Part shown: one piece after another, positions 1 through 64,000 of the stretch | Layout of the letters: every line of letters starts with the position of its first letter | Numbering within the stretch: position 1 is the first letter of the stretch | IMG/VR virus record: IMGVR_UViG_3300031949_001696 | DNA from: a virus | Lineage: Duplodnaviria > Caudoviricetes | Length of the DNA stretch: 64,000 nt | Strand: one strand, 5' to 3' | The notes under the pieces: model-generated | What the model saw: only the letters and a program-made list of their open reading frames with translations | Database searches by the model: none | What the model was told of the DNA's origin: nothing | Made by a program: the position numbers and the translations under genes

Positions 1-29
1 CAACGCCACGGAGAGTGGACAAGTGTCTT

Positions 30-1146
30 GTCTCGGTCGTCAACCAACCGAGCAAGTACGATCACCTTCTGCTGTCGTCTTGGCCCGGGAACACCATGCC
101 GGTCTCGGTCGTCAACCAACCGAGCAAGTACGATCACGCTCGTGCGCCTGCGATAAGACGCCTCTCGTACGCAGTCTCGGTCGTCAACCAACCGAGCAAG
201 TACGATCACCCAGCCGGATTGAGAGTCAGAAAGCTGACCCTGAAGTCTCGGTCGTCAACCAACCGAGCAAGTACGATCACAATCACGGTTACAACTGGGT
301 CAGCCCGCGTACGATAGTCTCGGTCGTCAACCAACCGAGCAAGTACGATCACCACGGGGTGGGTGACGTCGATACTCGCCGCGCTGGTGGTCTCGGTCGT
401 CAACCAACCAACCGAGCAAGTACGATCACATTCGGCATCAACCTGCCGACGCTGCAAGAAGCCGAGTCTCGGTCGTCAACCAACCGAGCAAGTACGATCA
501 CACCGCCCGGTCGTCTCGTACCGCACCGCTAGATCGTGTCTCGGTCGTCAACCAACCGAGCAAGTACGATCACGACCGAAGACGTTGGTGGGTACCTTCG
601 CGTCGCGTAGTCTCGGTCGTCAACCAACCGAGCAAGTACGATCACAACCGATGCGCTGCGGATCCACGAGGGCTTTCGCGAGTCTCGGTCGTCAACCAAC
701 CGAGCAAGTACGATCACACCCGCACACGGGCGAAGATGTCGGCGAGGTACTGGTCTCGGTCGTCAACCAACCGAGCAAGTACGATCACTCGCAATCTCGT
801 CGCCAGCGAGGCGCCGTTTTCCTGTCTCGGTCGTCAACCAACCGAGCAAGTACGATCACTTCGCGCTGCTGTGGCGTTCGGGTCGCTCGCAGCGTCTCGG
901 TCGTCAACCAACCGAGCAAGTACGATCACGCAACGTCACGCCTTCGCCGGGCGGCGGTTGGGACGTTGTCTCGGTCGTCAACCAACCGAGCAAGTACGAT
1001 CACGCTGGCGGGCAGAGACACCTCTGCCTTGGAAATCTGGTCTCGGTCGTCAACCAACCGAGCAAGTACGATCACCCCTCCATGCTCGTGGCCGCGTCCT
1101 CGACCTCCGGGTCTCGGTCGTCAACCAACCGAGCAAGTACGATCAC
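30..1146 (-). CRISPR. CRISPR array 1: 16 repeats of 36 bp (+ strand GTCTCGGTCGTCAACCAACCGAGCAAGTACGATCAC; crRNA sense GTGATCGTACTTGCTCGGTTGGTTGACGACCGAGAC), 15 complete 34-38 bp spacers; probably continues beyond the window start
   Basis: Near-identical repeats about every 72 bp separated by unique spacers. On the minus strand a 3' stem-loop (CTCGGTTG-GTTGA-CGACCGAG) is followed by AC. It lies 64 bp downstream of the minus-strand Cas12-like gene. One repeat (~390-429) has an extra AACC. Confidence 0.98.
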
Positions 1147-1210
1147 CGTCTTCAACTATTCAGTTGTCATCTCGCAATCTTATACAGCTCGATCGCGAGC
1201 ACCTACCGTC
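1147..1210 (-). promoter_or_regulatory. Putative CRISPR leader of array 1
   Basis: Relatively AT-rich gap between the cas12 stop codon and the first repeat. It shares GCTCGC, TAAGATT and TGACAACT motifs, in the same order, with the region upstream of array 2. Confidence 0.6.
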
Positions 1211-3517
1211 TCAGCGTTGTTTGCCGAGCGCAGCAACGGCGTTAGATCCCGCAACCGAGCGCGATGCCTTCGGTTTGACGGGCGCAAGTACCTGCGGGGC
1301 AGGTGTCGTCGGCACGGGCGGCACCGGTCCGTTCGAGTGACCGTGTCGATGCAGGAGGTTGCGGCACGCGTTCGCGTCCTGATCCCAGGTCTGACTGCAC
1401 GACGAGCAGGTGTGCTCGATCGCGGCTTTCGCGTCGAACACCTCGATCGAAGTGCACCACGCGCATTCGCGCGTCGAGTCCGCGGTCTCCTCGACCTCGA
1501 CGCGGGCACCGCGCTTGGGGGCGGCTTTGATGATCTCGGCGCGCAGCTCGCCCGGCGCGGCCAGCCGGCTCATCCGGCGTTGCTCTCGGCCCTCGGACGG
1601 GTCGCCGTCCTCGGGCTCTGGGCGCTCCCAGCCGTCGATTTCAGTTAGCTTCATCGTACCCCCGACCGATCCGCCGCCACCGCCCGCGTGGTCCGGGGAT
1701 CGGTTCGCACCGCCCTCAATCAAGATCATCGCGTAGGTATTCGTCAGCTCGGCGGCAAGCACGCGCCACGTCTCGCGACGGTGGGCGATCAGCCGATCGC
1801 GCTGGTGCTCCTGCCAGTTCTGGAGGTGGCGATCATGGCGCGCCCACGCCTGGAGTGCGGCGAGGATCTCGCTGTCGCCGGTGATCCTGTTCGCCTTCGA
1901 GCTGAAATCCGACGGGTTGCACTGCTTCTTCCCCGCAGCGCGCGCGGTACGCCAGGCATCCCAGTCGATCCCGGTCCACGCGTCGACGAGTGCCTGGAGC
2001 TTGCGCGGCGCGCGCCACTGCGCGAGGCCGGCGAGGCGATCTGTCAGGCCTGACGGCGTCTCCCGGTCGCGCAGCCACGTGACCAGCCGATCGCGTGCGG
2101 TCTCGAATTCCTTGTCGCGGGTTCCCGCCAGGTCGTAGACCTTGTCCATACCGAAGAGGAGCTTGTTCGGCACGCGGATCTCGCGCTCGCGCCCCGTGTC
2201 GTCGACGAGATAGCCGACGCGTAGGCCGATCTGGTTACCCTCGTCGTCGAACAGCCGCCGCCAGCTCAGGTCGATCGCGCATGCGCCCGTGCCGATCGCG
2301 TCCGGGCACGCGCGGAAGATCTCGCTCTCGATCGTGACCTGAAACCGCCACTCGTAGTGGCGGCCAACGCGCTTGCGCACGACGTACGCCCATTTGATCA
2401 CGGCGTCCTTCGGCAGTGGCCGATGAAGAGTGACCGGAAAGCGCGCGAAGATCGGTGATCGATCTGGGTTAGAGCCGACGCGGAGGTCGACGTATGTCCG
2501 TGCCGCGTGACGCCGTAGGTTGCGCGAGAGTTGAGGGACAGCTGCCCACGCCTCCTCTCGTGGCGGATGTTTAACTGCGCGGGAGCCGGGATCTTGCCGC
2601 GACAAGAGCTCGGGGACGGTGTCTCGATCGTCATCGTCACCTGATCGAGCAAAGATTTCGACTTCTGGACGCGGATGTTTGTCGCTCGCTCCAGGAGCAT
2701 GGATGCGAAGACGAGGATCCATGCACGAGAATGCCTCACGCACCGTCATGCCGCCGATGACCTGCGTACCGATCGATCCGGTACCGTCGCAGCGCTTGAA
2801 GTGCGGCGGATGCTTGGTCGACGCCGCGGCCTGCTTGAGCGCGGTTTCGACGCGGTCGTAGGTCCCGGTGCGCAGTCCTCGCGCGGAGTAGTCTGCACGG
2901 GAGGCGAGCCGCTTGGCGTGGGCTTGATCCCTCGCGTTCTGGTAACCCGCCGCGAGGGCGAGATCTGGTTCTACGGATTTGTGCAGTGCCGCGAACAACG
3001 TGCGCTTGGCCGCACTTAACTCGGCCTTGATCCGTTCGTGATCCTCCTTGGAGATCTCCGGATCCTTGAGGCGGCGCATCCTCGGACCGATCTCGGGATG
3101 CGCGAGAAGCACGTCTTGGAGATGCGCTCCTTGCGCGCGCTTCGCCTCGCGCAGATCGGACGCGAACAGCGCGCGAAGCTCCTTGGCGGCAGCGAGGCGG
3201 AGACGGTGCTCGGTCAGGTCGGGATCTGCCACGCCCGACTTCGCGGCGCGGAGGTCCTCGTACGCGTTTCCGACGTCGCCGTCCGCGCCCTCGTAGAGCT
3301 GGAGTGCCTTGCCGATGATCGGATGATCGAGTTGGACGCCGCGGAAGTGCTCTCGAAGGCGGATCTCGATCTCGACGAGGGCGTTGCGGTACTGCCCCGC
3401 GAGCCAGAACTGATCTTCGACGCGCTTGCCCTCGGTGATCGGAGGCAGGCAGCGGTACGAGTAGATCCGGGTGGGAACGTCGGATGTCTTCTTGCGGCGG
3501 GCGCGTGGCATTGACAT
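1211..3517 (-). CDS. cas12m: Type V CRISPR effector, Cas12m/V-U1-like (TnpB superfamily), ~768 aa, canonical RuvC D-E-D triad
   Basis: Motifs match Cas12m from memory: N-terminal YSY..P...EDQFWLA..YRNALV, HFKRCDGTGSIGTQ, VTLHRPLP, RuvC-I AIDLSWR, QWRAPRKL, RuvC-II ILIEG, AAPGELR, zinc finger CAWC..CSSC and RuvC-III WDQDANACRN. Directly adjacent to a CRISPR array. Start is probably ATG 3517 or 3511 (the ORF track extends to 3553). Confidence 0.85.
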   Translation of the reverse strand: MSMPRARRKKTSDVPTRIYSYRCLPPITEGKRVEDQFWLAGQYRNALVEIEIRLREHFRGVQLDHPIIGKALQLYEGADGDVGNAYEDLRAAKSGVADPDLTEHRLRLAAAKELRALFASDLREAKRAQGAHLQDVLLAHPEIGPRMRRLKDPEISKEDHERIKAELSAAKRTLFAALHKSVEPDLALAAGYQNARDQAHAKRLASRADYSARGLRTGTYDRVETALKQAAASTKHPPHFKRCDGTGSIGTQVIGGMTVREAFSCMDPRLRIHAPGASDKHPRPEVEIFARSGDDDDRDTVPELLSRQDPGSRAVKHPPREEAWAAVPQLSRNLRRHAARTYVDLRVGSNPDRSPIFARFPVTLHRPLPKDAVIKWAYVVRKRVGRHYEWRFQVTIESEIFRACPDAIGTGACAIDLSWRRLFDDEGNQIGLRVGYLVDDTGREREIRVPNKLLFGMDKVYDLAGTRDKEFETARDRLVTWLRDRETPSGLTDRLAGLAQWRAPRKLQALVDAWTGIDWDAWRTARAAGKKQCNPSDFSSKANRITGDSEILAALQAWARHDRHLQNWQEHQRDRLIAHRRETWRVLAAELTNTYAMILIEGGANRSPDHAGGGGGSVGGTMKLTEIDGWERPEPEDGDPSEGREQRRMSRLAAPGELRAEIIKAAPKRGARVEVEETADSTRECAWCTSIEVFDAKAAIEHTCSSCSQTWDQDANACRNLLHRHGHSNGPVPPVPTTPAPQVLAPVKPKASRSVAGSNAVAALGKQR

Positions 3518-3540
3518 CCTGTTAGCTGTTTGATAGACGT
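3511..3540 (+). promoter_or_regulatory. Putative sigma70-type promoter TTGACA-N17-TAGACG(T) for the RHH gene, overlapping the cas12 start codon on the opposite strand
   Basis: Perfect -35 TTGACA at 3511-3516 with 17-nt spacing. Almost the same element (TTGACA-N17-TACACGT) precedes the RHH gene of CRISPR locus 2. Confidence 0.55.
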
Positions 3541-3552
3541 TTTGCAAGACCA

Positions 3553-3717
3553 ATGTTTGAACCGAAGCGATCCAGCCGAGAGAGCCTAGCCAACTACATC
3601 GGCGCGCGCGTGACGAACTCCGAGGAGGCGTGGCTGCGCACCGAGATGAAGAAGCGGAAGCTTACGATGAGTGACTTGATTCGTCTGGCCCTCGGCCGAC
3701 TCAAGGAAAAGGTGTGA
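3553..3717 (+). CDS. Small ribbon-helix-helix (CopG/MetJ-like) DNA-binding protein, 54 aa (absent from ORF track)
   Basis: Manual translation MFEPKRSSRESLANYIGARVTNSEEAWLRTEMKKRKLTMSDLIRLALGRLKEKV: beta strand (YIGARV), helix, then a T-MSDLIR helix. Divergent from cas12. Confidence 0.7.
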   Translation: MFEPKRSSRESLANYIGARVTNSEEAWLRTEMKKRKLTMSDLIRLALGRLKEKV

Positions 3718-3724
3718 ATGCCCA

Positions 3725-4762
3725 GTGACGAAGCTCCTTACACGCAAGCAATTCAGTGATGGGTGTCTCGCACGTGATCGTCATCGTTGCGTGATGTGCG
3801 GTAGCACCGACAGCATTCATGTCCATCACATCGTCGAACGAAAGCTTTGGCCCAATGACGGTTTTTTCCTCGACAACGGCGCATCGGTCTGCGAGCCCTG
3901 CCACCTCCGAACCGAGTCAACGGAGATCTCGTGCGACGAGCTGAGGAAGCGCTGCGGCATCGACCGCGCGCACCTGCCCGATCACTTCTGTCCCGATGAA
4001 GTTATCGACAAATGGGGCAACATTCTCCTGCCTAACGGCCAGCGGCTGCGCGGCGAGCTGTTCGACGACGAGGGAGCGCAGAAGATCCTCGCACCCGTGC
4101 TCCATCTGTTCACGTCACGCGTGAAGTACCCGAGGACTTTTCATTTACCGTGGAGCCCAGGCAAGACGAGCGACGATCGGACGATGGACGACCCGGACGC
4201 AGCGTTCGGCGGTGCTGAGATCGTCGTGACCGAGAAGGTCGACGGTGAATGTTCGACGCTTTATCGCGACTACCTCCACGCGCGAGGCATCGACTACGCG
4301 TCGCATCCTTCGCGTGATCGTCTGCGCGCACTCCACGCCACCATCGCCCACGACATCCCTGAAGGATGGCGCGTGTGCGGCGAAAACATCTACGCCGTGC
4401 ATTCGATCGCGTACGACGCGCTCCCCGCGCACTTTCTGGTGTTCTCGATCTGGAACGAGCGAAACGAGTGTCTGTCCTGGGACGAGACGGTCACGTGTGC
4501 GCAGCTCCTGGGCCTTCACACTGTTCCTGTGATCGCGCGCGGGACGTGGAACGAGGAGCACGCGCGCCTCTCCGACGGCGAGGCCAAGAGTCAGCTCGGC
4601 GGCGATCGCGAGGGCTACGTCGTTCGCCTCGCGGGGGGCTTCCATTACCGCGCGTTCCGGCGATCTGTCGCCAAGTACGTTCGCAAGAATCACGTCCAGA
4701 CCAACGATCACTGGAAGACGCAGGCGGTGGTCGCGAACAAGCTGCGAGAGATCGCACCCTGA
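3725..4762 (+). CDS. HNH endonuclease domain fused to ATP-dependent RNA ligase domain
   Basis: N-terminal RD.HRCVMCG...HVHHI...DNGASVCEPCH (HNH). C-terminal KYPRTFHLPWSPG, TEKVDG (motif I KxDG), GEN, REGYVVR and KYVR. Confidence 0.85.
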   Translation: MTKLLTRKQFSDGCLARDRHRCVMCGSTDSIHVHHIVERKLWPNDGFFLDNGASVCEPCHLRTESTEISCDELRKRCGIDRAHLPDHFCPDEVIDKWGNILLPNGQRLRGELFDDEGAQKILAPVLHLFTSRVKYPRTFHLPWSPGKTSDDRTMDDPDAAFGGAEIVVTEKVDGECSTLYRDYLHARGIDYASHPSRDRLRALHATIAHDIPEGWRVCGENIYAVHSIAYDALPAHFLVFSIWNERNECLSWDETVTCAQLLGLHTVPVIARGTWNEEHARLSDGEAKSQLGGDREGYVVRLAGGFHYRAFRRSVAKYVRKNHVQTNDHWKTQAVVANKLREIAP

Positions 4763-4807
4763 TGAACGTCAGCGCACCTGTATGGAATGCGTATATACTG
4801 TTTGCGC

Positions 4808-5020
4808 ATGGCCGACAACGTCATCAAGATGAGCGTGAATCTTCCAACCGACGCCGTGAAAGTGTTGAAGAAGTTGGCCAAGAAGCGGGGATGCACGATG
4901 ACGGAAGTACTGCGGCAGGCAATAGGCACCGAAAAGTTCATCGAAGACGTGAACGAAGCTGAAGGCAAGGTTCTCGTCGAGGACAAGAGGGGCCGCGTTC
5001 GGCAGTTGGTTTTCAAGTGA
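4808..5020 (+). CDS. CopG-family ribbon-helix-helix protein
   Basis: KMSVNLP...LKKLAKKRGCTMTEVLRQAI pattern. TATACT -10-like box just upstream. Confidence 0.75.
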   Translation: MADNVIKMSVNLPTDAVKVLKKLAKKRGCTMTEVLRQAIGTEKFIEDVNEAEGKVLVEDKRGRVRQLVFK

Positions 5021-5871
5021 CTCTCCCAACGCACGTCGAAAACTTGCTCGCCAAAGCGCGCTGGCGACAAGAACTCAACAAGCGCGGCTACGAAGGAAGG
5101 CTACCCGTGGCATCTGAGCGTCTCGCAGAAGCACTTCGCACGGAACTCCGCGCGATCCTTGATAACGACGGCAAGCCGTTCGATCTTCAAGTTGCGCGGC
5201 ACGTCTACGACTTCGCGATCGCTGCAAAGGACTTGCTCACGGTGTCCGTGAAGACCGTCGAGGACGCGATGCGCGTGGTCGCCGACAACAACGGAGCCAT
5301 GGAATCCTTGACGGGAGCCGGCGATCCGCTGCCCCCCGAGGTCGCGAGCGAGACATTCGGTGCGCGCATCATGCGAGAGCTATTCGCCTTGATGCCCTCG
5401 GTCCTCCGCAAGAACAACGAGGATCCACTCGCGATCGTCGCCGCGATCGCCGACGCGCGCGAGCGCGGGATGCACGACGTGGCCGCCAAGCTCGAACAAA
5501 GGCTACTCGGCACGCCGCTCGAGCCGCCTAAGGTCACGATGACCGAGGTCGTCGACGACAGCTACGAGCACGGTTTCATCGACGGATCGATGCAGGACAA
5601 CTTCGACCGCGGCACCATCAACGGTCACGTGGCACGCGATCTGCGGCAAGCGTCGCCAGCATATCGTGAGGGCTTCGAGGCCGGACGAGAGCGTCGCGCG
5701 CTCAAAGATGCCGTCCCGCCGCCGGCTGTCACGCCATCGTCCATACGCGGAGTTGATATCTGCGCGGGCTGCGGCAATCGCGAATGTTTCAATGTCTGCT
5801 GTCATCCGTCGAACAAACTGCGTGCGTCGTCGAACGGGCAGCACAGCCTGCCCAATGGAGACTCGCCGTGA
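5017..5871 (+). CDS. Hypothetical protein
   Basis: Long ORF with GTGA overlaps at both ends within a + strand operon. Confidence 0.7.
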   Translation: MTLPTHVENLLAKARWRQELNKRGYEGRLPVASERLAEALRTELRAILDNDGKPFDLQVARHVYDFAIAAKDLLTVSVKTVEDAMRVVADNNGAMESLTGAGDPLPPEVASETFGARIMRELFALMPSVLRKNNEDPLAIVAAIADARERGMHDVAAKLEQRLLGTPLEPPKVTMTEVVDDSYEHGFIDGSMQDNFDRGTINGHVARDLRQASPAYREGFEAGRERRALKDAVPPPAVTPSSIRGVDICAGCGNRECFNVCCHPSNKLRASSNGQHSLPNGDSP

Positions 5872-6740
5872 GGGCCTGGTATGTGCCGAGCTGGAACGGC
5901 GATTTCCGGCTCACGCCCGGCGACGACGACGGCACGTCCAAGCTCCTCATCATGGCGCCGACGCCGCACGAGACGCAGCTCCTCGCGTCGTTCATGACGG
6001 TGGCACGCAAGAAGAAATGGTCGAAAGAAAAGCTGGCCAAGGACGAGGCGATCGACACTCGAACGATCATCCTTGACGCCCCGCTGACGAAGGTGGGACC
6101 AGCGCTCGTCAAGATCACCAAGCCGGTCGATCGCACGCTGACGGCGGTTTCATTCAAGAACGGACAGCTTGAAGTCGCCGAGACGGGCGCGATCGAGACG
6201 ATCATCGCCAAAGCGGATCCAGAATCTAAGGCCGTCAGCGTCGCGCGGCCGACGCCGTGCTGCCCATCGTGCGTACCCGGCTCCGTCGAGCCCGCTAGCG
6301 ACGTCCTGCTCTCGTTTCTCTCCGATCAGGAGCACGCCGACTGGGCGAAGCATCGCGCGATCATGGTGATGGGTGGCCGATCTGGGCATCGCTACCTGAT
6401 CGCGCACCGCCACTCACGGACGGCGGTGCTCAACCGCAAGATCTGTTACGACGTCGACGACCGCTGCGTGCTGCACTTCCACGACTGGACAGTGCCGCCC
6501 GAAGAAGAGGTCCTCGCGACCAAGCTCATCCTGGAGCACCGCGAGGCGTGGTTGCGCAACGAGGCGACCGTCTTGCAGCAGGACGGCAAGGGCGAGTGGC
6601 ACGATCTTGGTATTATGCGTTACAAGAACCCGTTCGGTGACGCGAGCGACGGCCGGGACGACGCCGCATTGACGGCGCTGCTGGGGGCTGTCCTCGCGGC
6701 GGCCTTCAACGGAGACGTGCCGCGGGGAGAGCGCCGATGA
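5868..6740 (+). CDS. Hypothetical protein
   Basis: GTG start overlaps the previous stop; ordinary globular composition; overlaps the next ATG. Confidence 0.7.
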   Translation: MRAWYVPSWNGDFRLTPGDDDGTSKLLIMAPTPHETQLLASFMTVARKKKWSKEKLAKDEAIDTRTIILDAPLTKVGPALVKITKPVDRTLTAVSFKNGQLEVAETGAIETIIAKADPESKAVSVARPTPCCPSCVPGSVEPASDVLLSFLSDQEHADWAKHRAIMVMGGRSGHRYLIAHRHSRTAVLNRKICYDVDDRCVLHFHDWTVPPEEEVLATKLILEHREAWLRNEATVLQQDGKGEWHDLGIMRYKNPFGDASDGRDDAALTALLGAVLAAAFNGDVPRGERR

Positions 6741-8026
6741 AGCCGCGACTGCCTTCCGTATCGTCGGACGCACGCACCGTGCTGCCTGGGCGCGAAGTCA
6801 CCTATCACGAGGTGCCAACGAAGCCCGAGGTCAAGCGTGACCGTGGGAGCCCTGCGCATGACATGCGGCTGATCGTCATCAACGTCCTGACCGGCGTGCG
6901 TGCGCGCTGGGGTCGACTCTCCGTCACCGACAAACGGAAGATCGTCTCCCACCTGCGATCGGTCGCCGACCTCATCGAGAAGGCGATCGGAGGCGACGCT
7001 CCGTGAAGCCTCCCGCGCCGCAGCGCCTCCTCTGCCAGCGCGTGCGCGACACCTTCCCGCAGCGCGATGGCGTGAAGAGCGGCCTCGATCATTGCTCCCA
7101 GTGCGGGGAGCGCGTACGCGTCGCGGACACGTCGCGCGACGCCATCAAGATCTACGCGCAGGCAGAGATCTGGTGCCTCGACTGTTGCGCCCAAGATCCG
7201 CCGCCGAGCGGCATCGAGTGGGAATACACCGACGCGCAGATCGCCGAGATCGCTCGCGTGACGGGCAAGCCACCTGCTGAGATCGTCGAACAGCTCACGG
7301 CAGTTCTACCGTCGCTACGAAAGCAGAGGCCCCAAGACACATGATCGATCGCGCGACCGGCGAGCAGCTCTATCCGTGCTCCGACTGCGGTGTGCTCCGC
7401 ACGAAGGCGGAGGGCGGCACCGTGTTCACGGTGTGCGACGACTGCTGGGACAAGCATCATCCACCATGCGAGTCCATCGGCGCGAAGCTTCTCTCGGCAA
7501 CGCGCGAGCAGCTGTCCCGAACGTCAACTGTTCAGGCAAGTTCAAAGGCTGAGCGTCAACCGCCCAAGGGGCGCATCATGATCACACCGCGCCCCTTCGT
7601 GCTCGATCCCGGAGAGGCATGCTGGTGCAACCGCGGCAAGGACTGCGACGGTAACCACGAGATCTACCTCGACGAGCCTGTTCACCGCTGCGGGTTTTGC
7701 GGCAAGACGTTCGAGATCAAACCCGACGATCCGCACTGGTCGACCGGCCGGGGACCTCTCTGCCCGACCAGAGGACGCTTGCGTACCTGGCTCACCCAGA
7801 CGGGCCGCTTGAAGTCCGTGCCGCAGTTCGTGTCGCCGCCGAGAACCAAGGACAAATCGTGACGCAGTCGAAGCAAGACGACACGCAAGAGCTTCGCCGC
7901 CAAGCGTTCCGGCTGATCACGCTCTCGTACGCGTTGATGATCGCGATCATCCTCGGCGTGGCTGCCGTGATCGTCGCGCGGACGTTGGCACCTGAGTGCG
8001 TGTGTCCGACCGCGGAGAAGGGGTGA
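6737..8026 (+). CDS. Run of four small coupled hypothetical ORFs (6737-7006, 7003-7344, 7341-7862, 7859-8026), several with CxxC zinc ribbons, the last with one TM helix
   Basis: Consecutive ATGA/GTGA stop-start overlaps and CxxC pairs. Confidence 0.6.
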
Positions 8027-8029
8027 TCG

Positions 8030-8956
8030 ATGGGCATGTACGATACCGTCACGGTTCCCTGCCCTACGTGCGGCGAGAGCGGGGAGTTTCAGTCCAAGTC
8101 CGGTGACTGCAAGCTGGAGACGTATTCGCTGGACGACGCTCCCGACGACGTGCTCCTCGGCGTGAATCGACACACGCGCCGATGCGCTGCCACAAGTGCG
8201 GCACGCGCTACTCCGTCGAAGTCGGCGGATCACGACCGCGTCGGTCGCTCACCGCGCGATCGGTCAAGAATGAAGGGACTCGCGCTGACTCGCGCGCTGG
8301 TGAGCGAGGCGATCGAGCAGGTCTCGTTCGTGAACGCCGTCATCCCGACGAGCGTGTCCACGACACGGAAGCAGCTGCGCGTGCTGATCTCGACGCGTGA
8401 TCGGGACAACGGCTCCGCGATGACACTGCAAGCGGGCTGGAGCTTTCCGCGTGAGGGCGTCTCGACGCGCGAGCACGCGATCTCGTGGGTCGTCGCTTGT
8501 GTGCGCGAGACGTGGGTCCACGAGCTCCACGAGTCGATCTTCTTCGACGGCACGCGTTGGAACGACTTGCACGAACCTGGAATGGCGACGATAAGACCAC
8601 CGCCGCGCGACCTCGCGGATCCTTGGTGGATGTGGAAGGTGCAGCAGGTGCAGCAGGCGCGCTCGGCGCGCGGGCGAGGTAAGGCGAAGGTCCGTCGTGC
8701 CGAGCCGCACTCCCACGAGGAGGCGATGCGTGCCTTCGCGCTGCCGGATGGGTGGACCTGGGAGCCGTCCCCGTTCAAGCAGTCGGCGTGCGTCGTCAAG
8801 GCTCCGGCCGGATCTGCGACGATCGACTTCGCTGAGCGTAGCTTTGATCTCGTCAGTCAAGTGCCGGTGGTCCAATACACGGGCCGGAACTGGCGCAGGA
8901 TGCTCGTCGCGGACGCGATCGAGGCACTACTCGTGCGGATGCCGAGGCACTCATGA
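8030..8956 (+). CDS. Probably two genes: a zinc-ribbon protein (MGMYDTVTVPCPTCG, frameshifted near 8170) and a hypothetical protein from ATG ~8270
   Basis: The second CxxC (RCHKCG) lies in another frame, and CACAC slippage is visible at ~8170. Confidence 0.5.
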   Translation: MGMYDTVTVPCPTCGESGEFQSKSGDCKLETYSLDDAPDDVLLGVNRHTRRCAATSAARATPSKSADHDRVGRSPRDRSRMKGLALTRALVSEAIEQVSFVNAVIPTSVSTTRKQLRVLISTRDRDNGSAMTLQAGWSFPREGVSTREHAISWVVACVRETWVHELHESIFFDGTRWNDLHEPGMATIRPPPRDLADPWWMWKVQQVQQARSARGRGKAKVRRAEPHSHEEAMRAFALPDGWTWEPSPFKQSACVVKAPAGSATIDFAERSFDLVSQVPVVQYTGRNWRRMLVADAIEALLVRMPRHS

Positions 8957-9453
8957 ATGAACCGATCCCTCTCGCGATCAGGGCCGACTTGCCGTGCCCG
9001 TTCTGCGGCGGTCGCGCGGAGCTGCACAAACAGCTGCGTGGCGGACACGAGCCGGACGAGACCGAAGCCTACGCGTACTTCTACATCTGCGATTCCTGCG
9101 CGTGCGCCGGAGGCTGGGGCAAGTCGGAGGCGGCGGCCTTGCGCATGTGGAGCATGCGAGGAAACGTGGCGGACTGGAGATTCTGCCGCGGTGAAGGGTG
9201 TCCGCGCGCCGACCTCTGCCGTCGCCACATGGACGCCGTGAGGGTGAAGGATCCGACCTACTTCAAGAAGGCTCCGTTACTCGTCGACGGACAGTGCGGC
9301 GAGTTCGTCTCGAACGGCTGCATACGAAAGGATCCGAATCGCTGTGGCGGTGCCCATCCGCCTCCGTGCTGCGCCTGGCAGTGCGAGATCGAGCTTCATC
9401 GCTGGGAGAAGCGCGGTGAAGAATGGATGTGGATCGACGGAGGAGTGCACTAG
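8953..9453 (+). CDS. Lar-like (restriction alleviation) zinc-ribbon protein with Cys-rich C-terminus
   Basis: LPCPFCGG.AEL...YIC..C...EAAALRMW pattern typical of the Lar_restr_allev family. Confidence 0.6.
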   Translation: MNEPIPLAIRADLPCPFCGGRAELHKQLRGGHEPDETEAYAYFYICDSCACAGGWGKSEAAALRMWSMRGNVADWRFCRGEGCPRADLCRRHMDAVRVKDPTYFKKAPLLVDGQCGEFVSNGCIRKDPNRCGGAHPPPCCAWQCEIELHRWEKRGEEWMWIDGGVH

Positions 9454-9661
9454 GTGGCCTCGGTGCCCAACCCTGAAAAGAAGTACCGTCTAGCGCGTGA
9501 CGTGTTCGGGCGTTGGATCATCGTCCATCCAGAGCACGCTTCTCGGGCGTGGTCCGGTTCATGCTGGGTTCCTCACTACAGAGGCGTCGGCAAGATCGCC
9601 CAGGTCTCGAACTTCGACACCCGGCCGCCGACGAGACAGCCAGGGAGCAGATCGCGTGACG

Positions 9662-10423
9662 ATGAAGGCCGGTAAGGGCGATATTCGCAGCCAGCACCAG
9701 CGCCGTCGCGATCGCTACCGCGGCTGCCGCGTATGCGGCGTGCGGGGCGAGCACTGCACCGAATGCGATCTCGGGGCACAGATCGTCGCGATCCAGGGCT
9801 ATGCGAGCCTCGCGCTCGTGGTCGACGGCTCGTTCGTGGAGTCCCGGCACGACGATCTCGGTCACGGCGGTGCCGGTCTCGTGCTCGTGTGCAGAGAAAA
9901 AATCCTGGCCTCGCGCGCGTGCGGCTTCCGCGCGTCGAGCAGCTCGGACGCCGAGTTCCACGCAGTCATCCGGGCCAGTCGCTGGGCGCCGGGCGTCGCG
10001 ATCTACACCGACGCGCAGGATCTCCCCAACAAGATCCTTCGCGGAAGTCCCGGGCTCGTCGTGAGCTACTTGCCGCCCCACGAGCGCGGTGAGGCACATC
10101 AGATCGCGCACCGTCTGAGCGTCGAGGGGCGCTGCCGCGAGGCCCCGGAGACGATTCCGGCGCTTGGTATCGAGTTCGCCGGCGCGCGCGGCACCCTTAC
10201 CAAGTCTCAGCGACTCAAGAAGGGCGCGGAGCTGTTGCTCGAACATGCGCGTAAAGATCCTGCCTTCGATGGCGACTTCACCGCGCTCGCCGAGCGCCTG
10301 GGCTGGACGTCGGGTCGGCTCTGGCGTAACAACCCGGCGATCCGGATCGCTAGCGATCGGTGGCGCACGACGACGACGACGACGACGACTACTCCGCCGC
10401 CCTACCCTGAAGAGACTCCATGA
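9662..10423 (+). CDS. RNase H-like protein with N-terminal zinc ribbon
   Basis: VVDGSF...GAGLV, SDAEFHAV, IYTDAQ and AHRLS motifs in RNase HI order. Confidence 0.65.
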   Translation: MKAGKGDIRSQHQRRRDRYRGCRVCGVRGEHCTECDLGAQIVAIQGYASLALVVDGSFVESRHDDLGHGGAGLVLVCREKILASRACGFRASSSSDAEFHAVIRASRWAPGVAIYTDAQDLPNKILRGSPGLVVSYLPPHERGEAHQIAHRLSVEGRCREAPETIPALGIEFAGARGTLTKSQRLKKGAELLLEHARKDPAFDGDFTALAERLGWTSGRLWRNNPAIRIASDRWRTTTTTTTTTPPPYPEETP

Positions 10424-10554
10424 ATCCAGACAACCTCACGGGCTGGGATCTACTGTTCCCTCGTCATCCTCTTCACCACGTCATCTGGCTTCTAACGGGG
10501 CTGCTGCTTGGCTGGATGATTCGATCGTGGTGGATTGGAAGGAAGCGCTAGATC

Positions 10555-10887
10555 ATGGCCCGCACGTACAAGACGCTCGCGCTCTCGCTGCGGCCTGATG
10601 TCTTCAGGGCACTCCATGCGATCGGCAAGAAGACCGGCCGCACCGGTGCGCGCGTCGCGGCCGAGATCGTGCTTTGCGAGATCGCGAAAACACCGGAGCC
10701 GAAGGACGAGGCCCGCCGCAGGTCGTGGTGCTGCCACGGGCGTATCGTGCCCGTGCAGGGTCAGCTCGTGGTACCGGAGACCTCCGACGGCAAACGCCGC
10801 TGGGTCCCGGTGATCGTGCTTTTGTGTGCGACGCGCAAGAAGCAGATGCACAGGCGCGAGTACGAGGGATGGATCGTCGATGCGTGA
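10555..10887 (+). CDS. Putative RHH-like DNA-binding protein
   Basis: KTLALSLRPDVFRALHAIGKKTGRT pattern. Overlaps the helicase start. Confidence 0.45.
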   Translation: MARTYKTLALSLRPDVFRALHAIGKKTGRTGARVAAEIVLCEIAKTPEPKDEARRRSWCCHGRIVPVQGQLVVPETSDGKRRWVPVIVLLCATRKKQMHRREYEGWIVDA

Positions 10888-12535
10888 TCGAGGTTCTCAA
10901 GGAACGCTGCCGGGGTTCGCGCCCCCCGCACCACCGTCGATCATCAAAACGCCGACCATCGAGCAGACCACGATCATCGACGAAATCCGATCTGGAACGA
11001 GACACGTGCTCGTCGAGGCACTGGCGGGGACCGGCAAGACCAGCACCATCTTGAAGAGTCTCGAAGGATCTACCGTCAAGCGCGCCCTACTGTGCGCCTT
11101 CGGTCACAAGAACGCAGAGGACCTCAGGGCCAAGATGCCGAAGGCTCCGCCGAGACACACGTGGAAGGCAAGCACGCTCCATGGTCAAGGATTCGGCATT
11201 CTGCGCAGCTACGGTTGGAAGCCCGATCTTGACGATAAGAAGGAGGGCATTCACAACGACGAGAGCGAGAATCTCGTGAACGACGCGGCCGATGTGATCG
11301 CGGAAGTCGTCTCCGCAGAGGAGCTTCACGGCCACGAACTCTGGTTTTCGCACCTTCCCACCGCCGCGGTTGGCAATGTGAAGTACATGATTTCGAATGA
11401 GGTCCGGCGTGCAGCACGCGACCTGCTCCACTACTGGAAGGATAGGTGTCTCGGGCAAGACGACGCCGACAGCGACGATCTCGAAGCCTTCGACGACCTC
11501 GGCGCGGAGGAAGACGCGAACTTGGCGTACACGATCGCGCACTTCGCCTACCTGGCGGGGGCTCGCATTGATCGCCCCAAGATCGAACAACGCGACATGA
11601 TCTGGCTGCCATTGGTCCTCGATCTCATGCCGAAGTGGTCTTACGACCTGGTGATCGTTGATGAGGGACAGGATCTCTCGCGTCCGCAGTTCGAACTCGC
11701 AAAGCGCCTCATGAGTTCTGGCGCGAAGTTGGTGGTCGTCGGTGATCTCCGACAGAGCATCTACGGCTGGCGAGGCGCCGTCGGAGACGAAGTGTGGGAG
11801 GAGATGGGCTCCATGAAGGCGGTTACGCTGCCGTTGACGGTGTCGTTTCGCTGCGCGCGCGCTGTGGTTGAGGAGGCCAACAGCCTTGTTTCAGATCTTC
11901 AGGCTTGCGACGACGCGCCGGTTGGCGCGGTTCACACGTGCACGCTTGCTCGAATGATCGAGGGCCTGCCCACAACGACCATCGATTCGTTCATCTTGTC
12001 TCGAAACAACGCGGTGCTGTTTAACATCGCGCTCCAGCTGTGGAGCAGGAACGCGACCTTCAGTTTCAGCAAGGGCAAAGAGCTGGCAGTGGGTCTGCAC
12101 GCGCTCGTTAATCAGCTCAACACCAACGACGCTGAGAGCTTCCGAAAGTCACTCGACGAGTGGTACGAGCGGACCCTCGCGAAGGCGGAGGAGAAGTCGG
12201 CCATCAGCAAGATCGAGCGCATCAAGCAGCGGCGAGCCACACTGCTGGCGCTGCTGACGTGCACCGAGCCGAAAGGACTTCACGCACTTCTCCAGCGGCT
12301 CACGACGGAGCGGGATAATGCAGTAGTCAAGCTCGCCACCGTACACGGGGCCAAAGGACTGGAGGCCGACCGCGTATATCTCATGCGCGAGACGTTCGCC
12401 CGATATCAGGAGAGGCCACCAGATCCGATCCCACCGGAAGAGCTGAACCTCGAGTACGTCGCGATCACCAGGGCTCGCCGCGAGTTGGTTTGGGTCGACC
12501 TCGGCGAGCCAGAGGACGACAATGACCGCTACTGA
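10880..12535 (+). CDS. UvrD/Rep-like SF1 helicase
   Basis: Walker A ALAGTGKT, DEGQD, VGDLRQSIYGWRGA, SFRC, TVHGAKGLEAD and YVAITRAR. Confidence 0.93.
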   Translation: MRDRGSQGTLPGFAPPAPPSIIKTPTIEQTTIIDEIRSGTRHVLVEALAGTGKTSTILKSLEGSTVKRALLCAFGHKNAEDLRAKMPKAPPRHTWKASTLHGQGFGILRSYGWKPDLDDKKEGIHNDESENLVNDAADVIAEVVSAEELHGHELWFSHLPTAAVGNVKYMISNEVRRAARDLLHYWKDRCLGQDDADSDDLEAFDDLGAEEDANLAYTIAHFAYLAGARIDRPKIEQRDMIWLPLVLDLMPKWSYDLVIVDEGQDLSRPQFELAKRLMSSGAKLVVVGDLRQSIYGWRGAVGDEVWEEMGSMKAVTLPLTVSFRCARAVVEEANSLVSDLQACDDAPVGAVHTCTLARMIEGLPTTTIDSFILSRNNAVLFNIALQLWSRNATFSFSKGKELAVGLHALVNQLNTNDAESFRKSLDEWYERTLAKAEEKSAISKIERIKQRRATLLALLTCTEPKGLHALLQRLTTERDNAVVKLATVHGAKGLEADRVYLMRETFARYQERPPDPIPPEELNLEYVAITRARRELVWVDLGEPEDDNDRY

Positions 12536-14179
12536 TTCAAGCGAGCACGACCTCGGCGGCATCGTGATCCGCTGGGATGAGGACGGCCAGGGCTTCGCAT
12601 GGCGCCACCCCACGTGCCGTGCGTGGGCCACGCTCCGGTTCTGGCCAGATCCGGCGTCGACGGGACACCGCCTGATGCGTGGAGGATCCAAGGACGTCGA
12701 TAAGCTCACCGTCGTCGGTTCGCTTTTGTGCCCGATGGGCTGCGGGACGCACGGCGTGATCGAAGACGGCCGGTGGAGGGTCGTATGACCATCGTGATCC
12801 TCGTCTACGCGGTCGTGAGCCTCCTCATCGGCGGCGCCGCCATGACGTACGAGATCTGGCACCGTCCCGCGATGCTCGATCGCGCGGATGCGCGCGGCAC
12901 GTTTCCGTCGCCGAAGATGGCACTCGGAGAGCTGATCTTCTTCGGCATGGTCGTGGCGGCGTGCTGGCCACTGCTTGCGGGGGCGGCGATCAGCACCGCT
13001 TGGAGTGCGAGGTGAAGATGACGAGAAGGAGACTCCGACCGAGCGCGCGGCATCACCAGGGAGCGGAAGGCTCTGGGCACACATCTAAGAAGGAGGCTGC
13101 GATGTTTGACCATGCCGATCACTGCGACGACTACATCGACGACCCGGCCGCACCCGAGCCGCTGCGGAAGTTCCTCGCGTTTGCCCGCGCGCCGGCCCAC
13201 GGCCAGCTCTTGCCCGAGCCGCATCCCGTGCTGTTCGCCGATCACGCGGGAACACGCGTGCGGGTCACTGGGGCCTCACGCCTGGGCGACGTCGGCATCA
13301 CGACCGATCTCGATGCCGAATTTGGCTACGAGCAGCGTGTTCTCGTCAGCGCGCTCTCCAACTTTTCGGAGACACCGTGAGTGCTAGCCAGAAGCGCGGT
13401 GACGTCATGAACGAACGCGGTGGATCCTTGATCCTTCCGTGGCCAAATACGCTGGCGAACATTCGCAAGACAGTGCGTGAACTGCGCGCAAAGGGTTGGA
13501 CTGCCAAGATCGAGAAGACAGCCCACGAGACGTACGTGTGGACAAACGCGCCGATGGCGAACCGTGGCTGCTAACCAAATGGTGCCGCTACGACTCGCGA
13601 GGAGGATAGGTCGATGATGGAAGATCACGTGCGGGAGCTACTCGACAAGAGCCTACGCTCGTACACCGAGCGCGAGCGGGCGTGGTGGAAGCAAGATCGC
13701 CGAGGGCGCTGGGTCGTGCTCGAGCCCGGTCCCGGGCGGCTCCTCAAGGACTCTCCGCAGCGCATCCGTGACTACGTCGACGCGATCACCGAGCAGCGCG
13801 GGCGGCGTTTCAGCTCGCTCTCTCGTGCCCGTGCGTTCGCGCGCGAGGTCGACGGCGTAGTCCGCCGATGGAAGCGGCAGATGCCGGGTCGCGGACCGTG
13901 GCGGCGGACTACCAACCCGTGGGAAGGGGCCACCCGTTGCCTGCCGCTGTGGATCTACACCTCACCGAGGGCCGTCGCCCAGGGTGCCGCGGCGCAGGAG
14001 ACCGCACCATGAAGCTCGAAACTCCGAAGATTCGACATCGTAACGGGGAGCAATGCTCGTGCGATCCTCGTTGCACGTGCCGTCCCCCAGAGCGGATGGA
14101 ACCTGGGGAGGACATCGCAAAGCGCGGCTCTTTCCATCTCCTAACATGTCAGGCATTCGGAGAAACCAAGCAAGACTGA
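12522..14179 (+). CDS. Run of small hypothetical ORFs (12522-12788, 12785-13015 with two TM helices, ~13102-13380, 13377-13574, 13614-14012, 14009-14179)
   Basis: Coupled start/stop overlaps continuing the + strand operon. Confidence 0.55.
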
Positions 14180-14186
14180 ACGAACG

Positions 14187-14447
14187 TTACGCGGCGGGCG
14201 CCCCGACATCCGCCGGTGCCGCAGGCGCGGCGGTAACAGCAGCCTTGGGCTGCTTTGCGGCAGACGCGTCGACGTGCGCCTGCGAGATCGTCGCCACGCC
14301 GAGCGGTGACACGAGCAGGAGCGCGTCCTGGACGCTGACCCCGAAGTACAGGTGGAGCACGCTGGCGGCGGCGGCAGCGATGAAGCTGTATGCCGCCTTC
14401 TTGCTATCGAGGATCTCGGTGATCGTACGCTGGAGAGCTTTCAACAT
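14187..14447 (-). CDS. Small two-TM membrane protein, holin candidate
   Basis: SKKAAYSFIAAAAA..VLHLYFG and ALLLVSPLGVATI hydrophobic segments. Downstream of the endolysin on the same strand. Confidence 0.5.
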   Translation of the reverse strand: MLKALQRTITEILDSKKAAYSFIAAAAASVLHLYFGVSVQDALLLVSPLGVATISQAHVDASAAKQPKAAVTAAPAAPADVGAPAA

Positions 14448-14652
14448 GCGGCGATCCTAAGTCGCGACGCTGTGAAGGTCTGCTTTCTTGCAGTGGTGTC
14501 CCGCAAAGCTGCGAAGAACCTCGATTCACGTCGCGCGGTGATAGCTCGCTAGGTTGCTTCGTAGGTAAGGACGAGGTGACCCGTGGCAGCGGTGCCTGGC
14601 GAGCATATCGTCGAGACGTCGCGCCGAACCGCTTTCTTGACCTCGACTCATC

Positions 14653-14934
14653 TCATCTATAGATCACCCGACGCGTTGGATGCTCTTCGGTCACCGTCTC
14701 ACCGGCACGAGTCATGGTCACCCACGTGACGTATTCGTTCGACTCGGGATAGTTACCGCCAGAGCGCACGCGGCCGGTTCCGATCTCATCTCCGAGGTAG
14801 TCCAGCACGGCGACACGCTGGCCATTCTCGTATCCGTATCGACCTGCCTTCGCGGTACCGCCGCCATGCTTGGTTTTTGCGAGGACCTCGGCGATGTCGC
14901 GACCTAGTTGAGCAGGAGACTTTTTGCGACGCAT
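14653..14934 (-). CDS. Small protein with N-terminal KKSPAQLGRDIAEVL tag and SH3/KOW-like beta domain
   Basis: N-terminus shared with four other ORFs in the window. Confidence 0.7.
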   Translation of the reverse strand: MRRKKSPAQLGRDIAEVLAKTKHGGGTAKAGRYGYENGQRVAVLDYLGDEIGTGRVRSGGNYPESNEYVTWVTMTRAGETVTEEHPTRRVIYR

Positions 14935-15000
14935 GACTTGAGCTTCGAGTCTACCGCCTCACAGGACAGAATGGTTTCGAACCGATCCCTTGACCGCGAC

Positions 15001-16011
15001 TCACGTCTCGAAGACGACGTCCGCGATCGGCCGCGTCTGATCCCCGTACGTGCCATCGACGGTGTTCACGCCGTAACAGCGGTACACGCACGCCGCGAGG
15101 TTTCCGACGTTTTGGTCGGTGATTTCGACGTACTGCATCGGCTGCCCAGACCAGCGACCGTTCGCGTAGCGTCCGTCTGCTGCGATCCGATACAGGCGGT
15201 TTTCCCAGACCACGAAGAGCCCTGTGTGATGCCACCACAGCCACTTGCCGTTGATCAGCGTCGACTGACCGAACACGACGAAGGTGGGCAAGGTGCCCGC
15301 ACGTGCCCGCGCGAGCAGCTCTTTGGCGTCGATTACCTTCGAGATGCCGGCGCGCTTCGTCGTGCTGCCGTCGGTCAAGATCGGCGAGCACATGTCGCCG
15401 TAGCCGCGGTATCGAAGCACCCAGCCGTCCTGCGGCACGACATGCTCGTCGGCCGATGCTTCGCACAACGTCCACAGCTCCGGGACATTGCCAGCATGTG
15501 TGTAGTCGCCGTTGCGGCGACCGAGCCAGCCGAGGACGAAGTTCGTGAACGCGGAGCAGTGGAACGACGGGAACGTCTGGCCGCCGTTCCATGCCTTCGC
15601 GCCAAGCGCTCCGGGCCCGTGGGTGACGACCCACTTGTCGCCGACGAAGAGCCCGCGTCCCGGTCCGTAGCGAACCGGTTTGCCCGTGATCGCTCCGACG
15701 ATCACGGCGATGAACCGCTGGAACGCGGCCCACGTCACGGCGTTGCACGGCACGATCGCGATCGGACTCGGCGGTGGCGGCGGGCTCGGATTCTTGATGA
15801 CGAGGGCCTGCGCGATGCGCGCCTGGGTCAGAGGGCCTGCGATCTCGTCGTCGACGAGCTCCTCGTACGCCTGCTGGAACGCGAGCACAGCAGCCGCGGT
15901 TTTCGGACCGAAGTCGCCGTCGATGTCACCGTCGTAGTAGCCGAGCGCCCTGAGCCGGATCTGGAGCTGCTCGACCTCAGCGCCCTGGCTTCCTCGCTTG
16001 AGAATGCTCAC
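15001..16011 (-). CDS. Modular endolysin: N-terminal peptidoglycan-binding domain plus putative NlpC/P60- or CHAP-like Cys-His catalytic domain
   Basis: LKRGSQGAEVEQLQIRLRALGY..IDGDFGPKTAAAVLAFQ (PG_binding_1), a Pro linker, then FHCSAF and HHTGLF. Confidence 0.8.
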   Translation of the reverse strand: MSILKRGSQGAEVEQLQIRLRALGYYDGDIDGDFGPKTAAAVLAFQQAYEELVDDEIAGPLTQARIAQALVIKNPSPPPPPSPIAIVPCNAVTWAAFQRFIAVIVGAITGKPVRYGPGRGLFVGDKWVVTHGPGALGAKAWNGGQTFPSFHCSAFTNFVLGWLGRRNGDYTHAGNVPELWTLCEASADEHVVPQDGWVLRYRGYGDMCSPILTDGSTTKRAGISKVIDAKELLARARAGTLPTFVVFGQSTLINGKWLWWHHTGLFVVWENRLYRIAADGRYANGRWSGQPMQYVEITDQNVGNLAACVYRCYGVNTVDGTYGDQTRPIADVVFET

Positions 16012-16238
16012 GGCACGTCGTCTTTCGAGGAGTCGAACTTGCGATCGAGGGCGTCGTCGGCTTCCTTGCGATCTGCTGCGAGCTGATCGCGCATCTTCTC
16101 GGCTTCGGCGAGCGCCTGCTTGAGCTGCGCGGTACCGGCCTCGAGCGCTTGTTTGGCCTTATCGATCGTGCTGGCGAGACCCTCGGCGGTTGCGATCAAG
16201 AGCTTGGCGACGTCGATCGCATGGTTGATGTCGATCAT
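16008..16238 (-). CDS. Small coiled-coil protein in lysis cassette
   Basis: Coupled to the lipoprotein and endolysin genes; heptad-rich. Confidence 0.6.
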   Translation of the reverse strand: MIDINHAIDVAKLLIATAEGLASTIDKAKQALEAGTAQLKQALAEAEKMRDQLAADRKEADDALDRKFDSSKDDVP

Positions 16239-16660
16239 GGCTTCGCCTCCTTGGGCGGTGACGCGGGAGTCTTGAGGTCCTTGAGGTCCTTGAGGTCCTT
16301 GAGGTCCTTGAGCAGGGAGAGCGCCTTCTTGACCGCGCTAGCTGCCTCGCCCGCACTCTTTGCGTCGGAAAGGAGTGCTGCGTCGTGGATGGCGCGGTAG
16401 GCGACGTCGATCGCCTTGGCGACGACATCGACTTTCGCGCGCCACGCGTCGAGCTGGGTGCGGCCCTCCTCCTTGGAGGTCGCCTTCTCGACGATCTGCT
16501 CTTCGCGCTCCCTGCTGACCGTGAGCAGTGTGTCGCGCGCGACGTTGAGCCCGACGAGGCTGCCGCGGAGCGCCTGGACGCGGGCGCTCGCGCCGCAGGC
16601 AGCGACGAGGCCGACGAGGCAGAGGAGCACCACGAGCCTGGCGGCGGATTGCGCGAGCAT
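16235..16660 (-). CDS. Lipoprotein with coiled coil (spanin candidate)
   Basis: Signal peptide with lipobox LVAAC. First gene of the lysis cassette. Contains an in-frame (KDL)x4 9-nt tandem repeat. Confidence 0.65.
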   Translation of the reverse strand: MLAQSAARLVVLLCLVGLVAACGASARVQALRGSLVGLNVARDTLLTVSREREEQIVEKATSKEEGRTQLDAWRAKVDVVAKAIDVAYRAIHDAALLSDAKSAGEAASAVKKALSLLKDLKDLKDLKDLKTPASPPKEAKP

Positions 16661-16669
16661 GAAAAACCC

Positions 16670-16777
16670 TACTCCGAAGCTACCCGCGGGTCCAAAAACC
16701 CGCAGTCGCGGTCGAGCTGACGCGCTTTACTCCAAAGCGGCGAGCGGGTCCAAAAACCCGCAGTCGTGGTCGAGCTG
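16670..16777. repeat. Two ~50-bp direct repeats (period 58 bp) between divergent genes
   Basis: TACTCC.AAGC.....GCGGGTCCAAAAACCCGCAGTCG.GGTCGAGCTG at 16670-16719 and 16728-16777, each with an internal GCGGGT..ACCCGC inverted repeat. Confidence 0.9.
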
Positions 16778-16834
16778 CCATCGCGAACTTGCAGATCTCA
16801 CGTGAGGACGGGTGTTGCGTTAATGTCTTAGAGC

Positions 16835-17485
16835 ATGTCTTTCGATCCGCAGACGTCCGATCTCAAGCGACTGTTCATGGATCCGCACATGTTTGATTCG
16901 GCCGAGGATTGGCATGACGCGGGCTTCAAGATCGTTCGCGACAGCGAGACCAAGATCCTCGTTGCCAGACACAAGGCGGCGGACGGTTACCTGTTCAAGA
17001 AGTACACGAACCGGATCCCGCTGAACGAGCAGCTTGCGAAGTTCAAGCGCCGCGTCGAGGGCGCGCGAAAGCTGCGATCGCTCATCGCCGAGAAACATCT
17101 CCGGCGAATCGTCGTTCCGCAGAAGTGGCTCCGCGAGCTTCCCCGCGAATTCTCGCGCGGAGGAGTACCTTCCTACGTGCTCATCGTCGAGAAGTTCCCG
17201 ATCTTGGACAAAGACGACTCCGAGTACGAGCACGAAGAGATCGACGAAGATACGCTGCGCGAGCTGTGCGTTGTCGTCTACGCGTGCACGCACCTCGACT
17301 TCACGGCCAGAAACGCTCCCTTCACGAAGCGGGGTCAGATCGCCTTCATCGACACGGAATATCTGGACTGGAACGTCACGAAGAGCTGGCAGAAGTACCT
17401 GGAGAATGTCGGCAAGTACGTGTCCAGCCGGCGCCTGGATTTTGCGAAGAGGTTGTGGAACGAGTTGGGCGGTGGCGGCGCGTGA
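16835..17485 (+). CDS. Atypical protein-kinase-like fold protein
   Basis: YLFKKY (beta3 Lys), HLDFTARN (catalytic D-x4-N loop) and IAFIDTE (DFG equivalent). Confidence 0.6.
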   Translation: MSFDPQTSDLKRLFMDPHMFDSAEDWHDAGFKIVRDSETKILVARHKAADGYLFKKYTNRIPLNEQLAKFKRRVEGARKLRSLIAEKHLRRIVVPQKWLRELPREFSRGGVPSYVLIVEKFPILDKDDSEYEHEEIDEDTLRELCVVVYACTHLDFTARNAPFTKRGQIAFIDTEYLDWNVTKSWQKYLENVGKYVSSRRLDFAKRLWNELGGGGA

Positions 17486-17525
17486 TGGCCGACGACGCCA
17501 ACGATTTACGGCATCCTGCGCGCTA

Positions 17526-18023
17526 CTACCGCTTGGCTCTGCGATAACTCGCAAACCGCGCAGAAGCGTGCACTGGAGCGGCGGCGTCGCCAGGTCGAGC
17601 TGTCCAACGCCTGCGGTGGCCGTCGACGACGGCGGCGCGGATGCTGTCGGCACCCAAGATGAAGAGTGCGAGCGATCGATGATTGCCGCCGGCGATGTAG
17701 TACGTCCGGCCGGGACCTAGGATCACCCGGATGTCGTCCTTGAACTGGTACATCGCCTCGGCACCCTTGTCGACGAGCCACTTGAGCGCTTCGCGCTGAG
17801 CCGGCCAGCCCTTGTGCTTGGGCACGTCGTCGCCCACGTAGGCGGCCCTGACCTTCTTCGCCAGCTTGGCGAACGGCAAATCTCGCAGCGTCCTGAACCC
17901 GAACACGTCTCGGAAGCCGTACTTGCGGCCACGATGGATACCGATCTCAGCGTGTGCCAGGACGAGGTCGTCGAACGGTATCGTGACCAGGTCATCGGGT
18001 GCTTTCTGCTTCTTGCGTGACAT
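17526..18023 (-). CDS. ParB/Srx-like domain protein
   Basis: IRV...YYIAGGNHRSLAL..LG...IRA.V matches the ParB N-terminal GxHR motif. Confidence 0.55.
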   Translation of the reverse strand: MSRKKQKAPDDLVTIPFDDLVLAHAEIGIHRGRKYGFRDVFGFRTLRDLPFAKLAKKVRAAYVGDDVPKHKGWPAQREALKWLVDKGAEAMYQFKDDIRVILGPGRTYYIAGGNHRSLALFILGADSIRAAVVDGHRRRWTARPGDAAAPVHASARFASYRRAKR

Positions 18024-18095
18024 GGCTGCGAGATCGACGTGCTTATTTTGCCACTACGCGGCTACGCCGTGGTGACAGCGTGGCGAGGTCGAGAT

Positions 18096-18683
18096 CTACA
18101 TCGGGCGAACGGTCGCCGACGTCGGTTTCGCCCAGGCGAGTGCCGCCTCTTCAAGAGCGCCGAGCGCGCTGGTGCGGAGCGTCGGATCGGCGACCGCGAG
18201 CGCGCGGGCCGCGTCGAGCAGGGCGCTGAGCTCTGGATGTTGTTTCTTCGGAGAAGCACCGAGCAGCCACTTGTCGCGACGCTCGGTCCGTGGGTGAAAC
18301 TTGGAGATCATCTCGTACGCGCGCTCGATCGAGGGAGCGGCGCCGGACCATACGAGGTACCAGACAGCAGTCAAGGGGGAGCGCTCTTGCGCGTGGATGC
18401 AGTGAACGAGGACCTTCTTGCCGATCTGGAGCTTCCACCAGATCGTCTCGGCGATCAGGTCGAGCTTGTGAGGATCGGCGTGCCAGCCGTCGGGCCAATC
18501 GGCCATAAACGGCAGATCCAAGGAGCCGACGGGCTCGCGCGGCAACTCTTCCGTGCGCTTGTACCTCGACCGGTATTCGGTCACCGAGATGCAGACCCAG
18601 TCGTCCGGGACGTGATCGCCGAGCGCCTCGGCGTCCTCGCGTGTGCCGAGAAAGAGGTTCGGGAGAATCTCGCTAGCCGTCAT
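18096..18683 (-). CDS. Dual-specificity (CX5R) protein phosphatase
   Basis: SEILPNLFLG N-terminus and KVLVHCIHAQERSP catalytic loop. Confidence 0.85.
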   Translation of the reverse strand: MTASEILPNLFLGTREDAEALGDHVPDDWVCISVTEYRSRYKRTEELPREPVGSLDLPFMADWPDGWHADPHKLDLIAETIWWKLQIGKKVLVHCIHAQERSPLTAVWYLVWSGAAPSIERAYEMISKFHPRTERRDKWLLGASPKKQHPELSALLDAARALAVADPTLRTSALGALEEAALAWAKPTSATVRPM

Positions 18684-18803
18684 CGCGTCCGCCGCGCCTT
18701 ATTGTGTCACGAAGGCACACGCGGAGAGCGCGAAGGAACAACGGCTTAGATCGTCGGCGCGACAGTTTTTGGCCTTGTTCCAAGGAAACGCGTAGGTTGG
18801 CGC

Positions 18804-19988
18804 ATGACGATCATCGGTGGCCTCTGCTGTGGCGGTTGCGGCTGCGGTGATTGCGAGGGCGAGTGTGGTGAGCGGGGCAAACGTGGCAAGCGCGGTCACC
18901 GTGGTCACGATGGACTCGACGGCGCGACAGGACCGACGGGACCGACGGGACCGACGGGACCGACCGGCGCAACCGGCGTCGGTACGACCGGACCCACAGG
19001 ACCGACGGGGCCGAGCGACGGACCGACGGGCCCGACGGGTCCGACAGGTCCGACAGGTCCGACAGGAGCGACGGGTCCGACAGGTACCACGGGCGTCGGC
19101 AGCACGGGTCCGACAGGTCCGACGGGGCCGAGCGACGGACCAACGGGCCCGACGGGCGCTACTGGCTCGCCAGGAACGCCAGGCGGTCCCACGGGACCGA
19201 CGGGACCGACGGGATCGAACTCGGGAATTCTGGCAGCGCTCACGCTCACACCACCGATCACGGCAGCGCTCGCGGGCGGCGACAACAACGACTTTGCTCC
19301 GGCCGGTGGCGGAACTTCGAGCGTCTGGCGTCTGACCGGTGGTGGGATCAGCGGATCGACCATCACCGGTATGTTGACCGGCGGCGCGAACACCGATGGG
19401 CGGGTCGTCGTCGTCGAGAACGTCGGCATACTCAACATCTCGTTCACGAATCAAGACGTGAACTCGGTGGCAACGAACCGCTTTGTTTTCCCTGCGGCCG
19501 CGAGCTCGTTCGTGATTCCGAGTGGGGGCACCGCCGCGTTCATCTACGACGGGACGACGGCACGCTGGCGAATGCTGGCGATCGTTTCGCCGACACTACC
19601 CCTCACCACCATCAGCACCGCACTGGTCGTCCAAAGCTCGATCACCGCCTTTGGTGCGATCACGGGGCAGTCCACGACGGTGGCCGCGGCGGGCGCGCAG
19701 AACGACTACAACCCGGCCGGTAACTGGCCCGGGAACCAGAACCTCTTCCTCGCGGCAGGTGTCGCGCTCAGCATCACTGGTTTCGATGCGACGGGCGTCA
19801 ACGCTGGACAGGTCATCAATCTCATCAACACGAGTGCGGCGGACTCGTGCACGCTCGTGCACAACAGTGGCGCGTCACTCGCAGCGAACCGGCTCTTCTT
19901 GCCCAACAGCGTGAACTTCGTGGTGCCGCCAAACGGTGCCGTCAGCCTCGTTCGTACGTTCACGGGCGTCTGGCAAGTGATCGGCTGA
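18804..19988 (+). CDS. Collagen-like fibre protein (Cys-rich/basic N-terminus, GPT repeats, two beta-rich C-terminal repeats)
   Basis: Long G-P-T triplet run. Duplicated C-terminal module (NDFAPAG../NDYNPAG..; NRFVFP/NRLFLP). Confidence 0.85.
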
Positions 19989-20097
19989 TCACAGCCAATA
20001 AAATGGAGAGGCACTTTTTTGGAGCCAAAGCCGTGACGATGTCCTCCCCATTACCAGTGATATCGAGTCGTGGCTCGATATCCAGAACACGTGATCT

Positions 20098-21273
20098 ATG
20101 GCCGTAGGATTCTTCCGACGAGCCGGCGCTGAAATCTTGCGAGTCCTCGCGAGCGCGGCCGATCCCGCGTCCGCGGCCGGCGAGGTCCAGGGCTACAGCA
20201 AGTCGGTCGCGACGATCGCGCAGCTGTTCGCGCGCGCCGGCGGCGGCGTGATCTCGCAGCTGACCCCGCTGGTCACCGTGTTCGACGACTCGGTCGCCGG
20301 GACCTACTCGAACATCCGCGGCAACCAACTCGCGACGCGGTCGCCCATCGATAATACCAAGGCGCGCATCGTCAACCTGTCGTCGAAGACGGGGACGGTG
20401 AACGCTGGCGCGACCGGCGCCACGGCGAATGGCGCCACCATCGGAGGTGGCGACGACAACTCAGCGACTGGGACGAATTCCTGTGTCCCGGGCGGTCAAG
20501 GAGGCACAGCCAGCGGCTTTGGCGCGCTGGCATGCGGATCGCTATGCTTGGCTTCAGGTACCGTGGCGATTGCCGGCGGCAATCAGTGCACGGCATCTGC
20601 TGACTATGCCGTCGCACTGGGCTCACAAAATCTGTCGAGCGCACCACAAGCCTGCACCATCGGCGCGGGATGTACTTCATCGGGCGCTGGAGCCTTCGCT
20701 CTTGGCCAAGCATGCTCGGCACAGGCTGACAACGCCTTTGCAATGGGACTTAGCTGCGTTTCGAGCGCCGTCAACGCGCATTCCCGCGGTCTGCTCGCGA
20801 AAGCGTCTCGTGTTCAGGACACGTTCGCCGCAGGTGCCTTTGATGATGTGACCGCAGGCCAAGCACAGACGACCCATCTCGTCTATCGAGGCACAACGCC
20901 CGGCGCTGCGGCCACCGAGTCGGTCGTGCTGCTCTCAAGTACGGGCGGCACGCAAATCGGACCGGTACTTGAAGACAGCAAGGCCTACGCGTTCGTGATT
21001 ACCTGCGTGATTGGAGGCACCCAGGCAGGCCCGACGCAGATCTCGCAGACGATCATCATCAAATTCACAGCGCAACGGATCGCCGGTACGTCGGTGATCA
21101 CCGGCTCTGGCGTAGGAGAGCAGTTCGGCAGCGTCGGAGGCGCGACCTGGACGTTGGCACCGACCGTCGGCGCGGGACCAGATCGCCTCATCCTGACCTT
21201 TACTACCGGCCTCGTCGCGACTGCTTGCAAAGTTGTCGCGCGCATCGAGATGACTGAAGTTGCCGCGTTCTAA
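20098..21273 (+). CDS. Fibre/adhesin-like protein with Hep-Hag (YadA head-like) 14-residue repeats
   Basis: Repeated A.G..A.A.G..C.AS pattern. Confidence 0.7.
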   Translation: MAVGFFRRAGAEILRVLASAADPASAAGEVQGYSKSVATIAQLFARAGGGVISQLTPLVTVFDDSVAGTYSNIRGNQLATRSPIDNTKARIVNLSSKTGTVNAGATGATANGATIGGGDDNSATGTNSCVPGGQGGTASGFGALACGSLCLASGTVAIAGGNQCTASADYAVALGSQNLSSAPQACTIGAGCTSSGAGAFALGQACSAQADNAFAMGLSCVSSAVNAHSRGLLAKASRVQDTFAAGAFDDVTAGQAQTTHLVYRGTTPGAAATESVVLLSSTGGTQIGPVLEDSKAYAFVITCVIGGTQAGPTQISQTIIIKFTAQRIAGTSVITGSGVGEQFGSVGGATWTLAPTVGAGPDRLILTFTTGLVATACKVVARIEMTEVAAF

Positions 21274-21282
21274 GGAGCCGAG

Positions 21283-23034
21283 ATGCCTCCCACCAGACAA
21301 ATGAAATTCGACCCGGCGTCCGGCGAGCTCGTCGCGGTGAACGCGGCTGGAGTCGCCTACGCGCTGACGCCGACTGGGGAGTCGCCTTCTACTTACGTCG
21401 CCACGACCTACATGTTCACAGGCTCAGAGGGGACCGACTTCTTCGTTGCCCTCAGCGCGGAGATGCTCAACGCGAACTACGCGCTCACGTGGGCTCCCAA
21501 GGGATGCCCGGGCGGCGTGCCGGTCATCGATCTGCCGAACGGTGCCGGCGACCGAACGATGAGCCAGTTTCGAGTACAGACCGACATCCAACAGGACGCT
21601 GGAGATCAAGTGGAGTTTGTCGCCTTCGCGCGGGCGCCAAGCATGGCGATGCGAGTGATGATCCTGAACGGTCAGTCAAACTCTGTAGGACTCTGTCAGG
21701 CGTCGGCGGTAACAAACTATCCGAGCGCGGATCTGACGTTGCCGTTTGCAGACGTGATCATGTTCGATCACGTGGCCTACAGCAACGGCGCGCCACCGGC
21801 GTACACCGATCAGGGGCCGCAGACTCTGCGACCGCGCACCAGCAATGCAGGCGGCTACCTCGCCGGGATGGGCGGCGTCGAGCTGGTGATGGCGCGTGAG
21901 TTGGTCGCGAACACTTCCAACGGGTGGCGTTTCGGTAAGAGTGCCGTCGACGGATCAACGATCGCGCAATGGAATGACCCGGCTCTTTTACGAGACCTGT
22001 TCATCACGTTCATCGCAGCGCAGATGACGGCGGCTGGCGTCACCGATTCGTCGCTTGTCACCGTTCAGTTCGATCAAGGTGAATCTAACGTCGGATCGGG
22101 CTACGCTACCTACCTCTTGGCACTCCAAGAGCTGTTCGCAGCCATTCGCGCCGCGTTCCCTGGCTGCGGAATCCTTATCAATCGCATCTCGAACCAGGTC
22201 GACACAACTGGCGACGTCCGAGCAGCGCAGGAGTCGCTCGTACGTTCGACCATTGGTGCGCTGATCGTCTACGCAGATGACTTGGCACTGCGTGACACCG
22301 CGCACTACACCGACGATTCCTATGTGACGCTTGGCGAGCGGCTCGCAGCTCGGCAAGCGTCCGCCATCGCGGGCACGCCGGCAACCAATCCTCAATACAC
22401 GGGTGCCGGGCCGATCGTCTCGGCCGATTCGGCGAGTTCGCTGACGCCGACAATGCCGCTGCATCAGGCCGGGGACTGGCTCTACGTCGTGCTGTTTGCC
22501 ATCGGCAACAACGACTACACGCTGACGACAGCCAACGGGTTCGTGGAGGCCGTAACGCCGATCCATGATGGCGGAAGCGCGCTCAATCCTCGCCTTCAGG
22601 TCTGGAAGCAGCAAGCTACGTCTGGCGCGACGTTATCTCCCGTCATTGCCGATGCTGCTAGTGACGACTTCAAGTTCGCGTTCATCATCGTGGTCCGGGG
22701 TGGCGACGCCACCGAGGCGATCGAAGATTCCGACGCTTCGACGCCGGCGACATCGACGGCGGTCTCGTTTCCGGCCGGTGCTTCTTCGGGCCCTGATCGC
22801 CTCGTGCTGAACGTCATGGCCTTCGCCAACGACGCGATCGGCCAACGGGTGACCGCGCTCGCGAATGGGGGCTTGAGCGACCTCACCCAGCACGTAAATT
22901 TTTCGACCACGGCATCTGTCGGATACAGTTGTTTTCTGTCTGCTGGCCGTGTCGGAACCGGGCCGACTGGAAACACGACGGCGCTGCTCACTGGAACCTC
23001 TCCGCAGGCGTTGTTGACGTTGGTGCTCAAGTAA
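21283..23034 (+). CDS. Sialate O-acetylesterase-like (SASA/SGNH) domain protein, probably virion-associated
   Basis: GQSN (block I), QGESN (block III) and DTAH (DxxH) motifs, flanked by beta-rich domains, in an operon with the fibre genes. Confidence 0.8.
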   Translation: MPPTRQMKFDPASGELVAVNAAGVAYALTPTGESPSTYVATTYMFTGSEGTDFFVALSAEMLNANYALTWAPKGCPGGVPVIDLPNGAGDRTMSQFRVQTDIQQDAGDQVEFVAFARAPSMAMRVMILNGQSNSVGLCQASAVTNYPSADLTLPFADVIMFDHVAYSNGAPPAYTDQGPQTLRPRTSNAGGYLAGMGGVELVMARELVANTSNGWRFGKSAVDGSTIAQWNDPALLRDLFITFIAAQMTAAGVTDSSLVTVQFDQGESNVGSGYATYLLALQELFAAIRAAFPGCGILINRISNQVDTTGDVRAAQESLVRSTIGALIVYADDLALRDTAHYTDDSYVTLGERLAARQASAIAGTPATNPQYTGAGPIVSADSASSLTPTMPLHQAGDWLYVVLFAIGNNDYTLTTANGFVEAVTPIHDGGSALNPRLQVWKQQATSGATLSPVIADAASDDFKFAFIIVVRGGDATEAIEDSDASTPATSTAVSFPAGASSGPDRLVLNVMAFANDAIGQRVTALANGGLSDLTQHVNFSTTASVGYSCFLSAGRVGTGPTGNTTALLTGTSPQALLTLVLK

Positions 23035-23235
23035 TTCGGCTGTCAAAATTCGACTCGGCGGCGGCGACGACGAGCCTACTTGTTTACGAACGGCACGTAG
23101 ACCACAAGGAGAGTGATCTCCATCATCAGCTCTCCAGTCCTGGAGGTAGTACGCGCTCCTCGCTCGCTTCCTGACTAGATATGGGCGCGAGTGCCGCCGA
23201 AATTGCAGAGTGCTGCGCTTATTTTTGCCTTCGGC

Positions 23236-26200
23236 TCAAGCGCGGGGCGCGAAGCCCGCTGCGAGTCCATGCACCTTGCAGACGAACAGCGCGCCCTCGG
23301 GGTTCTCGCCGACGTACGTGACCCTGAGTCGGAGATCGCAGTCCGGTGGCACCGTTTCGAACATGAAGGTAGCGGACTCCTCCACGAAGACGGCGCCCGG
23401 AACTCCAGACGTGTCCTCCTTCGACCGCTTGAACAACTTTTTGGGCTTCACCTGGGAACGGTTGGCGACGAGCACGTCGAGCACCAGCCAGTGGGTGGCG
23501 TTCTCGATCTCGAACCGTCTCGGTCCGAACGTCGTTTCCGCGCGCTCACAGATCTCCACAAACATGCCCTTGGTGATGCGGTCGTCGGACTTGAGCATCA
23601 TCGAGGACTCGTGCGTCGCGAACGCGCCGATGTTCTCGCGCGCGACGCCGGGCAAGAAGTCCGCGAGCGCGCCGATGCAGCGATCGCAGAGGTGAACGCC
23701 TTCGATCGAGTATCCGCGTCCTGAAATCCCCAGCTGTATCCATGCCGCGAACTCGTGGTGTCCCTTCGAGTCGGGCCCATCGTCGATGGGGGCTGCGCGC
23801 TTGCAGTGATCGCACGAGGTCAGATGTTTGGTTGACATGGCGACGTTCTATCACGCCGTGTCACAGCTAGACGATCGTGCCGATCTGCCCGAGATCTCGT
23901 CGGGGTTGTGTGGGTGCAGCGTGGTGCGGTAGTTGTGGGGTCAGGAAGTCATGGATCAGCTGTATGTGCACTCCTCCGCGGCATTCTCGCTCATTTGCGG
24001 CGACCCGAGACCAGGACCACGCTGCCGCACTGAAGGCACACGCGCTGGTGCTTCCGTAAGCCGCCGTGCGTGCCGAGGCGATGCGCGGGATGCGGGCAGG
24101 GCGGGGATGGTGCGTCGACGTCGACGTCGACGTCGGCCTCGGCAGTGGTGTTGACGTCAGGTTTCTTCGCCACGAACATGCCCTCCTAGTTGCCCCACAT
24201 CGCCACCTTCGGGAGAACCTTGCCGCGGTTCGCGACTACGTACTCCTTCGCAGCGCGCATCGCGTCCTTCGCGGAGTGCGTGGGCCGGTGGCTGATGGGG
24301 ACTACTCCCTCCGACGTCACGAGGCGCGCGTACCATGCCTTGCCCCCAGGGAACGACGCGCGGAACACGTGGATCTCGGCGGGTGCCCCGGTGTCGGTCA
24401 AGATCGGCCACGTCTGTAGCAGTCGTTCTTTCATCAGCTAGGCGACGAGCCAGGGCCGCGGTCCTGACAGCTTTCTTTGCGGGATCTCGACGAACGTCCA
24501 GGCGCCGCAGCAGTCGAACAGCGCGGCGGTCATTCCCACCGGCCGATCGTGGGGATCCACTGGACGCGCGTGTCCATCTGCCAGTCTTCCGCCCAGATGT
24601 CACCCGCGGAGCCGACAAACAGCTCCCAGAACATCGTCTGCGCCTCCGTGAAGGTCATGAACGCCTCGTAGGCCCGGGCATCCCGCGTCCGCAACTCGTC
24701 GAGAGTCAATCGCTGCCGCTCGACGCGATGGTGCTGGCGCTTCACGACAGCTCCCCCTGCGGGATCTCGACGAACGCCCACACGCCGCCGCAGTCGAACA
24801 GCCAGAGGTCACCGTCGGGCGTGGCCTGGAGCTTGGCGGTCATCACGTAGGCGTCGGCGATGCCCGCCTTGCCATGCACGCGGACCTGGCGGTCGTCGAG
24901 CACCGTGTAGTGCTTCTCGTCGCCCAATTCGAGGAGAATGTCCAGGACGCGCCGGAACTCGGCGAGCGGCAGGTGCGGGCACGCAAAGCCGTTCCAGCGC
25001 CGGTCGTCGGTGTAGCCGGAGAACGTCCGGCCGGAGTCGTCGTCCCTGAAGCGTACGACGATGGATCGAAACAGGAGGACTTCAGACAGTGCCATCGCTA
25101 TCCTTCCTTCCGCAGCTCGCCGCGAGCGAGCCGCTTCTCTATGGCGACGATCCATCCCTCGTCGGCGAAGTTGTACGAGAGATGGCCGTCGCGCGCATCG
25201 ACGAACTCGACGCGGCCATCGGCGTAGAGCGTGAACGACTTCCACGCGTGATGCTCACCAGTGACGACGTAGGTGCCGGGCGCGATCACGACGTTTCCGC
25301 CAGTCGTGATCGCACCTCACACTGTCGACAGACGCCGGTGCGCGTCATCGGATGCTCGGTCCTTTTCCGTCCAAGAGATCCCACGCGGGCGATCCGTGCT
25401 CGGCACACCACCGACCGAGAGCGTCGAGATACGGCTGCATTCCCATCGACTGCTCGTAGTGGCGCACGAGGACCGTCTGCACTCCGCTCGGCGCGATGTC
25501 GACGAGCGGCATCTCGTGCTGCGCCGGCCGGCAGTTCGGGCCAAGGAAGAAGTCGACGTAGCCCGGATCGAGGCAGCGGCCCTCGATCTGCTCGAAGCGG
25601 CGGACGACGTCGCCGGCCTCGGAAAGGAGCGCGAGCTGGAGCCGCTCACCGCGGGGGTTACCGCTCGGGCCGAGCGAGAGCACCCACAGCCCGAGGTGCC
25701 CGTAGCGCGGAGACGGTCGGCCGGTGGAGGGAAGTTTTCGCGTCATTGGTTAACGCTCCTCTTGGGCATGCTCGTCTCTCGCGGCGATCGTCAGTCCCTG
25801 ATCGTCGAGGAGGCGCTCGACGAACCTCAGACTCAGCGCCGGTTCGAACACGCGGATTTCGTACATGCCGTCCTTGGTCTGAATCGGAAGGCCGTCGGGG
25901 GCGACGAATGCGGCGGTGAACCGCATGAGGAGCGGTTCGACGCGCTGTAGCTGCTCGGGCGTGCGCTCGGTCTTGATGTAGAGCTGCACCCACGCGATTT
26001 CTGTCGGCATCACTGGTCTTCTTTCGGGTATTCGATATTGGCGTGTCTGAGGAGCCAGTTGAGCAGCGCGCCGGCCTGGCCCGGTCGCAGCTCGAAGATC
26101 AGGCGCTCGGCGCCGCGTTCGTCGATCGGCACGGAGAACTGAAGCTCGCCGGTCATCGAGACGCGCACGACCAAGAGCGGCGCGTGCAGCTCTCCATCGG

Positions 26201-27807
26201 CACGCACCGGAAACGTACACGCGGAAAGCTCGGCGGCATTCATGCTACGGACCTGGTCACTTGGGACTCGATGCCCACTCGATCATGGTCCGTGCTGCGT
26301 GATCGATCGCTTCGCGCAGCGTGTCGGGATCGTGGGGCTGCGCGATCTCTTCGCTGCGAATCGGATCGACCCACTCCTCGGTGTCGTACTCGCCGAGGTA
26401 GAGCGGACCGTCCATCGCGGTCGCGACGATCTCGCGGTTCGCGGGCGTGACGGTCGTGGTCATGATGAGCGCGGCGCACATGCCACCGGTCTGCGCTAGG
26501 TGGCAGCCGTGCGGACCTTCCCAGGCCAGTTCGGAGATCCGGTAGTGGAGGCGCTGGAGGATCGCGACGTCTGCACGGATCCAGCAGGGCTCGCGGCAGG
26601 TGTCGCACATGGCGAGTAGGTCGCCCTTGGGACAGTCGACCAGCGCTTCGACGTCGAGCGTGCGGAGCTTCGTGAGCCGCTTCTCGTAGTGCGCTCCCTG
26701 CCCCGGAGACTCTTCGAGCTTCTTCTTGTCACAGCCGAGACAGACGATCGCCGCCCACGGCGTGAAACACCCTTGCTTGACGTTCAAGCTGTTCATGGCT
26801 CTCCTCGCGTTTCCAAGATCTCGATCTCGATGCCGGCCCCGATCCCCTGGTAGTAGCGGCGCTCTTTCTCGGCGAGCTTCTCGGCGAGCTGGAGAGAGCC
26901 ACAGAAGCCTGCGAGACACCACTTGCCGTGATGGTGTTTGCATTCGTAGCCATGGTTCGCCTCGTGCGCGGCGGTGAACGTCGGACGGAAGGCCACCACG
27001 TGCGAGTAGACGCGCGCGGTCCCGCGCTTGATGATGCGACCGTCGGGCAGCGTGGCGTAGTAGGTGGTCTTCTTGGTCGACATGGTCGTCACGGCTCCAG
27101 CGTGATGGCGAGAGCGTGCCCGGCGTCGGTCAGCTCGCACGTCCAGCGCTCGCCATCGGATCGACGGCCCAGCTCTCCGTTGTCTTCGAGCTTCACGAGC
27201 CCGGCGGCTTCGAGCGATCGCGCCACCCGGACGTCGGAGCCGGTGACGTAGAAGCCGCGGCCGAGCACGTACTTGAGGAGGGCGCGCCGGGCCGGCGTGA
27301 GGAACTTCGCGAGTTCGGCCGCTGGTGTGGTCTCGGTGATCTTGGCGGACGTCTTCATGGAACCTCCGCCGTCGTCGTCGTTACCGTCGCGGGCGCCACC
27401 TTCGCGACGACCTGCCCCTTCCCTTCGACCAGAGACTGTTTCGCCCGCGCGGCGCGGATCGCTTTCTTGGCCGCGCGCAGCGTAGAAAATGCCTTGTCGG
27501 CCTTGTCCGAGAACAAGCCGCCGATGTGCGCGACGTCGTCAGCGCCCTCGGTGATCACGATGCCGCGGTGCTGCCGTCCCGGACGAGGATCTTGCACGAA
27601 CGCGACGTACGAGTCTGGCCGGCTCGTGCCCTCACCGCCGCGTCCGCTATAGAAGCGCGTGCGGTCGTACGCGATCTTGACCCACGCGACCGCGGCGTCG
27701 GTGTTGAGATCGCCGTCGGCGTTCCGCTCCTGATCGACGGGGATCAGGTACAGGTCCTCGTGGGGATCGTAGCCCTCGCGGAACCACTTGAGCTTCGGCT
27801 TCGTCAT
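23236..27807 (-). CDS. Minus-strand run of small hypothetical phage-like ORFs (e.g. 23236-23838, 23991-24179, 24186-24434, 24742-25094, 25345-25746, 26010-26243, 26257-26797, 27089-27358, 27355-27807)
   Basis: Tightly coupled starts and stops; no family recognised. Confidence 0.55.
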
Positions 27808-28358
27808 GCCAGTAGGTAGAGCAGGGAGCGTGCCCGAGCGCGGCCGAGCTAACTCCAGCAGTCGCCAGCTGGGTAGCGGCATACCCGTCTTCCGGTCGTC
27901 ACGATCGTCACGAGCAGCGTGGTCCTCAAGATACTGGGTCTCGGGTACCCGGGCAGTGGCGACCGCAGCGACGACGCGAGCTTGCTCGAACATCCGCCGC
28001 GGTAGGTAGGTCGCCGATCCGACGTGCCAGGTCGTGGAACGCCGACTGCAACCTCGTCGGAGCATGCATGACGACAAGCAATATGTCCTGGTCATCAAGA
28101 ACAAGGGGATCGCCTTCGGTCCGCTGCTAACACGCGACGCTGCGGAGTACGCCGCGCAGGACTACTACGGCACGGCGATCACGGGTGCGAGCGTGAAGGA
28201 CGAGTTCCTGATCGTCGAGCTGCGGCCTGTCGATCCTGTCGCGCTATCGCGCGAGCACGTCGCACACGTGGCGGCCCTGTTGGTCCGCGATGACGAATGA
28301 CTGGTTCGTTCGCGGCTCGCAAGAGATCACCCGCGCAAGGTAAGCTCGACAAAGGACA

Positions 28359-29063
28359 ATGCCGAAGAAGACCGCCGCCCGACTAGATCGCGAGATTGCG
28401 GAAGCGCTCAAGCCTCGCCCACGCAGACACCACGCGACGATGAGTGACTCGTGGAACGTCGCGATGGACGCTCTCTTCGAGCGCGATCCCAAGAGGGCCG
28501 CCGACATCGTGCGGCAGATCCGCGAAGAGCATGGAGCCGCGGTGAAGACGCCCGAGACGTTCAAGGATGCGATGCGCGACGTTCCAGACGCCGTGCGGCA
28601 GCAGTTCAGTTCCGAGCTGCTACGTCCACGCACCGCACGCAACATTGACGTGGGGTCTCACGTCGAAATTCCAACGCATCGCTCGCATGGCGAGGTCATC
28701 AAGATCTATCAAGACAAGGCGTTGGTGCGAATGGCTTCGGGCCTCACGGATCGGTTCAAGCTGGCCGACCTCAAGCTTGCCGGTGTTCGAGGATCACGTT
28801 CAGCGCGACACCATTCAACGAAAGGCTCGGAGCAGATCCACGCGCTTTCGGCCGATCAGCTCGAAGCGCTGCGCGCGTTCGCTGAGGAAAACGGTCGCTC
28901 CTGGAAGTCCAAGCTCAACACCGCGTGGTCGACCGGCCGTTACGACGACTATAGCGGCACCGACGACTACGGCAGCTTGCAGCAGGTCCGCAACAGGTTC
29001 GGACCGGCATGGCTCTCCAGATTCTCATTCGACCGCATCAAGACACACAGCGTGCAGGGCTAA
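28359..29063 (+). CDS. Multi-module protein with N-terminal KKTAARLDREIAEAL tag and a KOW/SH3-like module
   Basis: Shared tag. RHHAT and RHHST linkers. IDVGSHVEI...GEVIKI..ALVR beta barrel. Confidence 0.75.
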   Translation: MPKKTAARLDREIAEALKPRPRRHHATMSDSWNVAMDALFERDPKRAADIVRQIREEHGAAVKTPETFKDAMRDVPDAVRQQFSSELLRPRTARNIDVGSHVEIPTHRSHGEVIKIYQDKALVRMASGLTDRFKLADLKLAGVRGSRSARHHSTKGSEQIHALSADQLEALRAFAEENGRSWKSKLNTAWSTGRYDDYSGTDDYGSLQQVRNRFGPAWLSRFSFDRIKTHSVQG

Positions 29064-29365
29064 TCGAGAAGACACCTGGCGAGTGACGCATCGCGCTGAT
29101 TATTCGTGCGCTCCGCGCTCGACCGGCTCAAGCGCAGAAAGCTCGTCGTGACCACGCGAGGCATCGATGATCGTGGGCACGAGACGACGTTGTGGGAGCC
29201 CGCGACCTAGCTGGCGGAAGAGGAAGCGGCTCGCACTCCGTGTTAACGTCGAAGCATCCAGTGACAATAAAGAAGATCCACGTGGTCGCCGCAGGGGGCC
29301 TCTTCGGCGTCGGCCTACTCATATGGCGTGCCGCCCGACAAGCCGATCAAGAGAGGAACACTCCG

Positions 29366-29611
29366 ATGGCGAAGAAGACGCGCGCGCAGCTCGATCGCGA
29401 AATCGCCGCGCACCTGCGCCGGTACGGACTACCGAATGGTCGCGCCAAGGGCCGCCACCCCAGCGAGTTCGACCCGGTCCAGCTTCGTCGCGGAATCCAG
29501 GTCGAGCTGGAGCACACGAGGGACCCCGAGATTGCCGCGCGGATCGCGATGGATCACCTGGTCGAAGATCCGCTCTACTACGTGAAGCTCGCGACGATTC
29601 ACGTCGACTGA
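29366..29611 (+). CDS. DUF5661-like protein with N-terminal KKTRAQLDREIA tag
   Basis: FDPVQLRRGIQVELEHT.D..IAARIAMDHL.EDPLYYVKL. GAGAGG RBS upstream. Confidence 0.75.
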   Translation: MAKKTRAQLDREIAAHLRRYGLPNGRAKGRHPSEFDPVQLRRGIQVELEHTRDPEIAARIAMDHLVEDPLYYVKLATIHVD

Positions 29612-29637
29612 ACTGAAGAACTTAAAGGGTGAGCTAG

Positions 29638-30339
29638 ATGATGCCATCAATACTACGCTGGAAGAAGGTTGCGGCCGGCGTCTACCACGCGACCTCTCCG
29701 TGGGGCCTCTACACCATCGACGGTACAGGCAGCTACGGGCGGAATCGCTGGACGGTGACCTATCCAGACGGCGACTACGGGATGGCCGACGCACTCGCAG
29801 AAGCCATGCTGTGGGCCGAGTCGGATGCAGAGGAGCGCACTCGGCAACGCGGCTCCGCAGCGCACGCCACGAAGAAGATGCCTGTTGTCGGCCGCAGGTC
29901 CGCGCGCCGCCACGCGGTGATCACCGACGTCGCCGATGACGACAAAGAGCGGGTGATCGCGCTGCTCGGCCAGCGAGACGCGAGCGCGCGTCAAGTGGCG
30001 CGCGACCTACTGCTCCAGCGGGGCATGATCCAGACGGGGCGGGTCAAGCAGCTGATCCCGATCGGCGATTCGTTTTCTGGTTGGATCTTCATGGCCGAGA
30101 TCACGGGACTGGGCCGCTTGGCGGGACCTTCCGGCCATCGATTCTGGGTGGTAGCGCCGTCCTTCAAGGTCGGAGACGTCGTCGACTTCACGACCACGCG
30201 AGAGCCTCCGCCTACGGGCAAGGGTACGAAGCCCAAGCCCCCGACGCAGCAGCTTCATCCAGTCGGGATCTTGACCACGAGCGCGGTCTTTCCCGAGTCA
30301 GTGATTCGGCGTTGGGTCGAGAAGTGGTGGATCGAATGA
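29638..30339 (+). CDS. Hypothetical two-module protein (AHATKK linker)
   Basis: ORF with plausible composition. Confidence 0.6.
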   Translation: MMPSILRWKKVAAGVYHATSPWGLYTIDGTGSYGRNRWTVTYPDGDYGMADALAEAMLWAESDAEERTRQRGSAAHATKKMPVVGRRSARRHAVITDVADDDKERVIALLGQRDASARQVARDLLLQRGMIQTGRVKQLIPIGDSFSGWIFMAEITGLGRLAGPSGHRFWVVAPSFKVGDVVDFTTTREPPPTGKGTKPKPPTQQLHPVGILTTSAVFPESVIRRWVEKWWIE

Positions 30340-30821
30340 AGAAGTCATGCTGACGGTATCGAAGGAAGGTCGTCGCGTTGCCGCGATGGTGCTGAACAGC
30401 GCCGTGAAACGGTGTGCGTGGCACAACTCCCCGGGAATCGAGAATCGGATCGTGCAACCCGCGGCCCGCGGCCCAACCAGAACGCGGACGGTCGATCAGG
30501 CGCGCAAGTTGGCTTCAGGCAGCGACGTCGCTTAGAGGTGATAGAGTTTGATCCTTTGGGGCCGGCTACGGGGTGGGCAGCGGTGGCCTCGGCGGACGCG
30601 AGCTGACGGGACGAGAGGTCGTTGTCTACGGCGGCTTGTTGCTGGCCGTTGTCTACTTCGGCCTCAAGGCACTCCCCGACAAACCACCGCAAAGGCCAAC
30701 ACCGCAGCCTTCCCGGCCGACACCGGAACAAAAACCCGTCTCGGTAACATCGGGCCGTGGCATCTATCGATAGCGTGCGTGTCAGATCCAGCCTCGTTCG
30801 GCGTCATGGAGCTAGAGATCC

Positions 30822-31190
30822 ATGTCCATTACCATCAAGCTGCGCGTCACGGTCATCGATGCCACGAACTACCTGTTCGAACTCGTCGATCACGGCGATC
30901 CAAGTTTCACTGCGATCTGCACTGCCTTCTTCGAGGGGCTACAGACCCACGGCGAGGTAAAGCGATGTCCCGAAACAATCGGCGCGATCAGAACGGCGTT
31001 CGTGAGGACCGATCTGTCTAACCATGAATTTCTGGCGAAGGCCGACGAGCTTTTTCGTGACAATGCACGCGCATTCGATCGCGGGCATCACCACATCAAG
31101 AGCTGGGGCGGCGAGAGGCTATTCAAGGAACCATCATCAGGTCCCGCGGAGCTGCTGCCGTCTGCCCGTCACCTTTTGAAGTTGTGGTGA
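30822..31190 (+). CDS. Hypothetical protein
   Basis: ORF convergent with the sigma factor gene. Confidence 0.55.
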   Translation: MSITIKLRVTVIDATNYLFELVDHGDPSFTAICTAFFEGLQTHGEVKRCPETIGAIRTAFVRTDLSNHEFLAKADELFRDNARAFDRGHHHIKSWGGERLFKEPSSGPAELLPSARHLLKLW

Positions 31191-31199
31191 CGTGCGCAG

Positions 31200-32938
31200 T
31201 TAAGCAGCGACGTCGTCTTCGATCTCGTCGAGCGCTTGCCGCAGGACCGCCAGGGCCTTCTTCTCGAGCTGCCGGATGCGCTCGCGCGAGAGCCGCATGG
31301 CCTTGCCGACCTCCTTCAGCGTCTCGGGTTCGGAACCGCCGAGCCCGAAGCGCCTCTGCACGATCTGGACGAGCAGCGGCGGTAGACGAACGAGCACCGC
31401 CGCGAGCTGGTCGCCTTCCTCACGCGTCGACAGGATCTCGTCGGCGAGGGCGTCTTCGCTGGCGAGGTAGCTGGGAGTCTCTCCCTCCTCGCTGCCGACC
31501 GAGTCAAACGCGGGAAGCGTCTCGCGGTGCTTGAGCCAGTCGCTTTCCAGCGTCTTGAGGCTCTGCTCGGAACCTTGATCGCGCTCGCGAGCTCGCGGCG
31601 ATCCGGATCGCGGCCGAGCTTCTTACGCAGCTCGACCTTCGCACGCCGGACCTTGGAAGAGAGGTCGTGCAAGTGGACGGGCACGCGCACCTCACCGCTG
31701 TTCTGCCGCGCGCGGACGAGGTAGTGGCGGATCCACCAAGTCGCGAAGGTCGAGAAGCGCAAGCCCCGACGGTAATCGTAGCGTGAGATCGCCTTGAGCA
31801 GACCGAGGTTTCCCTCCTGGATGAGGTCGCTCATCGCGAGGTTCGTCTTGAGGTGATAGCCGTGTCGGCGGATCGTTGACGGCACCAGGCGCAGGTTGCA
31901 GATCGTGAAGCGCTCGCGGATCCGGTCAGCCTCGGCGGCGATCGTGCGCAGCGCGGCGAGTTCGGGAACCAGGCGCTTGTCCTTGGGATCGGCGCTCTCG
32001 ATCACGCGCGTCGCGATCAGGCGATCGAGATCTGCCGCGCGAGCCTCGCCGGCGTCCTTCGCCGCGACCGGCGAATCGAGTCCCAGCAGCAGCTTCTGTG
32101 CCTCGGGCGCCAACGGGCCGTCCATCAGGCGCGCCCAGAGCGCGATCTCGACTTCCTCGAGACGCCGGGACAGCTCTAGCTCCTCGGCTCTGGTCAACAG
32201 GTGATGCCCGCTGATCGCCGACGCATAGATCTGCGCGGCGTCCGGCGGCGCCGTTCGAGTGCGGCTATCAGAATGATCTTCGTCTCGCGTGATGCGGGTA
32301 CTGTTTGTTCGCGCGGCCTCCGGCGGTGCCGATCGAGTGCGGCTATCAGAATGATCTTCATCGCGCATGATGCGGGTACTGTTTGTTCGCGCGGCATCCG
32401 GCGCCGCCGTACGTCCACGGCCAGGATGATCCTCGTCGTCGTCGCGTTTGTTGCGACGAGGCGCCCGCGTCGCGGGTTCCCGCTTCCCGGCCGATCCGGA
32501 TCGTGTGCCCCCTGCGGCCGACGCGCGCGTGTGGCGGCGTCCGCGACCGTTCCCTTCCGATCGCAGGAGGCCCATCTTGCGCAACGTGAAGATCTCGGTG
32601 TGGAGGGTCCCGCGGTTGACCGGACGGTGCTCCTCCAGCTCGCGGCGGATCTCCATGGTCGACCGGGCCTGGCCATCGGAGAGTAGGCCCAGCACGGCCT
32701 CACGGAGCGATCCGCTCGGCGGCTCCTTCGCCGGCGCGGCGAGAAGAAGTGGGGCACCCCGCACGCCACCCGAAGAGAGTTCGGCCATGTCGCCGCCCAG
32801 GTCACCCTCGATCGTCGCGAGGAAGTGCCCGTAGTCCGAGGGCGCGAGGCGGCGGAACGCGGAGACGGCCTCGTCGATCCGCGCGCGCTGGTCCTGGCCA
32901 GCTCGCAGATGCCGCACGATCGGAGAGTCGTCGCCCAC
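31200..32938 (-). pseudogene. RpoD/RpoS-like sigma-70 factor with N-terminal winged-helix extension; single-base frameshift at ~31570 separates region 4 (may be a sequencing error)
   Basis: Region 1.2 LLTRAEELELSR, region 2 NLRLV..DLIQEGNLGLLKAISRYDYRRGLRFSTFATWWIR and region 3 VRVPVH..LGRDP. Region 4 RRFGL..TLKEVGKAMRLSRERIRQLEKKAL is in another frame. Restoring one base at GTT CC GAG rejoins them. Confidence 0.88.
32241..32408. repeat. 69-bp (23-aa) tandem repeat, ~2.4 copies, in the sigma factor linker
   Basis: AARTNSTRI.RDEDHSDSRTR.APP repeated in protein and DNA. Confidence 0.9.
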
Positions 32939-34305
32939 GCGTACGTTCTACACGAAGAGACCGACGATGCGCGAGGGTGCTTTGTCTAGGGAGATCTCAC
33001 GCCGCGCGGGTAGTATTCGGAGCATGAGCAAGAAGACCCAGCCCGGCGATCAAGTCGTGATCACGCACGGTGACAAACGCGTCGAGGGCACCGTGCGCCG
33101 CGTCGGGTGCAGCGATCCAGATTGCCCGTCGTGCGAGGGACACTGGAAGGAAGAGGTGACACCGCCGCCGACGCTGGAGCGTCGGCCGAATTAACCATGC
33201 TTGTCCGGTTGTCGCCCACGATTCGCGCATCGGCATTTTCAGCTCTCCCCAGACCGACCATTATCCGTCGCCACGAACACCCTTGACGGATTTCCGCATC
33301 CAGCGCACACACGCGCCGCCTGCATGGCCGCGAGCGCCTTGACCTGGAGCAACGTCCACAGGTTCGATCTGTCTTCGGGATTCAGGTGAAGGTCACCGCA
33401 GTGCGGGCATGGCAGCCGGCCGAAGCCAGGCAGTGACCCATCGGGCAGTATGGCAGCGAGAAACACCGCAGCTCTCATGGTTCGCACGTCCTTGGGCAAC
33501 AACCGGATAGGCACGGAATTAACAATCGGCGCTCATCAAACAGCTTCGGGATCGGAGATCGCGTTCCAGCTCATGGTCACGAGCACCATCAGCGGGATCG
33601 GTTGACGCTGTAGCGGCTGACGGCCGGCGCGCTCCCACGCCAGGCTCTGCTCGTCGTGCAGGTCGGAGTCCACCACGGCCTCGACGCTCATGCGCAGCGG
33701 CGTGAAGGTGATCCGCAGCTTCGCCAGGTCGTCGAACGGCACCGGGCCCTTGTGCATGAACTGCATGTCGCCGTCGGACCAGTGGTCGAACGTCCAGCCC
33801 CCAAGGCCCGCATACGCGAGTGCTTTCTCGACGTCGGCGGCGGTCCACTCGTCTCGCCAGGACGCGAATTCGTGCAGCCTTTTGTGTTCGATCATGGGAT
33901 TCCTTTCTCCGTCGCAGCCTGGCTGTCGAGCTTCCCTATCGGGCAATCCCCGTAGTGACCGTGCGACGGATGATGCTGGCAGAAGAGGCAGAAGTCCGTC
34001 TATGTTCGAGTCTTCCAGTACGTAGCAAGCGCCATCAGGAATGCATCGGCATCCCCGTTGGAAATGTCGAGGTACAGCGCGGTCGCGTTTTCGCGGTCGG
34101 TGTAGACCGCGAGGCTGGTCGCTACGCGTTTATCGACGGCAACGAAGCCTTCCTCGTCGTCGTCCCTGCACCATTCGCAGTGATCGACCTTGGCCAGCAC
34201 GATTACGATGCGGGTGCCGATCCACACCATCCACACCCCGGAGTTGTCCATCGTCATCGCCCTTTTCCTGCCGATGACTCGATCTCTAGCACGGTTAAAC
34301 GCGTG

Positions 34306-34335
34306 TTGACAATGTCTCCACGGCTGTGTACACGT
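34306..34335 (+). promoter_or_regulatory. Putative promoter TTGACA-N17-TACACG(T) for the RHH-cas12m-array operon
   Basis: Perfect -35 box with 17-nt spacer. Parallels the element at 3511. Confidence 0.55.
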
Positions 34336-34341
34336 CGTGAG

Positions 34342-34509
34342 GTGCCGATCCGGAGATCCAACGACCTCCACATCCGTCTCAAACCAACAGAGAGTCGCGC
34401 ATGGCGAGCTGCTGCGAAACGCGCGGACGTGACACTCAGTGATTGGGTACGTCAGCTCGGCAACGCTGCCGCAGTTCCACCACCTGTCGCCACGAAAGAA
34501 GGGAAGTGA
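34342..34509 (+). CDS. Small ribbon-helix-helix protein, 55 aa, directly upstream of cas12m
   Basis: MPIRRSNDLHIRLKPTESRAWRAAAKRADVTLSDWVRQLG..: beta strand LHIRL and TLSDWVR helix. Stops 3 nt before the cas12m ATG. Confidence 0.75.
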   Translation: MPIRRSNDLHIRLKPTESRAWRAAAKRADVTLSDWVRQLGNAAAVPPPVATKEGK

Positions 34510-34512
34510 CAC

Positions 34513-36588
34513 ATGCGCGTGTACAAGTTCCTCTGCATCCCCGCAACCGCTGCCGACGATCGCGCCTTGCGCGATCAAGTGTACTTGGGATCCCGCTACC
34601 GTCGACAGAGTGCGCTGATCGAGAACCGCGCGCGCGTGCTCCAGCGCGGGATCGCAGATCGACCGGCGCTGAATGTCCCGGAGAAGGATCGTTCCGCGTG
34701 GTGGAAATCGGAGGAGGGCAAGGCGGCACGCGACGCGTGGTACGCCTCCGACGAGTGCAAGATGCTCCGCGAGATCATCTTCGCGGAGAAGAAACGCGCG
34801 CTCAAAGCAGCGCGCGACGCCGCGATCGAGGCCGGCACCATGTGGGGAACGTGCGGCAAGGCGGACGACGCCGCAGACTTCGCGCGTCGCGCGGTCGACA
34901 AAAACGGCCTCATCGACGAGGACGGGCAGACCACGTTCGTGGACACGCACTTTCCCGCGGACGTGGGCCGCATCGCCGTGCAGTTCCAGAGGGGCAACGA
35001 GCGGATCGACACCCGCACGGGCAAAAAGATCCCCGCGAAGAAGCTCATCTACGCCGATGACCTGATCGGCGATGAGGATACGCGGCTCCGCATCGGGACC
35101 GTCGCCTACGCGCTGGCCGAGCCTGTCGACGGGTTCAGGCCCGCTGCGATCGACGCTGAGGGCAAAGCGATCGACGTCTACACGCGCGGCCTCAGCGAGC
35201 GAGAACAAGATCTACTCGCGCGAGATCAACGAGAAGAAGCGATCGCTGCCTACGCCGCTCGCACGCCCGCCAGCATCGATCCGTCGGGTAACATCTGCAA
35301 GACGCCCGAACAGAAGGCCGTCACGAAGATCGTCCGCTGGGAGCGTGGCGAGCGAGACGAGAAAGGCAAGCGCTACCATTCTCTCGCGATTCGCGTAGGG
35401 ACCATGCCGGGCACGATCCGTCCGATCTGGGCACACCTGCACGTGATGCTTCATCAGAGCCCGCGATCCAAGAATCAACTCGTGCTCGGCCACGACGTCG
35501 TCAAGTGGGCCGTGATCCGGCGCGAACGGACGGGCCTGCGCTATCGCTGGTTCCTCACGCTCGAGACCGAGGGGGACGTGGCGGTGACATCGCCGCATCC
35601 CCAGCCTCACGACGCGATCGCCGTCCACATCGGCTGGCGGCAGCTCTTCAGCGAAGCCGGCGATCCTGCCGGCATCCGCGTGCTCACGTGGAGCGCCAGC
35701 GCGCCGCTCGATCCCGACGATCCGCGGAGTCCCCGCGAGGGACAGCTCGTGCTTCCGCAGGAAGTCGTCGACCAGAAGCCGTTCGCCGATCGCATCCATT
35801 CGACCCGCGACAAGAACCAGGACGTGCTCCGCGACATGATCCTCGTGTACGCGCGATCGCTGCCGACGTCGTCGTGGCTGCGAGTCGAAGCTGCCCACAT
35901 GCACCAATGGCGCGCGCCCCGCAAGTACGTGCGTCTGTACTGCCAGTGGAAGGAGCAACGCATCCACGGCGATCAGGCCGCGTTCGCGGCGCTGGAGGCA
36001 TGGATCAAGCAAGATCGTCACCTGCTTCACCGCGAGGCGCCGAGCATCGAGCGCATGAAGCGTCAGATCGAGGGCAGGGTCACCGCGCTCGCGGTCCAGC
36101 TGGCCAAGCGCTACGGCGTCGTCGCCAGCGATAACATCGCCGTGGGCGAGCTGGTCAAGAAGGACGACCGCCACGACGAGGACGAGCAGAAGCTGCGCAA
36201 GAAGACGGCGCGGCGTGTGAACGTCGTGGCGCCGGGCGAAGCGCGAGCGCTCGTCCGCTACTTCGCGAAGAAGTACGGCTGTGTCGGCCTGGAGCTCGAC
36301 GCGGCGGGAGGCACGATCGACTGCGACGCGTGCGGACATCGACGTGACGTCGCCCGAGAAGACCGCGTGCAGCGGATGATCCGCTGCGAGAATTGCGGTC
36401 ACGTCGAGGACCAAGATCTCACGATGAGTCGGAACCTCCTGTCGGGTGCGAGCGCCGTCGCTCGCGGCGAGAGTGGGTGGCCGCTCGCGCCCAAGGTTCC
36501 GGCAGCTTCCACGAAGAAGCGAGCGACCGTCCGACGGAATCGGCGACGCGGGCAGCAGCCGCTCGCAAGCAGTGTCGGAACGCCGTAA
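34513..36588 (+). CDS. cas12m: Cas12m (type V-M/V-U1)-like effector, 691 aa, non-canonical RuvC H-D-D triad
   Basis: MRVYKF..P...LRDQVYLG, GRIAVQFQ, RuvC-I IAVHIGWR (His in place of Asp, as in MmCas12m VALHLGWR), QWRAPRKY, RuvC-II VVASDN, VAPGEAR, zinc finger CDACG..CENCG and RuvC-III DQDLTMSRN. The array starts 25 bp downstream. Confidence 0.88.
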   Translation: MRVYKFLCIPATAADDRALRDQVYLGSRYRRQSALIENRARVLQRGIADRPALNVPEKDRSAWWKSEEGKAARDAWYASDECKMLREIIFAEKKRALKAARDAAIEAGTMWGTCGKADDAADFARRAVDKNGLIDEDGQTTFVDTHFPADVGRIAVQFQRGNERIDTRTGKKIPAKKLIYADDLIGDEDTRLRIGTVAYALAEPVDGFRPAAIDAEGKAIDVYTRGLSEREQDLLARDQREEAIAAYAARTPASIDPSGNICKTPEQKAVTKIVRWERGERDEKGKRYHSLAIRVGTMPGTIRPIWAHLHVMLHQSPRSKNQLVLGHDVVKWAVIRRERTGLRYRWFLTLETEGDVAVTSPHPQPHDAIAVHIGWRQLFSEAGDPAGIRVLTWSASAPLDPDDPRSPREGQLVLPQEVVDQKPFADRIHSTRDKNQDVLRDMILVYARSLPTSSWLRVEAAHMHQWRAPRKYVRLYCQWKEQRIHGDQAAFAALEAWIKQDRHLLHREAPSIERMKRQIEGRVTALAVQLAKRYGVVASDNIAVGELVKKDDRHDEDEQKLRKKTARRVNVVAPGEARALVRYFAKKYGCVGLELDAAGGTIDCDACGHRRDVAREDRVQRMIRCENCGHVEDQDLTMSRNLLSGASAVARGESGWPLAPKVPAASTKKRATVRRNRRRGQQPLASSVGTP

Positions 36589-36613
36589 GATTCTTGGATC
36601 TTTGACAACTTAA

Positions 36614-39600
36614 GTAGCAATCGATGCGAGACCTCGCACTGGTCTCGACACGTAGGTTCCCGAGTCGGAGCGCATCTCGCCCGGCATGTAGCAATCGATG
36701 CGAGACCTCGCACTGGTCTCGACACCGTCAACGTCCACTTCGGCGCCGAGCACACCAAGTTCGTAGCAATCGATGCGAGACCTCGCACTGGTCTCGACCT
36801 CGAGCTTGCGCTTGAAGTTGGAGCGATCCTCACGTAGCAATCGATGCGAGACCTCGCACTGGTCTCGACAGTTGGTGGGGTTGGCGGAGTTGGCGCGCTC
36901 GCCGGATCGTAGCAATCGATGCGAGACCTCGCACTGGTCTCGACGAAAACAATAGCGCACCGAACGACGCAAGGTCGATCGTGTAGCAATCGATGCGAGA
37001 CCTCGCACTGGTCTCGACTCTTTGATCTCGGAGACGGGCACCACGCGTGAGAATCGGGTAGCAATCGATGCGAGACCTCGCACTGGTCTCGACCGATCAC
37101 TTGCCGCGCCGACCGGTCGGATGGGGTGGTAGCAATCGATGCGAGACCTCGCACTGGTCTCGACCAGACCGACGCACCAGCTGAGGCACACCACGCCGTT
37201 GGTAGCAATCGATGCGAGACCTCGCACTGGTCTCGACCGAGAGAAACGCTCGCTGTGACTCGACCGCCGATCGTGTAGCAATCGATGCGAGACCTCGCAC
37301 TGGTCTCGACAGCGCAAAGCTCCCCTGGTGGAGGAAAGCATTGCGGGTAGCAATCGATGCGAGACCTCGCACTGGTCTCGACGGCAGCGTGCTCCGCGCG
37401 AGCTGGCGCGCGACCTGGTAGCAATCGATGCGAGACCTCGCACTGGTCTCGACATTCACCACCTGCGCGTCTTGGTCGGCGAGTAGCAATCGATGCGAGA
37501 CCTCGCACTGGTCTCGACGTCTCGACCCAACGACCTACGTCACGGCCGAATGAGTCGACGATGTAGCAATCGATGCGAGACCTCGCACTAGTCTCGACAA
37601 AAGGCAGGCGACTTCGATGCGAGACCTCGCACTGGTCTCGACTATGTCCTCACGCAGCAGCGGGCCGATTACAACTTCGTAGCAATCGATGCGAGACCTC
37701 GCACTGGTCTCGACCGCCAACCCTTCCGTCACGCGGAAAGAAGTCGACGATCGTAGCAATCGATGCGAGACCTCGCACTGGTCTCGACGGCACCTCAACA
37801 GGCGACGAAACGCGCCAGCGTACGAGTAGCAATCGATGCGAGACCTCGCACTGGTCTCTGGTCTCGACTTCCGAGACGTTACTGGCTAACCTTCTTCAGA
37901 GACCCTAGTAGCAATCGACCTCGCACTGGTCTCGACATGCTCGACGGCTACATCCTCAGCACCGGCGCGGTCGTAGCAATCGATGCGAGACCTCGCACTG
38001 GTCTCGACGTAGAACTCCTCCAACGTGATTCGAGACAGGCGATTTCGTAGCAATCGATGCGAGACCTCGCACTGGTCTCGACGGAAATGTCTCACGACGA
38101 CAACGACGACGAGCAGGCGCGTAGCAATCGATGCGAGACCTCGCACTGGTCTCGACCGGCCAAACCGTCTGGCATCAACTCCGCGATGACACTAGTAGCA
38201 ATCGATGCGAGACCTCGCACTGGTCTCGACTCCCCAGCACACCACGTACACCGCCGAGTCTCAATCGTAGCAATCGATGCGAGACCTCGCATTGGCCTCG
38301 ACCGGCTGTTGTGCTCGGCCACGTGATCAGCGCGCGCGTAGCAATCGATGCGAGACCTCGCACTGGTCTCGACCCCTTGACGTACGCGAGGATCCTTCGG
38401 CCTTCGGCCGTTCGGGTGTAGCAATCGATGCGAGACCTCGCACTGGTCTCGACGATATCTCGTCCTCCAGCGCCAGCACCCTCGAACCGGTAGCAATCGA
38501 TGCGAGACCTCGCACTGGTCTCGATTCGGGCCTGAGGTAGCGATCACGGCCGACGAGCTGCGTAGCAATCGATGCGAGACCTCGCACTGGTCTCGACACA
38601 GAAGAAGCTGATGCGATCGATGCGAGACCTCGCACTGGTCTCGACGATATCTCGTCCTCCAGCGCCAGCACCCTCGAACCGGCAGCAATCGATGCGAGAC
38701 CTCGCACTGGTCTCGACGACGGTCTCTTGTCCGAGGACGAGTGCATCCGCAGATCGTAGCAATCGATGCGAGACCTCGCACTGGTCTCGACTTGTCCTCC
38801 ATTCGTCGGACGCTAGCGGGCGAGACGGGTACCGTCGGGTAGCAATCGATGCGAGACCTCGCACTGGTCTCGACTCCGCTATCATCTGGCAGATCGCGCA
38901 GCACCGCTCGTGTAGCAATCGATGCGAGACCTCGCACTGGTCTCGACACCGAGCAACTCAAGTTGCTGCGCGAAGCACCGAAGGTAGCAATCGATGCGAG
39001 ACCTCGCACTGGTCTCGACAAGCGTTACTGAGAAGGGAGAAGGGAGCTGCCGCAGCTCCGGCGTAGCAATCGATGCGAGACCTTGCACTGGTCTCGACGA
39101 GCTGGATCTCCCGGATTCCTTCCGATCCGCCGAGGTAGCAATCGATGCGAGACCTCGCACTGGTCTCGACCGCAACTCCGGCTCGCTATCGTCGAGATCG
39201 ATTGGAGTAGCAATCGATGCGAGACCTTGCACTGGTCTCGACTCGCTTCTGGAGATGGACCTCAAGCCTGGTGCACCTGTAGCAATCGATGCGAGACCTC
39301 GCGCTGGTCTCGACGTCACTGAGGCACCTGGATTGCTGACGTGACTCCGCACGTAGCAATCGATGCGAGACCTCGCACTGGTCTCGACACCGTCATACCC
39401 CCCGACGCGCACGTGCTCGGCGACGTAGCAATCGATGCGAGACCTCGTACTGGTCTCGACCAAATTCGAGAACCTGATCGATGCATCATCCGCGGTCGTA
39501 GCAATCGATGCGAGACCTCGCACTGGTCTCGACATTCAAGAAGCCAGCGACTGCGAACCGCCGACCGCCGGGTAGCAATCGATACGAGACCTCGCACTGG

Positions 39601-40495
39601 TCTCGACGTGAACCACGCGACCTGGCCGCGACCGAGGGTCGGGTGTCGGGTAGCAATCGATGCGAGACCTCGCACTGGTCTCGACTGGTACAGCACGTAA
39701 ACGCCGGCGAGCGCAGCGGCGTAGCAATCGATGCGAGACCTCGCACTGGTCTCGACAAGATCGCGTTCGCAGTTGCGGCGCCGTTCATTCCGGTAGCAAT
39801 CGATGCGAGACCTCGCGCTGGTCTCGACTAGGGCGTCCCAATCAGCGCGAGCGCACGGGTCACAAGTAGCAATCGATGCGAGACCTCGCACTGGTCTCGA
39901 CGATCTACGATCTACCGCTGGATCATCAGACTGCCAGTGACGTGAGTAGCAATCGATGCGATACCTCGCACTGGTCTCGACTATACCGAGCGCAATTTCA
40001 ACCCTGTCGCACCGAAGCGTAGCAATCGATGCGAGACCTCGCACTGGTCTCGACGGGCCGACCATCGCCCTCACGTCCAGCATTCCCGATGTGTAGCAAT
40101 CGACGCGAGACCTCGCACTGGTCTCGACCGGCACCTCCGTACTCGGCAGCGAGAAGCCTCTTGAGTAGCAATCGCTGCGAGACCTCGCACTGGTCTCGAC
40201 AGTTCGAAACGCTCGATCACAAGTTGCAAGAGATCGTAGCAATCGCTGCGAGACCTCGCACTGGTCTCGACTCGCTAAGCGCTAAGGGACTAAGGGACCT
40301 CGAACCAAACGCTTCTAGCCTGTAGCAATCGCTGCGAGACCTCGCACTGGTCTCGACTCGCTAAGGGACCTCGAACCAAACGCTTCTAGCCTGTAGCAAT
40401 CGATGCGAGACCTCGCACTGGTCTCGACCTTACATTGCTGTCGCCACGGCACCCGGTCGCCGCCGCAGCTGTAGCAATCGATGCAAGACCGCACG
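36614..40495 (+). CRISPR. CRISPR array 2: ~54 repeats of 36 bp GTAGCAATCGATGCGAGACCTCGCACTGGTCTCGAC, ~53 spacers, degenerate terminal repeat at 40471
   Basis: Regular repeats with a 3' hairpin CGAGACC-TCGCACT-GGTCTCG followed by AC. The degenerate last repeat fixes + orientation. Includes duplicated spacers and indel-bearing units. Confidence 0.99.
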
Positions 40496-40576
40496 ACGCG
40501 AACCGCTTCCTCGTGTAGCGGCAGCGGCTACTCCGGCGCACGTTCTGAGCCTTGACGCCTTGACGCGCTAGAGTGC

Positions 40577-40921
40577 TCATCCTGTGGTCACCTGTCTTCG
40601 CAAATTCTGTTCGACCCACGCGCGTGCCTCGGCGTGCCGGCGATACGTCTCGCTCGACTCGTGACGAAACAAGCGCTCCTCAAGCCGAAGTGGCGATGTG
40701 CCGACGGACCAGATCTCCAAGCGGAGTCCCTGGCGTCCCTTGCCGATCCGCCGGAAGCGCGTGCCAGCGACGCGGCTATCGGTGCTGGTCTTTATGCTGT
40801 CGGCAAGAGCGCGGACCGGACGGCCTTGGCCATCGACGAGTCCTTGCGTGTTGATCCACACCGCGAGCTGTCGGTGGTTGCGCGTCGGCGGCAGCGCCAG
40901 GTGCGTCGCTTTCAGGGGCAT
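40577..40921 (-). CDS. Hypothetical protein
   Basis: Last gene of a minus-strand coupled run converging on array 2. Confidence 0.55.
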   Translation of the reverse strand: MPLKATHLALPPTRNHRQLAVWINTQGLVDGQGRPVRALADSIKTSTDSRVAGTRFRRIGKGRQGLRLEIWSVGTSPLRLEERLFRHESSETYRRHAEARAWVEQNLRRQVTTG

Positions 40922-41133
40922 GCTTCCACCGAGAGCAAACGAGCGCGCGTCTCGTCACTGAAGATCACACTGACGCGCTGGTGTACGGCAGGCTCGTGGT
41001 TGAGTGACATGCCGTAGTAGCTCGTACCGTGGAAGTCGAGCGACCGTCCATCGTCGAGCTTGATGCGACCCCACCACGTGGTGTTACTGAAACGCGTGAC
41101 GACGCCTCGGCGAATACGCGGGTTGCAGCTCAC
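40912..41133 (-). CDS. Cold-shock-domain/OB-fold-like small protein
   Basis: GVVTRFS...WGRIKLDDGRSLDFHG resembles CSD RNP motifs. Confidence 0.5.
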   Translation of the reverse strand: MSCNPRIRRGVVTRFSNTTWWGRIKLDDGRSLDFHGTSYYGMSLNHEPAVHQRVSVIFSDETRARLLSVEACP

Positions 41134-41424
41134 TCGTCGTCGTCCTCGTCGTCACCCTCGCCGATCCAATCCTTCTCCTTATCGCTCCACGTCACGGTTT
41201 CGAGCCCGACCCCGAAGCCCGGCTGCGTGGGCGAAAAGAGCGGATCGAAGCCCGTCACCGACTGGAAGACCTCGCGCAGGCGCTTGTGATGCTCTCGCGT
41301 CAGCCGCGTCCCCACGTCTCCGGCGACGTCCATGTTCGGGACGTCGACGACGAACTCGATCAGCACGCGAAGCTTCATGGCGTTGAGCCTAGCTCGGACA
41401 GCCTGTCGAGTGTGGGGCGCGCCA

Positions 41425-41712
41425 TCATCGAGATCTGCTTGCCCGTGCGCCCCGCGCCACAAATCGCCCGCGCATTCGGTAGAACACCCGCTGCAAGTGT
41501 CCGCGGTCGGTATAGGTGGTGATCGCGAACAGCCGACGCAGAATGTCGAGATCGCGCTGGGCCGTGGCCTTGGAGATACCGAGTTCAGCTGCCAGCTCAC
41601 CGCACGTCCACGCCCGTGCTTGGAGCAACATGCCCAAGCGCCACTGCCGGAATAGTGCGCGGGACAGCGATGGCCGCGGCGTACAGCGAGACTTGCGCTT
41701 GCGTGCTTTCAC
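41425..41712 (-). CDS. HTH_11/DeoR-like winged-helix protein
   Basis: WTCGELAAELGISKATAQRDLDILR. Confidence 0.75.
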   Translation of the reverse strand: MKARKRKSRCTPRPSLSRALFRQWRLGMLLQARAWTCGELAAELGISKATAQRDLDILRRLFAITTYTDRGHLQRVFYRMRGRFVARGARASRSR

Positions 41713-43412
41713 GGCGTTGCCTGTAGGAGTCTGTCGAGTGTGGGCCGCACCATCATCGAGATCTGCGCGCCCGTGCGGCCCGCGCGCGGCAGCGGCAGCG
41801 GCAGCGACTGGCAATCGAGGCACTCACCGTCTTCGGTCTGCACCTCGATCTGGATCTCTTCGTCCTCGCTCCAGTCGGGAGTGAAGAAGACGGACAACGG
41901 GCCGTCCGCCTGGTGGTAGCAGAACAGCCCCGGATACTCGTAGGCGAACCACCAGCCGCGGTAGGGCGGCAGCGCCTCTAGCTCGGCGACGAGGCGATCG
42001 GTTTCATCACATTCCACGGCGACCCTCCGCCACGAGAGTTTCGAGTGCGGCGAGCTGCGGTGCGGGTATTCGCTCGCGATGATTGCGCAGTAGGTGCTCG
42101 GCCGTTCCGATGAGCATCAGCCATTCGATCCGTGCCTCCTCTTCGAGACTCGAAGCGATGCTCACGATCGTAGGAGCCCGGCCCTCGTCGCTGTACAGAG
42201 TGATTTTGATCGATGCGCTCACGAGAGCCTCACGTCGGCGTACATGTCCGAGGCGCCGTCGAGCGCCGCGGACCGGAACATGAGCCCCTGGTCGGTGATT
42301 TCGACCGCGGCCTGGTAGGTCCGCTGCCGGACCGCGGCGAAGAGCTTGGGCCACGCGGTCGGCCACACGACGCCGCCGTAGCTCGCGAGACGCGGATCGA
42401 TCTCGCCGTCGACGATGTACAGCGTGAAGCGGCTCGACGGCTCCCAGCCTGCGGCCTGCGCCCGCGGGTCGAGCCACGCCGGATCGATCTCGCCGCCCGT
42501 GATCGTCCACTCCTCACGACGGTAGCGCTTGCCGTCGCTTCCGCCCGTCCATTCGTTCGCGGCGACGAGCGTCATCCGAATTCCCGTGTCCTTGCCCTTC
42601 ATGGCGTCTCCTTGGCGGTCTGACCCCACGGGGGGTAGTGGCGCTGAAGGCCCTCGCACCAGTTATGCTCGATCTCGGCCTTGAGGTAGTTGCCGGCCTG
42701 CTTGTGGATCGCGACGTCCTGCTCGATCAGCTCGACGAGCTTCGCGATCAGGTTCGCGGAGGGCAGCTTGCCCGAGGTCGCCGATCCCATGAGCTGCCCG
42801 TAGTAGCGATAGATCTCGCCGAACGGATCGTCGCGATCGAGGCTCGCGAACGGTAGCGTGAGTAGGGATCGTGCGATCACATCGCGCACGAAGCGCGCGT
42901 GCGTGATGAGCTGGTCGGCTTCCTTGCCGCAGGGAAAGCAGTGCGTCTTATCGCCGATGCGGTACGAGAAGTGATTCACGCGCTCGACGCAGTGACCGCA
43001 CGCGAGCGTGAGCCTCGTCGGGCCAGCGCTGGTCTCGATCTCAAGGATCGTGACGAGGGGGCCACGAGGATCGGCGCTCACGAGCGCGTCTCCGACTCCG
43101 CGGCGAGCGCGGTGAACGCGGTCTCCCGCGCGTCCACGAGTGCGCCGTATTCGGCGTCGCTCACGCGGGGATCACGATCAGCCGCGCGCACCGCGTCGGC
43201 CGCGCACGTGTACACGCCTGCGAGGCGCATCCATTCATTCGAGAGCGTCATGGCCTCTCTTACCTGCGATCCGCGCGCCAGGTCGAGCACTCTCTGAGCA
43301 CTCTCTAAGCATGCATTTGCACTCGGGTGGGTAGCAACTCACCCGTGTCTTGCCGCGGATGGCGTTTAATCGGGCGTGGCTATTGGTATCCGGGTACAGT
43401 TTCGGGAACACC

Positions 43413-43964
43413 ATGGCAGCAGCCTGGAAATCATGGAAATCGATTCGTGACCAAGAACCGTGGCGCCAGCCCGAAATCGCCGAGGTGGATTTTGCGTGGC
43501 TAGCTGGTCTTTTGGAGGGAGAAGGCTGCTTTTCGCTTCAGAGCTATCGGAAACACCCCGCTGAGAAAATTGGCGGCTATCAAGTTCCTTCGATAGAGCT
43601 GAAAATGACAGATCGTGACGTTGTGCAACGTGCCGGCAAACTTCTCGGCGGTAAGCAGGGCCGTGTAAGAAGCCAACTTCGGAAGGAGCACGGGAAAGAC
43701 AGGAAACCGATCTTCATCTGGCGCGTCAATGGTCATCGAGCTGTCTATCTGATGAGTCTGCTTTTGCCCTTCATGGGAAAACGACGCTCATCTCGAATCC
43801 GCGAGTTGATTACGCTGCACAAGAGACAAGGTCCTCGTGGCGGTCACGGGATTACTCCAAGCCTTCGCTTCTCACATGTCACTACGTCGAGAAATGAATT
43901 CAACGCCAAACGCCGTGCAAAACGACGAGCCAAAACGGCTCGCAGCCGCCAGCGCGACGCATGA
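43413..43964 (+). CDS. Free-standing LAGLIDADG homing endonuclease-like protein
   Basis: FAWLAGLLEGEGCF, then IELKMTD and PIFIWRV motifs. Visibly lower GC than its neighbours. Confidence 0.85.
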   Translation: MAAAWKSWKSIRDQEPWRQPEIAEVDFAWLAGLLEGEGCFSLQSYRKHPAEKIGGYQVPSIELKMTDRDVVQRAGKLLGGKQGRVRSQLRKEHGKDRKPIFIWRVNGHRAVYLMSLLLPFMGKRRSSRIRELITLHKRQGPRGGHGITPSLRFSHVTTSRNEFNAKRRAKRRAKTARSRQRDA

Positions 43965-44110
43965 CCGGCCGCGTCCGTCCGCGTATTTTCCGGTCGTTTC
44001 GGGAATCATTACGCCTTGTGACGACCTGCATCTCGGCTAATATGGCACCGCGCGCGAGCGCTGGTGGACGTTTTGCAATAGAGCAGGGCGCGATTGGAAA
44101 GGTCTGTGCA

Positions 44111-45088
44111 ATGTCCACCCACGTGTCTTGGGGAAGCATCGAGCTTCTTCACAATGCCGTCCGCACGCTGACGCACCTCACAGAGCAAGGTCGACCGTTT
44201 CCGGTCGTCACGTACCGCGCGAAGGTGAAGCTGCACGGCACCAACTGCGCCGTCCAAGTAAGCGATCACGACATCGTCGCGCAGAGCCGCACGCAGCAAC
44301 TGTCGCCGGAAGCCGACTACAAGGGATTCGCGGCGTGGACGCACGCGCATGCGACGTTCTGGCGAGCGCGCGCGGCCGGGCTCCAACCGTCCTCCGACCA
44401 GAGACTCGTCGTATTCGGCGAATGGTGCGGCCCCGGCGTCGAGAAGGGCATGGCCATCTCGCAGGCGCCGACGAAGCTGTTCTGCGTGTTCGCGATCCAA
44501 GCGACAGATCGAATGATCACCAAGCCGGCCGAGATCCAGGCGCTCTTGCCGGAGGCGCCGCCGGAGCTCCACGTGCTGCCGTGGGAGGGTGATCCGATCA
44601 CGATCGACTTCGGCTCGCGCGAGTCACTGGAGCAGGCCGCGAAGGTGCTGAGTGGTCGCGTCGCCGAGATCGAGCACGAGGATCCGTGGGTCAAACGCGT
44701 GCTCGGCATCAGCGGGCTCGGCGAGGGCCTCGTGCTCTATCCGACGTGGCCGACGCCGCACGATCCGACGTTGATGTTCAAGGCCAAGGGCGAGAAGCAC
44801 CGCACCGCGGGCGCGAAGGTAGCGGTCACCGTCGGCGCCGCGGTCGCATCGTCGATCGACGAATTCGTCGCGCTGATGGTGACCGACGCACGCCTCGAGC
44901 AGGGCCTCGCGACGGCATGTGACGGCACGCGTGATCCGAAGCGGACCGGTGCGTTCCTCATGTGGATCGCGACGGACGTACGCAAGGAGTCGGTCGCGGA
45001 GCTGGAGGCATCGAACCTCGCGTGGGCTCAGGTCGAGAAGGCCATCTCCGCGCGAGCGCGGACGTGGTTTCTGAAGGGAGGTGCGTGA
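44111..45088 (+). CDS. Rnl2-family ATP-dependent RNA ligase
   Basis: KLHGTN (motif I), FGEWCGPG, FCVFAI, GEGLV and FKAKGEKH. Confidence 0.85.
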   Translation: MSTHVSWGSIELLHNAVRTLTHLTEQGRPFPVVTYRAKVKLHGTNCAVQVSDHDIVAQSRTQQLSPEADYKGFAAWTHAHATFWRARAAGLQPSSDQRLVVFGEWCGPGVEKGMAISQAPTKLFCVFAIQATDRMITKPAEIQALLPEAPPELHVLPWEGDPITIDFGSRESLEQAAKVLSGRVAEIEHEDPWVKRVLGISGLGEGLVLYPTWPTPHDPTLMFKAKGEKHRTAGAKVAVTVGAAVASSIDEFVALMVTDARLEQGLATACDGTRDPKRTGAFLMWIATDVRKESVAELEASNLAWAQVEKAISARARTWFLKGGA

Positions 45089-45963
45089 TGAGTCTTCGGC
45101 ACGTGATCGCGGTGGGCGGCAAGCTCCATCCACCGAGCTGGCTTCCCGACAACCTCTGCTACGAGACGATGATGGGATCGGTCGCGTACGGCGTCTCGTC
45201 GGACACCTCCGACGTCGACGTCTACGGCATCTGCATGCCGCCGAAGGACACCGTGTTCCCGCACCTCGCCGGCGAGGTCTTCGGGTTCGGCGCCCAGGTC
45301 AAGCGCTTCGAGAGCTGGCAGGAGCACCACGTCGCCGCGGAGGGCAAGAGTTGGGACTTCCAGATCCTCGGCATCGTCAAATTCTTCCAGCTCGCGATGG
45401 AGAACAACCCGAACATCATCGACTCGATGTTCACGCCGCGGCGCTGCGTGCTGTCGTCGACAGCGATCGGGGAGTACATCCGCGAGCACCGCGTCGACTT
45501 TTTGCACAAGGGTGCGTGGCACAAGTTCAAGGGCTACGCGTACAGCCAGCTCAACAAGATCCGGACCAAAACGCCGACGGGCAAGCGCGCCGAGCTGGTC
45601 GAGGCGCACGGCTACGACACGAAGTTCGCGTATCAAGTCGTCCGTCTGCTGCTGGAGGTCGAGCAGATCCTCGTCCACCGCGACATCGATCTCGAGCGCG
45701 ATCGAGAGCAGCTCAAGGCGATCCGGCGCGGCGAGTGGACCCTGCCGCAGATCGACGAGTGGGCCCAAGACAAAGAAAAGCAGCTGGAGACGCTCTACCA
45801 TACGAGCACGCTGCCGTATGGCCCCGACGAAGCGCGGCTACGCCGCCACCTGATGCACTGCCTCGAAGCGCACTACGGCGATCTGTCGACGGTCGTCGTC
45901 GATCCCGCCGCGGAGACGCGACTCCTGCGCGAGATCGCGAAGCTCACCGAGCGCTATCGATAG
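45088..45963 (+). CDS. RlaP/YcgL-type Pol-beta nucleotidyltransferase (RNA repair associated)
   Basis: GSVAYG..SDTSDVDVYG, NNPNIID, GYDTK.AY..VRLL and LKAIRRG. Coupled to the RNA ligase by a TGATG overlap. Confidence 0.85.
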   Translation: MSLRHVIAVGGKLHPPSWLPDNLCYETMMGSVAYGVSSDTSDVDVYGICMPPKDTVFPHLAGEVFGFGAQVKRFESWQEHHVAAEGKSWDFQILGIVKFFQLAMENNPNIIDSMFTPRRCVLSSTAIGEYIREHRVDFLHKGAWHKFKGYAYSQLNKIRTKTPTGKRAELVEAHGYDTKFAYQVVRLLLEVEQILVHRDIDLERDREQLKAIRRGEWTLPQIDEWAQDKEKQLETLYHTSTLPYGPDEARLRRHLMHCLEAHYGDLSTVVVDPAAETRLLREIAKLTERYR

Positions 45964-46599
45964 CCATCGCGAGCACTTTGGTGGTGCGGTATCTTTGCCG
46001 AATGGCCAAGCGCATCAAGATCGTCGGGAAACGCGAGCCGTGCATCGTGAACACCGGTCCATGCGAGCCGCTGATCGATCCCGACGAAGTCATGCGTGCG
46101 CTAGGAGGCGAGCGAGTGCAGTTCGAGGATCTGTCGCCGCGATCGCAGGCGATCGTGGGAACCAAGCGGCAATAACAGCATGCCGCACAAGGTGAAGTAT
46201 CAGCGCGCGACGCAGATCCCGATGGTCGGCGACGAGCCGCCGCGCAGCATCATCATCGCGTCACTTCCGATTCGCGCCACGTGCTGCTGCGGTTGGGAGG
46301 GGCGGGTCTTTACGTCGTTCGACGGAGATCCGCAACAGCTGGCACGAGACGACTACGGCAGACATCAGGATCGTGTATGCAGCCGACAGCGCCGATGACA
46401 GCTCCAAAAACACAAGAGCCCTGCCGTGGAGAAACAGCGCTCGATAGCTGTCACACGGGGGCTCAAATCGCCGCGATCTGCGGAAACGAGCCCGTCTTGC
46501 GGCTGTGCAATGTCCGGCGCTTCGTCCGTGAAGCTTCGGAAATCTGCCCGATCTGCGGACACGTTCGCGCGCGGTGTCATTATGATAAGTTTTGCTAGA

Positions 46600-46870
46600 G
46601 AACGTCCTCGATTCCGTGTGCGAGACGCGCCGCGGCTCGATACCCGGATACGGATTGCCTCCACGAACCCTCTGAACCCTCGAACCCTCGGAGTGTGTCT
46701 CAAAACCCCCTCGAAAAATCGGACCTTTTGAGGAAGCTGTCTGGGTTTTGAGGTGACCATTCTAGTCCGCATCGACGGGTACCATTGAACCCTCGAACCC
46801 TCGAACTCCTCGGAACTCGGAACCCTAGTCTTGCCTCCACGGTCGGCACTTTTTTGGACCTGATGGGGAG
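46600..46870. repeat. Intergenic repeat-rich region (GAACCCTC iterations; CTCAAAACCC..GGGTTTTGAG inverted repeat)
   Basis: About six GAACCCT(C) copies at 46665-46830 flank an inverted repeat at ~46699-46752. Confidence 0.7.
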
Positions 46871-46888
46871 TGTTTGGTAGTTTCTTAC

Positions 46889-47569
46889 ATGGCCGACATC
46901 ACGATCCGTGATCTGGATTGTGGTGACGGCTGTGACGGAGAGCGCGGCAAACACGGCAAACGCGGCAAGCGCGGGCATGACGGTCCTACGAACGCGGGCA
47001 CGGGCGTCGTCACTGCGTCGACCAGCGAGGCCGGCCGCGTCGGTGTGGACATAGCCACCGTCATTTCGAACGTGGTCCCCGATCGCTGTCGCATCGACAA
47101 TATCAAGGGCGGTCCGATCGCGACCGGCGGCGGGAAGATGTATTTCTTCGCATCGCTCAAGATGGCAACGGTCCCCGACGGCACCGACAACTTTTCGATC
47201 CGCACCCTCCTCAGCAACGTCGCCGCATCCGAGGACCCTACGAACGGCGTCTACGTCGAGCTTGATCGTTCGACCTACGGCGACAACAATTGGCGTGGCA
47301 GAACCGCGAACGGCGGCGTGCGGACAACGATCGATCTCGGCGTCACTCCGGTCAACGGTACGTATCAGCGGCTCGGCGCGGTCGTGAATGCAGCCGCGAC
47401 CCTGGCCACCTATCTCATCGACGATGTTTCGCGCGGCACCATCGCCACCAACATCCCGACGACAGGGCTCTCACTTATCTCGCAGATCATCAAGACTCTG
47501 GGCACCACCGCGCGGACGGTCTCGCTCGACTACGTCTATTGTGCTGTGCTCAACGCGGCGGGCCGCTGA
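46889..47569 (+). CDS. Fibre/decoration-like protein: Cys + (GKR)n N-terminus and lectin/LamG-like beta-sandwich
   Basis: [23 protein letters not shown]. Paralogous to the next ORF (NGVY/WIE..YGDNNWRGRT..TNIP). Confidence 0.75.
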   Translation: MADITIRDLDCGDGCDGERGKHGKRGKRGHDGPTNAGTGVVTASTSEAGRVGVDIATVISNVVPDRCRIDNIKGGPIATGGGKMYFFASLKMATVPDGTDNFSIRTLLSNVAASEDPTNGVYVELDRSTYGDNNWRGRTANGGVRTTIDLGVTPVNGTYQRLGAVVNAAATLATYLIDDVSRGTIATNIPTTGLSLISQIIKTLGTTARTVSLDYVYCAVLNAAGR

Positions 47570-47654
47570 GGACTGATCCCCTGATTGGTGACGCGTGCCC
47601 ATGTGAGGCACAAAATTTTGCCTTCAGCCGCGCGAAACCATAACCTTCCCATTC

Positions 47655-48584
47655 ATGGCGGATATCAAGAAGGTTTCCGGCGCACCTGATTGCTGCAACG
47701 ACGGCTGCTGCGACAAGTGCAAGCGCGGCAAGCGTGGCAAGCGTGGTCGTACCGGTCCGACGGGTCCGGCGAGCATGCTCTCGGGGGCGTCGGCGCCCGA
47801 CGAGGCGTTGGTGGCCGCCGCGATCGGAACGCACTACTGGCAGATTGGCACGAGCATCATCTGGGTGAAGTACGGGCCAAACGACTACAACTGGCGCCCG
47901 CTGAGTTGCGATCCGATGGATGGCGCCGTGCGTGCGGGTCTCTTGGCCGATGCGGAGTTCTCGGTCACTAACTACACGAGCACGGCGGGGACAGCGACGG
48001 CGGCCAACAGCGGAGGCGAGCCCGGGCGGCTGTCCGTGTTCGTGTTCTCGGTGACGTCGAACGTAACACCGGATCGAACGCGCAATTTCTTTGCGGGCGG
48101 CGGCTCGCCCGCGCAAGGAATCGTCCCGGGCGGCGGCGCGATCTACATGTTCAAGAGCATCAAGATCCCGACGCTCTCCGACGGTGCCAACGCGTTCCAG
48201 TTGCGGCTCCTCGGCGGCGACAGCTTGGTGGCGACCGCGAACCTAAACGGCGTGTGGATCGAAAACGACTTCGCGGCCTACGGCGATAACAACTGGCGCG
48301 GGCGCACGTGCCTCGGTGGTGTCAACTCCACCGTTGACCTCGGCGTCGCTCCGACCGCGGGTGCGTGGACGAAGATTGGCGCGGTCATCAATTCGCTCGG
48401 TACGCTGGCAACGTTCCTCGTCGATGACGTCGCGGTGGGAACGCTCGCCACGAACATCCCGGTCGCGGCGGCCAACGGCTTCGCGCTTCAGGACATCTTT
48501 TTCAAGACCACCGGAGCCGCGGGTGTGCTGACGTATCAGCACGACTACTACTACAGCGCGATGCTGAGCTCGGCGCAGCGCTAG
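47655..48584 (+). CDS. Fibre/decoration-like protein, paralog of 46889-47569
   Basis: [26 protein letters not shown] and a shared C-terminal domain. Confidence 0.75.
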   Translation: MADIKKVSGAPDCCNDGCCDKCKRGKRGKRGRTGPTGPASMLSGASAPDEALVAAAIGTHYWQIGTSIIWVKYGPNDYNWRPLSCDPMDGAVRAGLLADAEFSVTNYTSTAGTATAANSGGEPGRLSVFVFSVTSNVTPDRTRNFFAGGGSPAQGIVPGGGAIYMFKSIKIPTLSDGANAFQLRLLGGDSLVATANLNGVWIENDFAAYGDNNWRGRTCLGGVNSTVDLGVAPTAGAWTKIGAVINSLGTLATFLVDDVAVGTLATNIPVAAANGFALQDIFFKTTGAAGVLTYQHDYYYSAMLSSAQR

Positions 48585-49096
48585 CAGTGCCCTCCAGCAA
48601 GTCATGTCGACGAGCGAGTCACACTTACAGATCCTTGGCAATCCGCGAAGAAGCGGCTCAAGATCGCGGCGCGGCGCGGGCACCTGCGCGAAGGATGCGA
48701 ATCATCGCCGAACTCACTTCGCGCGTCGTCGAGTCGTCGGCTGGATCCCAAGCCGCGCGACGAGCTTGCCGAGAACGGAGAGCGCTTCCGCGCGGCACTG
48801 ACGAGGCATCGCGGAAAGATCTTCGCATTCTTCGTCGTCCACGACCACGAGCCGCCAGCGACCGCGGCGCCCGCTCCAGCCGAGCTTGCCCCACGGCGGA
48901 AACGGCACGTCGACGGGATGCCCGCTCGGCCGACGGGAACGAATCGCCAGCTCGATCGCGGCGAGCTTTTCGCCGATCTCGTCGTCCAGCGCGTTCAGCT
49001 GTCGGCTCTTGGCCGCGAGCTGCACGACGACCTCGCGTAGCGGTGGCGCGCCGGGCGGCGGCGTGTACGGAGGCGCGGCTAGTCGCCGCTTGAGCC

Positions 49097-49411
49097 TCAA
49101 CGTGTCTTCTCCCAGTGATCACGGGCGCGCTCCCACATGTCGAGCTGACGCGAGTCCTTGACCTGGTCCATGTACCAGGGCAAGCCGGGAAATTCGGCCT
49201 CCCACGCGCGCACTTCCTTCTCGTGCGCGGAGAGGTGCGGACGCTTGCTGGCGGTATGCGCTCCGATCAGCGCGAGACCGACGACCGCCAGGCCGATGCC
49301 GCCGATCATCCACGGAGCGATCGTGAAGTGACCCGACGGTTCAGCGGGGCGCATCTCAGCTCCGACGCGAGGGCGCGAGCCGTACTGACCGCGCGCGTTC
49401 GTGAACGACAT
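49097..49411 (-). CDS. Small single-TM protein with N-terminal NARGQYG motif
   Basis: TM segment WMIGGIGLAVVGLALIGA. Motif shared with 52151 and 52508. Confidence 0.65.
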   Translation of the reverse strand: MSFTNARGQYGSRPRVGAEMRPAEPSGHFTIAPWMIGGIGLAVVGLALIGAHTASKRPHLSAHEKEVRAWEAEFPGLPWYMDQVKDSRQLDMWERARDHWEKTR

Positions 49412-49597
49412 GAATCGATTCTACCCTGTGTGCTCCATGCGCGAGATCCTCAAACACATCGATCGATCGAGTTCCCGCAGACGACCTCGCCGTCGGTCGC
49501 GCGAGCGCGTCGTCGAGTTCAAGCCCCAAGATCATGTGGGACTGTCGGTACCGGCCACTGACGCGCTCCATCATGATCCCGAGCGCCGCCTGACTGG

Positions 49598-51411
49598 TCA
49601 CGACTTGCCGCTCGACAGCGACTCTCGCAGTACATGGTCAGCAGTCGTCGACAGCTTGTACTCGTAGGCCGCATCCGCCTCGCCCTCGTTACCGCGCCAT
49701 GCGCGCCTGGTGAGGACGCCAGCTCGGTACAAGCTCGCGAGCGTGACACGCTCGCCGCTCGACGCCGCGCGATACCAAAGCCCCCGCAGGTGATGTGCGG
49801 ACACGACGCCGAAGACGTAGCGCTGGAGGTTGGTCATGACGCTTCTCCGGCAGCCGCCAGCACGAGCTGACGGTCTTCGACGGACGCCTCGTATCCGTTG
49901 TCCCAGCGGACCCGAATCCGCGCGCGAGTGCCTCCAGATCCGCGTGGCGCATCCGTCACCTTGAGGATCGTGCCGACCACGTCGCCGCGCCGCGCGATAG
50001 GGCCACCGACCGCCTTGTTCCGAACGACGCGATCGCCCACGCGAAGAGAAGTCTTCTTCACCTGGCGCTTCGTCACAGCCTCACCGCGACAGGCGGAATC
50101 GGAAGCACCTGCAAGATCTTGTTGCGCGCTTCCCACTCGTCATACTCGATGACGGCCCGATAGCCCTGGGCGAGCACGAAGTCCTTGCTGTCGGGAAGGC
50201 AGAAGCGCTGCACTGCCGGCACCGACGCCAGCTCGTGATAGAAGGTGATGGGACCGTCTGTCGCGTCGACGATCACCAGCATGTCCGGCGACCGTCGTGG
50301 CATTCCCTCGCGAGATGATCCGTCCTTCACGACGGCAGCCCCAGCGCCGCACGACAGCGCTTGCAGGTGACCTTACTCGGATCGCTCGTCTTCAAGAGGC
50401 GCTGTCCCCGCGTCGCCCTCAGCCCCCGGCAGAGCACGCCAATCACGGTCTCCCCACGGATGGTAATCGGACGCTCCATGTGGACGGTCTCGACCGTCGC
50501 CGGTGCGCCGGTCGTCGGATACTTGCCGGGGGACCACGACGCGAGCACCTTCTCGTAGGCGTCGATCGCGCGCTCCAGCTCGTGCTCGCGGTTGTCGAGC
50601 TTGACCTTGCGCTGACGATGCTCGTGGGCGTAGGGCGGCGCGCCGATCCCGTAGGGAGGCTCCTCGCCGTACTTGAGGGTGACAGGCTTCGAAAAATCGA
50701 GGGGCCTGCCACGGACGTTGTACTTCGTCGGATACCAGATGAGATCGGGATTCGTTGCCAGCGCGACAAGCTCGGAGCGAACACCATCAAGGTTGGTGCG
50801 CGCGCGATCGCGCGCCCATTGCGTGCCCTCCGTCGAGATCCCGAGATGCGGAAAGCCTGTGCCGCCGCAGGGGCCCGTGTGGTAGCCACCGTGCTGGCCG
50901 TGCTGGACGCCGATCGCGGTGAAGCCGTGGCGGATGGGGTGATCGCCGCGCAGCTGCATCATGCGAAGGCAAACACTGCACGTGCCCTGGAGCTTGTCGG
51001 AAGCAGCCATCGTTACGACTCCATCTCGTCGTTGTACGCCTCGATGCCGTGCAGCCTGCCGGCTTCCATCGCGCGCTCGCGGCGCCACTCGCCGTCGGAG
51101 CGCTCCAGCTCGCGACGATGACGCTCGCACGACGGGCGATCCGGGTTCTGCGTGACCTCGTGCGTCTCGGGGCCGTCGATCATGACGTACTCCCACGAGC
51201 CGCGCGGGCCGCACGCGAGCGACAGCTTCGAGTCATCGGGGAACATCACCACCTCGCGGTAGACGAGGATCGCTTCCTCGCGCGTCGCGAAGTCGTCGCC
51301 AGTCCAGCAATCGTCGTTGTCGGTCTCGTCGGGATTCGAGCCCCAGAGCGTCACGCTGTAGGGCTTGTCGAGACCGTGGGTAAAGTCGCGGCGCTCGGTG
51401 CTCGTGGTCAT
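49598..51411 (-). CDS. Coupled run of hypothetical ORFs (49598-49837, 49834-50076, 50073-50330, 50327-51010 zinc-finger-bearing, 51013-51411)
   Basis: Stop/start overlaps; CSVC and CKRC motifs in the largest ORF. Confidence 0.55.
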
Positions 51412-51563
51412 GCGCTCTCTCGTTGCGAGTAGCGCGCCAGCCGGCAGGTGCGGCAACCTCGTGATCGTACGCGCCTGGTAGGAATCTACCGTGTCGTCGC
51501 GACGATGGGTGTCCGATTACCCGGATACCAGCAGCTATCGAACTGACGACTGACGAGAGTGTG

Positions 51564-51599
51564 CCCAGAAACCCCCACCGAAAACGGGGGTTTCTAGGG
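51564..51599. promoter_or_regulatory. Perfect 10-bp inverted repeat AGAAACCCCC-N9-GGGGGTTTCT in a divergent intergenic region
   Basis: Direct inspection. Confidence 0.6.
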
Positions 51600-51826
51600 A
51601 AACTATCCGGGGTACTGGGAAACGGATTTGACCGTCTCCGTGCTCAGGGTACTTCCGGTCGTGGATGCACCACACGATCTTGGCGCCGAACACGACCCGA
51701 CGCTTCTTTGGGCTCGCGGAGCGCGCATCGTCGTCAGCGACAGGGGTCATGGGTGGTGGCGGCGCCGACGATGACGCGCAGGCGACTCGGCGAGAAGGTC
51801 ACCGAGGAAGATGAGGTCGAGCAGTA

Positions 51827-52097
51827 ATGCCGTACCGCGATCTGTCTCACGCCGAGCAGCAGAACGTCCTCGGCACACTACGGGCGTTGCGCGCGCGGTT
51901 CGGCAACTGGCTCACTGTCGAGCGCGCGCTGCCGATCTCGCACAGCCAGCGCGTCGAGATGACGGAGGGCCGGACCGAAGTGAGCACGACGATCGCGTTC
52001 CGCATCGCGAAGCTCCTCGAAGTCGCTCCACGACATGCTCCAGGGCCTCGCTCTGCCCAAGCCGACGTGCCCGCACTGCGGGAAGGTGATCGTCTAG
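51827..52097 (+). pseudogene. XRE-like HTH protein with C-terminal CPHCG ribbon, frameshifted near 52030
   Basis: HTH-like N-terminal part (RIAKLLEV). The continuation DMLQGLALPKPTCPHCGKVIV* lies in another frame. Confidence 0.5.
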
Positions 52098-52150
52098 CCA
52101 GGCCGGTAACAAAATGGACGAAAGTCCATTCATTTTGTTACCCTCGCTAT

Positions 52151-52504
52151 ATGAACGAGCGCGGACACTACGGAAACGGACCGGCACATACCTCCATGGC
52201 CTACGTCGGGTATGCACCTCCCAAGCCGCCGGATTCGTCTGGGACTGGAGCTGGAACGTTCGTCGTCGGAGCGCTCCTTGTGGGCGGTGCCGTTCTCGGG
52301 CTTCGATGGGCCTTCCGCACGATGAAGGAAGACGAACGCGAGATCCAACGCGAGACTCGTCGGGCGCGTGCACAACAGGAGCTTCTCGACATGCCCGAGC
52401 GTGAGTTCGGCGAGCGCGTGCGTGAGAGCGGGCTACGGACAGGGATGTCTCAAGCGGAGCACGGTCGCGCCCTGGACGCTTATATCGCCAAGAAGGGGCG
52501 CTGA
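52151..52504 (+). CDS. Single-TM protein with N-terminal MNERGHYG motif
   Basis: TM segment FVVGALLVGGAVLGL. TACCCT box just upstream of the ATG. Confidence 0.65.
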   Translation: MNERGHYGNGPAHTSMAYVGYAPPKPPDSSGTGAGTFVVGALLVGGAVLGLRWAFRTMKEDEREIQRETRRARAQQELLDMPEREFGERVRESGLRTGMSQAEHGRALDAYIAKKGR

Positions 52505-52507
52505 GGA

Positions 52508-52801
52508 ATGAACGAGCGCGGACAGTACGGGTACTCATCGGGTGGCTACATCGGCGCAGACCGTACAGAAGCTCCGACAACAAAACCCACATCGGACAAG
52601 AACACCAAATGGGTTGTCTTGACGCTCGCAGGAACACTTGCCGTGGGCGTCCTAGCAAACGTGCTTCTCACGATCCGTAAAGTACGGAAGCAGCCGCGCT
52701 CTCCCTATTATCCGAGCGAGTTGGCTCGACGGGACGCCGAGAGAGCGGAGCGGATGGCCGAGGCGGCTCGTGAAGACAGAGCAAGTCAAAGCCCGAGGTA
52801 A
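52508..52801 (+). CDS. Single-TM protein with N-terminal MNERGQYG motif
   Basis: TM segment WVVLTLAGTLAVGVLANVLL. GAGG RBS. Confidence 0.65.
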   Translation: MNERGQYGYSSGGYIGADRTEAPTTKPTSDKNTKWVVLTLAGTLAVGVLANVLLTIRKVRKQPRSPYYPSELARRDAERAERMAEAAREDRASQSPR

Positions 52802-52855
52802 CAGGGATCTGCTCCTGGTATTGCCGATTGAGCGAGCGCGCACTACGAACGTCGG

Positions 52856-53149
52856 ATGCGCCTTCGTCCCGCCAACCGCATGCCGCCCGTGGGATCGAAG
52901 CACGTCGTGACCTTCCATGCCGTCGCTCGCATGCTGGGATGGGCTTCAGCACGCATTCGCAGGATCGACGACGTGCTTCGCCCGACCCGAGCAGCGAACG
53001 GCGAACGGCTCTACGACGTCGATCGCGTGCTGTTTCTCGTCGAGACGATGGACAATGCGCCGGCCGTTCCAGCCCCGATCGTGATCAGCGCAGCCGAGTA
53101 CAAAGAGCTGCGCCAGCGGTGGCGGGCACAACGCTCGTCGCGCACCTAG
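52856..53149 (+). CDS. MerR-type HTH protein
   Basis: VARMLGWASARIR....LRPTRAANGERLYD..V. Confidence 0.65.
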   Translation: MRLRPANRMPPVGSKHVVTFHAVARMLGWASARIRRIDDVLRPTRAANGERLYDVDRVLFLVETMDNAPAVPAPIVISAAEYKELRQRWRAQRSSRT

Positions 53150-53373
53150 CGCGGTTCTACTTCTGTCGAGTTTTGAGGAAGCGCGGTTCTACTTCCGTCG
53201 AAACTCGTGCGAATGCCGTCGATGCAGCTCGCGCGCTCCGCGAATCGCCCCACGTAATCACCGGACGTTCACCGAGCTTCTGAGGAAGCCGGCCGGGTAT
53301 TGAGGAACCGACCCCTTCTGAGGCACAGCCGCAGCCGGCAGCCGGCAGCCGAAGCAGCCAAACCGTCTGCCGT

Positions 53374-53913
53374 CTACCGGCGTCGCGCCTTCCGCGGCTG
53401 CGCTTCGTGGATCTGACCGCCAGCTGCGCGGATCTCGTCAGGGTGCGTGCCTGCTGCTCCCTTCGAGTGATCGGTCACCGTCATCGCGCCGCTCTTCCCG
53501 AAGTGTCGCGAGACCAGCTTTCGCGGAATCGTCTCGAGCTTGCCGCGGTCGTCGGCCCTTTGGGCGTCCGGCTCGTCCTTGCTCCGGTAGATGTTTCCGC
53601 GGTGGTCTTTGTACATCTGGGGCTGGATGTGCTGGAACGAGAACGTCTCGTCGCCGTATCCCTTAATGGCGCTCGTCGGATGCGTCGGATGTCCTTCGCT
53701 CGCGAAGGAGTCGCGCATCTCCGTCGCGATGCGATGGGAGGTACTCATGCCCGTCGAGCTTGTGCTGCTGGGAATGGAAGGTGCGTCTTCCGCGTGGCTC
53801 GCCGCGTGCGTGCCGCTGCCCGGACCACTGCCGAACGTTCCGTTGCGCCTCGAAAGCACCTCGTTGATCTCGCGATCGAGCTGCGCGGGGCTCTTCTTCT
53901 TGGTCGGCGACAT
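53374..53913 (-). CDS. Protein with N-terminal KKSPAQLDREINEVL tag
   Basis: Shared tag. AAAGGAG RBS upstream of the ATG. Confidence 0.7.
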   Translation of the reverse strand: MSPTKKKSPAQLDREINEVLSRRNGTFGSGPGSGTHAASHAEDAPSIPSSTSSTGMSTSHRIATEMRDSFASEGHPTHPTSAIKGYGDETFSFQHIQPQMYKDHRGNIYRSKDEPDAQRADDRGKLETIPRKLVSRHFGKSGAMTVTDHSKGAAGTHPDEIRAAGGQIHEAQPRKARRR

Positions 53914-53941
53914 GGAACTCCTTTCCAATGGAGGCAGCGAT

Positions 53942-54475
53942 CTACTTCAAGGGACGCCCACACCGACGACAAATGCGGGCGTGACCGAGGCTGCGATAGT
54001 ACCGCTCTTCTTCGGCTGCCAAGTTCCTCTCGTAGACGTAGTCGGGCAGTCTGAACGCTAGCTGCGACTCGCGAGCGGGACTCGTATCGTTCAACGCGTC
54101 GAGGTCGATCCGGTCGAGACAGTACGGCTTGCCTTCGGGCATCGCCGCCCAAACAGCCTGCGCGATCGTCTTAGCGCCTCGTTTGCCTTGCAGATCGTAC
54201 TTGTGGTTGATGGCGTCGAATTCGGACGGAAAGACTGCGTAGTCCGCGCCGCCGTAATTCTGGACAACCTCGTAGTTGGTATCGAGAAACGCTTTGAGCG
54301 CCTTGGTCTTGGTGTCGTAGCAGACGCGATCTTCTTCGGGCGCTGCCTTCCGCCACCAGTTCGCGAGTTGGGTGCTGTGGGAAAGGTGACGGTTCGTGAG
54401 CGTAGGCGCGCGACCTGACGCGAGCGTCTCGGCGATCTCGCGGTCGAGCTGGGCCGCGGTCTTCTTCTTCGCCAT
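53942..54475 (-). CDS. Protein with N-terminal KKTAAQLDREIAETL tag
   Basis: Shared tag. TAGGAT box 7 nt upstream of the ATG. Confidence 0.75.
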   Translation of the reverse strand: MAKKKTAAQLDREIAETLASGRAPTLTNRHLSHSTQLANWWRKAAPEEDRVCYDTKTKALKAFLDTNYEVVQNYGGADYAVFPSEFDAINHKYDLQGKRGAKTIAQAVWAAMPEGKPYCLDRIDLDALNDTSPARESQLAFRLPDYVYERNLAAEEERYYRSLGHARICRRCGRPLK

Positions 54476-54488
54476 GTCGGCGATCCTA

Positions 54489-55322
54489 TCAGCTCGACGG
54501 CGACTTCGTAGCTTGAGAGCCGATCAGCAGCTCGTGATCGAGTCGCGAGAGATCCGCGAAACGATGCAGCCCCGTCTTGTACTCATCAGGGATGCCTTCG
54601 AGCCCAAACCGCGCGCCGAGGACCGCACCCGCGATCGCACCTCGAGTGTCGGTATCGCCACCGAGCTTGATGGCCGCGATCACGCCATCTCGAAAACTAT
54701 CGTGGTGAAGCGCGCAGTAGATCGCGGTCGCGGTGATCTGCCACGCGTTACCGCGGCGGCCCGCACTTGCGTTCATGAATTCTTCTGGGCTCGCGCCCAG
54801 GGACAACGTGATGCTCGCGCGAATCAGCGCCCCTTCGACGTGTGTCTGTGGATGTTGGCTGCCGCTACGTCGCGAGAAGCTAATCAGTCTGTCGATCACG
54901 TGCGGCAGGATGGCGCGGCGTGTGACGCCATCCTGAAGTGCGAGGCTGACCGTCATCGCGACCGCGAAGCTCGCCGCGATGGCTTCTGGATCTGCGTGCG
55001 TGATGTACGCGTCCGATCTGCACGCGTTAAGAAGCGCCGCTCCGTTTTTGTAGAACGCGCCGATCGGAGCAGCCCGCATCGGTGGAGCGCTGCCGACCTT
55101 GTGAGGATCGTCGAACGCTATGCCGCTATGTTGCCAGCGCACGCCCTCGCCCAGCGCTTCCATCGCCAGCCGCGTTGTTCCGCCCATGCCGTGCGGTGTC
55201 CCCTGCGACCATGCGAGGTAGCGCCTGGCGACGTCGGCGCCGTCGAAGCCGTGACACGCGATCAGCGACGTCGCGAGGCATTCGGCCATCTCGGTGTCGT
55301 CCGTAAAATGTCCGGCCAGTCC
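54489..55322 (-). pseudogene. ADP-ribosylglycohydrolase (DraG/ARH family), N-terminally truncated
   Basis: GHFTDDTEM (upstream of the called ATG), GMGGTT, MRAAPIG, ITH and GGDTDTRGAIAG. The N-terminal GDALG block is absent and replaced by an unrelated out-of-frame ORF start. Confidence 0.8.
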
Positions 55323-56295
55323 TCCTGTTTCAGTTGCTCGCGCAGCTCGCGAATCTGCGCGTCGGTGATCGTGCCGGCCGTGAGCTTCACGTACCGCTCC
55401 TGGCGTTGAGGATCTCGGCGCAGCGCGCGCGAACCTGCTCCTTGGCGCGCGGAATCTCGGCCTCGGTCGCGCAGCCGTAACCGATATACGTGCCGTCGGG
55501 CAGGGTGATGCCCACCGACCACACGCCTAGCTCGCCGTTGTACTCCGCGAGGATCTGCTCGTTCGTGATCAACCGCAACGCACGCGCGTTGAACAGCTCG
55601 GCGCAGTGGGCGCGAGCCTCCCGGCGATCTTCCGTGCTCCAGCCAGGCAGCGTCGCCACGGTCAGCTCGATGGCAGCGATCTCGTCCGCGTAGAACAGCT
55701 CGCGGATCTGATCGTCGGTGATCGTGGCGGCGGTGAGCTTCGCGGCATTATCTGCACGGGAAGTGATCAAGTCGCCCATGGCTCTGCTCCTCGCTCGTCC
55801 CAGAGTTGCTCGAATGCCGATTCTCCGGTGTCGGGATCTTTCCCGGCCCGCGCCGCGGCAGTGCGCCAGTATGCCCGGGCGACTTCTTTGAGACGTAGTG
55901 CTTCGGAGATCTGTGCGGCGCTCACGACGTGCAGCTCGATCTGGACATCTGGCACCTGGAATAGATTGTGTTCGGACGCCTCGGCGATCACCTGGGCGTG
56001 CGCGTCCTGCATGCTCGTCGCGCGTACGAACACAGCACGCCGGAATTTGGCTGATCCGGTCGTCGTTATTGCCAGGAATGGCGCCTTGTCGTCGTTGAGG
56101 AATTTCCTCGCGTCCTTGCGCGCCTTAGATCTCGCTTTCACGGACAGCCCCCGAGCATGATGGTGGCGAGGACGAAGAGGAGCGCCACGACCGCCCACGC
56201 GGTCAACGAGCCCTCGGTAGGCGAAGAGCACTGTTGCTCGCGCTCGGCGGCGGCGTAGAACGTGATCGAGCGATCGGGGCCGTAGATGGGATCAT

Positions 56296-56877
56296 TCACG
56301 AGGGGCTCCTTTCTTCGTTGGCCTTCTTGAGCGCAAAGAACAGCTCGCCTTGCTCGATCGCGTCGTCGATCGCGACATGCGTGTGCGGACGGCTCTTCGA
56401 CACGTACTTCTTCATCGTCTGCTTGGTGACCTCGCGGTACCCGCAGCGCATGAGCGCCATCGCGTAGGTCTTGATGTCGAGCGCGGAGAACGAGAACGGA
56501 CTCTTGCCAGATCCAAGGAACCGGATCAGGTACCAATAGACGAATAGGAAGTCGAAGCCGGCCGGATATCCGACGAACACAGGCTTGCCTCCGCCACGCT
56601 CCGCCACGCTCTTGACCCAGCTTGCGAACATCGGCATCGCGACGTCGGGCGAGATCGGGCTAGCGCGACACGCCTTCCACGCCTCGGGCTGCGTCTCCCA
56701 CCACTTCATGGTGTCTGCGTCGGAGATCGCGCCGCGCAGCTCCTCAAGGTTGATCGTGTACGTGTCGATCATCTTGCCGGTACCGTCGAAGGCGGCGGCG
56801 CCCAACGACAGCATTGAGTTGATGCCCGGAATGGGCCCGTCGGTCTCGATGTCCACGCTGAAGTAGATTTCGCTCAT
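56296..56877 (-). CDS. DEDDh 3'-5' exonuclease (Rv2179c-like)
   Basis: [13 protein letters not shown] and [11 protein letters not shown]. Confidence 0.85.
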
Positions 56878-58533
56878 GTCAAGGTTCCCGGTTCGATTCG
56901 TTTTCCGAGGATCGCGTCGAGCGCGACCATCAGGTCGTCGATATCTGCGCGCTCGATCACGATCTCGGCGCTGGGCGTATGCGTCTTCGAGATCCGGAGG
57001 TTCCCGCCGCCGGTCTCCTCGACGAGGATCGATCCGACGACGTGACGTGATCGACTAGTGATGGGGCTATTGATCGTCACGAGGTTTTCTCCGCCTGCGC
57101 GGCAGCGCGCTCCAGGTTTTGGGCGTGCAGATCGCTGCCGTGCTCGCGGAGCTTCGTTGCCGCGAGACGGTACGCAGCGGCGACGACGTCTCCGCCTCTC
57201 GCGTGGCTGCTGTCGTACTCGCGCGCGGCGGCGAGCAGGATCTTGGTGGCGTGCCAGGTGTCGTGCATGGGCGTGTCCTTGTTTCAGTAGTAGGGGTCGT
57301 ATTCGCGGACGATCGGAGGCTCGTAGCCGTCGAGGTAGATGACGGGTGCCAAGAAGCCGGCGCGCTCGCGCAGCCCGCGCTTCATGTCGACGAGGAACTC
57401 GTCGGTGATCGCGTAGCGATCTTGCGGAGCGACCTTGATCACGATTTCGAGGTCGAAGCGTCCGTGGATGCGCGCGAAGTTCGCGGTCTCCTTGTCCTTG
57501 CAGCGCGTCTCGATCTGGTTCATGAGCCAATCGAGGTGCTCCTGCGAGATGTCGTTGGTTTTCATTCGGACTTCTCCTTGATGACGATGGCTTCGACCGT
57601 CGGCGTGTCGAAGAGCGCGCGTACGGCCTTCATGGGCACTTGAATAATCAGCTCGCGCACGAGCTTGTCTTCGCGTCTCTTGAGGTACTCGGGTGGAAAG
57701 CCGCCGTTCTCGTCGACGGTGTACTCGTCGACAGCGGTGACGAGCCATGGAAGGTCGTCGCCGTCGCCCGCGTGCCAGAGGGTGTAGATCATCATCGGGG
57801 TCATGGGCGCACCGTCCCGACGACGTGGACCTCGGTTAGCTTGTCGCCACTAAAGCGCGGGCCTCCGACCTGCCAGCGCACGATGCCGCCCACGACGGAT
57901 CGCTTCGCCGCCGATACGACTTGCCCGCGGCGGGTCGTGAGATCGAAGTCGGCCGTGATCGGTTCCAGCTGGTGCTCGAACACGGCGCTCGGCATGCTCC
58001 AGCGACCGTCGGCTGCCGAGGGATTTGACGAGTGCTGCCAGCGGCAGACGCGGAGCTTGCCGGCCTTCTGCGATGGCTCCAGTACGATGACGATCTTGAA
58101 CGTCTTGCACGTCCGATCGCGGCAGATCTGGCCTGAGTCTATCACGAAGGATCCTTGGCGAGTTCGCGCTGGTCAGCTTCGCCCCGCGGGAGACGCACGA
58201 ACGTGCAGTTTTTCCAACGCCGCTCGCGCCCGTCGAAGGCGCGGATCGTGTACTCGCTTTCGCCCTCGATCGCGATCAGTTCACCGACGCAATCGATCGG
58301 CCTGCCGCGGATGTTGGTCACCTCCAGGACGAGCTGACCAGGCGCGATCTCGCGCATCCAGTCGAACAAGCGGCGAGCCGCGGGCGTAACGTTGTGTGAC
58401 GATCTCCAGAGCTGCTCGCCGGTCGCAACGAGCATGGCGGCGAGGTTTTCGACGGCTTCACGCTTCTCGTATTCGAGTCGCTGACAGCCGTCGCAATCGG
58501 GATACGGGTCGCCTGGGAGCTGTGGATCGTCAG

Positions 58534-59523
58534 TCATTTGGTTTCTCCCCGGACCTTGCCGCGACCCTTGCGGTAGCGGAATGGACGCCGGGTCCGGTTG
58601 GCCTCGATCAGGTCGTCGCGTTCGAGGTTCGTCAGCGCGACGATCACAGTCGTAGCCTTGACGGCAGTGCCGCGGTCGGCAGCGCTTTGCACGATGTCGC
58701 GCGTTGTCATCCACGGGAAGTCGCGCGGCATCCCCAGGATCTCAAGCACGAGCGCTGTCGTCGTTCCCGCGCGCGGCGGCGGGCGTAGTGGCCGATCCCA
58801 CGACGCGCGAGGGTGCTCGTGCCAGATCTTGGGTGCCGCGTCGAGTGCGGCTTTGTGTGCGAGATTAGCGGAAGCGTAACGCCGGATGTCGCCGCTCTGC
58901 GTCCGCAGGAAGCTGCCGTCGACGTAGGCCATCCAACGCGGCAGCTCGCTCTGGGGCGCTTCGTCATAAACGACGCCCACGCCCTCACACGGAGGTCGAT
59001 CTGTGTCCTCGAAGATGTTCTTGAGGTGAGGGCAGCCGCAGTACCGGTGCTCGCCCCAGATGCGCTCGCACCCGGCGTTGCACAGATCGCAGCGGATGCT
59101 CGGTGCGGACTCGGCGTCAATCTGGGAAAGCGCGGCCATGGAGGCGGCGATCGCGTCGATGACGTTGTCGCCCGTGAGCTTCCACTCGGGCCTGTGGATC
59201 ACGGTCGGATCGTAACTGCACAGATCGAGCCCCGGAGACCACTTGCGGTGGTCGTGGCCGTAGCCGTCGTGGCCTATGAGCGTTCCGAGCCCATAGCGCG
59301 CTGCGAACCGACCGAGACCGGCGATGAACCGTGGATCGCTCTCGGAGAGGCGATCTGGGGTCGCGTCCCAGAACTCGACTAGCGGCTCCGCGCTGTCGTG
59401 CACGATACCGTGATGCCAGAAGCCGTCGTTTCTGCCGTAGGTATCTCCCTCGCGCACGATCCGAACGTTGAAGGCTCGACCAACATCGTTCACGACGCGC
59501 GTGACGATAACCGGCGCGTCCAT
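58534..59523 (-). CDS. Composite hypothetical protein; N-terminal domain paralogous to 60197-60568, C-terminal wHTH-like segment
   Basis: Shared AFNVR.VR.GD.YG..EP.VEFWDA..DPRF..GLG.FA.RY..GLDLC..EWK.TG.NV. Confidence 0.65.
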   Translation of the reverse strand: MDAPVIVTRVVNDVGRAFNVRIVREGDTYGRNDGFWHHGIVHDSAEPLVEFWDATPDRLSESDPRFIAGLGRFAARYGLGTLIGHDGYGHDHRKWSPGLDLCSYDPTVIHRPEWKLTGDNVIDAIAASMAALSQIDAESAPSIRCDLCNAGCERIWGEHRYCGCPHLKNIFEDTDRPPCEGVGVVYDEAPQSELPRWMAYVDGSFLRTQSGDIRRYASANLAHKAALDAAPKIWHEHPRASWDRPLRPPPRAGTTTALVLEILGMPRDFPWMTTRDIVQSAADRGTAVKATTVIVALTNLERDDLIEANRTRRPFRYRKGRGKVRGETK

Positions 59524-60196
59524 GTCAGTTGCTCTCTTCGCGGATCTGCGCGGCCTGCGCACTCTGCGAAAGCACGTAGACGACCGCGTATGCGAGGTAG
59601 CGGGGGTCGTTTTCCTGGCCGAGCTTCTCGTTGATCGCGGGCATGTTCGGCTCGATCACGCGCGTCAGGATCTGCGCCGTTGCGTCGAGATCACCGTGGA
59701 TTTCGTACAGCCGCGCAGCTTCGTTGATCTGCGCTTCGGTCAGAAACTGCGGCAGGGTGAAGGTCTTCACGACGACAGCCTCCTCACGGTCTCGGCGACG
59801 AGAACGAGATCGCCCGTTGGCTCACTGGGTTCGCGAGTCATTTCGGCTGCTCGACGCTTGGCCTGCGCGAAGCTGGGCCAGTCGCCGCGGTACTCGTTGT
59901 CGACGTAGAGTCCCCAGCCGGTGACTTTGGCGCGCTCCTTGAGACGGACCAGACACGCGCGACCGTCCTGTTGGTCGTAGCCGCCGGGTGCCTTGCGCCA
60001 CCACGTCGGATCGAGGGGTCGCAGCGGCTTCACGACAGCGCTCCTTCGATGCGAGAGCCGCACTCGGACCACCACTTGTCGAACGCCTTTTCGGCCTCGC
60101 GACCTACGGCGTCGTGATTGCCGAGCGAGCTTCGACCGTGCAAGTAGCCTACGACGAACAAGCGAAGCGCCTCGCGGCGGCGTTGATCTTCGGACT

Positions 60197-60568
60197 TCAC
60201 GACGCCACCTCCGCCAGCGCTGTCTCGGCGGCAGCGATCACTTCCATCACGTTGGCACCCGTCACCTTCCACTCGGACACGTGGCCGCACAGATCGAGCC
60301 CGGACGAACCCAGACGGTGACCTTGGCCGAAGTAGCCGTCCTTGCCGGTGAGCGTGCCGAGGAAGTAGCGAGAAGCGAACTGGCCGAGTCCGGGCGTGAA
60401 CCGCGGATCGTTCTCCAGGGACGCGTCCCAGAACTCGATGAGGGGCTCGTTCCGGTCATGGACGAGGACGTCGTCGAGGCCGTAGCAGTCACCCTTGCGC
60501 ACGAGGCGCACATTGAACGCATAGCCGACGCTGTTGACGACACGCGCGATGATCATCGGAGTCTTCAT
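60197..60568 (-). CDS. Hypothetical protein, paralog of the N-terminal domain of 58534-59523
   Basis: Clear by-eye alignment over ~110 aa. Confidence 0.65.
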   Translation of the reverse strand: MKTPMIIARVVNSVGYAFNVRLVRKGDCYGLDDVLVHDRNEPLIEFWDASLENDPRFTPGLGQFASRYFLGTLTGKDGYFGQGHRLGSSGLDLCGHVSEWKVTGANVMEVIAAAETALAEVAS

Positions 60569-60782
60569 TGATTGGGCTCCCACTGCATGCCGCACGGGAC
60601 GAGTCCGGCGGCGTCGAAGTCTTCGGGGTACGGCTTGGCATCATCGAAGCTCCACTCGTCTGGTGGAACGCGTGCGACGCACAGAAGCGTGAGATCGGGG
60701 GACTTCGCCCGTTCGCCGTTGCCCTGGATGAGCTGCGTGTTGGTGTTGCCGCAGTGCGGGCACTTCGCGCGAGTCGGGTGCT

Positions 60783-61217
60783 TCATCGGTTCGCCATTTC
60801 CTCTGCGAGATGCAGCACCGCGTTGTCAGCGGCGTCCGTCGCAATCCTGACGCGTTCGGAGGTTGGATCTCCGAGAGCCTCGGCTTGACCTTCCAGGTTG
60901 TGATCGCGATCCGGGTAGCTCGGTGGTGTTGCGGACAGCACGCGTACATAGACGGCGGCCCAGACAGCATCGAGGCGCGTTTGGGGCATCTTTGCCTTCT
61001 TCACGACCGAGGTCCGCGGTAACACGACCGGTTTACTTGCAAGGGCCGCCTTGATCGCTCGGCGTTCGGCCTCTTCCGCACCGGCCTTGGATGGGGAGAG
61101 GTCGTGGTATGGCCCGGGAATTCCCGGCGTTCCGAACACGCGCCGTTTCCCGTCGGGAAAATGGAGGATGGTTCTAAAAAACCATTGTCCAGTTCGCGCG
61201 TCGCGTCTGACGGGCAT
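60783..61217 (-). CDS. Stand-alone integrase-arm-type DNA-binding domain protein (no catalytic domain)
   Basis: MPVRRD.RTGQWFFR....PDGKRR.FG....SKAGAEEAERR three-strand-plus-helix pattern typical of tyrosine integrase N-termini. Confidence 0.5.
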   Translation of the reverse strand: MPVRRDARTGQWFFRTILHFPDGKRRVFGTPGIPGPYHDLSPSKAGAEEAERRAIKAALASKPVVLPRTSVVKKAKMPQTRLDAVWAAVYVRVLSATPPSYPDRDHNLEGQAEALGDPTSERVRIATDAADNAVLHLAEEMANR

Positions 61218-62871
61218 GTTACTGCCGTTCCTGTGCGCTCTGCGCTGGCGGCGTCTTGGTTTTCATCGCGGCACTGCCTTGTCGATGGCGTACTTCGCGA
61301 TGTTCATGAGCTGACGGATGGTGTTCGCACGGTCGGCGTTGGGCACCGACCACTCGATCACGCCCTCGTACGACGAGCGCTGGATCAGCTCCTGCGCGTT
61401 CGAGAGTGTACCCATCGCGTACATCGCGATGTCGCGCGGGTCCTTACCAGCGAGAGCTTCGTCGATCGCGACGGTGGTGCAGCCGAACATCTCGCGCTGG
61501 CGTGCTTCCTGGGCCGTGACCGGCTCGTTAGCCAGCGTTTGGACCGACTCCTGGAACTTCTTCCAGAACGTGTCGCTGAGCATCGAGGGGAGGTTGGGAG
61601 CTTCGAGCGCGTCGAGCAGCTCGTGCGCGCGCGGCGCGTCGTCGCTGCTTTCCAGGTACGTGGCGACAAGCTCGCGTAGCTCACGGAGCGCGGCGCTGCG
61701 ATCGATGACTTTCTTCACGACAGCTTTTCCTTGGAGGGGTTGCGGATGAAATCGATCGCCTTGCGCGCACACTGGTCGGCCAGCGCGCCCAACGCGTTCG
61801 AAGGCTTCAGATCGTCGCCCGTATAGAAAACGGACCTTCCCAGTCGAGATCCGACGACCGGAAGCCGACCTGCTGGAGCAACGCGACGTCGGTACGTGTC
61901 CAACAGGGGCACTGGCAGTTGTTGCAGATGCCAAGCTCGTGACCCTCGGGGCGCGCGACTTCTTCAGTGCGGTTCATCGCGGCCACGACTTGGAGGTGCT
62001 TCGGGTAGTGCTGCGCGCGTGGACTGTTCTTGAGCCCAGCGTAGTCGCACTCGACGCACAAGACCTGCGCCCATGGTGTCCACACACCATTGCGCGCCTT
62101 CGTCGGCTCTGCGGACACGTTACTTGACCTCCGTCGACGTCGACGCCGACGCCCATGGGATCGGGTGCTTCGCGTAGCCGACGAGCACGTCCTCGGTCGC
62201 CTGGATGTAGCCACGCCAGTGTGCGATCACGCGATCGGCCGAGCTGAGCTTGGCGTCGAGGCTGTGCTCGCCGAAGCGCCCACCCTTGAACACGACGCGA
62301 TCGCTTTCCAGCACCGCGTAGAGCCGAACAGTGCGCTTGCCGATCTGCATCCAGCTCCACATGAGGCCGCGGTCATCGACCGTGACCAGGGTGTCGAGAC
62401 CGTCGATGCCGATGTTGCGGAGGCTGATGCGGGGATCCGTGAAGCTCATGGCATTTGTTCAGAGCAGCTCGCGTGCCGGCCGCGCGTTCGTATAAAGGTG
62501 CGACGGGAAACTCTGGGTAGCTCCATACCCGTCTCTGGCCGACAGCTGTCGCACTGAGCTCGTGGCGCTCGAGACACGGGTAGCAGATCACCCAGGGCGC
62601 AGGTCATTCTTCATCGAGTCCTTCGAACGGTTCCGTTCGCAGCACGCAGCCGTTGGGATGTTTCGCAAAGAATGCTCCAAAGGCCAGCCACCATGCAGGT
62701 GGCACCTCATGTTCGTTGGGATACTTCGCAGGATGTGCCAGCGACCACCATTCGGGCACGGGATCTCGCGGCTCGTAGCGCGCGTAGACGCTTGTGACGG
62801 CCTCGAACATTTCACGGCTGGTCTTCCACTTTAGTTCGTGTTGCAAAGCCATGTTCTATCGTCCAGCCTTT

Positions 62872-63546
62872 CTAGTCCTCGACCCATCGCCGGAGCAGGT
62901 TGGTGTGCGTCTTGGACAACAGATCGACCTCCGGCGTCTTGCCGAGCTGCTTGGCCAGTCGGTGATGAGCGGTTCGGAGGTCGAAGATGATCTCGCGCTT
63001 CGCGGCGTCGCGCACGAGGCTGCGGATCCACGTCACCGCGGCCAGGCGCGTTCCCCTCGTGATTTCTTCGACTCGGTGGAGCGCGGTCGCTGGATAGAGG
63101 ACCGCGCTGCCGGGCGGCAGCTTGATCGAGCGCTCGCCGGTCGGGAAGTCGATCACGAGCTGCCCGCCGTCGTAGTCGGCCGGATCGGACAGGAACAGGG
63201 TGAGCGCGAGGTCGACGCGCATGTCGCCCATGAGCGCGTTGTCCATGTGCGTGCCGTAGCTCATGCCGAGCGTGTAGCGGGAGAACAGCGGCGGATGGAT
63301 CTCTTTAGGCTGCGCCGCGGCCATGAAGAGGCCGTGGTCCCAGAGCAGGTCTTCGAGGAAGTCCTGCATCTTCTCGAGCTGCGGATCGCAGTTGTCTGGA
63401 TCGTCGCTGACCTGCTCGTTACGTTTGACCTTGGCGGCGTTTCCACCCGCGGTGGCGCGGCCGTCCTCGAAGGTGGCCTCGGCCAGCCAGCCGCGAAGGC
63501 GGGCGACGGTGGCTTCGTCGATCAGGTTCTCGATGAGGGTCAGCAT
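62872..63546 (-). CDS. PKHD-type Fe(II)/2-oxoglutarate dioxygenase (YbiX/PiuC-like)
   Basis: DGRATAG..A.VKRNEQ, YGTHMDNA, R.DL..TLFLSDP..YDGGQL, LHRVEEITRGTRLA.V.W..SLVRD and NLLRRW. Confidence 0.92.
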   Translation of the reverse strand: MLTLIENLIDEATVARLRGWLAEATFEDGRATAGGNAAKVKRNEQVSDDPDNCDPQLEKMQDFLEDLLWDHGLFMAAAQPKEIHPPLFSRYTLGMSYGTHMDNALMGDMRVDLALTLFLSDPADYDGGQLVIDFPTGERSIKLPPGSAVLYPATALHRVEEITRGTRLAAVTWIRSLVRDAAKREIIFDLRTAHHRLAKQLGKTPEVDLLSKTHTNLLRRWVED

Positions 63547-64000
63547 GGGACCTTTCGTCAGGCGACGGCGCCCTTGATAGCGATCACGAGCGAGCACAGG
63601 TGATCCGCTGGGATGTTTTTCGTTACGAGCGCCGGGACTGCCGCTTGGCAGGAACGGATCGTGCTGGATCGATCGTTGCCCAGAGCCGTCGGTGAGAGTC
63701 GGACCTGGATCGTGGCGGTTCGCACGCTGGCCGCTCCGCGGACCATCCGCCGAAGCGCCCCGCCTGGCTTCTTGATCTCGATCTTGGTCAGCAGGCCCTG
63801 GTCCTTCGACACGTGCTCGGTGATGAGGGCTTCGAGCGCCTGCTGGATGCGATCGATGGTGGTGTCTCGATCGTACGCGTCCGTCGCGCCTGGCGTGCCG
63901 CCGCTCTTGCTGGAGATGATCGAGACGCTTAGTAATAAGTTCACGGCAGGATCTCCTAGTGCCCTGGTGCGAAGGGTCTGCGATCACCGACGCGCAGCTG

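Follow-up and report, generated by a model that had tools for sequence, protein, structure and literature searches.

A huge tailed soil phage (~333-kb contig) carries two independent type V-M CRISPR-Cas12m modules, and we consider it fairly likely that both silence their targets by binding DNA rather than by cutting it. The 64-kb stretch of DNA analysed here (the window) is part of a soil-metagenome contig of 332,853 bp. Its predicted products include an HNH-RNA ligase (phrog_24030, E = 1e-120), a helicase, an endolysin-type peptidoglycan-binding protein, a collagen-like tail fibre and a sigma factor (gene at 31316-32938, 1.6 kb from locus 2), which identify as phage DNA what a preliminary description of the sequence had called a phage-like element. 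That description had also reported two type V effectors 31 kb apart, each with its own array and a different 36-nt repeat, and had quoted three RuvC motifs for each effector; all of these were located where it had placed them. In each module the effector gene leads directly into a long array, with which it is probably co-transcribed.

At locus 1, cas12m-1 (1211-3553, minus strand) starts with TTG and encodes an enlarged Cas12m of 780 aa, P0001, whose database form of 766 aa begins at the second Met. Its RuvC triad is D-E-D, formed on the minus strand by D428 (2270-2272), E613 (1715-1717) and D726 (1376-1378) in the motifs AIDLSW, LIEG and DQD. A disordered Gly-rich insert follows RuvC-II, and Ser430 takes the place of the glycine in DxG; among the 56 D-E-D proteins of a 98-protein alignment, P0001 alone has D-L-S rather than D-x-G. 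CRISPR array 1 (30-1146, minus strand) begins 64 nt past the cas12m-1 stop codon and holds at least 16 copies of a 36-nt repeat (GTGATCGTACTTGCTCGGTTGGTTGACGACCGAGAC on the minus strand) and 15 spacers of 34-38 nt, counts that are lower bounds since the array extends past the window's left edge. Fifteen of the 16 repeats equal the consensus, and a 4-nt insertion occurs in one repeat. The array was assigned to the minus strand because of its hairpin and 3' AC tail and its gene-proximal leader, in which the motif TGACAACTGAATAG (1156-1169, minus strand) ends 9 nt before the first repeat; TGACAAYTGAATAG is found at a similar distance 5' of the first repeat in four related loci (L003, L016, L017 and L018).

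At locus 2, cas12m-2 (34513-36588, plus strand) encodes a Cas12m of 691 aa, P0002, with an H-D-D triad formed by H372 (35626-35628), D540 (36130-36132) and D635 (36415-36417), all plus strand, in AVHIGW, ASDN and DQD. Only 25 nt separate its stop codon from CRISPR array 2 (36614-40428, plus strand), which comprises 52-54 repeats (GTAGCAATCGATGCGAGACCTCGCACTGGTCTCGAC) and spacers of mostly 35-39 nt; no sigma-70-type promoter was found between the gene and the array. While 33 of 52 repeats equal the consensus, others are truncated or mutated, with the mutations piling up gene-distally; there are two truncated units and one duplicated spacer, and a decayed terminal repeat remnant (40471-40506, plus strand) marks an old end of the array. 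The leader motif CTTTGACAAC (36600-36609, plus strand) lies 4 nt before the first repeat. This leader is the sole match to YTYTGACAAY in the 64-kb window, and the matches in related loci are likewise array leaders, bar one within an array. An independent assembly of the same phage (L001) has the first 18 array 2 spacers in common and contains no new leader-end spacers. Besides, a small ribbon-helix-helix-like (RHH-like) ORF (34312-34509, plus strand) stops 3 nt short of the cas12m-2 start codon. Its Pfam match is NikA-like and weak (E = 2.2e-4, below the curated cut-off), and a similar small ORF lies upstream of an H-D-D relative, P0091, in L006 and L008, which might tentatively mark the ORF as a candidate regulator of locus 2.

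Both effectors are Cas12m proteins of type V-M, as judged by profile, by sequence similarity to solved chains and by fold, which in Cas12m is bilobed with a coiled-coil REC insertion. The PADLOC profile PDLC00930 (Cas12u1) matched the locus 1 and locus 2 proteins at E = 9.7e-73 and 8.8e-39, respectively, and both passed the gathering score of PF07282, the RuvC plus TNB zinc-ribbon core (E = 6.5e-6 and 8.1e-8). In phmmer searches, PDB chain 23vw_A was hit at E = 2e-51 by locus 1 and 1.8e-20 by locus 2; 8hhl matched the locus 1 protein at E = 3.5e-16, and P0002 had no phmmer match to it at E < 1. The two effectors are 26% identical to each other over 453 residues (E = 1e-28). Triad positions were assigned from HMMER alignments to solved Cas12m chains together with the 98-protein alignment; at these RuvC columns 23vw_A has D-E-D, and 8hhl has His at the first. 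AlphaFold2 models (pLDDT 86.1 for locus 1 and 80.2 for locus 2) shared the same top four Foldseek matches in the PDB, namely 8hhl, 8hio, 8pm4 and 8hhm (E = 5e-27 to 1e-20; best E = 5e-27 for locus 1 and 1e-23 for locus 2; target-normalised TM of 0.65-0.75). The next matches after Cas12m, to Cas12f and TnpB, came at ~1e-8, ~15 or more orders weaker, with ISDra2 TnpB at E ~4e-6 and ~4e-7 for the two models.

The preliminary description had thus been right to place both proteins near Cas12m, to which profile searches and structure models bring them far closer than to Cas12f or TnpB. Its suggestion that locus 1 might be a TnpB-to-Cas12m intermediate, in contrast, did not hold: P0001 is larger than a typical Cas12m, sits deep in the Cas12m tree and reaches 15-24 bits with the NCBIfam TnpB models. 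Across both proteins these scores span 15-35 bits (24.3 and 35.3 at best) and fall short of the cut-offs of 100-425. We therefore rejected both ordinary TnpB and a TnpB intermediate as identities, given these scores, the Cas12m fold, the arrays and the lack of transposon ends; neither a transposase nor transposon ends were seen in the window, which has CRISPR arrays instead. With the IS200/IS605 and IS607 OMEGA nucleases of the TnpB family (~400 aa) the two proteins share the RuvC and zinc-ribbon (TNB) core, yet they are about twice the size and are accompanied by CRISPR arrays in place of an omega-RNA and transposon ends.

In profile family and fold, the pair resembles the characterised V-M effectors (formerly V-U1), i.e. 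MmCas12m2 (8hhl/8hio), GoCas12m (8pm4), MsCas12m from Allomeiothermus silvanus and PmCas12m. The resemblance extends to the single effector, an array whose 36-nt repeats form a 3' hairpin with a terminal AC, the lack of a tracrRNA and of adaptation genes, and a variable RuvC triad of which both D-E-D and H-D-D occur. On the other hand, identity to characterised Cas12m proteins is just 17-30%, and at 691 and 766-780 aa both window proteins exceed the 540-610 aa typical of Cas12m, relatives in the same phage lineages spanning 630-824 aa. Both have inserts in their REC and WED parts, locus 1 also after RuvC-II. Their host is a huge phage rather than a plasmid or chromosome, and array length greatly exceeds the V-M norm, with ~53 repeats at locus 2 and 30-85 in relatives.

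The preliminary description had proposed that different repeat hairpins keep the two systems apart, as they might. Without gaps, only 12 of the 36 positions are the same in the two repeats, and stems, loops and 5' tails differ; however, each can form a stem of 7-8 bp with AC after it. Ten arrays drawn from both lineages, including those of a Pelobacter plasmid and phage Rctr197k, conform to one scaffold, in which 13 nt make up the 5' tail, a stem of 7 bp occupies fixed columns and AC closes the 3' end. Across these 10 loci, 97% of cells were paired as opposed to 18-44% when the partners were slid, and compensatory changes occurred in five of the seven stem pairs. The 3' A and C, bases that are read specifically in Cas12m2, are invariant across the repeats. 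Arrays of the window and of its relatives thus have the hairpin scaffold and a TGACAAC leader motif in common. Outside the arrays, the 64-kb window contained no anti-repeat of either repeat, whether searched at full length or in halves and with mismatches allowed, and no Rfam family matched; by the anti-repeat search, both modules are predicted to be free of a tracrRNA. When the 88 further predicted proteins of the 64-kb window were scanned against Pfam, 20 families came up but no match to Cas1, Cas2 or Cas4, so that within the window the modules also seem to have no adaptation genes of their own.

A search of IMG/VR loci returned no relatives of either effector. Among the 98 homologues compared here, 56 carry D-E-D, 20 N-G-D and five N-E-D, with a few other states. 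The D-E-D plus H-D-D pair recurs in tandem on a related 461-kb contig, whose effectors are 70% and 62% identical to those of the window and are accompanied by ~85 and ~30 repeats. This recurrence of the same pair indicates that both systems are maintained by selection; the effectors represent different Cas12m lineages that huge phages retain together. In a tree anchored by plasmid-borne Cas12m genes from Allomeiothermus silvanus, two mycobacteria and Pelobacter, the P0002 clade is nested in the D-E-D proteins P0095 and P0096 (support 99 and 100) and is separate from the H-D-D clade of mycobacteria (support 100), represented by proteins of M. intracellulare and M. lentiflavum. A single H-D-D clade was rejected by an AU test (p = 0.0015) in which the group was chosen after the tree had been seen. 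Both tree and test speak against a place for locus 2 in the H-D-D clade of MmCas12m2 and GoCas12m (clade 2 of Wu 2022), which we therefore discarded. As read from the tree, the H-D-D of locus 2 arose within a D-E-D phage lineage, in convergence with the mycobacterial H-D-D. On this reading the D-E-D of locus 1 is the ancestral state and the H-D-D of locus 2 a separate replacement, alike in kind to that of the Mm/Go clade but of another origin.

The preliminary description had combined an intact D-E-D site and an H-D-D site into a DNA cutter paired with a CRISPRi-type repressor. The two triads are as described; the functional reading drawn from them fares less well. D-E-D was already known in Cas12m (clades 3 and 4 of Wu 2022, as quoted in PMC10442227), and tested orthologues with D-E-D, H-D-D or N-D-D all bound dsDNA and none cut it (Bigelyte 2024, PMC11013384). 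Turning the H-D-D of Cas12m2 into D-E-D did not restore cutting either (PMC10442227). For MmCas12m and GoCas12m, the H-D-D mechanism has been described as holding one Mg2+ and clamping the displaced strand (PMC10442227), and PAM-dependent binding without cleavage, along with RuvC-independent pre-crRNA processing, is on record for the Mm, Go, Ms and Pm Cas12m proteins (PMC10442227, PMC11013384, bioRxiv 10.64898/2026.03.26.714355). Because every Cas12m tested so far behaves in this way, whatever its triad, we infer non-cutting for both effectors. Each would process its own pre-crRNA by cutting at the conserved hairpin of the repeat, bind PAM-flanked dsDNA matching the first ~17-20 nt of a spacer, and block transcription or replication of the bound, uncut DNA. 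The targets would most likely be rival phages or other mobile elements that share the host, possibly also host genes.

A division of labour, in which locus 1 destroys DNA as a nuclease or nickase, locus 2 is limited to binding and silencing, and the two draw on separate guide pools, would account for several of our observations: 56 close relatives all retain the intact D-E-D triad, the pairing of D-E-D with H-D-D is conserved in two phages, and the repeats are unlike in stem, loop and 5' tail. Besides, the P0001 clade is phylogenetically distant from the tested D-E-D orthologues, which fall in other clades of the tree, so their non-cutting may not carry over to P0001; one member of the tested set, MsCas12m (PMC11013384), shows 30% identity to P0001 across the RuvC half. 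Strict D-E-D in the 56 nearest relatives of P0001 could reflect retained nicking, ssDNA cleavage or RNA processing. We nevertheless hold such a division to be unlikely, in view of the uncut dsDNA and the failed D-E-D restoration cited above, and of the sister subclades of locus 1, which have N-G-D or N-E-D and keep equally large arrays (at least 43 spacers in an N-G-D relative on a 410-kb contig and 31 in an N-E-D relative). P0001 has moreover lost the DxG glycine, which is required for full cleavage by Cas12a (PMC13674389), and the closest solved relative, 23vw_A, is itself D-E-D and was named a DNA-binding protein by its depositors. Together, the array-bearing sisters and the lost glycine make catalysis look dispensable in the locus 1 lineage. 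A conserved module whose D-E-D member still cuts or nicks while its H-D-D partner merely clamps, with arrays growing through host adaptation enzymes and the TGACAAC leader, strikes us as quite unlikely. The work is thus probably not split into cutting and silencing; two binding systems probably widen the range of PAMs and targets or keep two guide pools separate.

Outside the arrays, the window contained no spacer match with up to 8 mismatches, and we put down to chance one 20-nt seed match at 53355 that had 3 mismatches. Nothing was matched by array 2 in a blastn search of 50,697 phage records, by exact seeds of 24-26 nt taken from five spacers in IMG/VR or by those of two spacers in metagenome contigs, and 415 spacers of this phage family showed no cross-targeting of any DNA compared here. 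In GTDB genomes, one spacer's initial seed matched the gene of a WXG100-like protein on the Streptomyces alkaliterrae chromosome at 24 of 24 nt and then at 6 of 15 (estimated chance expectation ~0.005-0.03). Since all eight codons are preferred high-GC codons, any gene encoding TVNVHFGA would match, and we regard this hit as a weak lead only. This match would also be in keeping with one or both arrays serving during infection as multiplexed CRISPRi on host or phage genes, in a circuit with the RHH protein and the sigma factor. Cas12m blocks transcription in nature (PMC10442227, PMC11013384), spacers of huge phages have been found to target transcription and translation genes of the host, among them a sigma-70 gene in the case of a phage that encodes its own (Al-Shayeb 2020, PMC7162821), and both the sigma factor gene and the RHH-like ORF lie close to cas12m-2. 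However, the spacers leave the window itself unmatched and the Streptomyces match breaks off after 24 nt; the mean spacer GC of 62.4% equals that of the phage, as expected if spacers derive from similar phages, and spacers differ wholly between related phages, a turnover that fits a record of encounters better than a fixed programme. A regulatory role is therefore quite unlikely in our judgement. Even further from our preferred reading is the view that either locus, or both, is a decaying remnant that no longer functions, an idea we deem highly improbable. The truncated units, duplicated spacer and mutated distal repeats of array 2, the absence of new leader-end spacers in the independent assembly and that of adaptation genes among the window's predicted proteins could be taken as decay, yet both ORFs are intact with confident full-length Cas12m folds, most repeats keep the consensus, the leader motif is conserved, and both effector-array pairs persist at 62-70% protein identity, with compensatory repeat changes, in another phage.

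Phage-borne Cas12m has been recorded before, in myxophage MV-1 (MvCas12m; bioRxiv 10.64898/2026.09.14.751636), in phage Rctr197k (KX853510), in viral elements from landfill that carry 2-3 type V effectors (PMC12607003) and as V-U variants in huge phages (PMC7162821). Like the modules of the window, these consist of a V-M effector and an array, with no cas1, cas2 or cas4. In MV-1 a single D-E-D effector goes with 8 spacers, as opposed to two systems here. Rctr197k, like the window, has two type V effectors with own arrays and shares the CTTTGACAAC leader motif, but its second effector is V-U3, whereas both of ours are V-M, from two lineages and with different triads. Unlike the recorded cases, the window's pair recurs in a second phage. 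What is new, then, is this recurring pair, the convergent H-D-D, the N-G-D and N-E-D sisters with 31-43 spacers, and the common scaffold and leader motif.

In summary, the guide libraries formed by Cas12m systems of huge phages can be large and long-lived, with 30-85 spacers, and such systems can occur as conserved pairs from different lineages. With their defined repeats, the two compact, divergent and possibly orthogonal proteins are candidate DNA binders for multiplexed repression tools. An intact D-E-D does not, in the Cas12m family, by itself predict a nuclease, and the evolution of H-D-D twice in nature argues that this arrangement was selected for clamping DNA and does not simply reflect decay.

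Two CRISPR arrays were called concordantly by Tandem Repeats Finder, a repeat finder and a script. Array 1 (30-1146, minus strand) comprises 16 copies of a 36-nt repeat, one of them with a 4-nt insertion, separated by spacers of 34-38 nt, and continues beyond the window on its left side. Array 2 (36614-40428, plus strand) holds 52-54 repeat copies with spacers mostly of 35-39 nt; point mutations in its repeats increase toward 40.4 kb, and a decayed repeat remnant is found from 40471. Within 37454-40400, we observed one spacer of 29 nt, two truncated repeat units that appear as 'spacers' of 8 and 12 nt, some spacers enlarged to 43-50 nt, a 111-nt unit concealing a repeat with an internal deletion, and one spacer duplicated exactly (at 38454 and 38646). 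These irregularities point to slippage and recombination within the array. Directly upstream of each array, on the same strand, lies a large ORF: cas12m-1 (1211-3553, minus strand), encoding the 780-aa protein P0001 (766 aa in its database version, P0003), and cas12m-2 (34513-36588, plus strand), encoding the 691-aa P0002. The gap from stop codon to array is 64 nt at locus 1 and 25 nt at locus 2. Based on HMMER alignments to solved Cas12m chains and on a 98-protein alignment, D428, E613 and D726 of P0001 (the triad D-E-D) and H372, D540 and D635 of P0002 (H-D-D) were assigned to RuvC-I, II and III. Both arrays, both effector ORFs and the RuvC motifs quoted in the preliminary description are present in the window.

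P0001 and P0002 are two divergent Cas12m proteins, sharing only 26% identity and exceeding the usual Cas12m size of 540-610 aa. Both scored above the Pfam gathering threshold for the Cas12f1-like TNB zinc ribbon and matched the PADLOC Cas12u1 model (V-U1, now V-M/Cas12m; E = 9.7e-73 for P0001, 8.8e-39 for P0002), and in phmmer searches against all PDB chains only Cas12m entries scored below E = 0.01 for either protein (P0001: 23vw_A, 2e-51; 8hhl and 8hio, about 3.6e-16; 23vu_A, 6e-11; P0002: 23vw_A, 1.8e-20; 23vu_A, 0.004). AlphaFold2 models made from family alignments (pLDDT 86.1 and pTM 0.81 for P0001; 80.2 and 0.71 for P0002) each retrieved the Cas12m2 and GoCas12m cryo-EM structures as the top four Foldseek matches (E = 5e-27 to 1e-20), with Cas12f and TnpB trailing at about 1e-8. 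The NCBIfam TnpB cut-offs were missed by far by both proteins, which, together with the PADLOC match and the Foldseek ranking, excludes an ordinary TnpB. The earlier identification of two Cas12m systems on a phage was correct; the proposal that locus 1 represents a TnpB-to-Cas12m intermediate found no support in either the TnpB scores or the Foldseek ranking.

The source of the window is a huge phage: both effectors are carried by a 332,853-bp contig whose best-matching public run is a soil metagenome, and the window carries genes for an HNH-RNA ligase (phrog_24030, E = 1e-120), a UvrD-type helicase, an endolysin-type peptidoglycan-binding protein, a collagen-like tail fibre and a SASA esterase, in line with the phage location described previously. 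No Cas1, Cas2 or Cas4 was detected in a Pfam scan of the 88 other predicted window proteins. Besides, genes of RNA-repair or counter-defence type lie at 3725-4762, 44962-45963, 54489-55289 and 62872-63987 (the HNH-RNA ligase fusion, an RlaP-like nucleotidyltransferase, an ADP-ribosylglycohydrolase and a 2OG-Fe(II) oxygenase), and the window also encodes a Lar-like restriction-alleviation protein. A small ORF resembling ribbon-helix-helix (RHH) proteins (34312-34509, plus strand; weak Pfam NikA-like match, E = 2e-4) ends 3 nt before the start of cas12m-2; such an ORF also lies 5' of the H-D-D relative at two related loci (L006, L008) and was not evident before the D-E-D relative at a third (L005), making it a possible autoregulator of locus 2. 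A 540-aa sigma-70-family factor is encoded 1.6 kb from locus 2 (31316-32938, minus strand). A huge phage with its own sigma-70 and a CRISPR system aimed at the host sigma-70 gene has been described (Al-Shayeb 2020, PMC7162821); none of the window's spacers matched the phage sigma factor gene.

Both systems recur together. On a 461,400-bp contig (L003) and a 155-kb contig from a different sample (L004), they stand in tandem in the order H-D-D effector, its array, D-E-D effector, its array. The H-D-D effector shares 70% identity with P0002 and is followed by about 85 locus-2-type repeats; the D-E-D effector (P0020) shares 62% identity with P0001 and is followed by about 30 locus-1-type repeats, so that effector type and repeat type stay matched. 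In a collection of 5.8 billion proteins, P0001 had 86 homologues (430-824 aa), many on contigs of 180-460 kb, and P0002 had 12. Among 1.84 billion representatives, 3,313 clusters matched a profile at E < 1e-30, so metagenomes contain a very large Cas12m superfamily.

The six nearest relatives of P0002 likewise carry H-D-D, and the following two, P0095 and P0096, carry D-E-D. In an IQ-TREE tree of 52 proteins, anchored by plasmid-borne Cas12m genes (MsCas12m of Allomeiothermus silvanus, D-E-D; Mycobacterium intracellulare and M. lentiflavum, H-D-D; Pelobacter, N-D-D), the P0002 H-D-D clade was nested within P0095 and P0096 (support 99 and 100), and the mycobacterial H-D-D clade was placed elsewhere (support 100). 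An AU test rejected a single H-D-D clade (89 log-likelihood units worse, p = 0.0015), for a group chosen after the tree had been seen. Tree placement and AU test rule out membership of P0002 in the mycobacterial clade, and on these phylogenetic grounds the H-D-D site is of independent origin, having evolved at least twice. Such repeated origin fits the 'gradual inactivation' noted for V-M (Altae-Tran 2023, PMC10691335).

The preliminary description had suggested a possible pairing of a DNA cutter at locus 1 with a silencer at locus 2. In favour of some nuclease activity of P0001, D-E-D is strictly retained among its nearest relatives (56 in the joint alignment), and the D-E-D orthologues tested so far belong to other clades. 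However, D-E-D is an established state of the family, since Wu 2022, as quoted in PMC10442227, distinguishes four Cas12m clades by RuvC triad (H-E-K/H-Q-K; H-D-D; D-E-D/N-E-D; D-E-D/D-N-D/N-E-D). Furthermore, D-E-D, H-D-D and N-D-D orthologues all bound dsDNA and none cut it (Bigelyte 2024, PMC11013384), and conversion of the H-D-D of Cas12m2 to D-E-D did not restore cutting (PMC10442227). Within the lineage of P0001 itself, moreover, Glu-to-Gly and first Asp-to-Asn changes occur with arrays retained: sister subclades carry N-G-D (n = 20), N-E-D (n = 5), N-W-D or N-A-D, and the N-G-D protein P0062 (410-kb contig) is accompanied by at least 43 spacers and the N-E-D protein P0031 by 31, compared with 82 for the D-E-D protein P0066. 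Besides, the DxG glycine, required for full activity of Cas12a (PMC13674389), is Ser in P0001, a substitution that no other protein of this D-E-D group of 56 shows. Nuclease activity of P0001 thus seems unlikely; the balance of this indirect evidence, from residues and from orthologues, leans against cutting by locus 1, and the pairing of cutter and silencer is unsupported.

Read in gene sense, both repeats consist of a 13-nt 5' tail, a stem of 7-8 bp and a 3' AC. In an alignment of repeats from ten loci (both window lineages, the arrays of five relatives, the Pelobacter plasmid and phage Rctr197k), G13, C14, G34, A35 and C36 were invariant, 97% of cells in stem columns 14-20/28-34 were paired versus 18-44% with the partners slid, and five of the seven stem pairs showed compensatory changes. 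The window arrays match the V-M crRNA design, in which Cas12m2 specifically reads the repeat 3' A and C (PMC10442227). No anti-repeat of either repeat was found in the window, nor did an Rfam search of it match any family. Only 12 of 36 ungapped positions agree between the two repeats, whose stem sequences, loops and 5' tails are distinct, so orthogonality of the two systems is possible.

All phage V-M arrays examined, of both effector lineages and of Rctr197k, share the motif YTYTGACAAY just 5' of the first repeat, with TGACAAYTGAATAG as the version of the D-E-D lineage (window 36600-36609 and 1156-1169; L003:1989-1998 and 12062-12071; L005:4230-4239; L006:11940-11949; L013, from Rctr197k, 7554-7563). 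YTYTGACAAY has a single occurrence in the 64-kb window; in related loci it is found almost exclusively at array leaders. It might act as a promoter element or be recognised by adaptation enzymes provided in trans.

No protospacer was found in the window (up to 8 mismatches), in 50,697 phage records (array 2), in IMG/VR (24-26-nt seeds of five spacers), in metagenome contigs (seeds of two spacers) or, with 415 spacers of this phage family, in the related loci. The mean spacer GC of 62.4% equals the phage's own, which fits a derivation from similar phages. Spacer 2 of array 2 agrees perfectly over its first 24 nt with a WXG100-like-domain protein gene on Streptomyces alkaliterrae NODE_231 (L014:6035-6058) and then diverges from it; this is probably a coincidence of codon usage, or else the gene is no more than a remote homologue of the real target. 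A second, independent assembly of this phage has the first 18 spacers in common, in the same order, so nothing points to newly acquired spacers.

There are earlier reports of phage-borne Cas12m (bioRxiv 10.64898/2026.09.14.751636, PMC12607003, PMC7162821). Phage Rctr197k (KX853510) likewise has a Cas12m (PADLOC Cas12u1, E = 6e-105) with a 1.5-kb array; its second effector is a V-U3 with a mini-array, whereas both window effectors are Cas12m. As KX853510 annotates its two effectors merely as 'transposase-like', phage-borne Cas12m was already on record, which bears on the 'first' claim of the 2026 preprint. The additions made here are small yet well founded: two V-M lineages that huge phages keep as a conserved pair, arrays of great length that share a leader motif, and an H-D-D site of independent origin.

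Follow-up and report, generated by a model that had tools for sequence, protein, structure and literature searches.

Tiny RHH genes recur upstream of cas12m in giant phages and probably encode repressors that limit effector levels

Each of the two cas12m genes in the analysed DNA, a 64,000-nucleotide stretch of a giant soil phage of the Caudoviricetes (the window), lies beside a tiny ribbon-helix-helix (RHH) gene with a promoter-like motif of its own, and a survey of 23 distinct phage-type loci found a small RHH gene at most 1 kb upstream of cas12m in 14. As the pairing recurs in related phages, these RHH proteins probably act as repressors that keep effector levels in check, a kind of regulation previously described for other Cas12/TnpB genes.

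Table 1. Features of the two cas12m loci in the window
Feature	Position	Strand	Basis or remark
CRISPR array 1, 36-nt repeats	30..1146	-	15-16 copies found, last ends 1146
cas12m-1, 766 aa	1211..3511	-	PDB, PADLOC, Pfam matches
Control region common to cas12m-1 and RHH1, 41 bp	3512..3552		
P(RHH1), predicted	3511-3540; -35 TTGACA 3511-3516; -10-like TAGACG(T) 3534-3540	+	
cas12m-1 promoter, predicted	TTGCAA 3547-3542, N17, TAACAG 3524-3519, N7, ATG	-	
Pseudo-palindrome GTTTTGCAAGAC	3539-3550		inside 41-bp gap of locus 1
RHH1, 54 aa, family A	ATG 3553 to TGA 3717	+	
HNH + RNA-ligase fusion gene	3725..4762	+	Pfam RNA_ligase 1.5e-32, HNH 5.7e-6
Third small RHH gene, CopG type, 77 aa	4787..5020	+	Pfam RHH_1 1.6e-4, above cut-off
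85-aa gene, function not assigned, divergent from RHH2	34000..34257	-	sequence reading
P(RHH2), predicted	34306..34341 (motif 34306-34335); -35 TTGACA 34306-34311; -10-like TACACG(T) 34329-34335	+	
Palindrome GTGTACAC	34326-34333		within P(RHH2)
RHH2, 55 aa, family B	GTG 34342 to TGA 34509	+	first cistron of predicted cas12m-2 operon
cas12m-2, 691 aa	34513..36588	+	PDB, PADLOC matches; alignment to cas12m-1
Array 2 leader, 25 nt, conserved motif CTTTGACAAC	36589..36613	+	
CRISPR array 2, 36-nt repeats	36614..40428	+	about 52 copies

On sequence grounds, both large genes are identified as relatives of Cas12m (V-U1/V-M), each with its own array. The PDB search matched cas12m-1 to Cas12m 23vw (E 1.7e-51) and Cas12m2 8hhl (3e-16), and cas12m-2 to 23vw (1.8e-20); PADLOC Cas12u1 matched both (9e-73 and 8.8e-39, respectively), and cas12m-1 has a Pfam TNB domain match and 76 homologues. 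In a pairwise alignment of the two proteins, the RuvC positions read D-E-D in cas12m-1 (AIDLSW, LIEGG, DQDAN) and H-D-D in cas12m-2 (AVHIGW, ASDN, DQDLT), and the two subfamilies they represent are only 26% identical. An array directly after the effector gene and an altered RuvC triad, with DNA bound but not cut, are traits of type V-M. Array 1, oriented by comparison with the repeats of L014 and L001, begins 64 bp past the end of cas12m-1 and extends beyond the first position of the window. Array 2 is separated from cas12m-2 by the 25-bp leader, whose motif is kept in L020, L033 and L024 and where a search for a terminator-like site found none. A September 2026 preprint (10.64898/2026.09.14.751636) claims to be the first to report Cas12m from a phage.

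Structural models and sequence conservation identify both small ORFs as real genes for RHH proteins that are predicted to bind DNA. Members of the RHH superfamily (MetJ/Arc/CopG) share a core of some 45 residues built as strand–helix–helix, are obligate homodimers and bind a repeated operator. The AlphaFold models of RHH1 and RHH2 (pLDDT 78 and 81) both place two helices after an extended N-terminus (H22-35/H39-53 and H15-27/H32-44); the monomer models contain no strand, as expected, since dimerisation completes the RHH fold. In Foldseek searches of both models against PDB the top ranks were all RHH proteins (NikA, PutA RHH, TacA, Arc, CopG, ORF56), with probability up to 0.99, TM of 0.6–0.8 and rmsd of about 1 Å, and many of the nearest structural matches were RHH antitoxins (TacA, AtaR, MazE, VapB). 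Pfam NikA-like gave sub-threshold scores of 16.4 bits for RHH1 (E 0.01) and 22.4 bits for RHH2 (1.4e-4) against a cut-off of 27, the ORF56 family scored 18.5 bits (cut-off 50), and the RHH profile reached NikA among PDB sequences at E 0.06; no RHH family score attained its curated Pfam/NCBIfam cut-off for either protein, and PHROGs gave no match for them. Among the 15 family members, 8 are matched by Pfam NikA-like (best E 1.2e-5), and all 15 align to one beta-alpha-alpha pattern with the alternating hydrophobic strand pattern kept. RHH1 and family C have essentially nothing beyond the 45-residue DNA-binding core, and family B proteins end in a conserved, proline-rich tail that is dispensable for the fold; it reads AAVPxPPPVPPVVxGDQ in L014, L020 and L031 and is shorter in the window protein. 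BLASTP found no similarity between RHH1 and RHH2; as the two are unrelated in sequence, duplication of a single module is ruled out.

The sequence-only reading had placed both RHH ORFs, and a TTGACA-N17-TA(G/C)ACGT motif upstream of each, at the coordinates confirmed here (Table 1). It also saw the -35 box overlap the cas12m-1 start codon, and indeed the first T of the RHH1 -35 box is the T of that start (CAT 3509–3511 on the + strand). Its description of the promoters as near-identical holds for the two hexamers and their spacing but not for the 17-nt spacers, which agree at 5 of 17 positions. The pattern, which was defined post hoc, has just these two matches in the window even at one mismatch (0.03 expected); as both strands of the 64-kb window hold 7 TTGACA and 8 TA(G/C)ACGT, two equally spaced co-occurrences are far beyond chance. 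With a perfect -35, a 17-nt spacer and a TA-initiated -10, the two sites are predicted to be near-consensus sigma-70-type promoters, and we infer their activity from this anatomy. The -10-like hexamers, including that of the putative cas12m-1 promoter (TAGACG, TACACG and TAACAG), all end without the conserved final T, which is why a consensus promoter scan calls neither RHH site. A TTGAC(A/T)-N17/18-TAnnnn element precedes nearly every RHH gene of the related loci. When a shared operator repeat was sought at the promoters, none was convincing; the palindromes present were short and not the same from locus to locus.

In locus 1, cas12m-1 and RHH1 diverge from the common 41-bp gap, and the cas12m-1 transcript is predicted to be leaderless. 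The cassette is kept in L001 and L034; its TTGCAA element is missing from L056, where cas12m is not adjacent, which fits TTGCAA being the cas12m-directed -35. RHH1 (GC3 0.78) heads a long co-directional gene string that includes the third RHH gene, which has a PHROG Arc-like repressor match (2e-3). The first cargo gene after RHH1 varies among loci: the HNH–RNA ligase fusion in the window, repeats in L001 and a 120-aa gene of no known function in L034. The neighbours of the RHH genes in the window are cas12m, this fusion gene and genes without assigned function.

In locus 2, the GTG start of RHH2 lies 7 nt past the -10, its transcript is likewise predicted to be leaderless, and its stop falls 3 nt before the cas12m-2 ATG. 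The divergent 85-aa gene on the other side has a GC3 of 0.78 and no match in a Pfam search. RHH2 itself has an atypically low GC3 (0.55, compared with 0.75–0.82 in neighbouring genes) and is enclosed in a 229-codon open frame, and a GC3-based gene filter passed it over; nevertheless, homologues in six further loci (L014, L020, L028, L029, L030 and L031) preserve both its frame and its N-terminus.

A neighbourhood survey of Cas12m homologues, as the sequence-only reading had proposed, run here for small RHH genes, bore out the pairing in the 14 phage-type loci, half of them with the RHH gene as a co-directional first cistron; the other 9 of the 23 lack an RHH gene in the 1 kb before cas12m. The RHH genes of the 14 loci fall into four sequence families with no fixed pairing to either cas12m subfamily: RHH1-type genes stand beside cas12m-1-type (window, L001) and cas12m-2-type genes (L034), and RHH2-type genes beside cas12m-2-type (window, L020) and cas12m-1-type genes (L014, L029, L030). 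Two more RHH-A/cas12m pairs are suggested by shared contigs of 2493 and 3835 bp. A profile of these RHHs had only three further matches in about 308 kb (loci plus window), and when the window's 45 other small ORFs were compared with RHH families, only 1 matched. The RHH partner was left uncalled by gene callers in several loci, so neighbourhood surveys restricted to called genes will miss such small partners. Outside the phage-type loci, no annotated RHH lies next to cas12m in three plasmid Cas12m loci, the RHH profile has no match in 21 bacterial-genome loci, and no RHH was seen among the upstream ORFs inspected in 17 of those 21. The proposed conserved module of RHH, Cas12m and array is thus upheld as an adjacency in phage-type loci, where arrays come after most of the cas12m genes surveyed, but it is neither universal to Cas12m nor exclusive to it. 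The RHH1 family has 251 members that are 70–86% identical, and the one in L056 (76% identical) sits amid unrelated genes, between cpYpsA and DnaJ; it retains its own TTGACA promoter, and no cas12m lies closer than 6 kb. As the family also occurs in a locus without cas12m, the RHH genes are portable promoter–regulator cassettes of this giant-phage clade, not dedicated cas genes.

We favour, with moderate confidence, a reading in which the RHHs of both loci are dimeric repressors of their own promoters and cas12m has repeatedly been placed under such portable cassettes. RHH1 and RHH2 would each be transcribed from their own sigma-70-type promoter, which the RHH dimer would bind to give negative feedback; the leaderless starts, the operators and the repression are all read from the anatomy. 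In locus 2, RHH2 would come first on a leaderless RHH2–cas12m-2 transcript that may extend into array 2, so that by repressing itself RHH2 would directly limit how much effector is made. In locus 1, the RHH1 and leaderless cas12m-1 promoters would overlap in the same 41 bp on opposite strands, and a single bound repressor, for example at GTTTTGCAAGAC, could shut both. It is a doubtful extension that the RHHs are true accessory parts of giant-phage type V-M, forming a self-limiting switch for the dose and timing of a DNA-binding effector with at least 50 guides, the RuvC triad of cas12m-2 being altered. There, cas12m would be shuffled among interchangeable RHH–promoter cassettes, and the switch would be tied to effector load or orientation through the conserved family B tail or through the flipped 14-bp promoter spacer of family A.

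Alternatively, the RHHs may regulate their own accessory operons, as aca-like genes with swappable cargo, and lie next to cas12m through a shared insertion hot spot or hitch-hiking in a variable part of the genome, with no regulatory effect on it. Since RHH1 heads a long co-directional string and RHH1-family genes head operons without cas12m, cas12m need not be the main target. The large, highly conserved RHH1 family, the promoter-bearing L056 gene, the different gene downstream of RHH-A in every locus and the 1870 representative proteins that match an RHH2-type profile all agree with this, and an RHH-type Aca regulator governing several operons is known (bioRxiv 10.64898/2026.07.27.740549). 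However, the RHH gene is co-directional and 3–52 bp upstream of cas12m in locus 2, L019, L020, L030 and L031, which makes a shared transcript almost certain. The RHH promoter itself contains the cas12m start or putative -35 in locus 1, L001 and L034, so that binding there cannot be neutral. In addition, RHH genes of four unrelated families have come to occupy one and the same position beside two cas12m subfamilies. We consider this alternative possible but unlikely.

It is improbable that the RHH targets the Cas12m protein, inhibiting it like an antitoxin or serving as its partner, instead of or besides DNA. RHH–TnpB toxin–antitoxin pairs have been proposed (Altae-Tran et al. 2023, PMC10691335), and both the antitoxins among the nearest structural matches and the conserved family B tail, not required for the fold, would suit such a role. 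RHH1 and family C, however, offer essentially no extension past the core for a contact, one RHH family serves two such divergent cas12m subfamilies and is also found without any cas12m, and the divergent layout is typical of regulators, not of toxin–antitoxin pairs. That one or both ORFs are chance frames in GC-rich DNA with a coincidental motif match is scarcely credible: the low GC3 of RHH2, its enclosing open frame and the sub-threshold family scores would allow it, but the proteins are conserved (36–86% identity over many loci), the fold matches are RHH only, RHH1 has a GC3 of 0.78, and the motif pair far exceeds random expectation.

The repressor reading can be set against several known systems. 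The RHHs share size and predicted fold with P22 Arc/Mnt, CopG, ORF56 of pRN1 and the NikA N-domain, and such classical stand-alone repressors give the best structural matches, with NikA-like proteins and ORF56 best in sequence; unlike them, the phage proteins score under family cut-offs, have no PHROGs match and occupy a different genomic role. As in the RHH/MazE–TnpB pairs (PMC10691335), an RHH gene can directly precede a TnpB-lineage gene in the same orientation, but those pairs are archaeal and array-less and are proposed to act as toxin–antitoxins via protein–protein contact. The window genes do not qualify as such pairs, as both have long arrays and locus 1 is divergent. Aca autorepressors, including the RHH-type Aca14 (bioRxiv 10.64898/2026.07.27.740549), likewise combine a small conserved regulator, a strong phage promoter and variable cargo, with negative feedback limiting the early expression burst and one regulator possibly controlling adjacent operons; here, however, the cargo is a CRISPR effector plus other genes rather than an anti-CRISPR, and the RHH gene is first in its unit where the Aca regulator is last.

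The closest parallels in layout involve other TnpB-lineage genes. In IS605-family transposons, the Arc protein represses tnpB and binds an intergenic region where two divergent promoters overlap (Moon et al. 2026, bioRxiv 10.64898/2026.09.24.754181); it too is encoded by a tiny, often unannotated RHH gene, in the same arrangement as locus 1. Its binding is experimental and that of the phage RHHs is predicted from anatomy, and IS605 has TnpA/TnpB and omega RNA where the phages have a CRISPR effector and array. In cas12k CASTs, Arc-like RHH genes (53–72 aa, usually divergent) and MerR regulators lie upstream of cas12k, mRNAs are leaderless, and regulators of several unrelated types, independently acquired, occur in 86 of 118 systems (2023, PMC9938897). 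The phage loci resemble them in that a small RHH gene directly precedes the type V effector gene in a majority of cases but not in every one (14/23), in the several unrelated regulator types and in the leaderless mRNAs, which are predicted here. They differ in that the effector is Cas12m, accompanied by long arrays and carried by giant soil phages, instead of Cas12k on a Tn7-like transposon in cyanobacteria, in having no transposition genes, and in that half of the cases are co-directional first cistrons. The Arc-type regulators of type V effectors and TnpB, such as Arc_1/Arc_2 of the cas12k CASTs, belong to the Arc, RHH_5 and PHA01623 families; of the 15 phage RHH family members, 0 matched Pfam Arc or RHH_5 at E ≤ 0.05. 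In a whole clade of giant phages, most Cas12m genes are wired to a tiny repressor-type gene. If the RHHs throttle expression, this would explain how phages avoid self-harm from a tight-binding effector and would offer compact orthogonal promoter–repressor pairs for the Cas12m base- and epigenome-editing tools in present use. It would also extend the rule seen in Cas12k transposons and IS605 TnpB, that effectors of the TnpB lineage tend to carry a small RHH brake.

The window is a portion of a 332,853-bp metagenome contig and contains two separate type V loci, each with a small ribbon-helix-helix (RHH) ORF, RHH1 or RHH2, beside its cas12m gene. Database matches identify both large proteins as relatives of Cas12m: PDB entry 23vw ('Cas12m') matched cas12m-1 at E 1.7e-51 and cas12m-2 at E 1.8e-20, Cas12m2 (PDB 8hhl) was matched at E 3e-16, and PADLOC Cas12u1 matched the two at 9e-73 and 9e-39, respectively. 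They share only 26% identity, and the aligned RuvC positions are D-E-D in cas12m-1 and H-D-D in cas12m-2. The operon headed by RHH1 also includes a gene that fuses an HNH endonuclease with an RNA ligase (3725-4762) and, after it, a third small RHH gene, of CopG type, that scores above the Pfam cut-off (4787-5020). Long 9-nt repeat runs at 18912-19227, and at 9534-10115 of L007, close to cas12m on a related contig, encode Gly-X-Thr collagen-like tracts, which probably belong to a fibre protein.

Features of the two type V loci, in window positions
Locus	Feature	Size	Position	Strand or start
1	array 1	36-nt repeats	30-1146	read on minus
1	cas12m-1	766 aa	1211-3511	minus
1	gap, cas12m-1 to RHH1	41 bp		
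1	RHH1	54 aa	3553-3717	plus
2	85-aa gene	85 aa	34000-34257	minus
2	gap, 85-aa gene to RHH2	84 bp		
2	RHH2	55 aa	34342-34509	GTG start
2	cas12m-2	691 aa	34513-36588	
2	leader	25 nt	between cas12m-2 and array 2	
2	array 2	~52 repeats	36614-40428	

Sequence scores for RHH identity were suggestive, with Pfam NikA-like at E 0.01 for RHH1 and 1.4e-4 for RHH2 and NCBIfam ORF56 at E 1.5e-3, all below cut-off. AlphaFold models built from a 15-member alignment (pLDDT 78 for RHH1 and 81 for RHH2) both have an extended N-terminal segment followed by two helices, and their top-ranking PDB fold matches are RHH throughout (NikA, the PutA RHH domain, TacA, Arc, CopG and ORF56), with TM 0.6-0.8 and ~1 Å across 36-41 residues; for such a small domain, the E-values of these matches are weak. 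RHH1 and RHH2 have no detectable similarity to each other. All 15 RHH sequences align on a common strand-helix-helix pattern and 8 of them match Pfam NikA-like; PHROGs returned no match for any of the four cas12m-adjacent families described below. GC3 is coding-type for RHH1 (0.78) and not for RHH2 (0.55), and the frame, start and sequence of RHH2 are conserved in six other loci. Outside the DNA-binding core, RHH2-like proteins have a conserved proline-rich C-terminal tail, AAVPxPPPVPPVVxGDQ-E-L/M (L014:4348-4611, L020:3740-3964, L031:924-1142), which is reduced to AAAVPPPV in RHH2 itself.

The metagenome protein set holds 76 homologues of cas12m-1 and 12 of cas12m-2, many on contigs of 100-460 kb. 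Loci (L numbers) were gathered by profile scan and exact-protein look-up, and the upstream DNA was read by eye because several small RHH ORFs had not been called. A small RHH-like ORF lies within 1 kb upstream of cas12m in 14 of the 23 distinct loci whose upstream sequence is long enough, showing that the association is present in homologous loci and that the pairing genuinely recurs in this phage clade. These genes form four sequence families. Family A (RHH1-like; window locus 1, L001 and L034) is always divergent from cas12m. Family B (RHH2-like) is co-directional with cas12m in window locus 2, L020-22 and L030 and divergent in L014 and L029, with more distant second copies in L031 and L028. 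Family C (VLVQVKIS...YLRALIYRDL; L007, L008, L009, L012 and L031) and family D (L019) are co-directional.

The partners are crossed: family A adjoins a cas12m-1-type gene in the window and L001 and a cas12m-2-type gene, 70% identical to cas12m-2, in L034, and family B adjoins the cas12m-2 type in the window and L020 and the cas12m-1 type in L014, L029 and L030. Such combinations speak for a functional basis of the pairing and against mere co-inheritance. Two controls support RHH enrichment beside cas12m: the profile of cas12m-adjacent RHHs found only three further matches in ~308 kb of loci and window, a control biased to the seed families, and among 45 other small window ORFs an unbiased Pfam scan picked out only the CopG-type gene as RHH. 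Scans of viral contigs with the single proteins P0001 and P0002 gave no close relative, and a profile scan gave one locus. On a 461-kb contig (L002:1-9600), a cas12m-1-type gene lies between two long arrays, whose repeats are of the cas12m-2 type upstream and of the cas12m-1 type downstream, so the two systems can be immediate neighbours. In L001 (700-870, minus), a 24-nt partial CRISPR repeat directly follows the RHH stop, then 98 nt and a full repeat with two mismatches; read from the RHH promoter, these have the crRNA sense; they lie on the cas12m flank opposite to the array side in window locus 1 and could be a mini-array or array remnant co-transcribed with the regulator.

The conserved RHH + Cas12m module proposed by the sequence-only reading holds as a recurrent arrangement in the phage clade, but it is neither universal to nor exclusive to Cas12m. 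In the other nine related loci, the 1 kb upstream of cas12m contains no RHH; there the gene is preceded by an array (L002), belongs to a different operon (L028) or carries a TTGACA promoter of its own (L024, L032). No annotated RHH adjoins Cas12m on plasmids from Allomeiothermus and two Mycobacterium species, the RHH profile had no match in 21 distant Cas12m-like loci of bacterial genomes, and no RHH was seen among the upstream ORFs of 17 listed bacterial-genome loci, two of which have small HTH-like ORFs instead. By reverse look-up, family A comprises 251 proteins 70-86% identical to RHH1. One member (L056, 76% identical) is surrounded by unrelated genes (cpYpsA, DnaJ), and no cas12m occurs within 6 kb of it. 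Two more adjacent pairs with cas12m are implied by small contigs of 2493 and 3835 bp, several large contigs (e.g. the 231-kb contig of L003) are implied to carry both genes non-adjacently, and second cas12m or RHH copies are attributed to 231-kb and 302-kb contigs. A reverse scan of viral contigs with the family-A alignment found no relative. The family-B profile matched 1870 representative proteins at E ≤ 0.001, 36 of them at E ≤ 1e-10. The large families and the member without cas12m point to portable regulators, not dedicated cas genes. Family A is conserved far better than the adjoining cas12m genes (40-66%), and its downstream neighbours are different at each locus seen.

The coordinates, lengths and motifs of both RHH ORFs and promoters proved exactly as first read. 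TTGACA-N17-TA(G/C)ACGT occurs in the window only at 3511-3540 and 34306-34335 (0.03 expected), each directly before the small ORF beside cas12m; given the rarity of its parts (TTGACA 7 and TA[GC]ACGT 8 occurrences on both strands), this double co-occurrence lies far beyond chance. The description of the promoters as near-identical applies to hexamers and spacing but not to the spacers, which match at only 5 of 17 positions. Nearly all surveyed RHH genes are preceded by TTGAC(A/T)-17-18 nt-TAnnnn, ending 6-12 nt before the start codon. A consensus promoter/terminator scan called nothing at either RHH site or the array 2 leader, and no terminator-like site between cas12m-2 and array 2; it reported neither RHH site because their -10-like hexamers end in G, without the final T. 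At locus 2, the RHH2 GTG lies 7 nt past the -10-like box, which predicts a leaderless mRNA, and cas12m-2 starts 3 nt past the RHH2 stop after an AAGGGA Shine-Dalgarno-like run. At locus 1, the -35 box overlaps the cas12m-1 start as claimed, sharing the T of CAT (3509-3511, plus strand). The opposite strand reads TTGCAA-N17-TAACAG-N7-ATG(cas12m-1), so that two putative promoters would lie back to back in the same 41 bp.

This cassette is near-invariant in L001 and L034, and its right half, GTTTTGCAAGAC, is a 10/12 pseudo-palindrome spanning the putative cas12m -35 together with the transcription start predicted for RHH1. L056, with no divergent cas12m, lacks this half and keeps the RHH promoter, which fits TTGCAA serving cas12m. 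Candidate family-B operators are short palindromes at -10, namely GTGTACAC (window), TAGCTA (L020) and ACGTAATTACGT (L014). One operator common to both window promoters was rejected: the match is confined to the hexamers, and family-B relatives have not preserved the ACGT that follows TA.

Other features of these regions were also observed. The 14-nt family-A promoter spacer TCCTGTTAGCTGTT (window 3517-3530) is exactly inverted at L034:1945-1958 (AACAGCTAACAGGA) between otherwise conserved flanks, and L056 has a third variant with the core CTAACA in common; the spacer may be orientation-free or invertible. At L032:3440-3501, CATTGACA-N18-TAGGGT drives cas12m directly and a 157-aa gene begins at its CAT and runs divergently, a mirror image of window locus 1 without the RHH. 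A TGACAAC motif is conserved 5-12 nt before the first repeat of both array types (CTCTTTGACAAC, type 2; TGACAACTGAATAG, type 1) at window 36598-36609 and 1150-1170 (minus) and in L020, L033, L024, L014 and L001; the TTGACA at 36602 is part of it, and a matching -10 at the usual spacing is absent. A 540-aa sigma-70 family protein (31316-32938, minus; regions 1.2, 2 and 3 detected), 1.4 kb from the RHH2 promoter, might read TTGACA-type promoters.

The best reading of this promoter anatomy, by analogy with known systems, is that a dimeric RHH repressor acts at its own strong promoter in negative feedback. At locus 2, RHH2 feedback would throttle cas12m-2 directly and probably array 2 also; at locus 1, RHH1 would co-repress cas12m-1. 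We consider it less likely that the RHH is a general phage regulator without effect on cas12m, or that it is a protein partner of Cas12m, as proposed for RHH/MazE-TnpB (PMC10691335). crRNA-guided self-regulation within the window was rejected, as array-spacer matches elsewhere in the window do not exceed chance (best match 19/21 nt, about chance level for 61 queries). The autoregulated module of the sequence-only reading is partly supported, its regulatory part being a prediction from promoter anatomy.

Our literature search found no report linking Cas12m with an RHH, and the Cas12m literature examined does not mention neighbouring regulators; phage-borne Cas12m was first claimed only in September 2026 (10.64898/2026.09.14.751636). 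The proposed feedback mirrors three known systems. In V-K transposons, cas12k is preceded by Arc-like RHH or MerR regulators that were acquired independently several times, and the mRNAs are leaderless (PMC9938897); IS605 Arc represses tnpB and binds an intergenic region in which two promoters diverge (bioRxiv 10.64898/2026.09.24.754181); and phage anti-defence operons are under the control of Aca14, a regulator of RHH type (bioRxiv 10.64898/2026.07.27.740549). If repression holds, RHH-cas12m would be a further instance of this known kind of effector regulation by small RHH genes.

Follow-up and report, generated by a model that had tools for sequence, protein, structure and literature searches.

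A peptide tag and a junction motif that look like a docking-and-joining code for orphan proteins of huge soil and sediment phages

Tagged genes in the window

The window, a 64-kb stretch of a 333-kb contig, carries five genes whose products begin with a common 15-residue tag, [KR]-K-[ST]-x-A-[QR]-L-[DG]-R-[DE]-I-x-x-x-L, as well as one gene with a second motif, the H-A-T junction, and no tag:

14,653–14,934, minus strand: P0001, 93 residues, tagged; tag KKSPAQLGRDIAEVL at about 14,878–14,925
28,359–29,063, plus strand: P0002, 234 residues, tagged, three modules; tag at 28,365–28,409, junctions HHAT at 28,428–28,439 and HHST at 28,809–28,820
29,366–29,611, plus strand: P0005, 81 residues, tag plus DUF5661; tag at 29,372–29,416
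29,638–30,339, plus strand: P0254, 233 residues, two modules without a helix tag; AAHAT-KK junction at 29,863–29,871
53,374–53,913, minus strand: P0003, 179 residues, tagged; tag at about 53,854–53,898, followed by a Gly/Ser-rich stretch
53,942–54,475, minus strand: P0004, 177 residues, tagged; tag at 54,422–54,466, HST at 54,371–54,379

A six-frame scan for L[DG]R[DE]I with an upstream KK recovered exactly five copies in the window, all N-terminal, and an HMM built from them scored each at 37.8–41.0 bits, with the runner-up stretch in any frame reaching 9.0 bits. The sequence-only reading that five copies of a shared tag lie at start codons on both strands was thus borne out. Clear Shine–Dalgarno sequences of the AGGA/GGAG type precede four of the five tagged-gene ATGs by 6–12 nt, with a weaker one at 14,934. 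The DNA upstream of the five genes did not align among copies, and the 12 tag copies of the window and its relative L043 used different codons in 48% of same-residue codon pairs, with nucleotide identities of 58–79% and no long identical tract. Because tag codons vary and upstream DNA is not conserved, selection appears to act on the peptide, as had been proposed. Similarity among the five proteins stopped with the tag, the BLAST match between P0001 and P0003 being limited to 18 residues, which agrees with the earlier description of the cargo as unrelated.

The cargo modules behind these tags were found in other arrangements among relatives. That of P0001 recurs behind internal tags in P0034 (residues 73–163 of 164) and P0038 (118–207 of 211). 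P0002 runs from its tag through the HHAT junction, a helical module, a small beta-barrel, and the HHST junction to a C-terminal module, and these modules occur in other orders among relatives (alignment A5). Its AF2 model placed a helix at residues 6–17 (pLDDT ~90) and domains at 28–88 and 101–134, with pLDDT below 50 at 145–162, spanning the second junction. The middle domain of this protein is a small beta-barrel with weak Tudor, KOW, and SH3 matches, and Foldseek with the model returned only weak small-barrel matches. DUF5661-like cargo was confirmed in P0005, where PF18905 covers residues 39–77 (49.8 bits, above the Pfam gathering score of 27; E 4.3e-13) and the tag lies outside the domain; a literature search found no paper on DUF5661. 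In the relatives P0017, P0020, P0021, and P0032, a further module occupies the N-terminus and is followed by HAT and then by the tag and DUF5661. The adjacent P0254, which lacks a helix tag, nevertheless has a junction, showing that the junction motif is also used on its own; the C-terminal module of P0254 (residues 103–231) matches residues 26–154 of P0090, which is N-terminally tagged. P0003 belongs to a family of ~10 members, in one of which, P0044, the tag lies at residue 82 of 362. P0004 consists of the tag, a hypervariable tether, an invariant HST, and a conserved body: among its relatives (alignment A6), tag and HST were invariant, the linker varied in length and sequence, and the body was 77–88% identical. 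An AF2 model of this family placed a helix at residues 7–19, though at low confidence (pLDDT 38), and P0004 had no match in the ESM Atlas.

Tag placement, junctions, and spread among relatives

The strictly N-terminal position expected from the window did not hold once relatives were included. Among 247 instances, 133 were N-terminal, 92–107 internal, and 7 C-terminal, and an independent sample of 86 gathered by DNA pattern gave 47 N-terminal and 39 internal, with 8 within 40 residues of the stop. Overall, about 55% of tags are N-terminal, 35–45% internal, and 5–9% near the C-terminus. The residues A, Q, L, D, R, E, I, A, E, and L were each kept in 81–100% of the 247 instances, an invariance inflated by the consensus-built probes with which the instance sets were gathered; in weaker L043 copies, A, V, or T replaces R. 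The tag has a hydrophobic moment of 0.50–0.57, reached by 4.7% of shuffles, which together with the AF2 helices and the unrelated cargo upholds its description as a portable basic pair followed by a predicted short amphipathic helix. No Pfam, PHROGs, or NCBIfam entry covered the tag region at E ≤ 1, and the best match among PDB profiles had an E of only 0.56; the tag therefore did not prove to be a known DNA-binding or dimerisation domain. The 362 cargo segments fell into 175 families, giving at least 175 module families with a median length of about 64 residues. Only 7 of 127 tagged representatives had a Pfam match (about 95% had none), and none of the matches was a peptidase.

The second motif, R-[HSA]-H-[AS]-T-[KRM]-K, was enriched 14-fold, with 193 H[AS]T occurrences against 13.9 expected. 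It lies at the boundaries of shuffled modules and directly precedes internal tags, half of which (50%) have H-[ASG]-x right before the basic run. Of the homology breakpoints lying over 25 residues away from every tag, 43% had an H[AS]T no more than 6 residues off, compared with 10% at random, and only 1 of 250 proteins ended in HAT. The junctions are hydrophilic (hydropathy −1.11 around HAT vs −0.73 overall). Before KK, the junction Thr often gives way to K, R, A, V, or M with H-A retained, and Ser hardly substitutes. Sequence comparison thus places the junction motif at the boundaries of modules that are shuffled, and the H-A-T junctions are probably processing sites.

Both motifs, real and conserved as peptides, are confined to one clade of huge phage contigs from soil and sediment, the tag carriers ranging from 217 to 502 kb. 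A search of 5.8 billion proteins gave 1,332 tag matches, the tag heading or interrupting more than 1,000 proteins, and a search of 1.84 billion representatives gave 239 tagged clusters at 50% identity (E ≤ 1e-3). Its top three matches (P0124, P0125, and P0187) were translated DNA repeats carrying LQCGPAQLGREI many times and were set aside as false positives. An 11-residue DNA pattern hit 97 metagenome stretches, against ~2 expected by chance, and up to 15 tag copies lie within 11 kb of L043. We found no tag motif in IMG/VR, where the heptapeptide AQLDREI, used as a chance control, occurred 42 times and never in the N-terminal KK form. Matches in GTDB (185,579 species genomes) were at chance level only; one of them, weak and internal, lay in an alphaproteobacterial MAG (L044), was the sole match of that genome, and was treated as unrelated. 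Megablast of 12 kb of the window matched no cultured phage, tblastn with P0004 gave only an insignificant match to a Caulobacter phage, and topic literature searches found no paper describing the motif. Sequencing runs listed as carriers were two DNA runs from soil metagenomes and no RNA run, a result not counted as evidence here. The tag is a clean marker for a phage clade missing from IMG/VR.

Candidate partners and known systems

We searched for a gene whose product could read the tag or cut the junctions. A Pfam scan of 86 ORFs in the window revealed no reader or protease candidate, and none appeared among the most widely shared neighbors in 85 loci, where the commonest untagged families were fiber-like SO2946-like_C proteins or orphans. 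L043 has a DnaJ gene beside its array and also a Peptidase_C1, but each turned up a single time and was not taken as the reader. The tag could not be tied to any capsid, scaffold, or prohead protease gene, and no cargo resembled a known virion protein. A protein with a Pkinase domain was present in the related L047, and a dual-specificity phosphatase domain in the window.

Four known systems resemble parts of this arrangement. The T4 capsid targeting sequence (CTS) is about 10 residues long and strictly N-terminal, and the T4 protease cleaves at (L/I)-x-E. Like the tag, the CTS of IPI, IPII, and IPIII is a short peptide common to unrelated, fast-evolving accessory or defense proteins of a large phage, and it is portable to foreign cargo and removed by proteolysis (PMC3012670). 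The tag differs in having 15–17 residues with no sequence likeness to the CTS, in being internal or C-terminal in 40–45% of cases (133 of 247 and 47 of 86 were N-terminal), and in having its own junction motif, H-A-T rather than L/I-x-E, with no protease or scaffold gene linked to it.

Head protease sites of giant phages read (S/A/G)-x-E and lie in structural or ejection proteins. In SPN3US (gp245) and phiKZ (gp175), one phage protease cuts many proteins at a short consensus during head maturation (PMC7411985, PMC10052503). The likeness is a short consensus on many proteins of a giant phage, but the candidate site here would be H-[AS]-T, and the proteins that carry it are small, modular orphans. 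Bacterial microcompartment (BMC) encapsulation peptides, such as those of PduD, PduP, EutC, and CcmN, are amphipathic helices of 15–20 residues with a poorly conserved hydrophilic linker that work at either terminus and on several unrelated cargoes (PMC4594438, PMC12339742). The tag likewise forms a predicted helix of this kind (residues 6–17 and 7–19 in the AF2 models), separated from its cargo by a poorly conserved linker (alignment A6). BMC peptides conserve only a hydrophobic pattern, however, whereas the phage tag is nearly invariant in sequence, also sits between modules, and has a viral carrier and hundreds of cargo families; no BMC shell family appeared among the Pfam matches of the 86 window ORFs or the called genes of L043 and L045–L047. 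Polyvalent proteins carry several conflict-type domains per polypeptide, with proposed co-delivery and subsequent cutting (Iyer et al. 2017, PMC5512222). They are large, with 2–15 known domains and their own peptidase domain, unlike the proteins here, which have 80–380 residues, orphan modules, no peptidase domain, and junctions of fixed motif. A recurrent short motif at module boundaries, as in viral polyproteins, is provided by H[AS]T.

A docking helix, processed junctions, and the alternatives

In relatives the tag also lies between or after modules, and a second motif joins them, so the two together look like a hitherto undescribed code by which hundreds of orphan phage proteins are docked and joined. 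We give about an even chance to the tag being a clade-specific, position-independent docking helix displayed on disordered basic tethers and bound by one reader, with H-A-T junctions that are probably processed. The element would start with Lys-Lys, followed by an S/T-P-A-Q helix cap and then by an amphipathic helix of 11–12 residues (Q-L-D-R-E-I-A-E-x-L), and would be presented on tethers predicted to be disordered, basic, and hypervariable. Under this two-motif grammar, small orphan modules would be strung together through R-[HSA]-H-[AS]-T-[KRM]-K junctions, with the helix as the commonest element at the protein start or directly after a junction. A single reader protein may bind the helix and so gather dozens of unrelated accessory proteins in one place, and a protease may cut the junctions, releasing modules and exposing or removing the tag. 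Against docking, the helix is conserved on all its faces, a pattern rarely seen where a helix simply docks by one of them.

A cleavable, strictly N-terminal signal like the T4 CTS, which would bind the scaffold core, bring cargo into the prohead, and be removed by the prohead protease, is an unlikely alternative that nonetheless explains several observations. Random placement in 180-residue proteins would put about 7% of tags at the N-terminus rather than about 55%, many N-terminal tags are followed within 5–20 residues by R-H-H-A-T and often then Met, and I-A-E within the helix fits the T4 rule. Cleavage right after H-A-T at internal copies would give x-KK starts like those of Met-processed MA-, MT-, MP-, or MS-KK proteins, and T4 internal proteins are similarly diverse, of defense type, and have only the CTS in common (PMC3012670). 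The many internal copies, the C-terminal copies (several with no module after them), and the lack of a linked prohead protease, scaffold, or capsid gene or of virion-like cargo all argue against it. A signal that needs a free N-terminus holds only if cutting at the neighboring H-A-T uncovers the internal copies, which is plausible.

Distinctly less probable is that helix and H-A-T are merely favored spacers, a stable soluble helix and a hydrophilic hinge, spread by shuffling with no reader. Both motifs do lie in hydrophilic linkers between many kinds of modules, but spacers drift: the adjoining tethers are hypervariable, while 10 helix positions are strongly kept across at least 175 families with free codons, and a spacer has no reason to sit at the very N-terminus in more than half of cases. 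We consider it very unlikely that the helix is a degron or timer through which an AAA+ protease or adaptor, of host or phage origin, would clear a whole class of early accessory proteins together. The tag occurs on many small orphans in accessory regions near anti-defense-type genes, with the bias to termini typical of degrons; internal copies between folded modules fit poorly, and the tag has no likeness to known degrons and no protease linked to it.

A kinase docking motif, in which the basic pair and hydrophobic helix would recruit a phage Ser/Thr kinase to H-A-T as phospho-acceptor, with reversal by a phosphatase, is more doubtful again. It would draw on the kinase and phosphatase domains noted above and an acceptor-like Thr 3–20 residues from the helix, but this Thr is often replaced before KK with H-A kept, Ser rarely substitutes, and the kinase was seen in a single relative. 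We give even less credence to the product being an excised basic peptide of about 25 residues (KK-helix-tether-RHHAT), for instance DNA-condensing or signaling: tags often have an H-A-T motif on either side and are numerous per genome, particularly in L043, but about half of them (given as 175 of 247) have no H[AS]T within 40 residues downstream, and the peptide depends on the putative cleavage. Least credible is a role of the DNA itself in promoting cassette shuffling, as a regulatory site or a hot spot of recombination, which the heavy module shuffling on both sides might suggest but which comparison of codons largely refutes, as synonymous codons are free while residues are fixed, nucleotide identity is low with no long identical tract, and upstream DNA is unrelated.

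Returning to the docking helix with processed junctions, the meeting place could, speculatively, be the assembling virus particle, with modules packaged and delivered with the DNA in the manner of T4 internal proteins; virion packaging as with the CTS is possible by this analogy. A bolder version, which we offer tentatively and think improbable, is a private sorting and processing code: small polyproteins joined by R-H-H-A-T|K-K would be brought to a dedicated protease by the KK-SPAQLDREIAEAL address and cut there, most likely inside the assembling particle, and dozens of orphan effector modules per genome would be delivered with the DNA into the next host. Particle-borne effector delivery is known from T4, P1, and phiKZ-like phages, and the reader would also tell whether such delivery here follows a sequence code. 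Huge phages have orphan genes by the hundred, and the tag and junction motif offer a single experimental entry to an entire class of them. Identifying the reader, and the protease if any, would reveal the place and time of action of over 175 module families, and the tag could be used as a transferable peptide for loading or docking.

The accessory regions also contain neighbors of anti-defense type, including Lar and ADP-ribosylglycohydrolase in the window and an AcrVA2-like gene in the related L046, which has a Cas12-like gene and its neighbors in common with the window.

The tag and its five carriers in the window

We found that five window proteins begin with the same 15-residue tag, [KR]-K-[ST]-x-A-[QR]-L-[DG]-R-[DE]-I-x-x-x-L:

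14653-14934, minus strand: P0001, without a family match
28359-29063, plus strand: P0002, with a small beta-barrel as its middle domain
29366-29611, plus strand: P0005, a DUF5661 protein
53374-53913, minus strand: P0003, without a family match
53942-54475, minus strand: P0004, without a family match

A six-frame scan located L[DG]R[DE]I with KK ahead at these five places only, in each case no more than 20 codons into an open frame, and a profile made from these copies scored them at 37.8-41.0 bits against 9.0 for the next best stretch in any frame, bearing out the five N-terminal copies of the sequence-only reading. The claim that the cargo is unrelated outside the tag also held, as there was no BLAST relation among the five proteins, and DUF5661 was confirmed for P0005. 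To gauge chance, we looked for the exact heptapeptide AQLDREI in IMG/VR: all 42 occurrences lie inside coiled-coil-like or other proteins, with no N-terminal KK form among them.

The window has a G+C content of 62-66%, and a clear Shine-Dalgarno-like sequence precedes four of the tagged ATGs, that of the 14934 start being weaker. The DNA 5' of the five starts does not align among them. Across 12 tag copies from the window and a 502-kb relative (L043), 48% of same-residue codon pairs differ in codon and nucleotide identity is only 58-79%, which together with the unaligned upstream DNA points to conservation at the level of the peptide, as had been proposed; the same codon differences and low identity largely exclude a DNA-level signal in place of a peptide one.

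AF2 predicts the tag to be a helix, with L2, I6 and L10 plus A/V9 on one face, D3, E5 and E8 forming an acidic polar side, and KK standing ahead of it. The S/T-P-A-Q segment is arranged as a classical helix N-cap, and the hydrophobic moment (0.50-0.57) is reached by 4.7% of shuffles. Members of the P0004 family keep the tag and an HST motif unchanged and share 77-88% identity in the body, with a tether between tag and HST that varies in length and sequence. These features typify a preformed binding helix that is carried by a flexible tether. The tag region has no match in Pfam, PHROGs, NCBIfam or PDB; a known DNA-binding or dimerisation domain, which would have counted against the earlier reading, was thus not found there, and no published description of the tag was found in the literature searched.

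Position and spread of the tag

Of 247 tags, 133 were N-terminal, 92 internal and seven near the C-terminus, and 15 were ambiguous because of a Met just upstream. In a DNA-pattern sample that is independent of gene calls, and not de-replicated, 47/86 tags were N-terminal, 30/86 were internal directly after H-[ASG]-x and 9/86 were internal without it; eight of the 86 lay at most 40 residues from the stop. Random placement would give about 7% N-terminal tags. The N-terminus is thus strongly preferred, yet the tag also occurs elsewhere, so the strict N-terminal position first proposed survives as a bias, the internal and C-terminal copies contradicting its strictness.

A profile of the five N-termini matched at least 1,332 proteins at E<=10 among 5.8 billion; in a set of 1.84 billion representatives clustered at 50% identity, it matched 239 clusters at E<=1e-3. 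The top three clusters (P0124, P0125 and P0187, from other metagenomes) carry repeated LQCGPAQLGREI and FNAARPNWAGK units and were discarded: they are evidently interspersed DNA repeats in translation, which rank first in the HMM search because they happen to resemble the tag. The DNA pattern for KK-x-x-AQLDREI matched 97 stretches, with about two expected by chance, in JGI contigs from soil, rhizosphere and sediment, the longest of 461 kb. The 10-residue pattern gave 126 stretches in 185,579 species genomes, close to a rough chance estimate, with one weak confirmed match, and the tag was not found in IMG/VR.

Tag carriers lie on contigs of 217-502 kb, with relatives of 502, 461, 431, 342, 339, 243 and 217 kb. 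The window, for which no close cultured relative was found, is part of a 332,853-bp soil-metagenome contig. The 217-kb contig L046 has the window's Cas12-like gene and its neighbours, which indicates from gene content that the tag carriers are one clade. Many contigs of this clade are present in JGI, ENA, Logan and NCBI MAG assemblies, and none among the 2.9 million contigs of IMG/VR; one 118-kb contig sits in a Gaiellaceae MAG. The 502-kb relative bears about 15 tag-bearing frames in roughly 11 kb (L043:800-11200), 13 of them on the plus strand in a set of 17 genes of about 200 aa that all run the same way; a full-length DnaJ comes next and, 9 kb beyond, a Peptidase_C1 gene. Within 10 kb of tagged genes we also detected an AcrVA2-like protein (L046:3496-4623) and, on another related contig, a eukaryotic-type Ser/Thr protein kinase (L047:288-1718).

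The H-A-T junction and its possible roles

We counted 193 copies of H-[AS]-T in the collected proteins, where composition alone would predict 13.9; the motif has the extended form R-[HSA]-H-[AS]-T-[KRM]-K-K. Half of the internal tags have this junction immediately ahead of the basic pair, giving ...R-H-H-A-T-K-K-S-P-A-Q-L-D-R-E-I-A-E-A-L, and, over all tags, H[AS]T follows at most 40 residues downstream in 72/247 (mostly 5-20), the next residue most often being Met, Lys or Gln. The junction also joins modules without the helix, as in the window gene at 29638-30339 and in the proteins P0227 and P0160; only one protein ends in HAT. Of the homology breakpoints with no tag within 25 residues, 43% fall within six residues of H[AS]T (10% at random). 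Junction surroundings are more hydrophilic than whole proteins, and the second junction of P0002 lies in a segment of pLDDT <50 in the AF2 model.

When the proteins were cut at tags and junctions, we obtained 362 segments of 35 residues or more, which BLAST groups into 175 families. These are combined in many orders, and one and the same cargo can follow an N-terminal tag, follow an internal one or have no tag. A Pfam match was missing in about 95% of tagged representatives, the exceptions being DUF5661, DUF6496, one GNAT, one sigma-70 region 4 and one SPOR. The original observation is borne out, its interpretation in part; a grammar of two motifs, the putative docking helix and the H-A-T junction, describes the shuffled orphan modules of this single clade of huge soil phages better.

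On balance, we favour the prediction that the tag is a docking helix recognised by a single partner specific to the clade; a passive linker, a degron and a free peptide product are its rivals. The junctions occur only between units, and within them H-A varies less than the Thr, which would suit a small-residue P1; on this sequence pattern we take them as candidate protease sites, at somewhat less than an even chance. Cutting there would recreate the x-KK start of the N-terminal forms. The lower conservation of Thr speaks against a phospho-acceptor and so weakens kinase docking, a further rival.

By analogy, the docking helix may work in the way of the T4 CTS (PMC3012670) or of microcompartment encapsulation peptides (PMC4594438, PMC12339742). 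It belongs to neither, because it lacks the strict N-terminality of the former, has no shell locus as for the latter, and resembles neither in sequence. T4-like packaging into the particle would be the most attractive destination, though an unlikely one, and nothing was found linking the tag to capsid genes. Polyvalent proteins (PMC5512222) are alike in logic, but the tagged proteins lack their known domains and their peptidase.

Other genes of the window

34513-36588, plus strand: Cas12-like protein, 691 aa, with a Cas12f1-like TNB domain
36614-40428: CRISPR array of about 50 units, starting 25 bp after the 691-aa gene
1211-3553, minus strand: second Cas12-like protein, about 770 aa
31316-32938, minus strand: sigma-70-like protein, 540 aa, with regions 1.2, 2 and 3
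3725-4762, 43961-45088 and 44962-45963, all plus strand: RNA-repair set of an HNH and RNA-ligase fusion, a second RNA ligase and an RlaP nucleotidyltransferase
49097-49411 (minus strand), 52151-52504 and 52508-52801 (both plus strand): three small proteins starting M-(x)-N-[AE]-R-G-[QH]-Y-G

The 36-nt CRISPR repeat begins GTAGCAATCGATGCGAGACC and recurs with a period of 72-75. The second Cas12-like protein has a 27%-identical homologue with conserved neighbours in L046, from an NCBI MAG assembly. We also detected a UvrD helicase, a peptidoglycan-binding protein, and collagen-like and SASA proteins. Among the 66 ORFs of alignment A4, one matches ADP-ribosylglycohydrolase (E 2.6e-46), and single ORFs match an Rv2179c-like 3'-5' exoribonuclease, Lar restriction alleviation and a dual-specificity phosphatase (DSPc). 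The opening motif of the three small proteins is a second shared N-terminal tag of this genome, unlike the one above; behind it come a Pro/Gly linker, a single predicted transmembrane helix and a charged tail.
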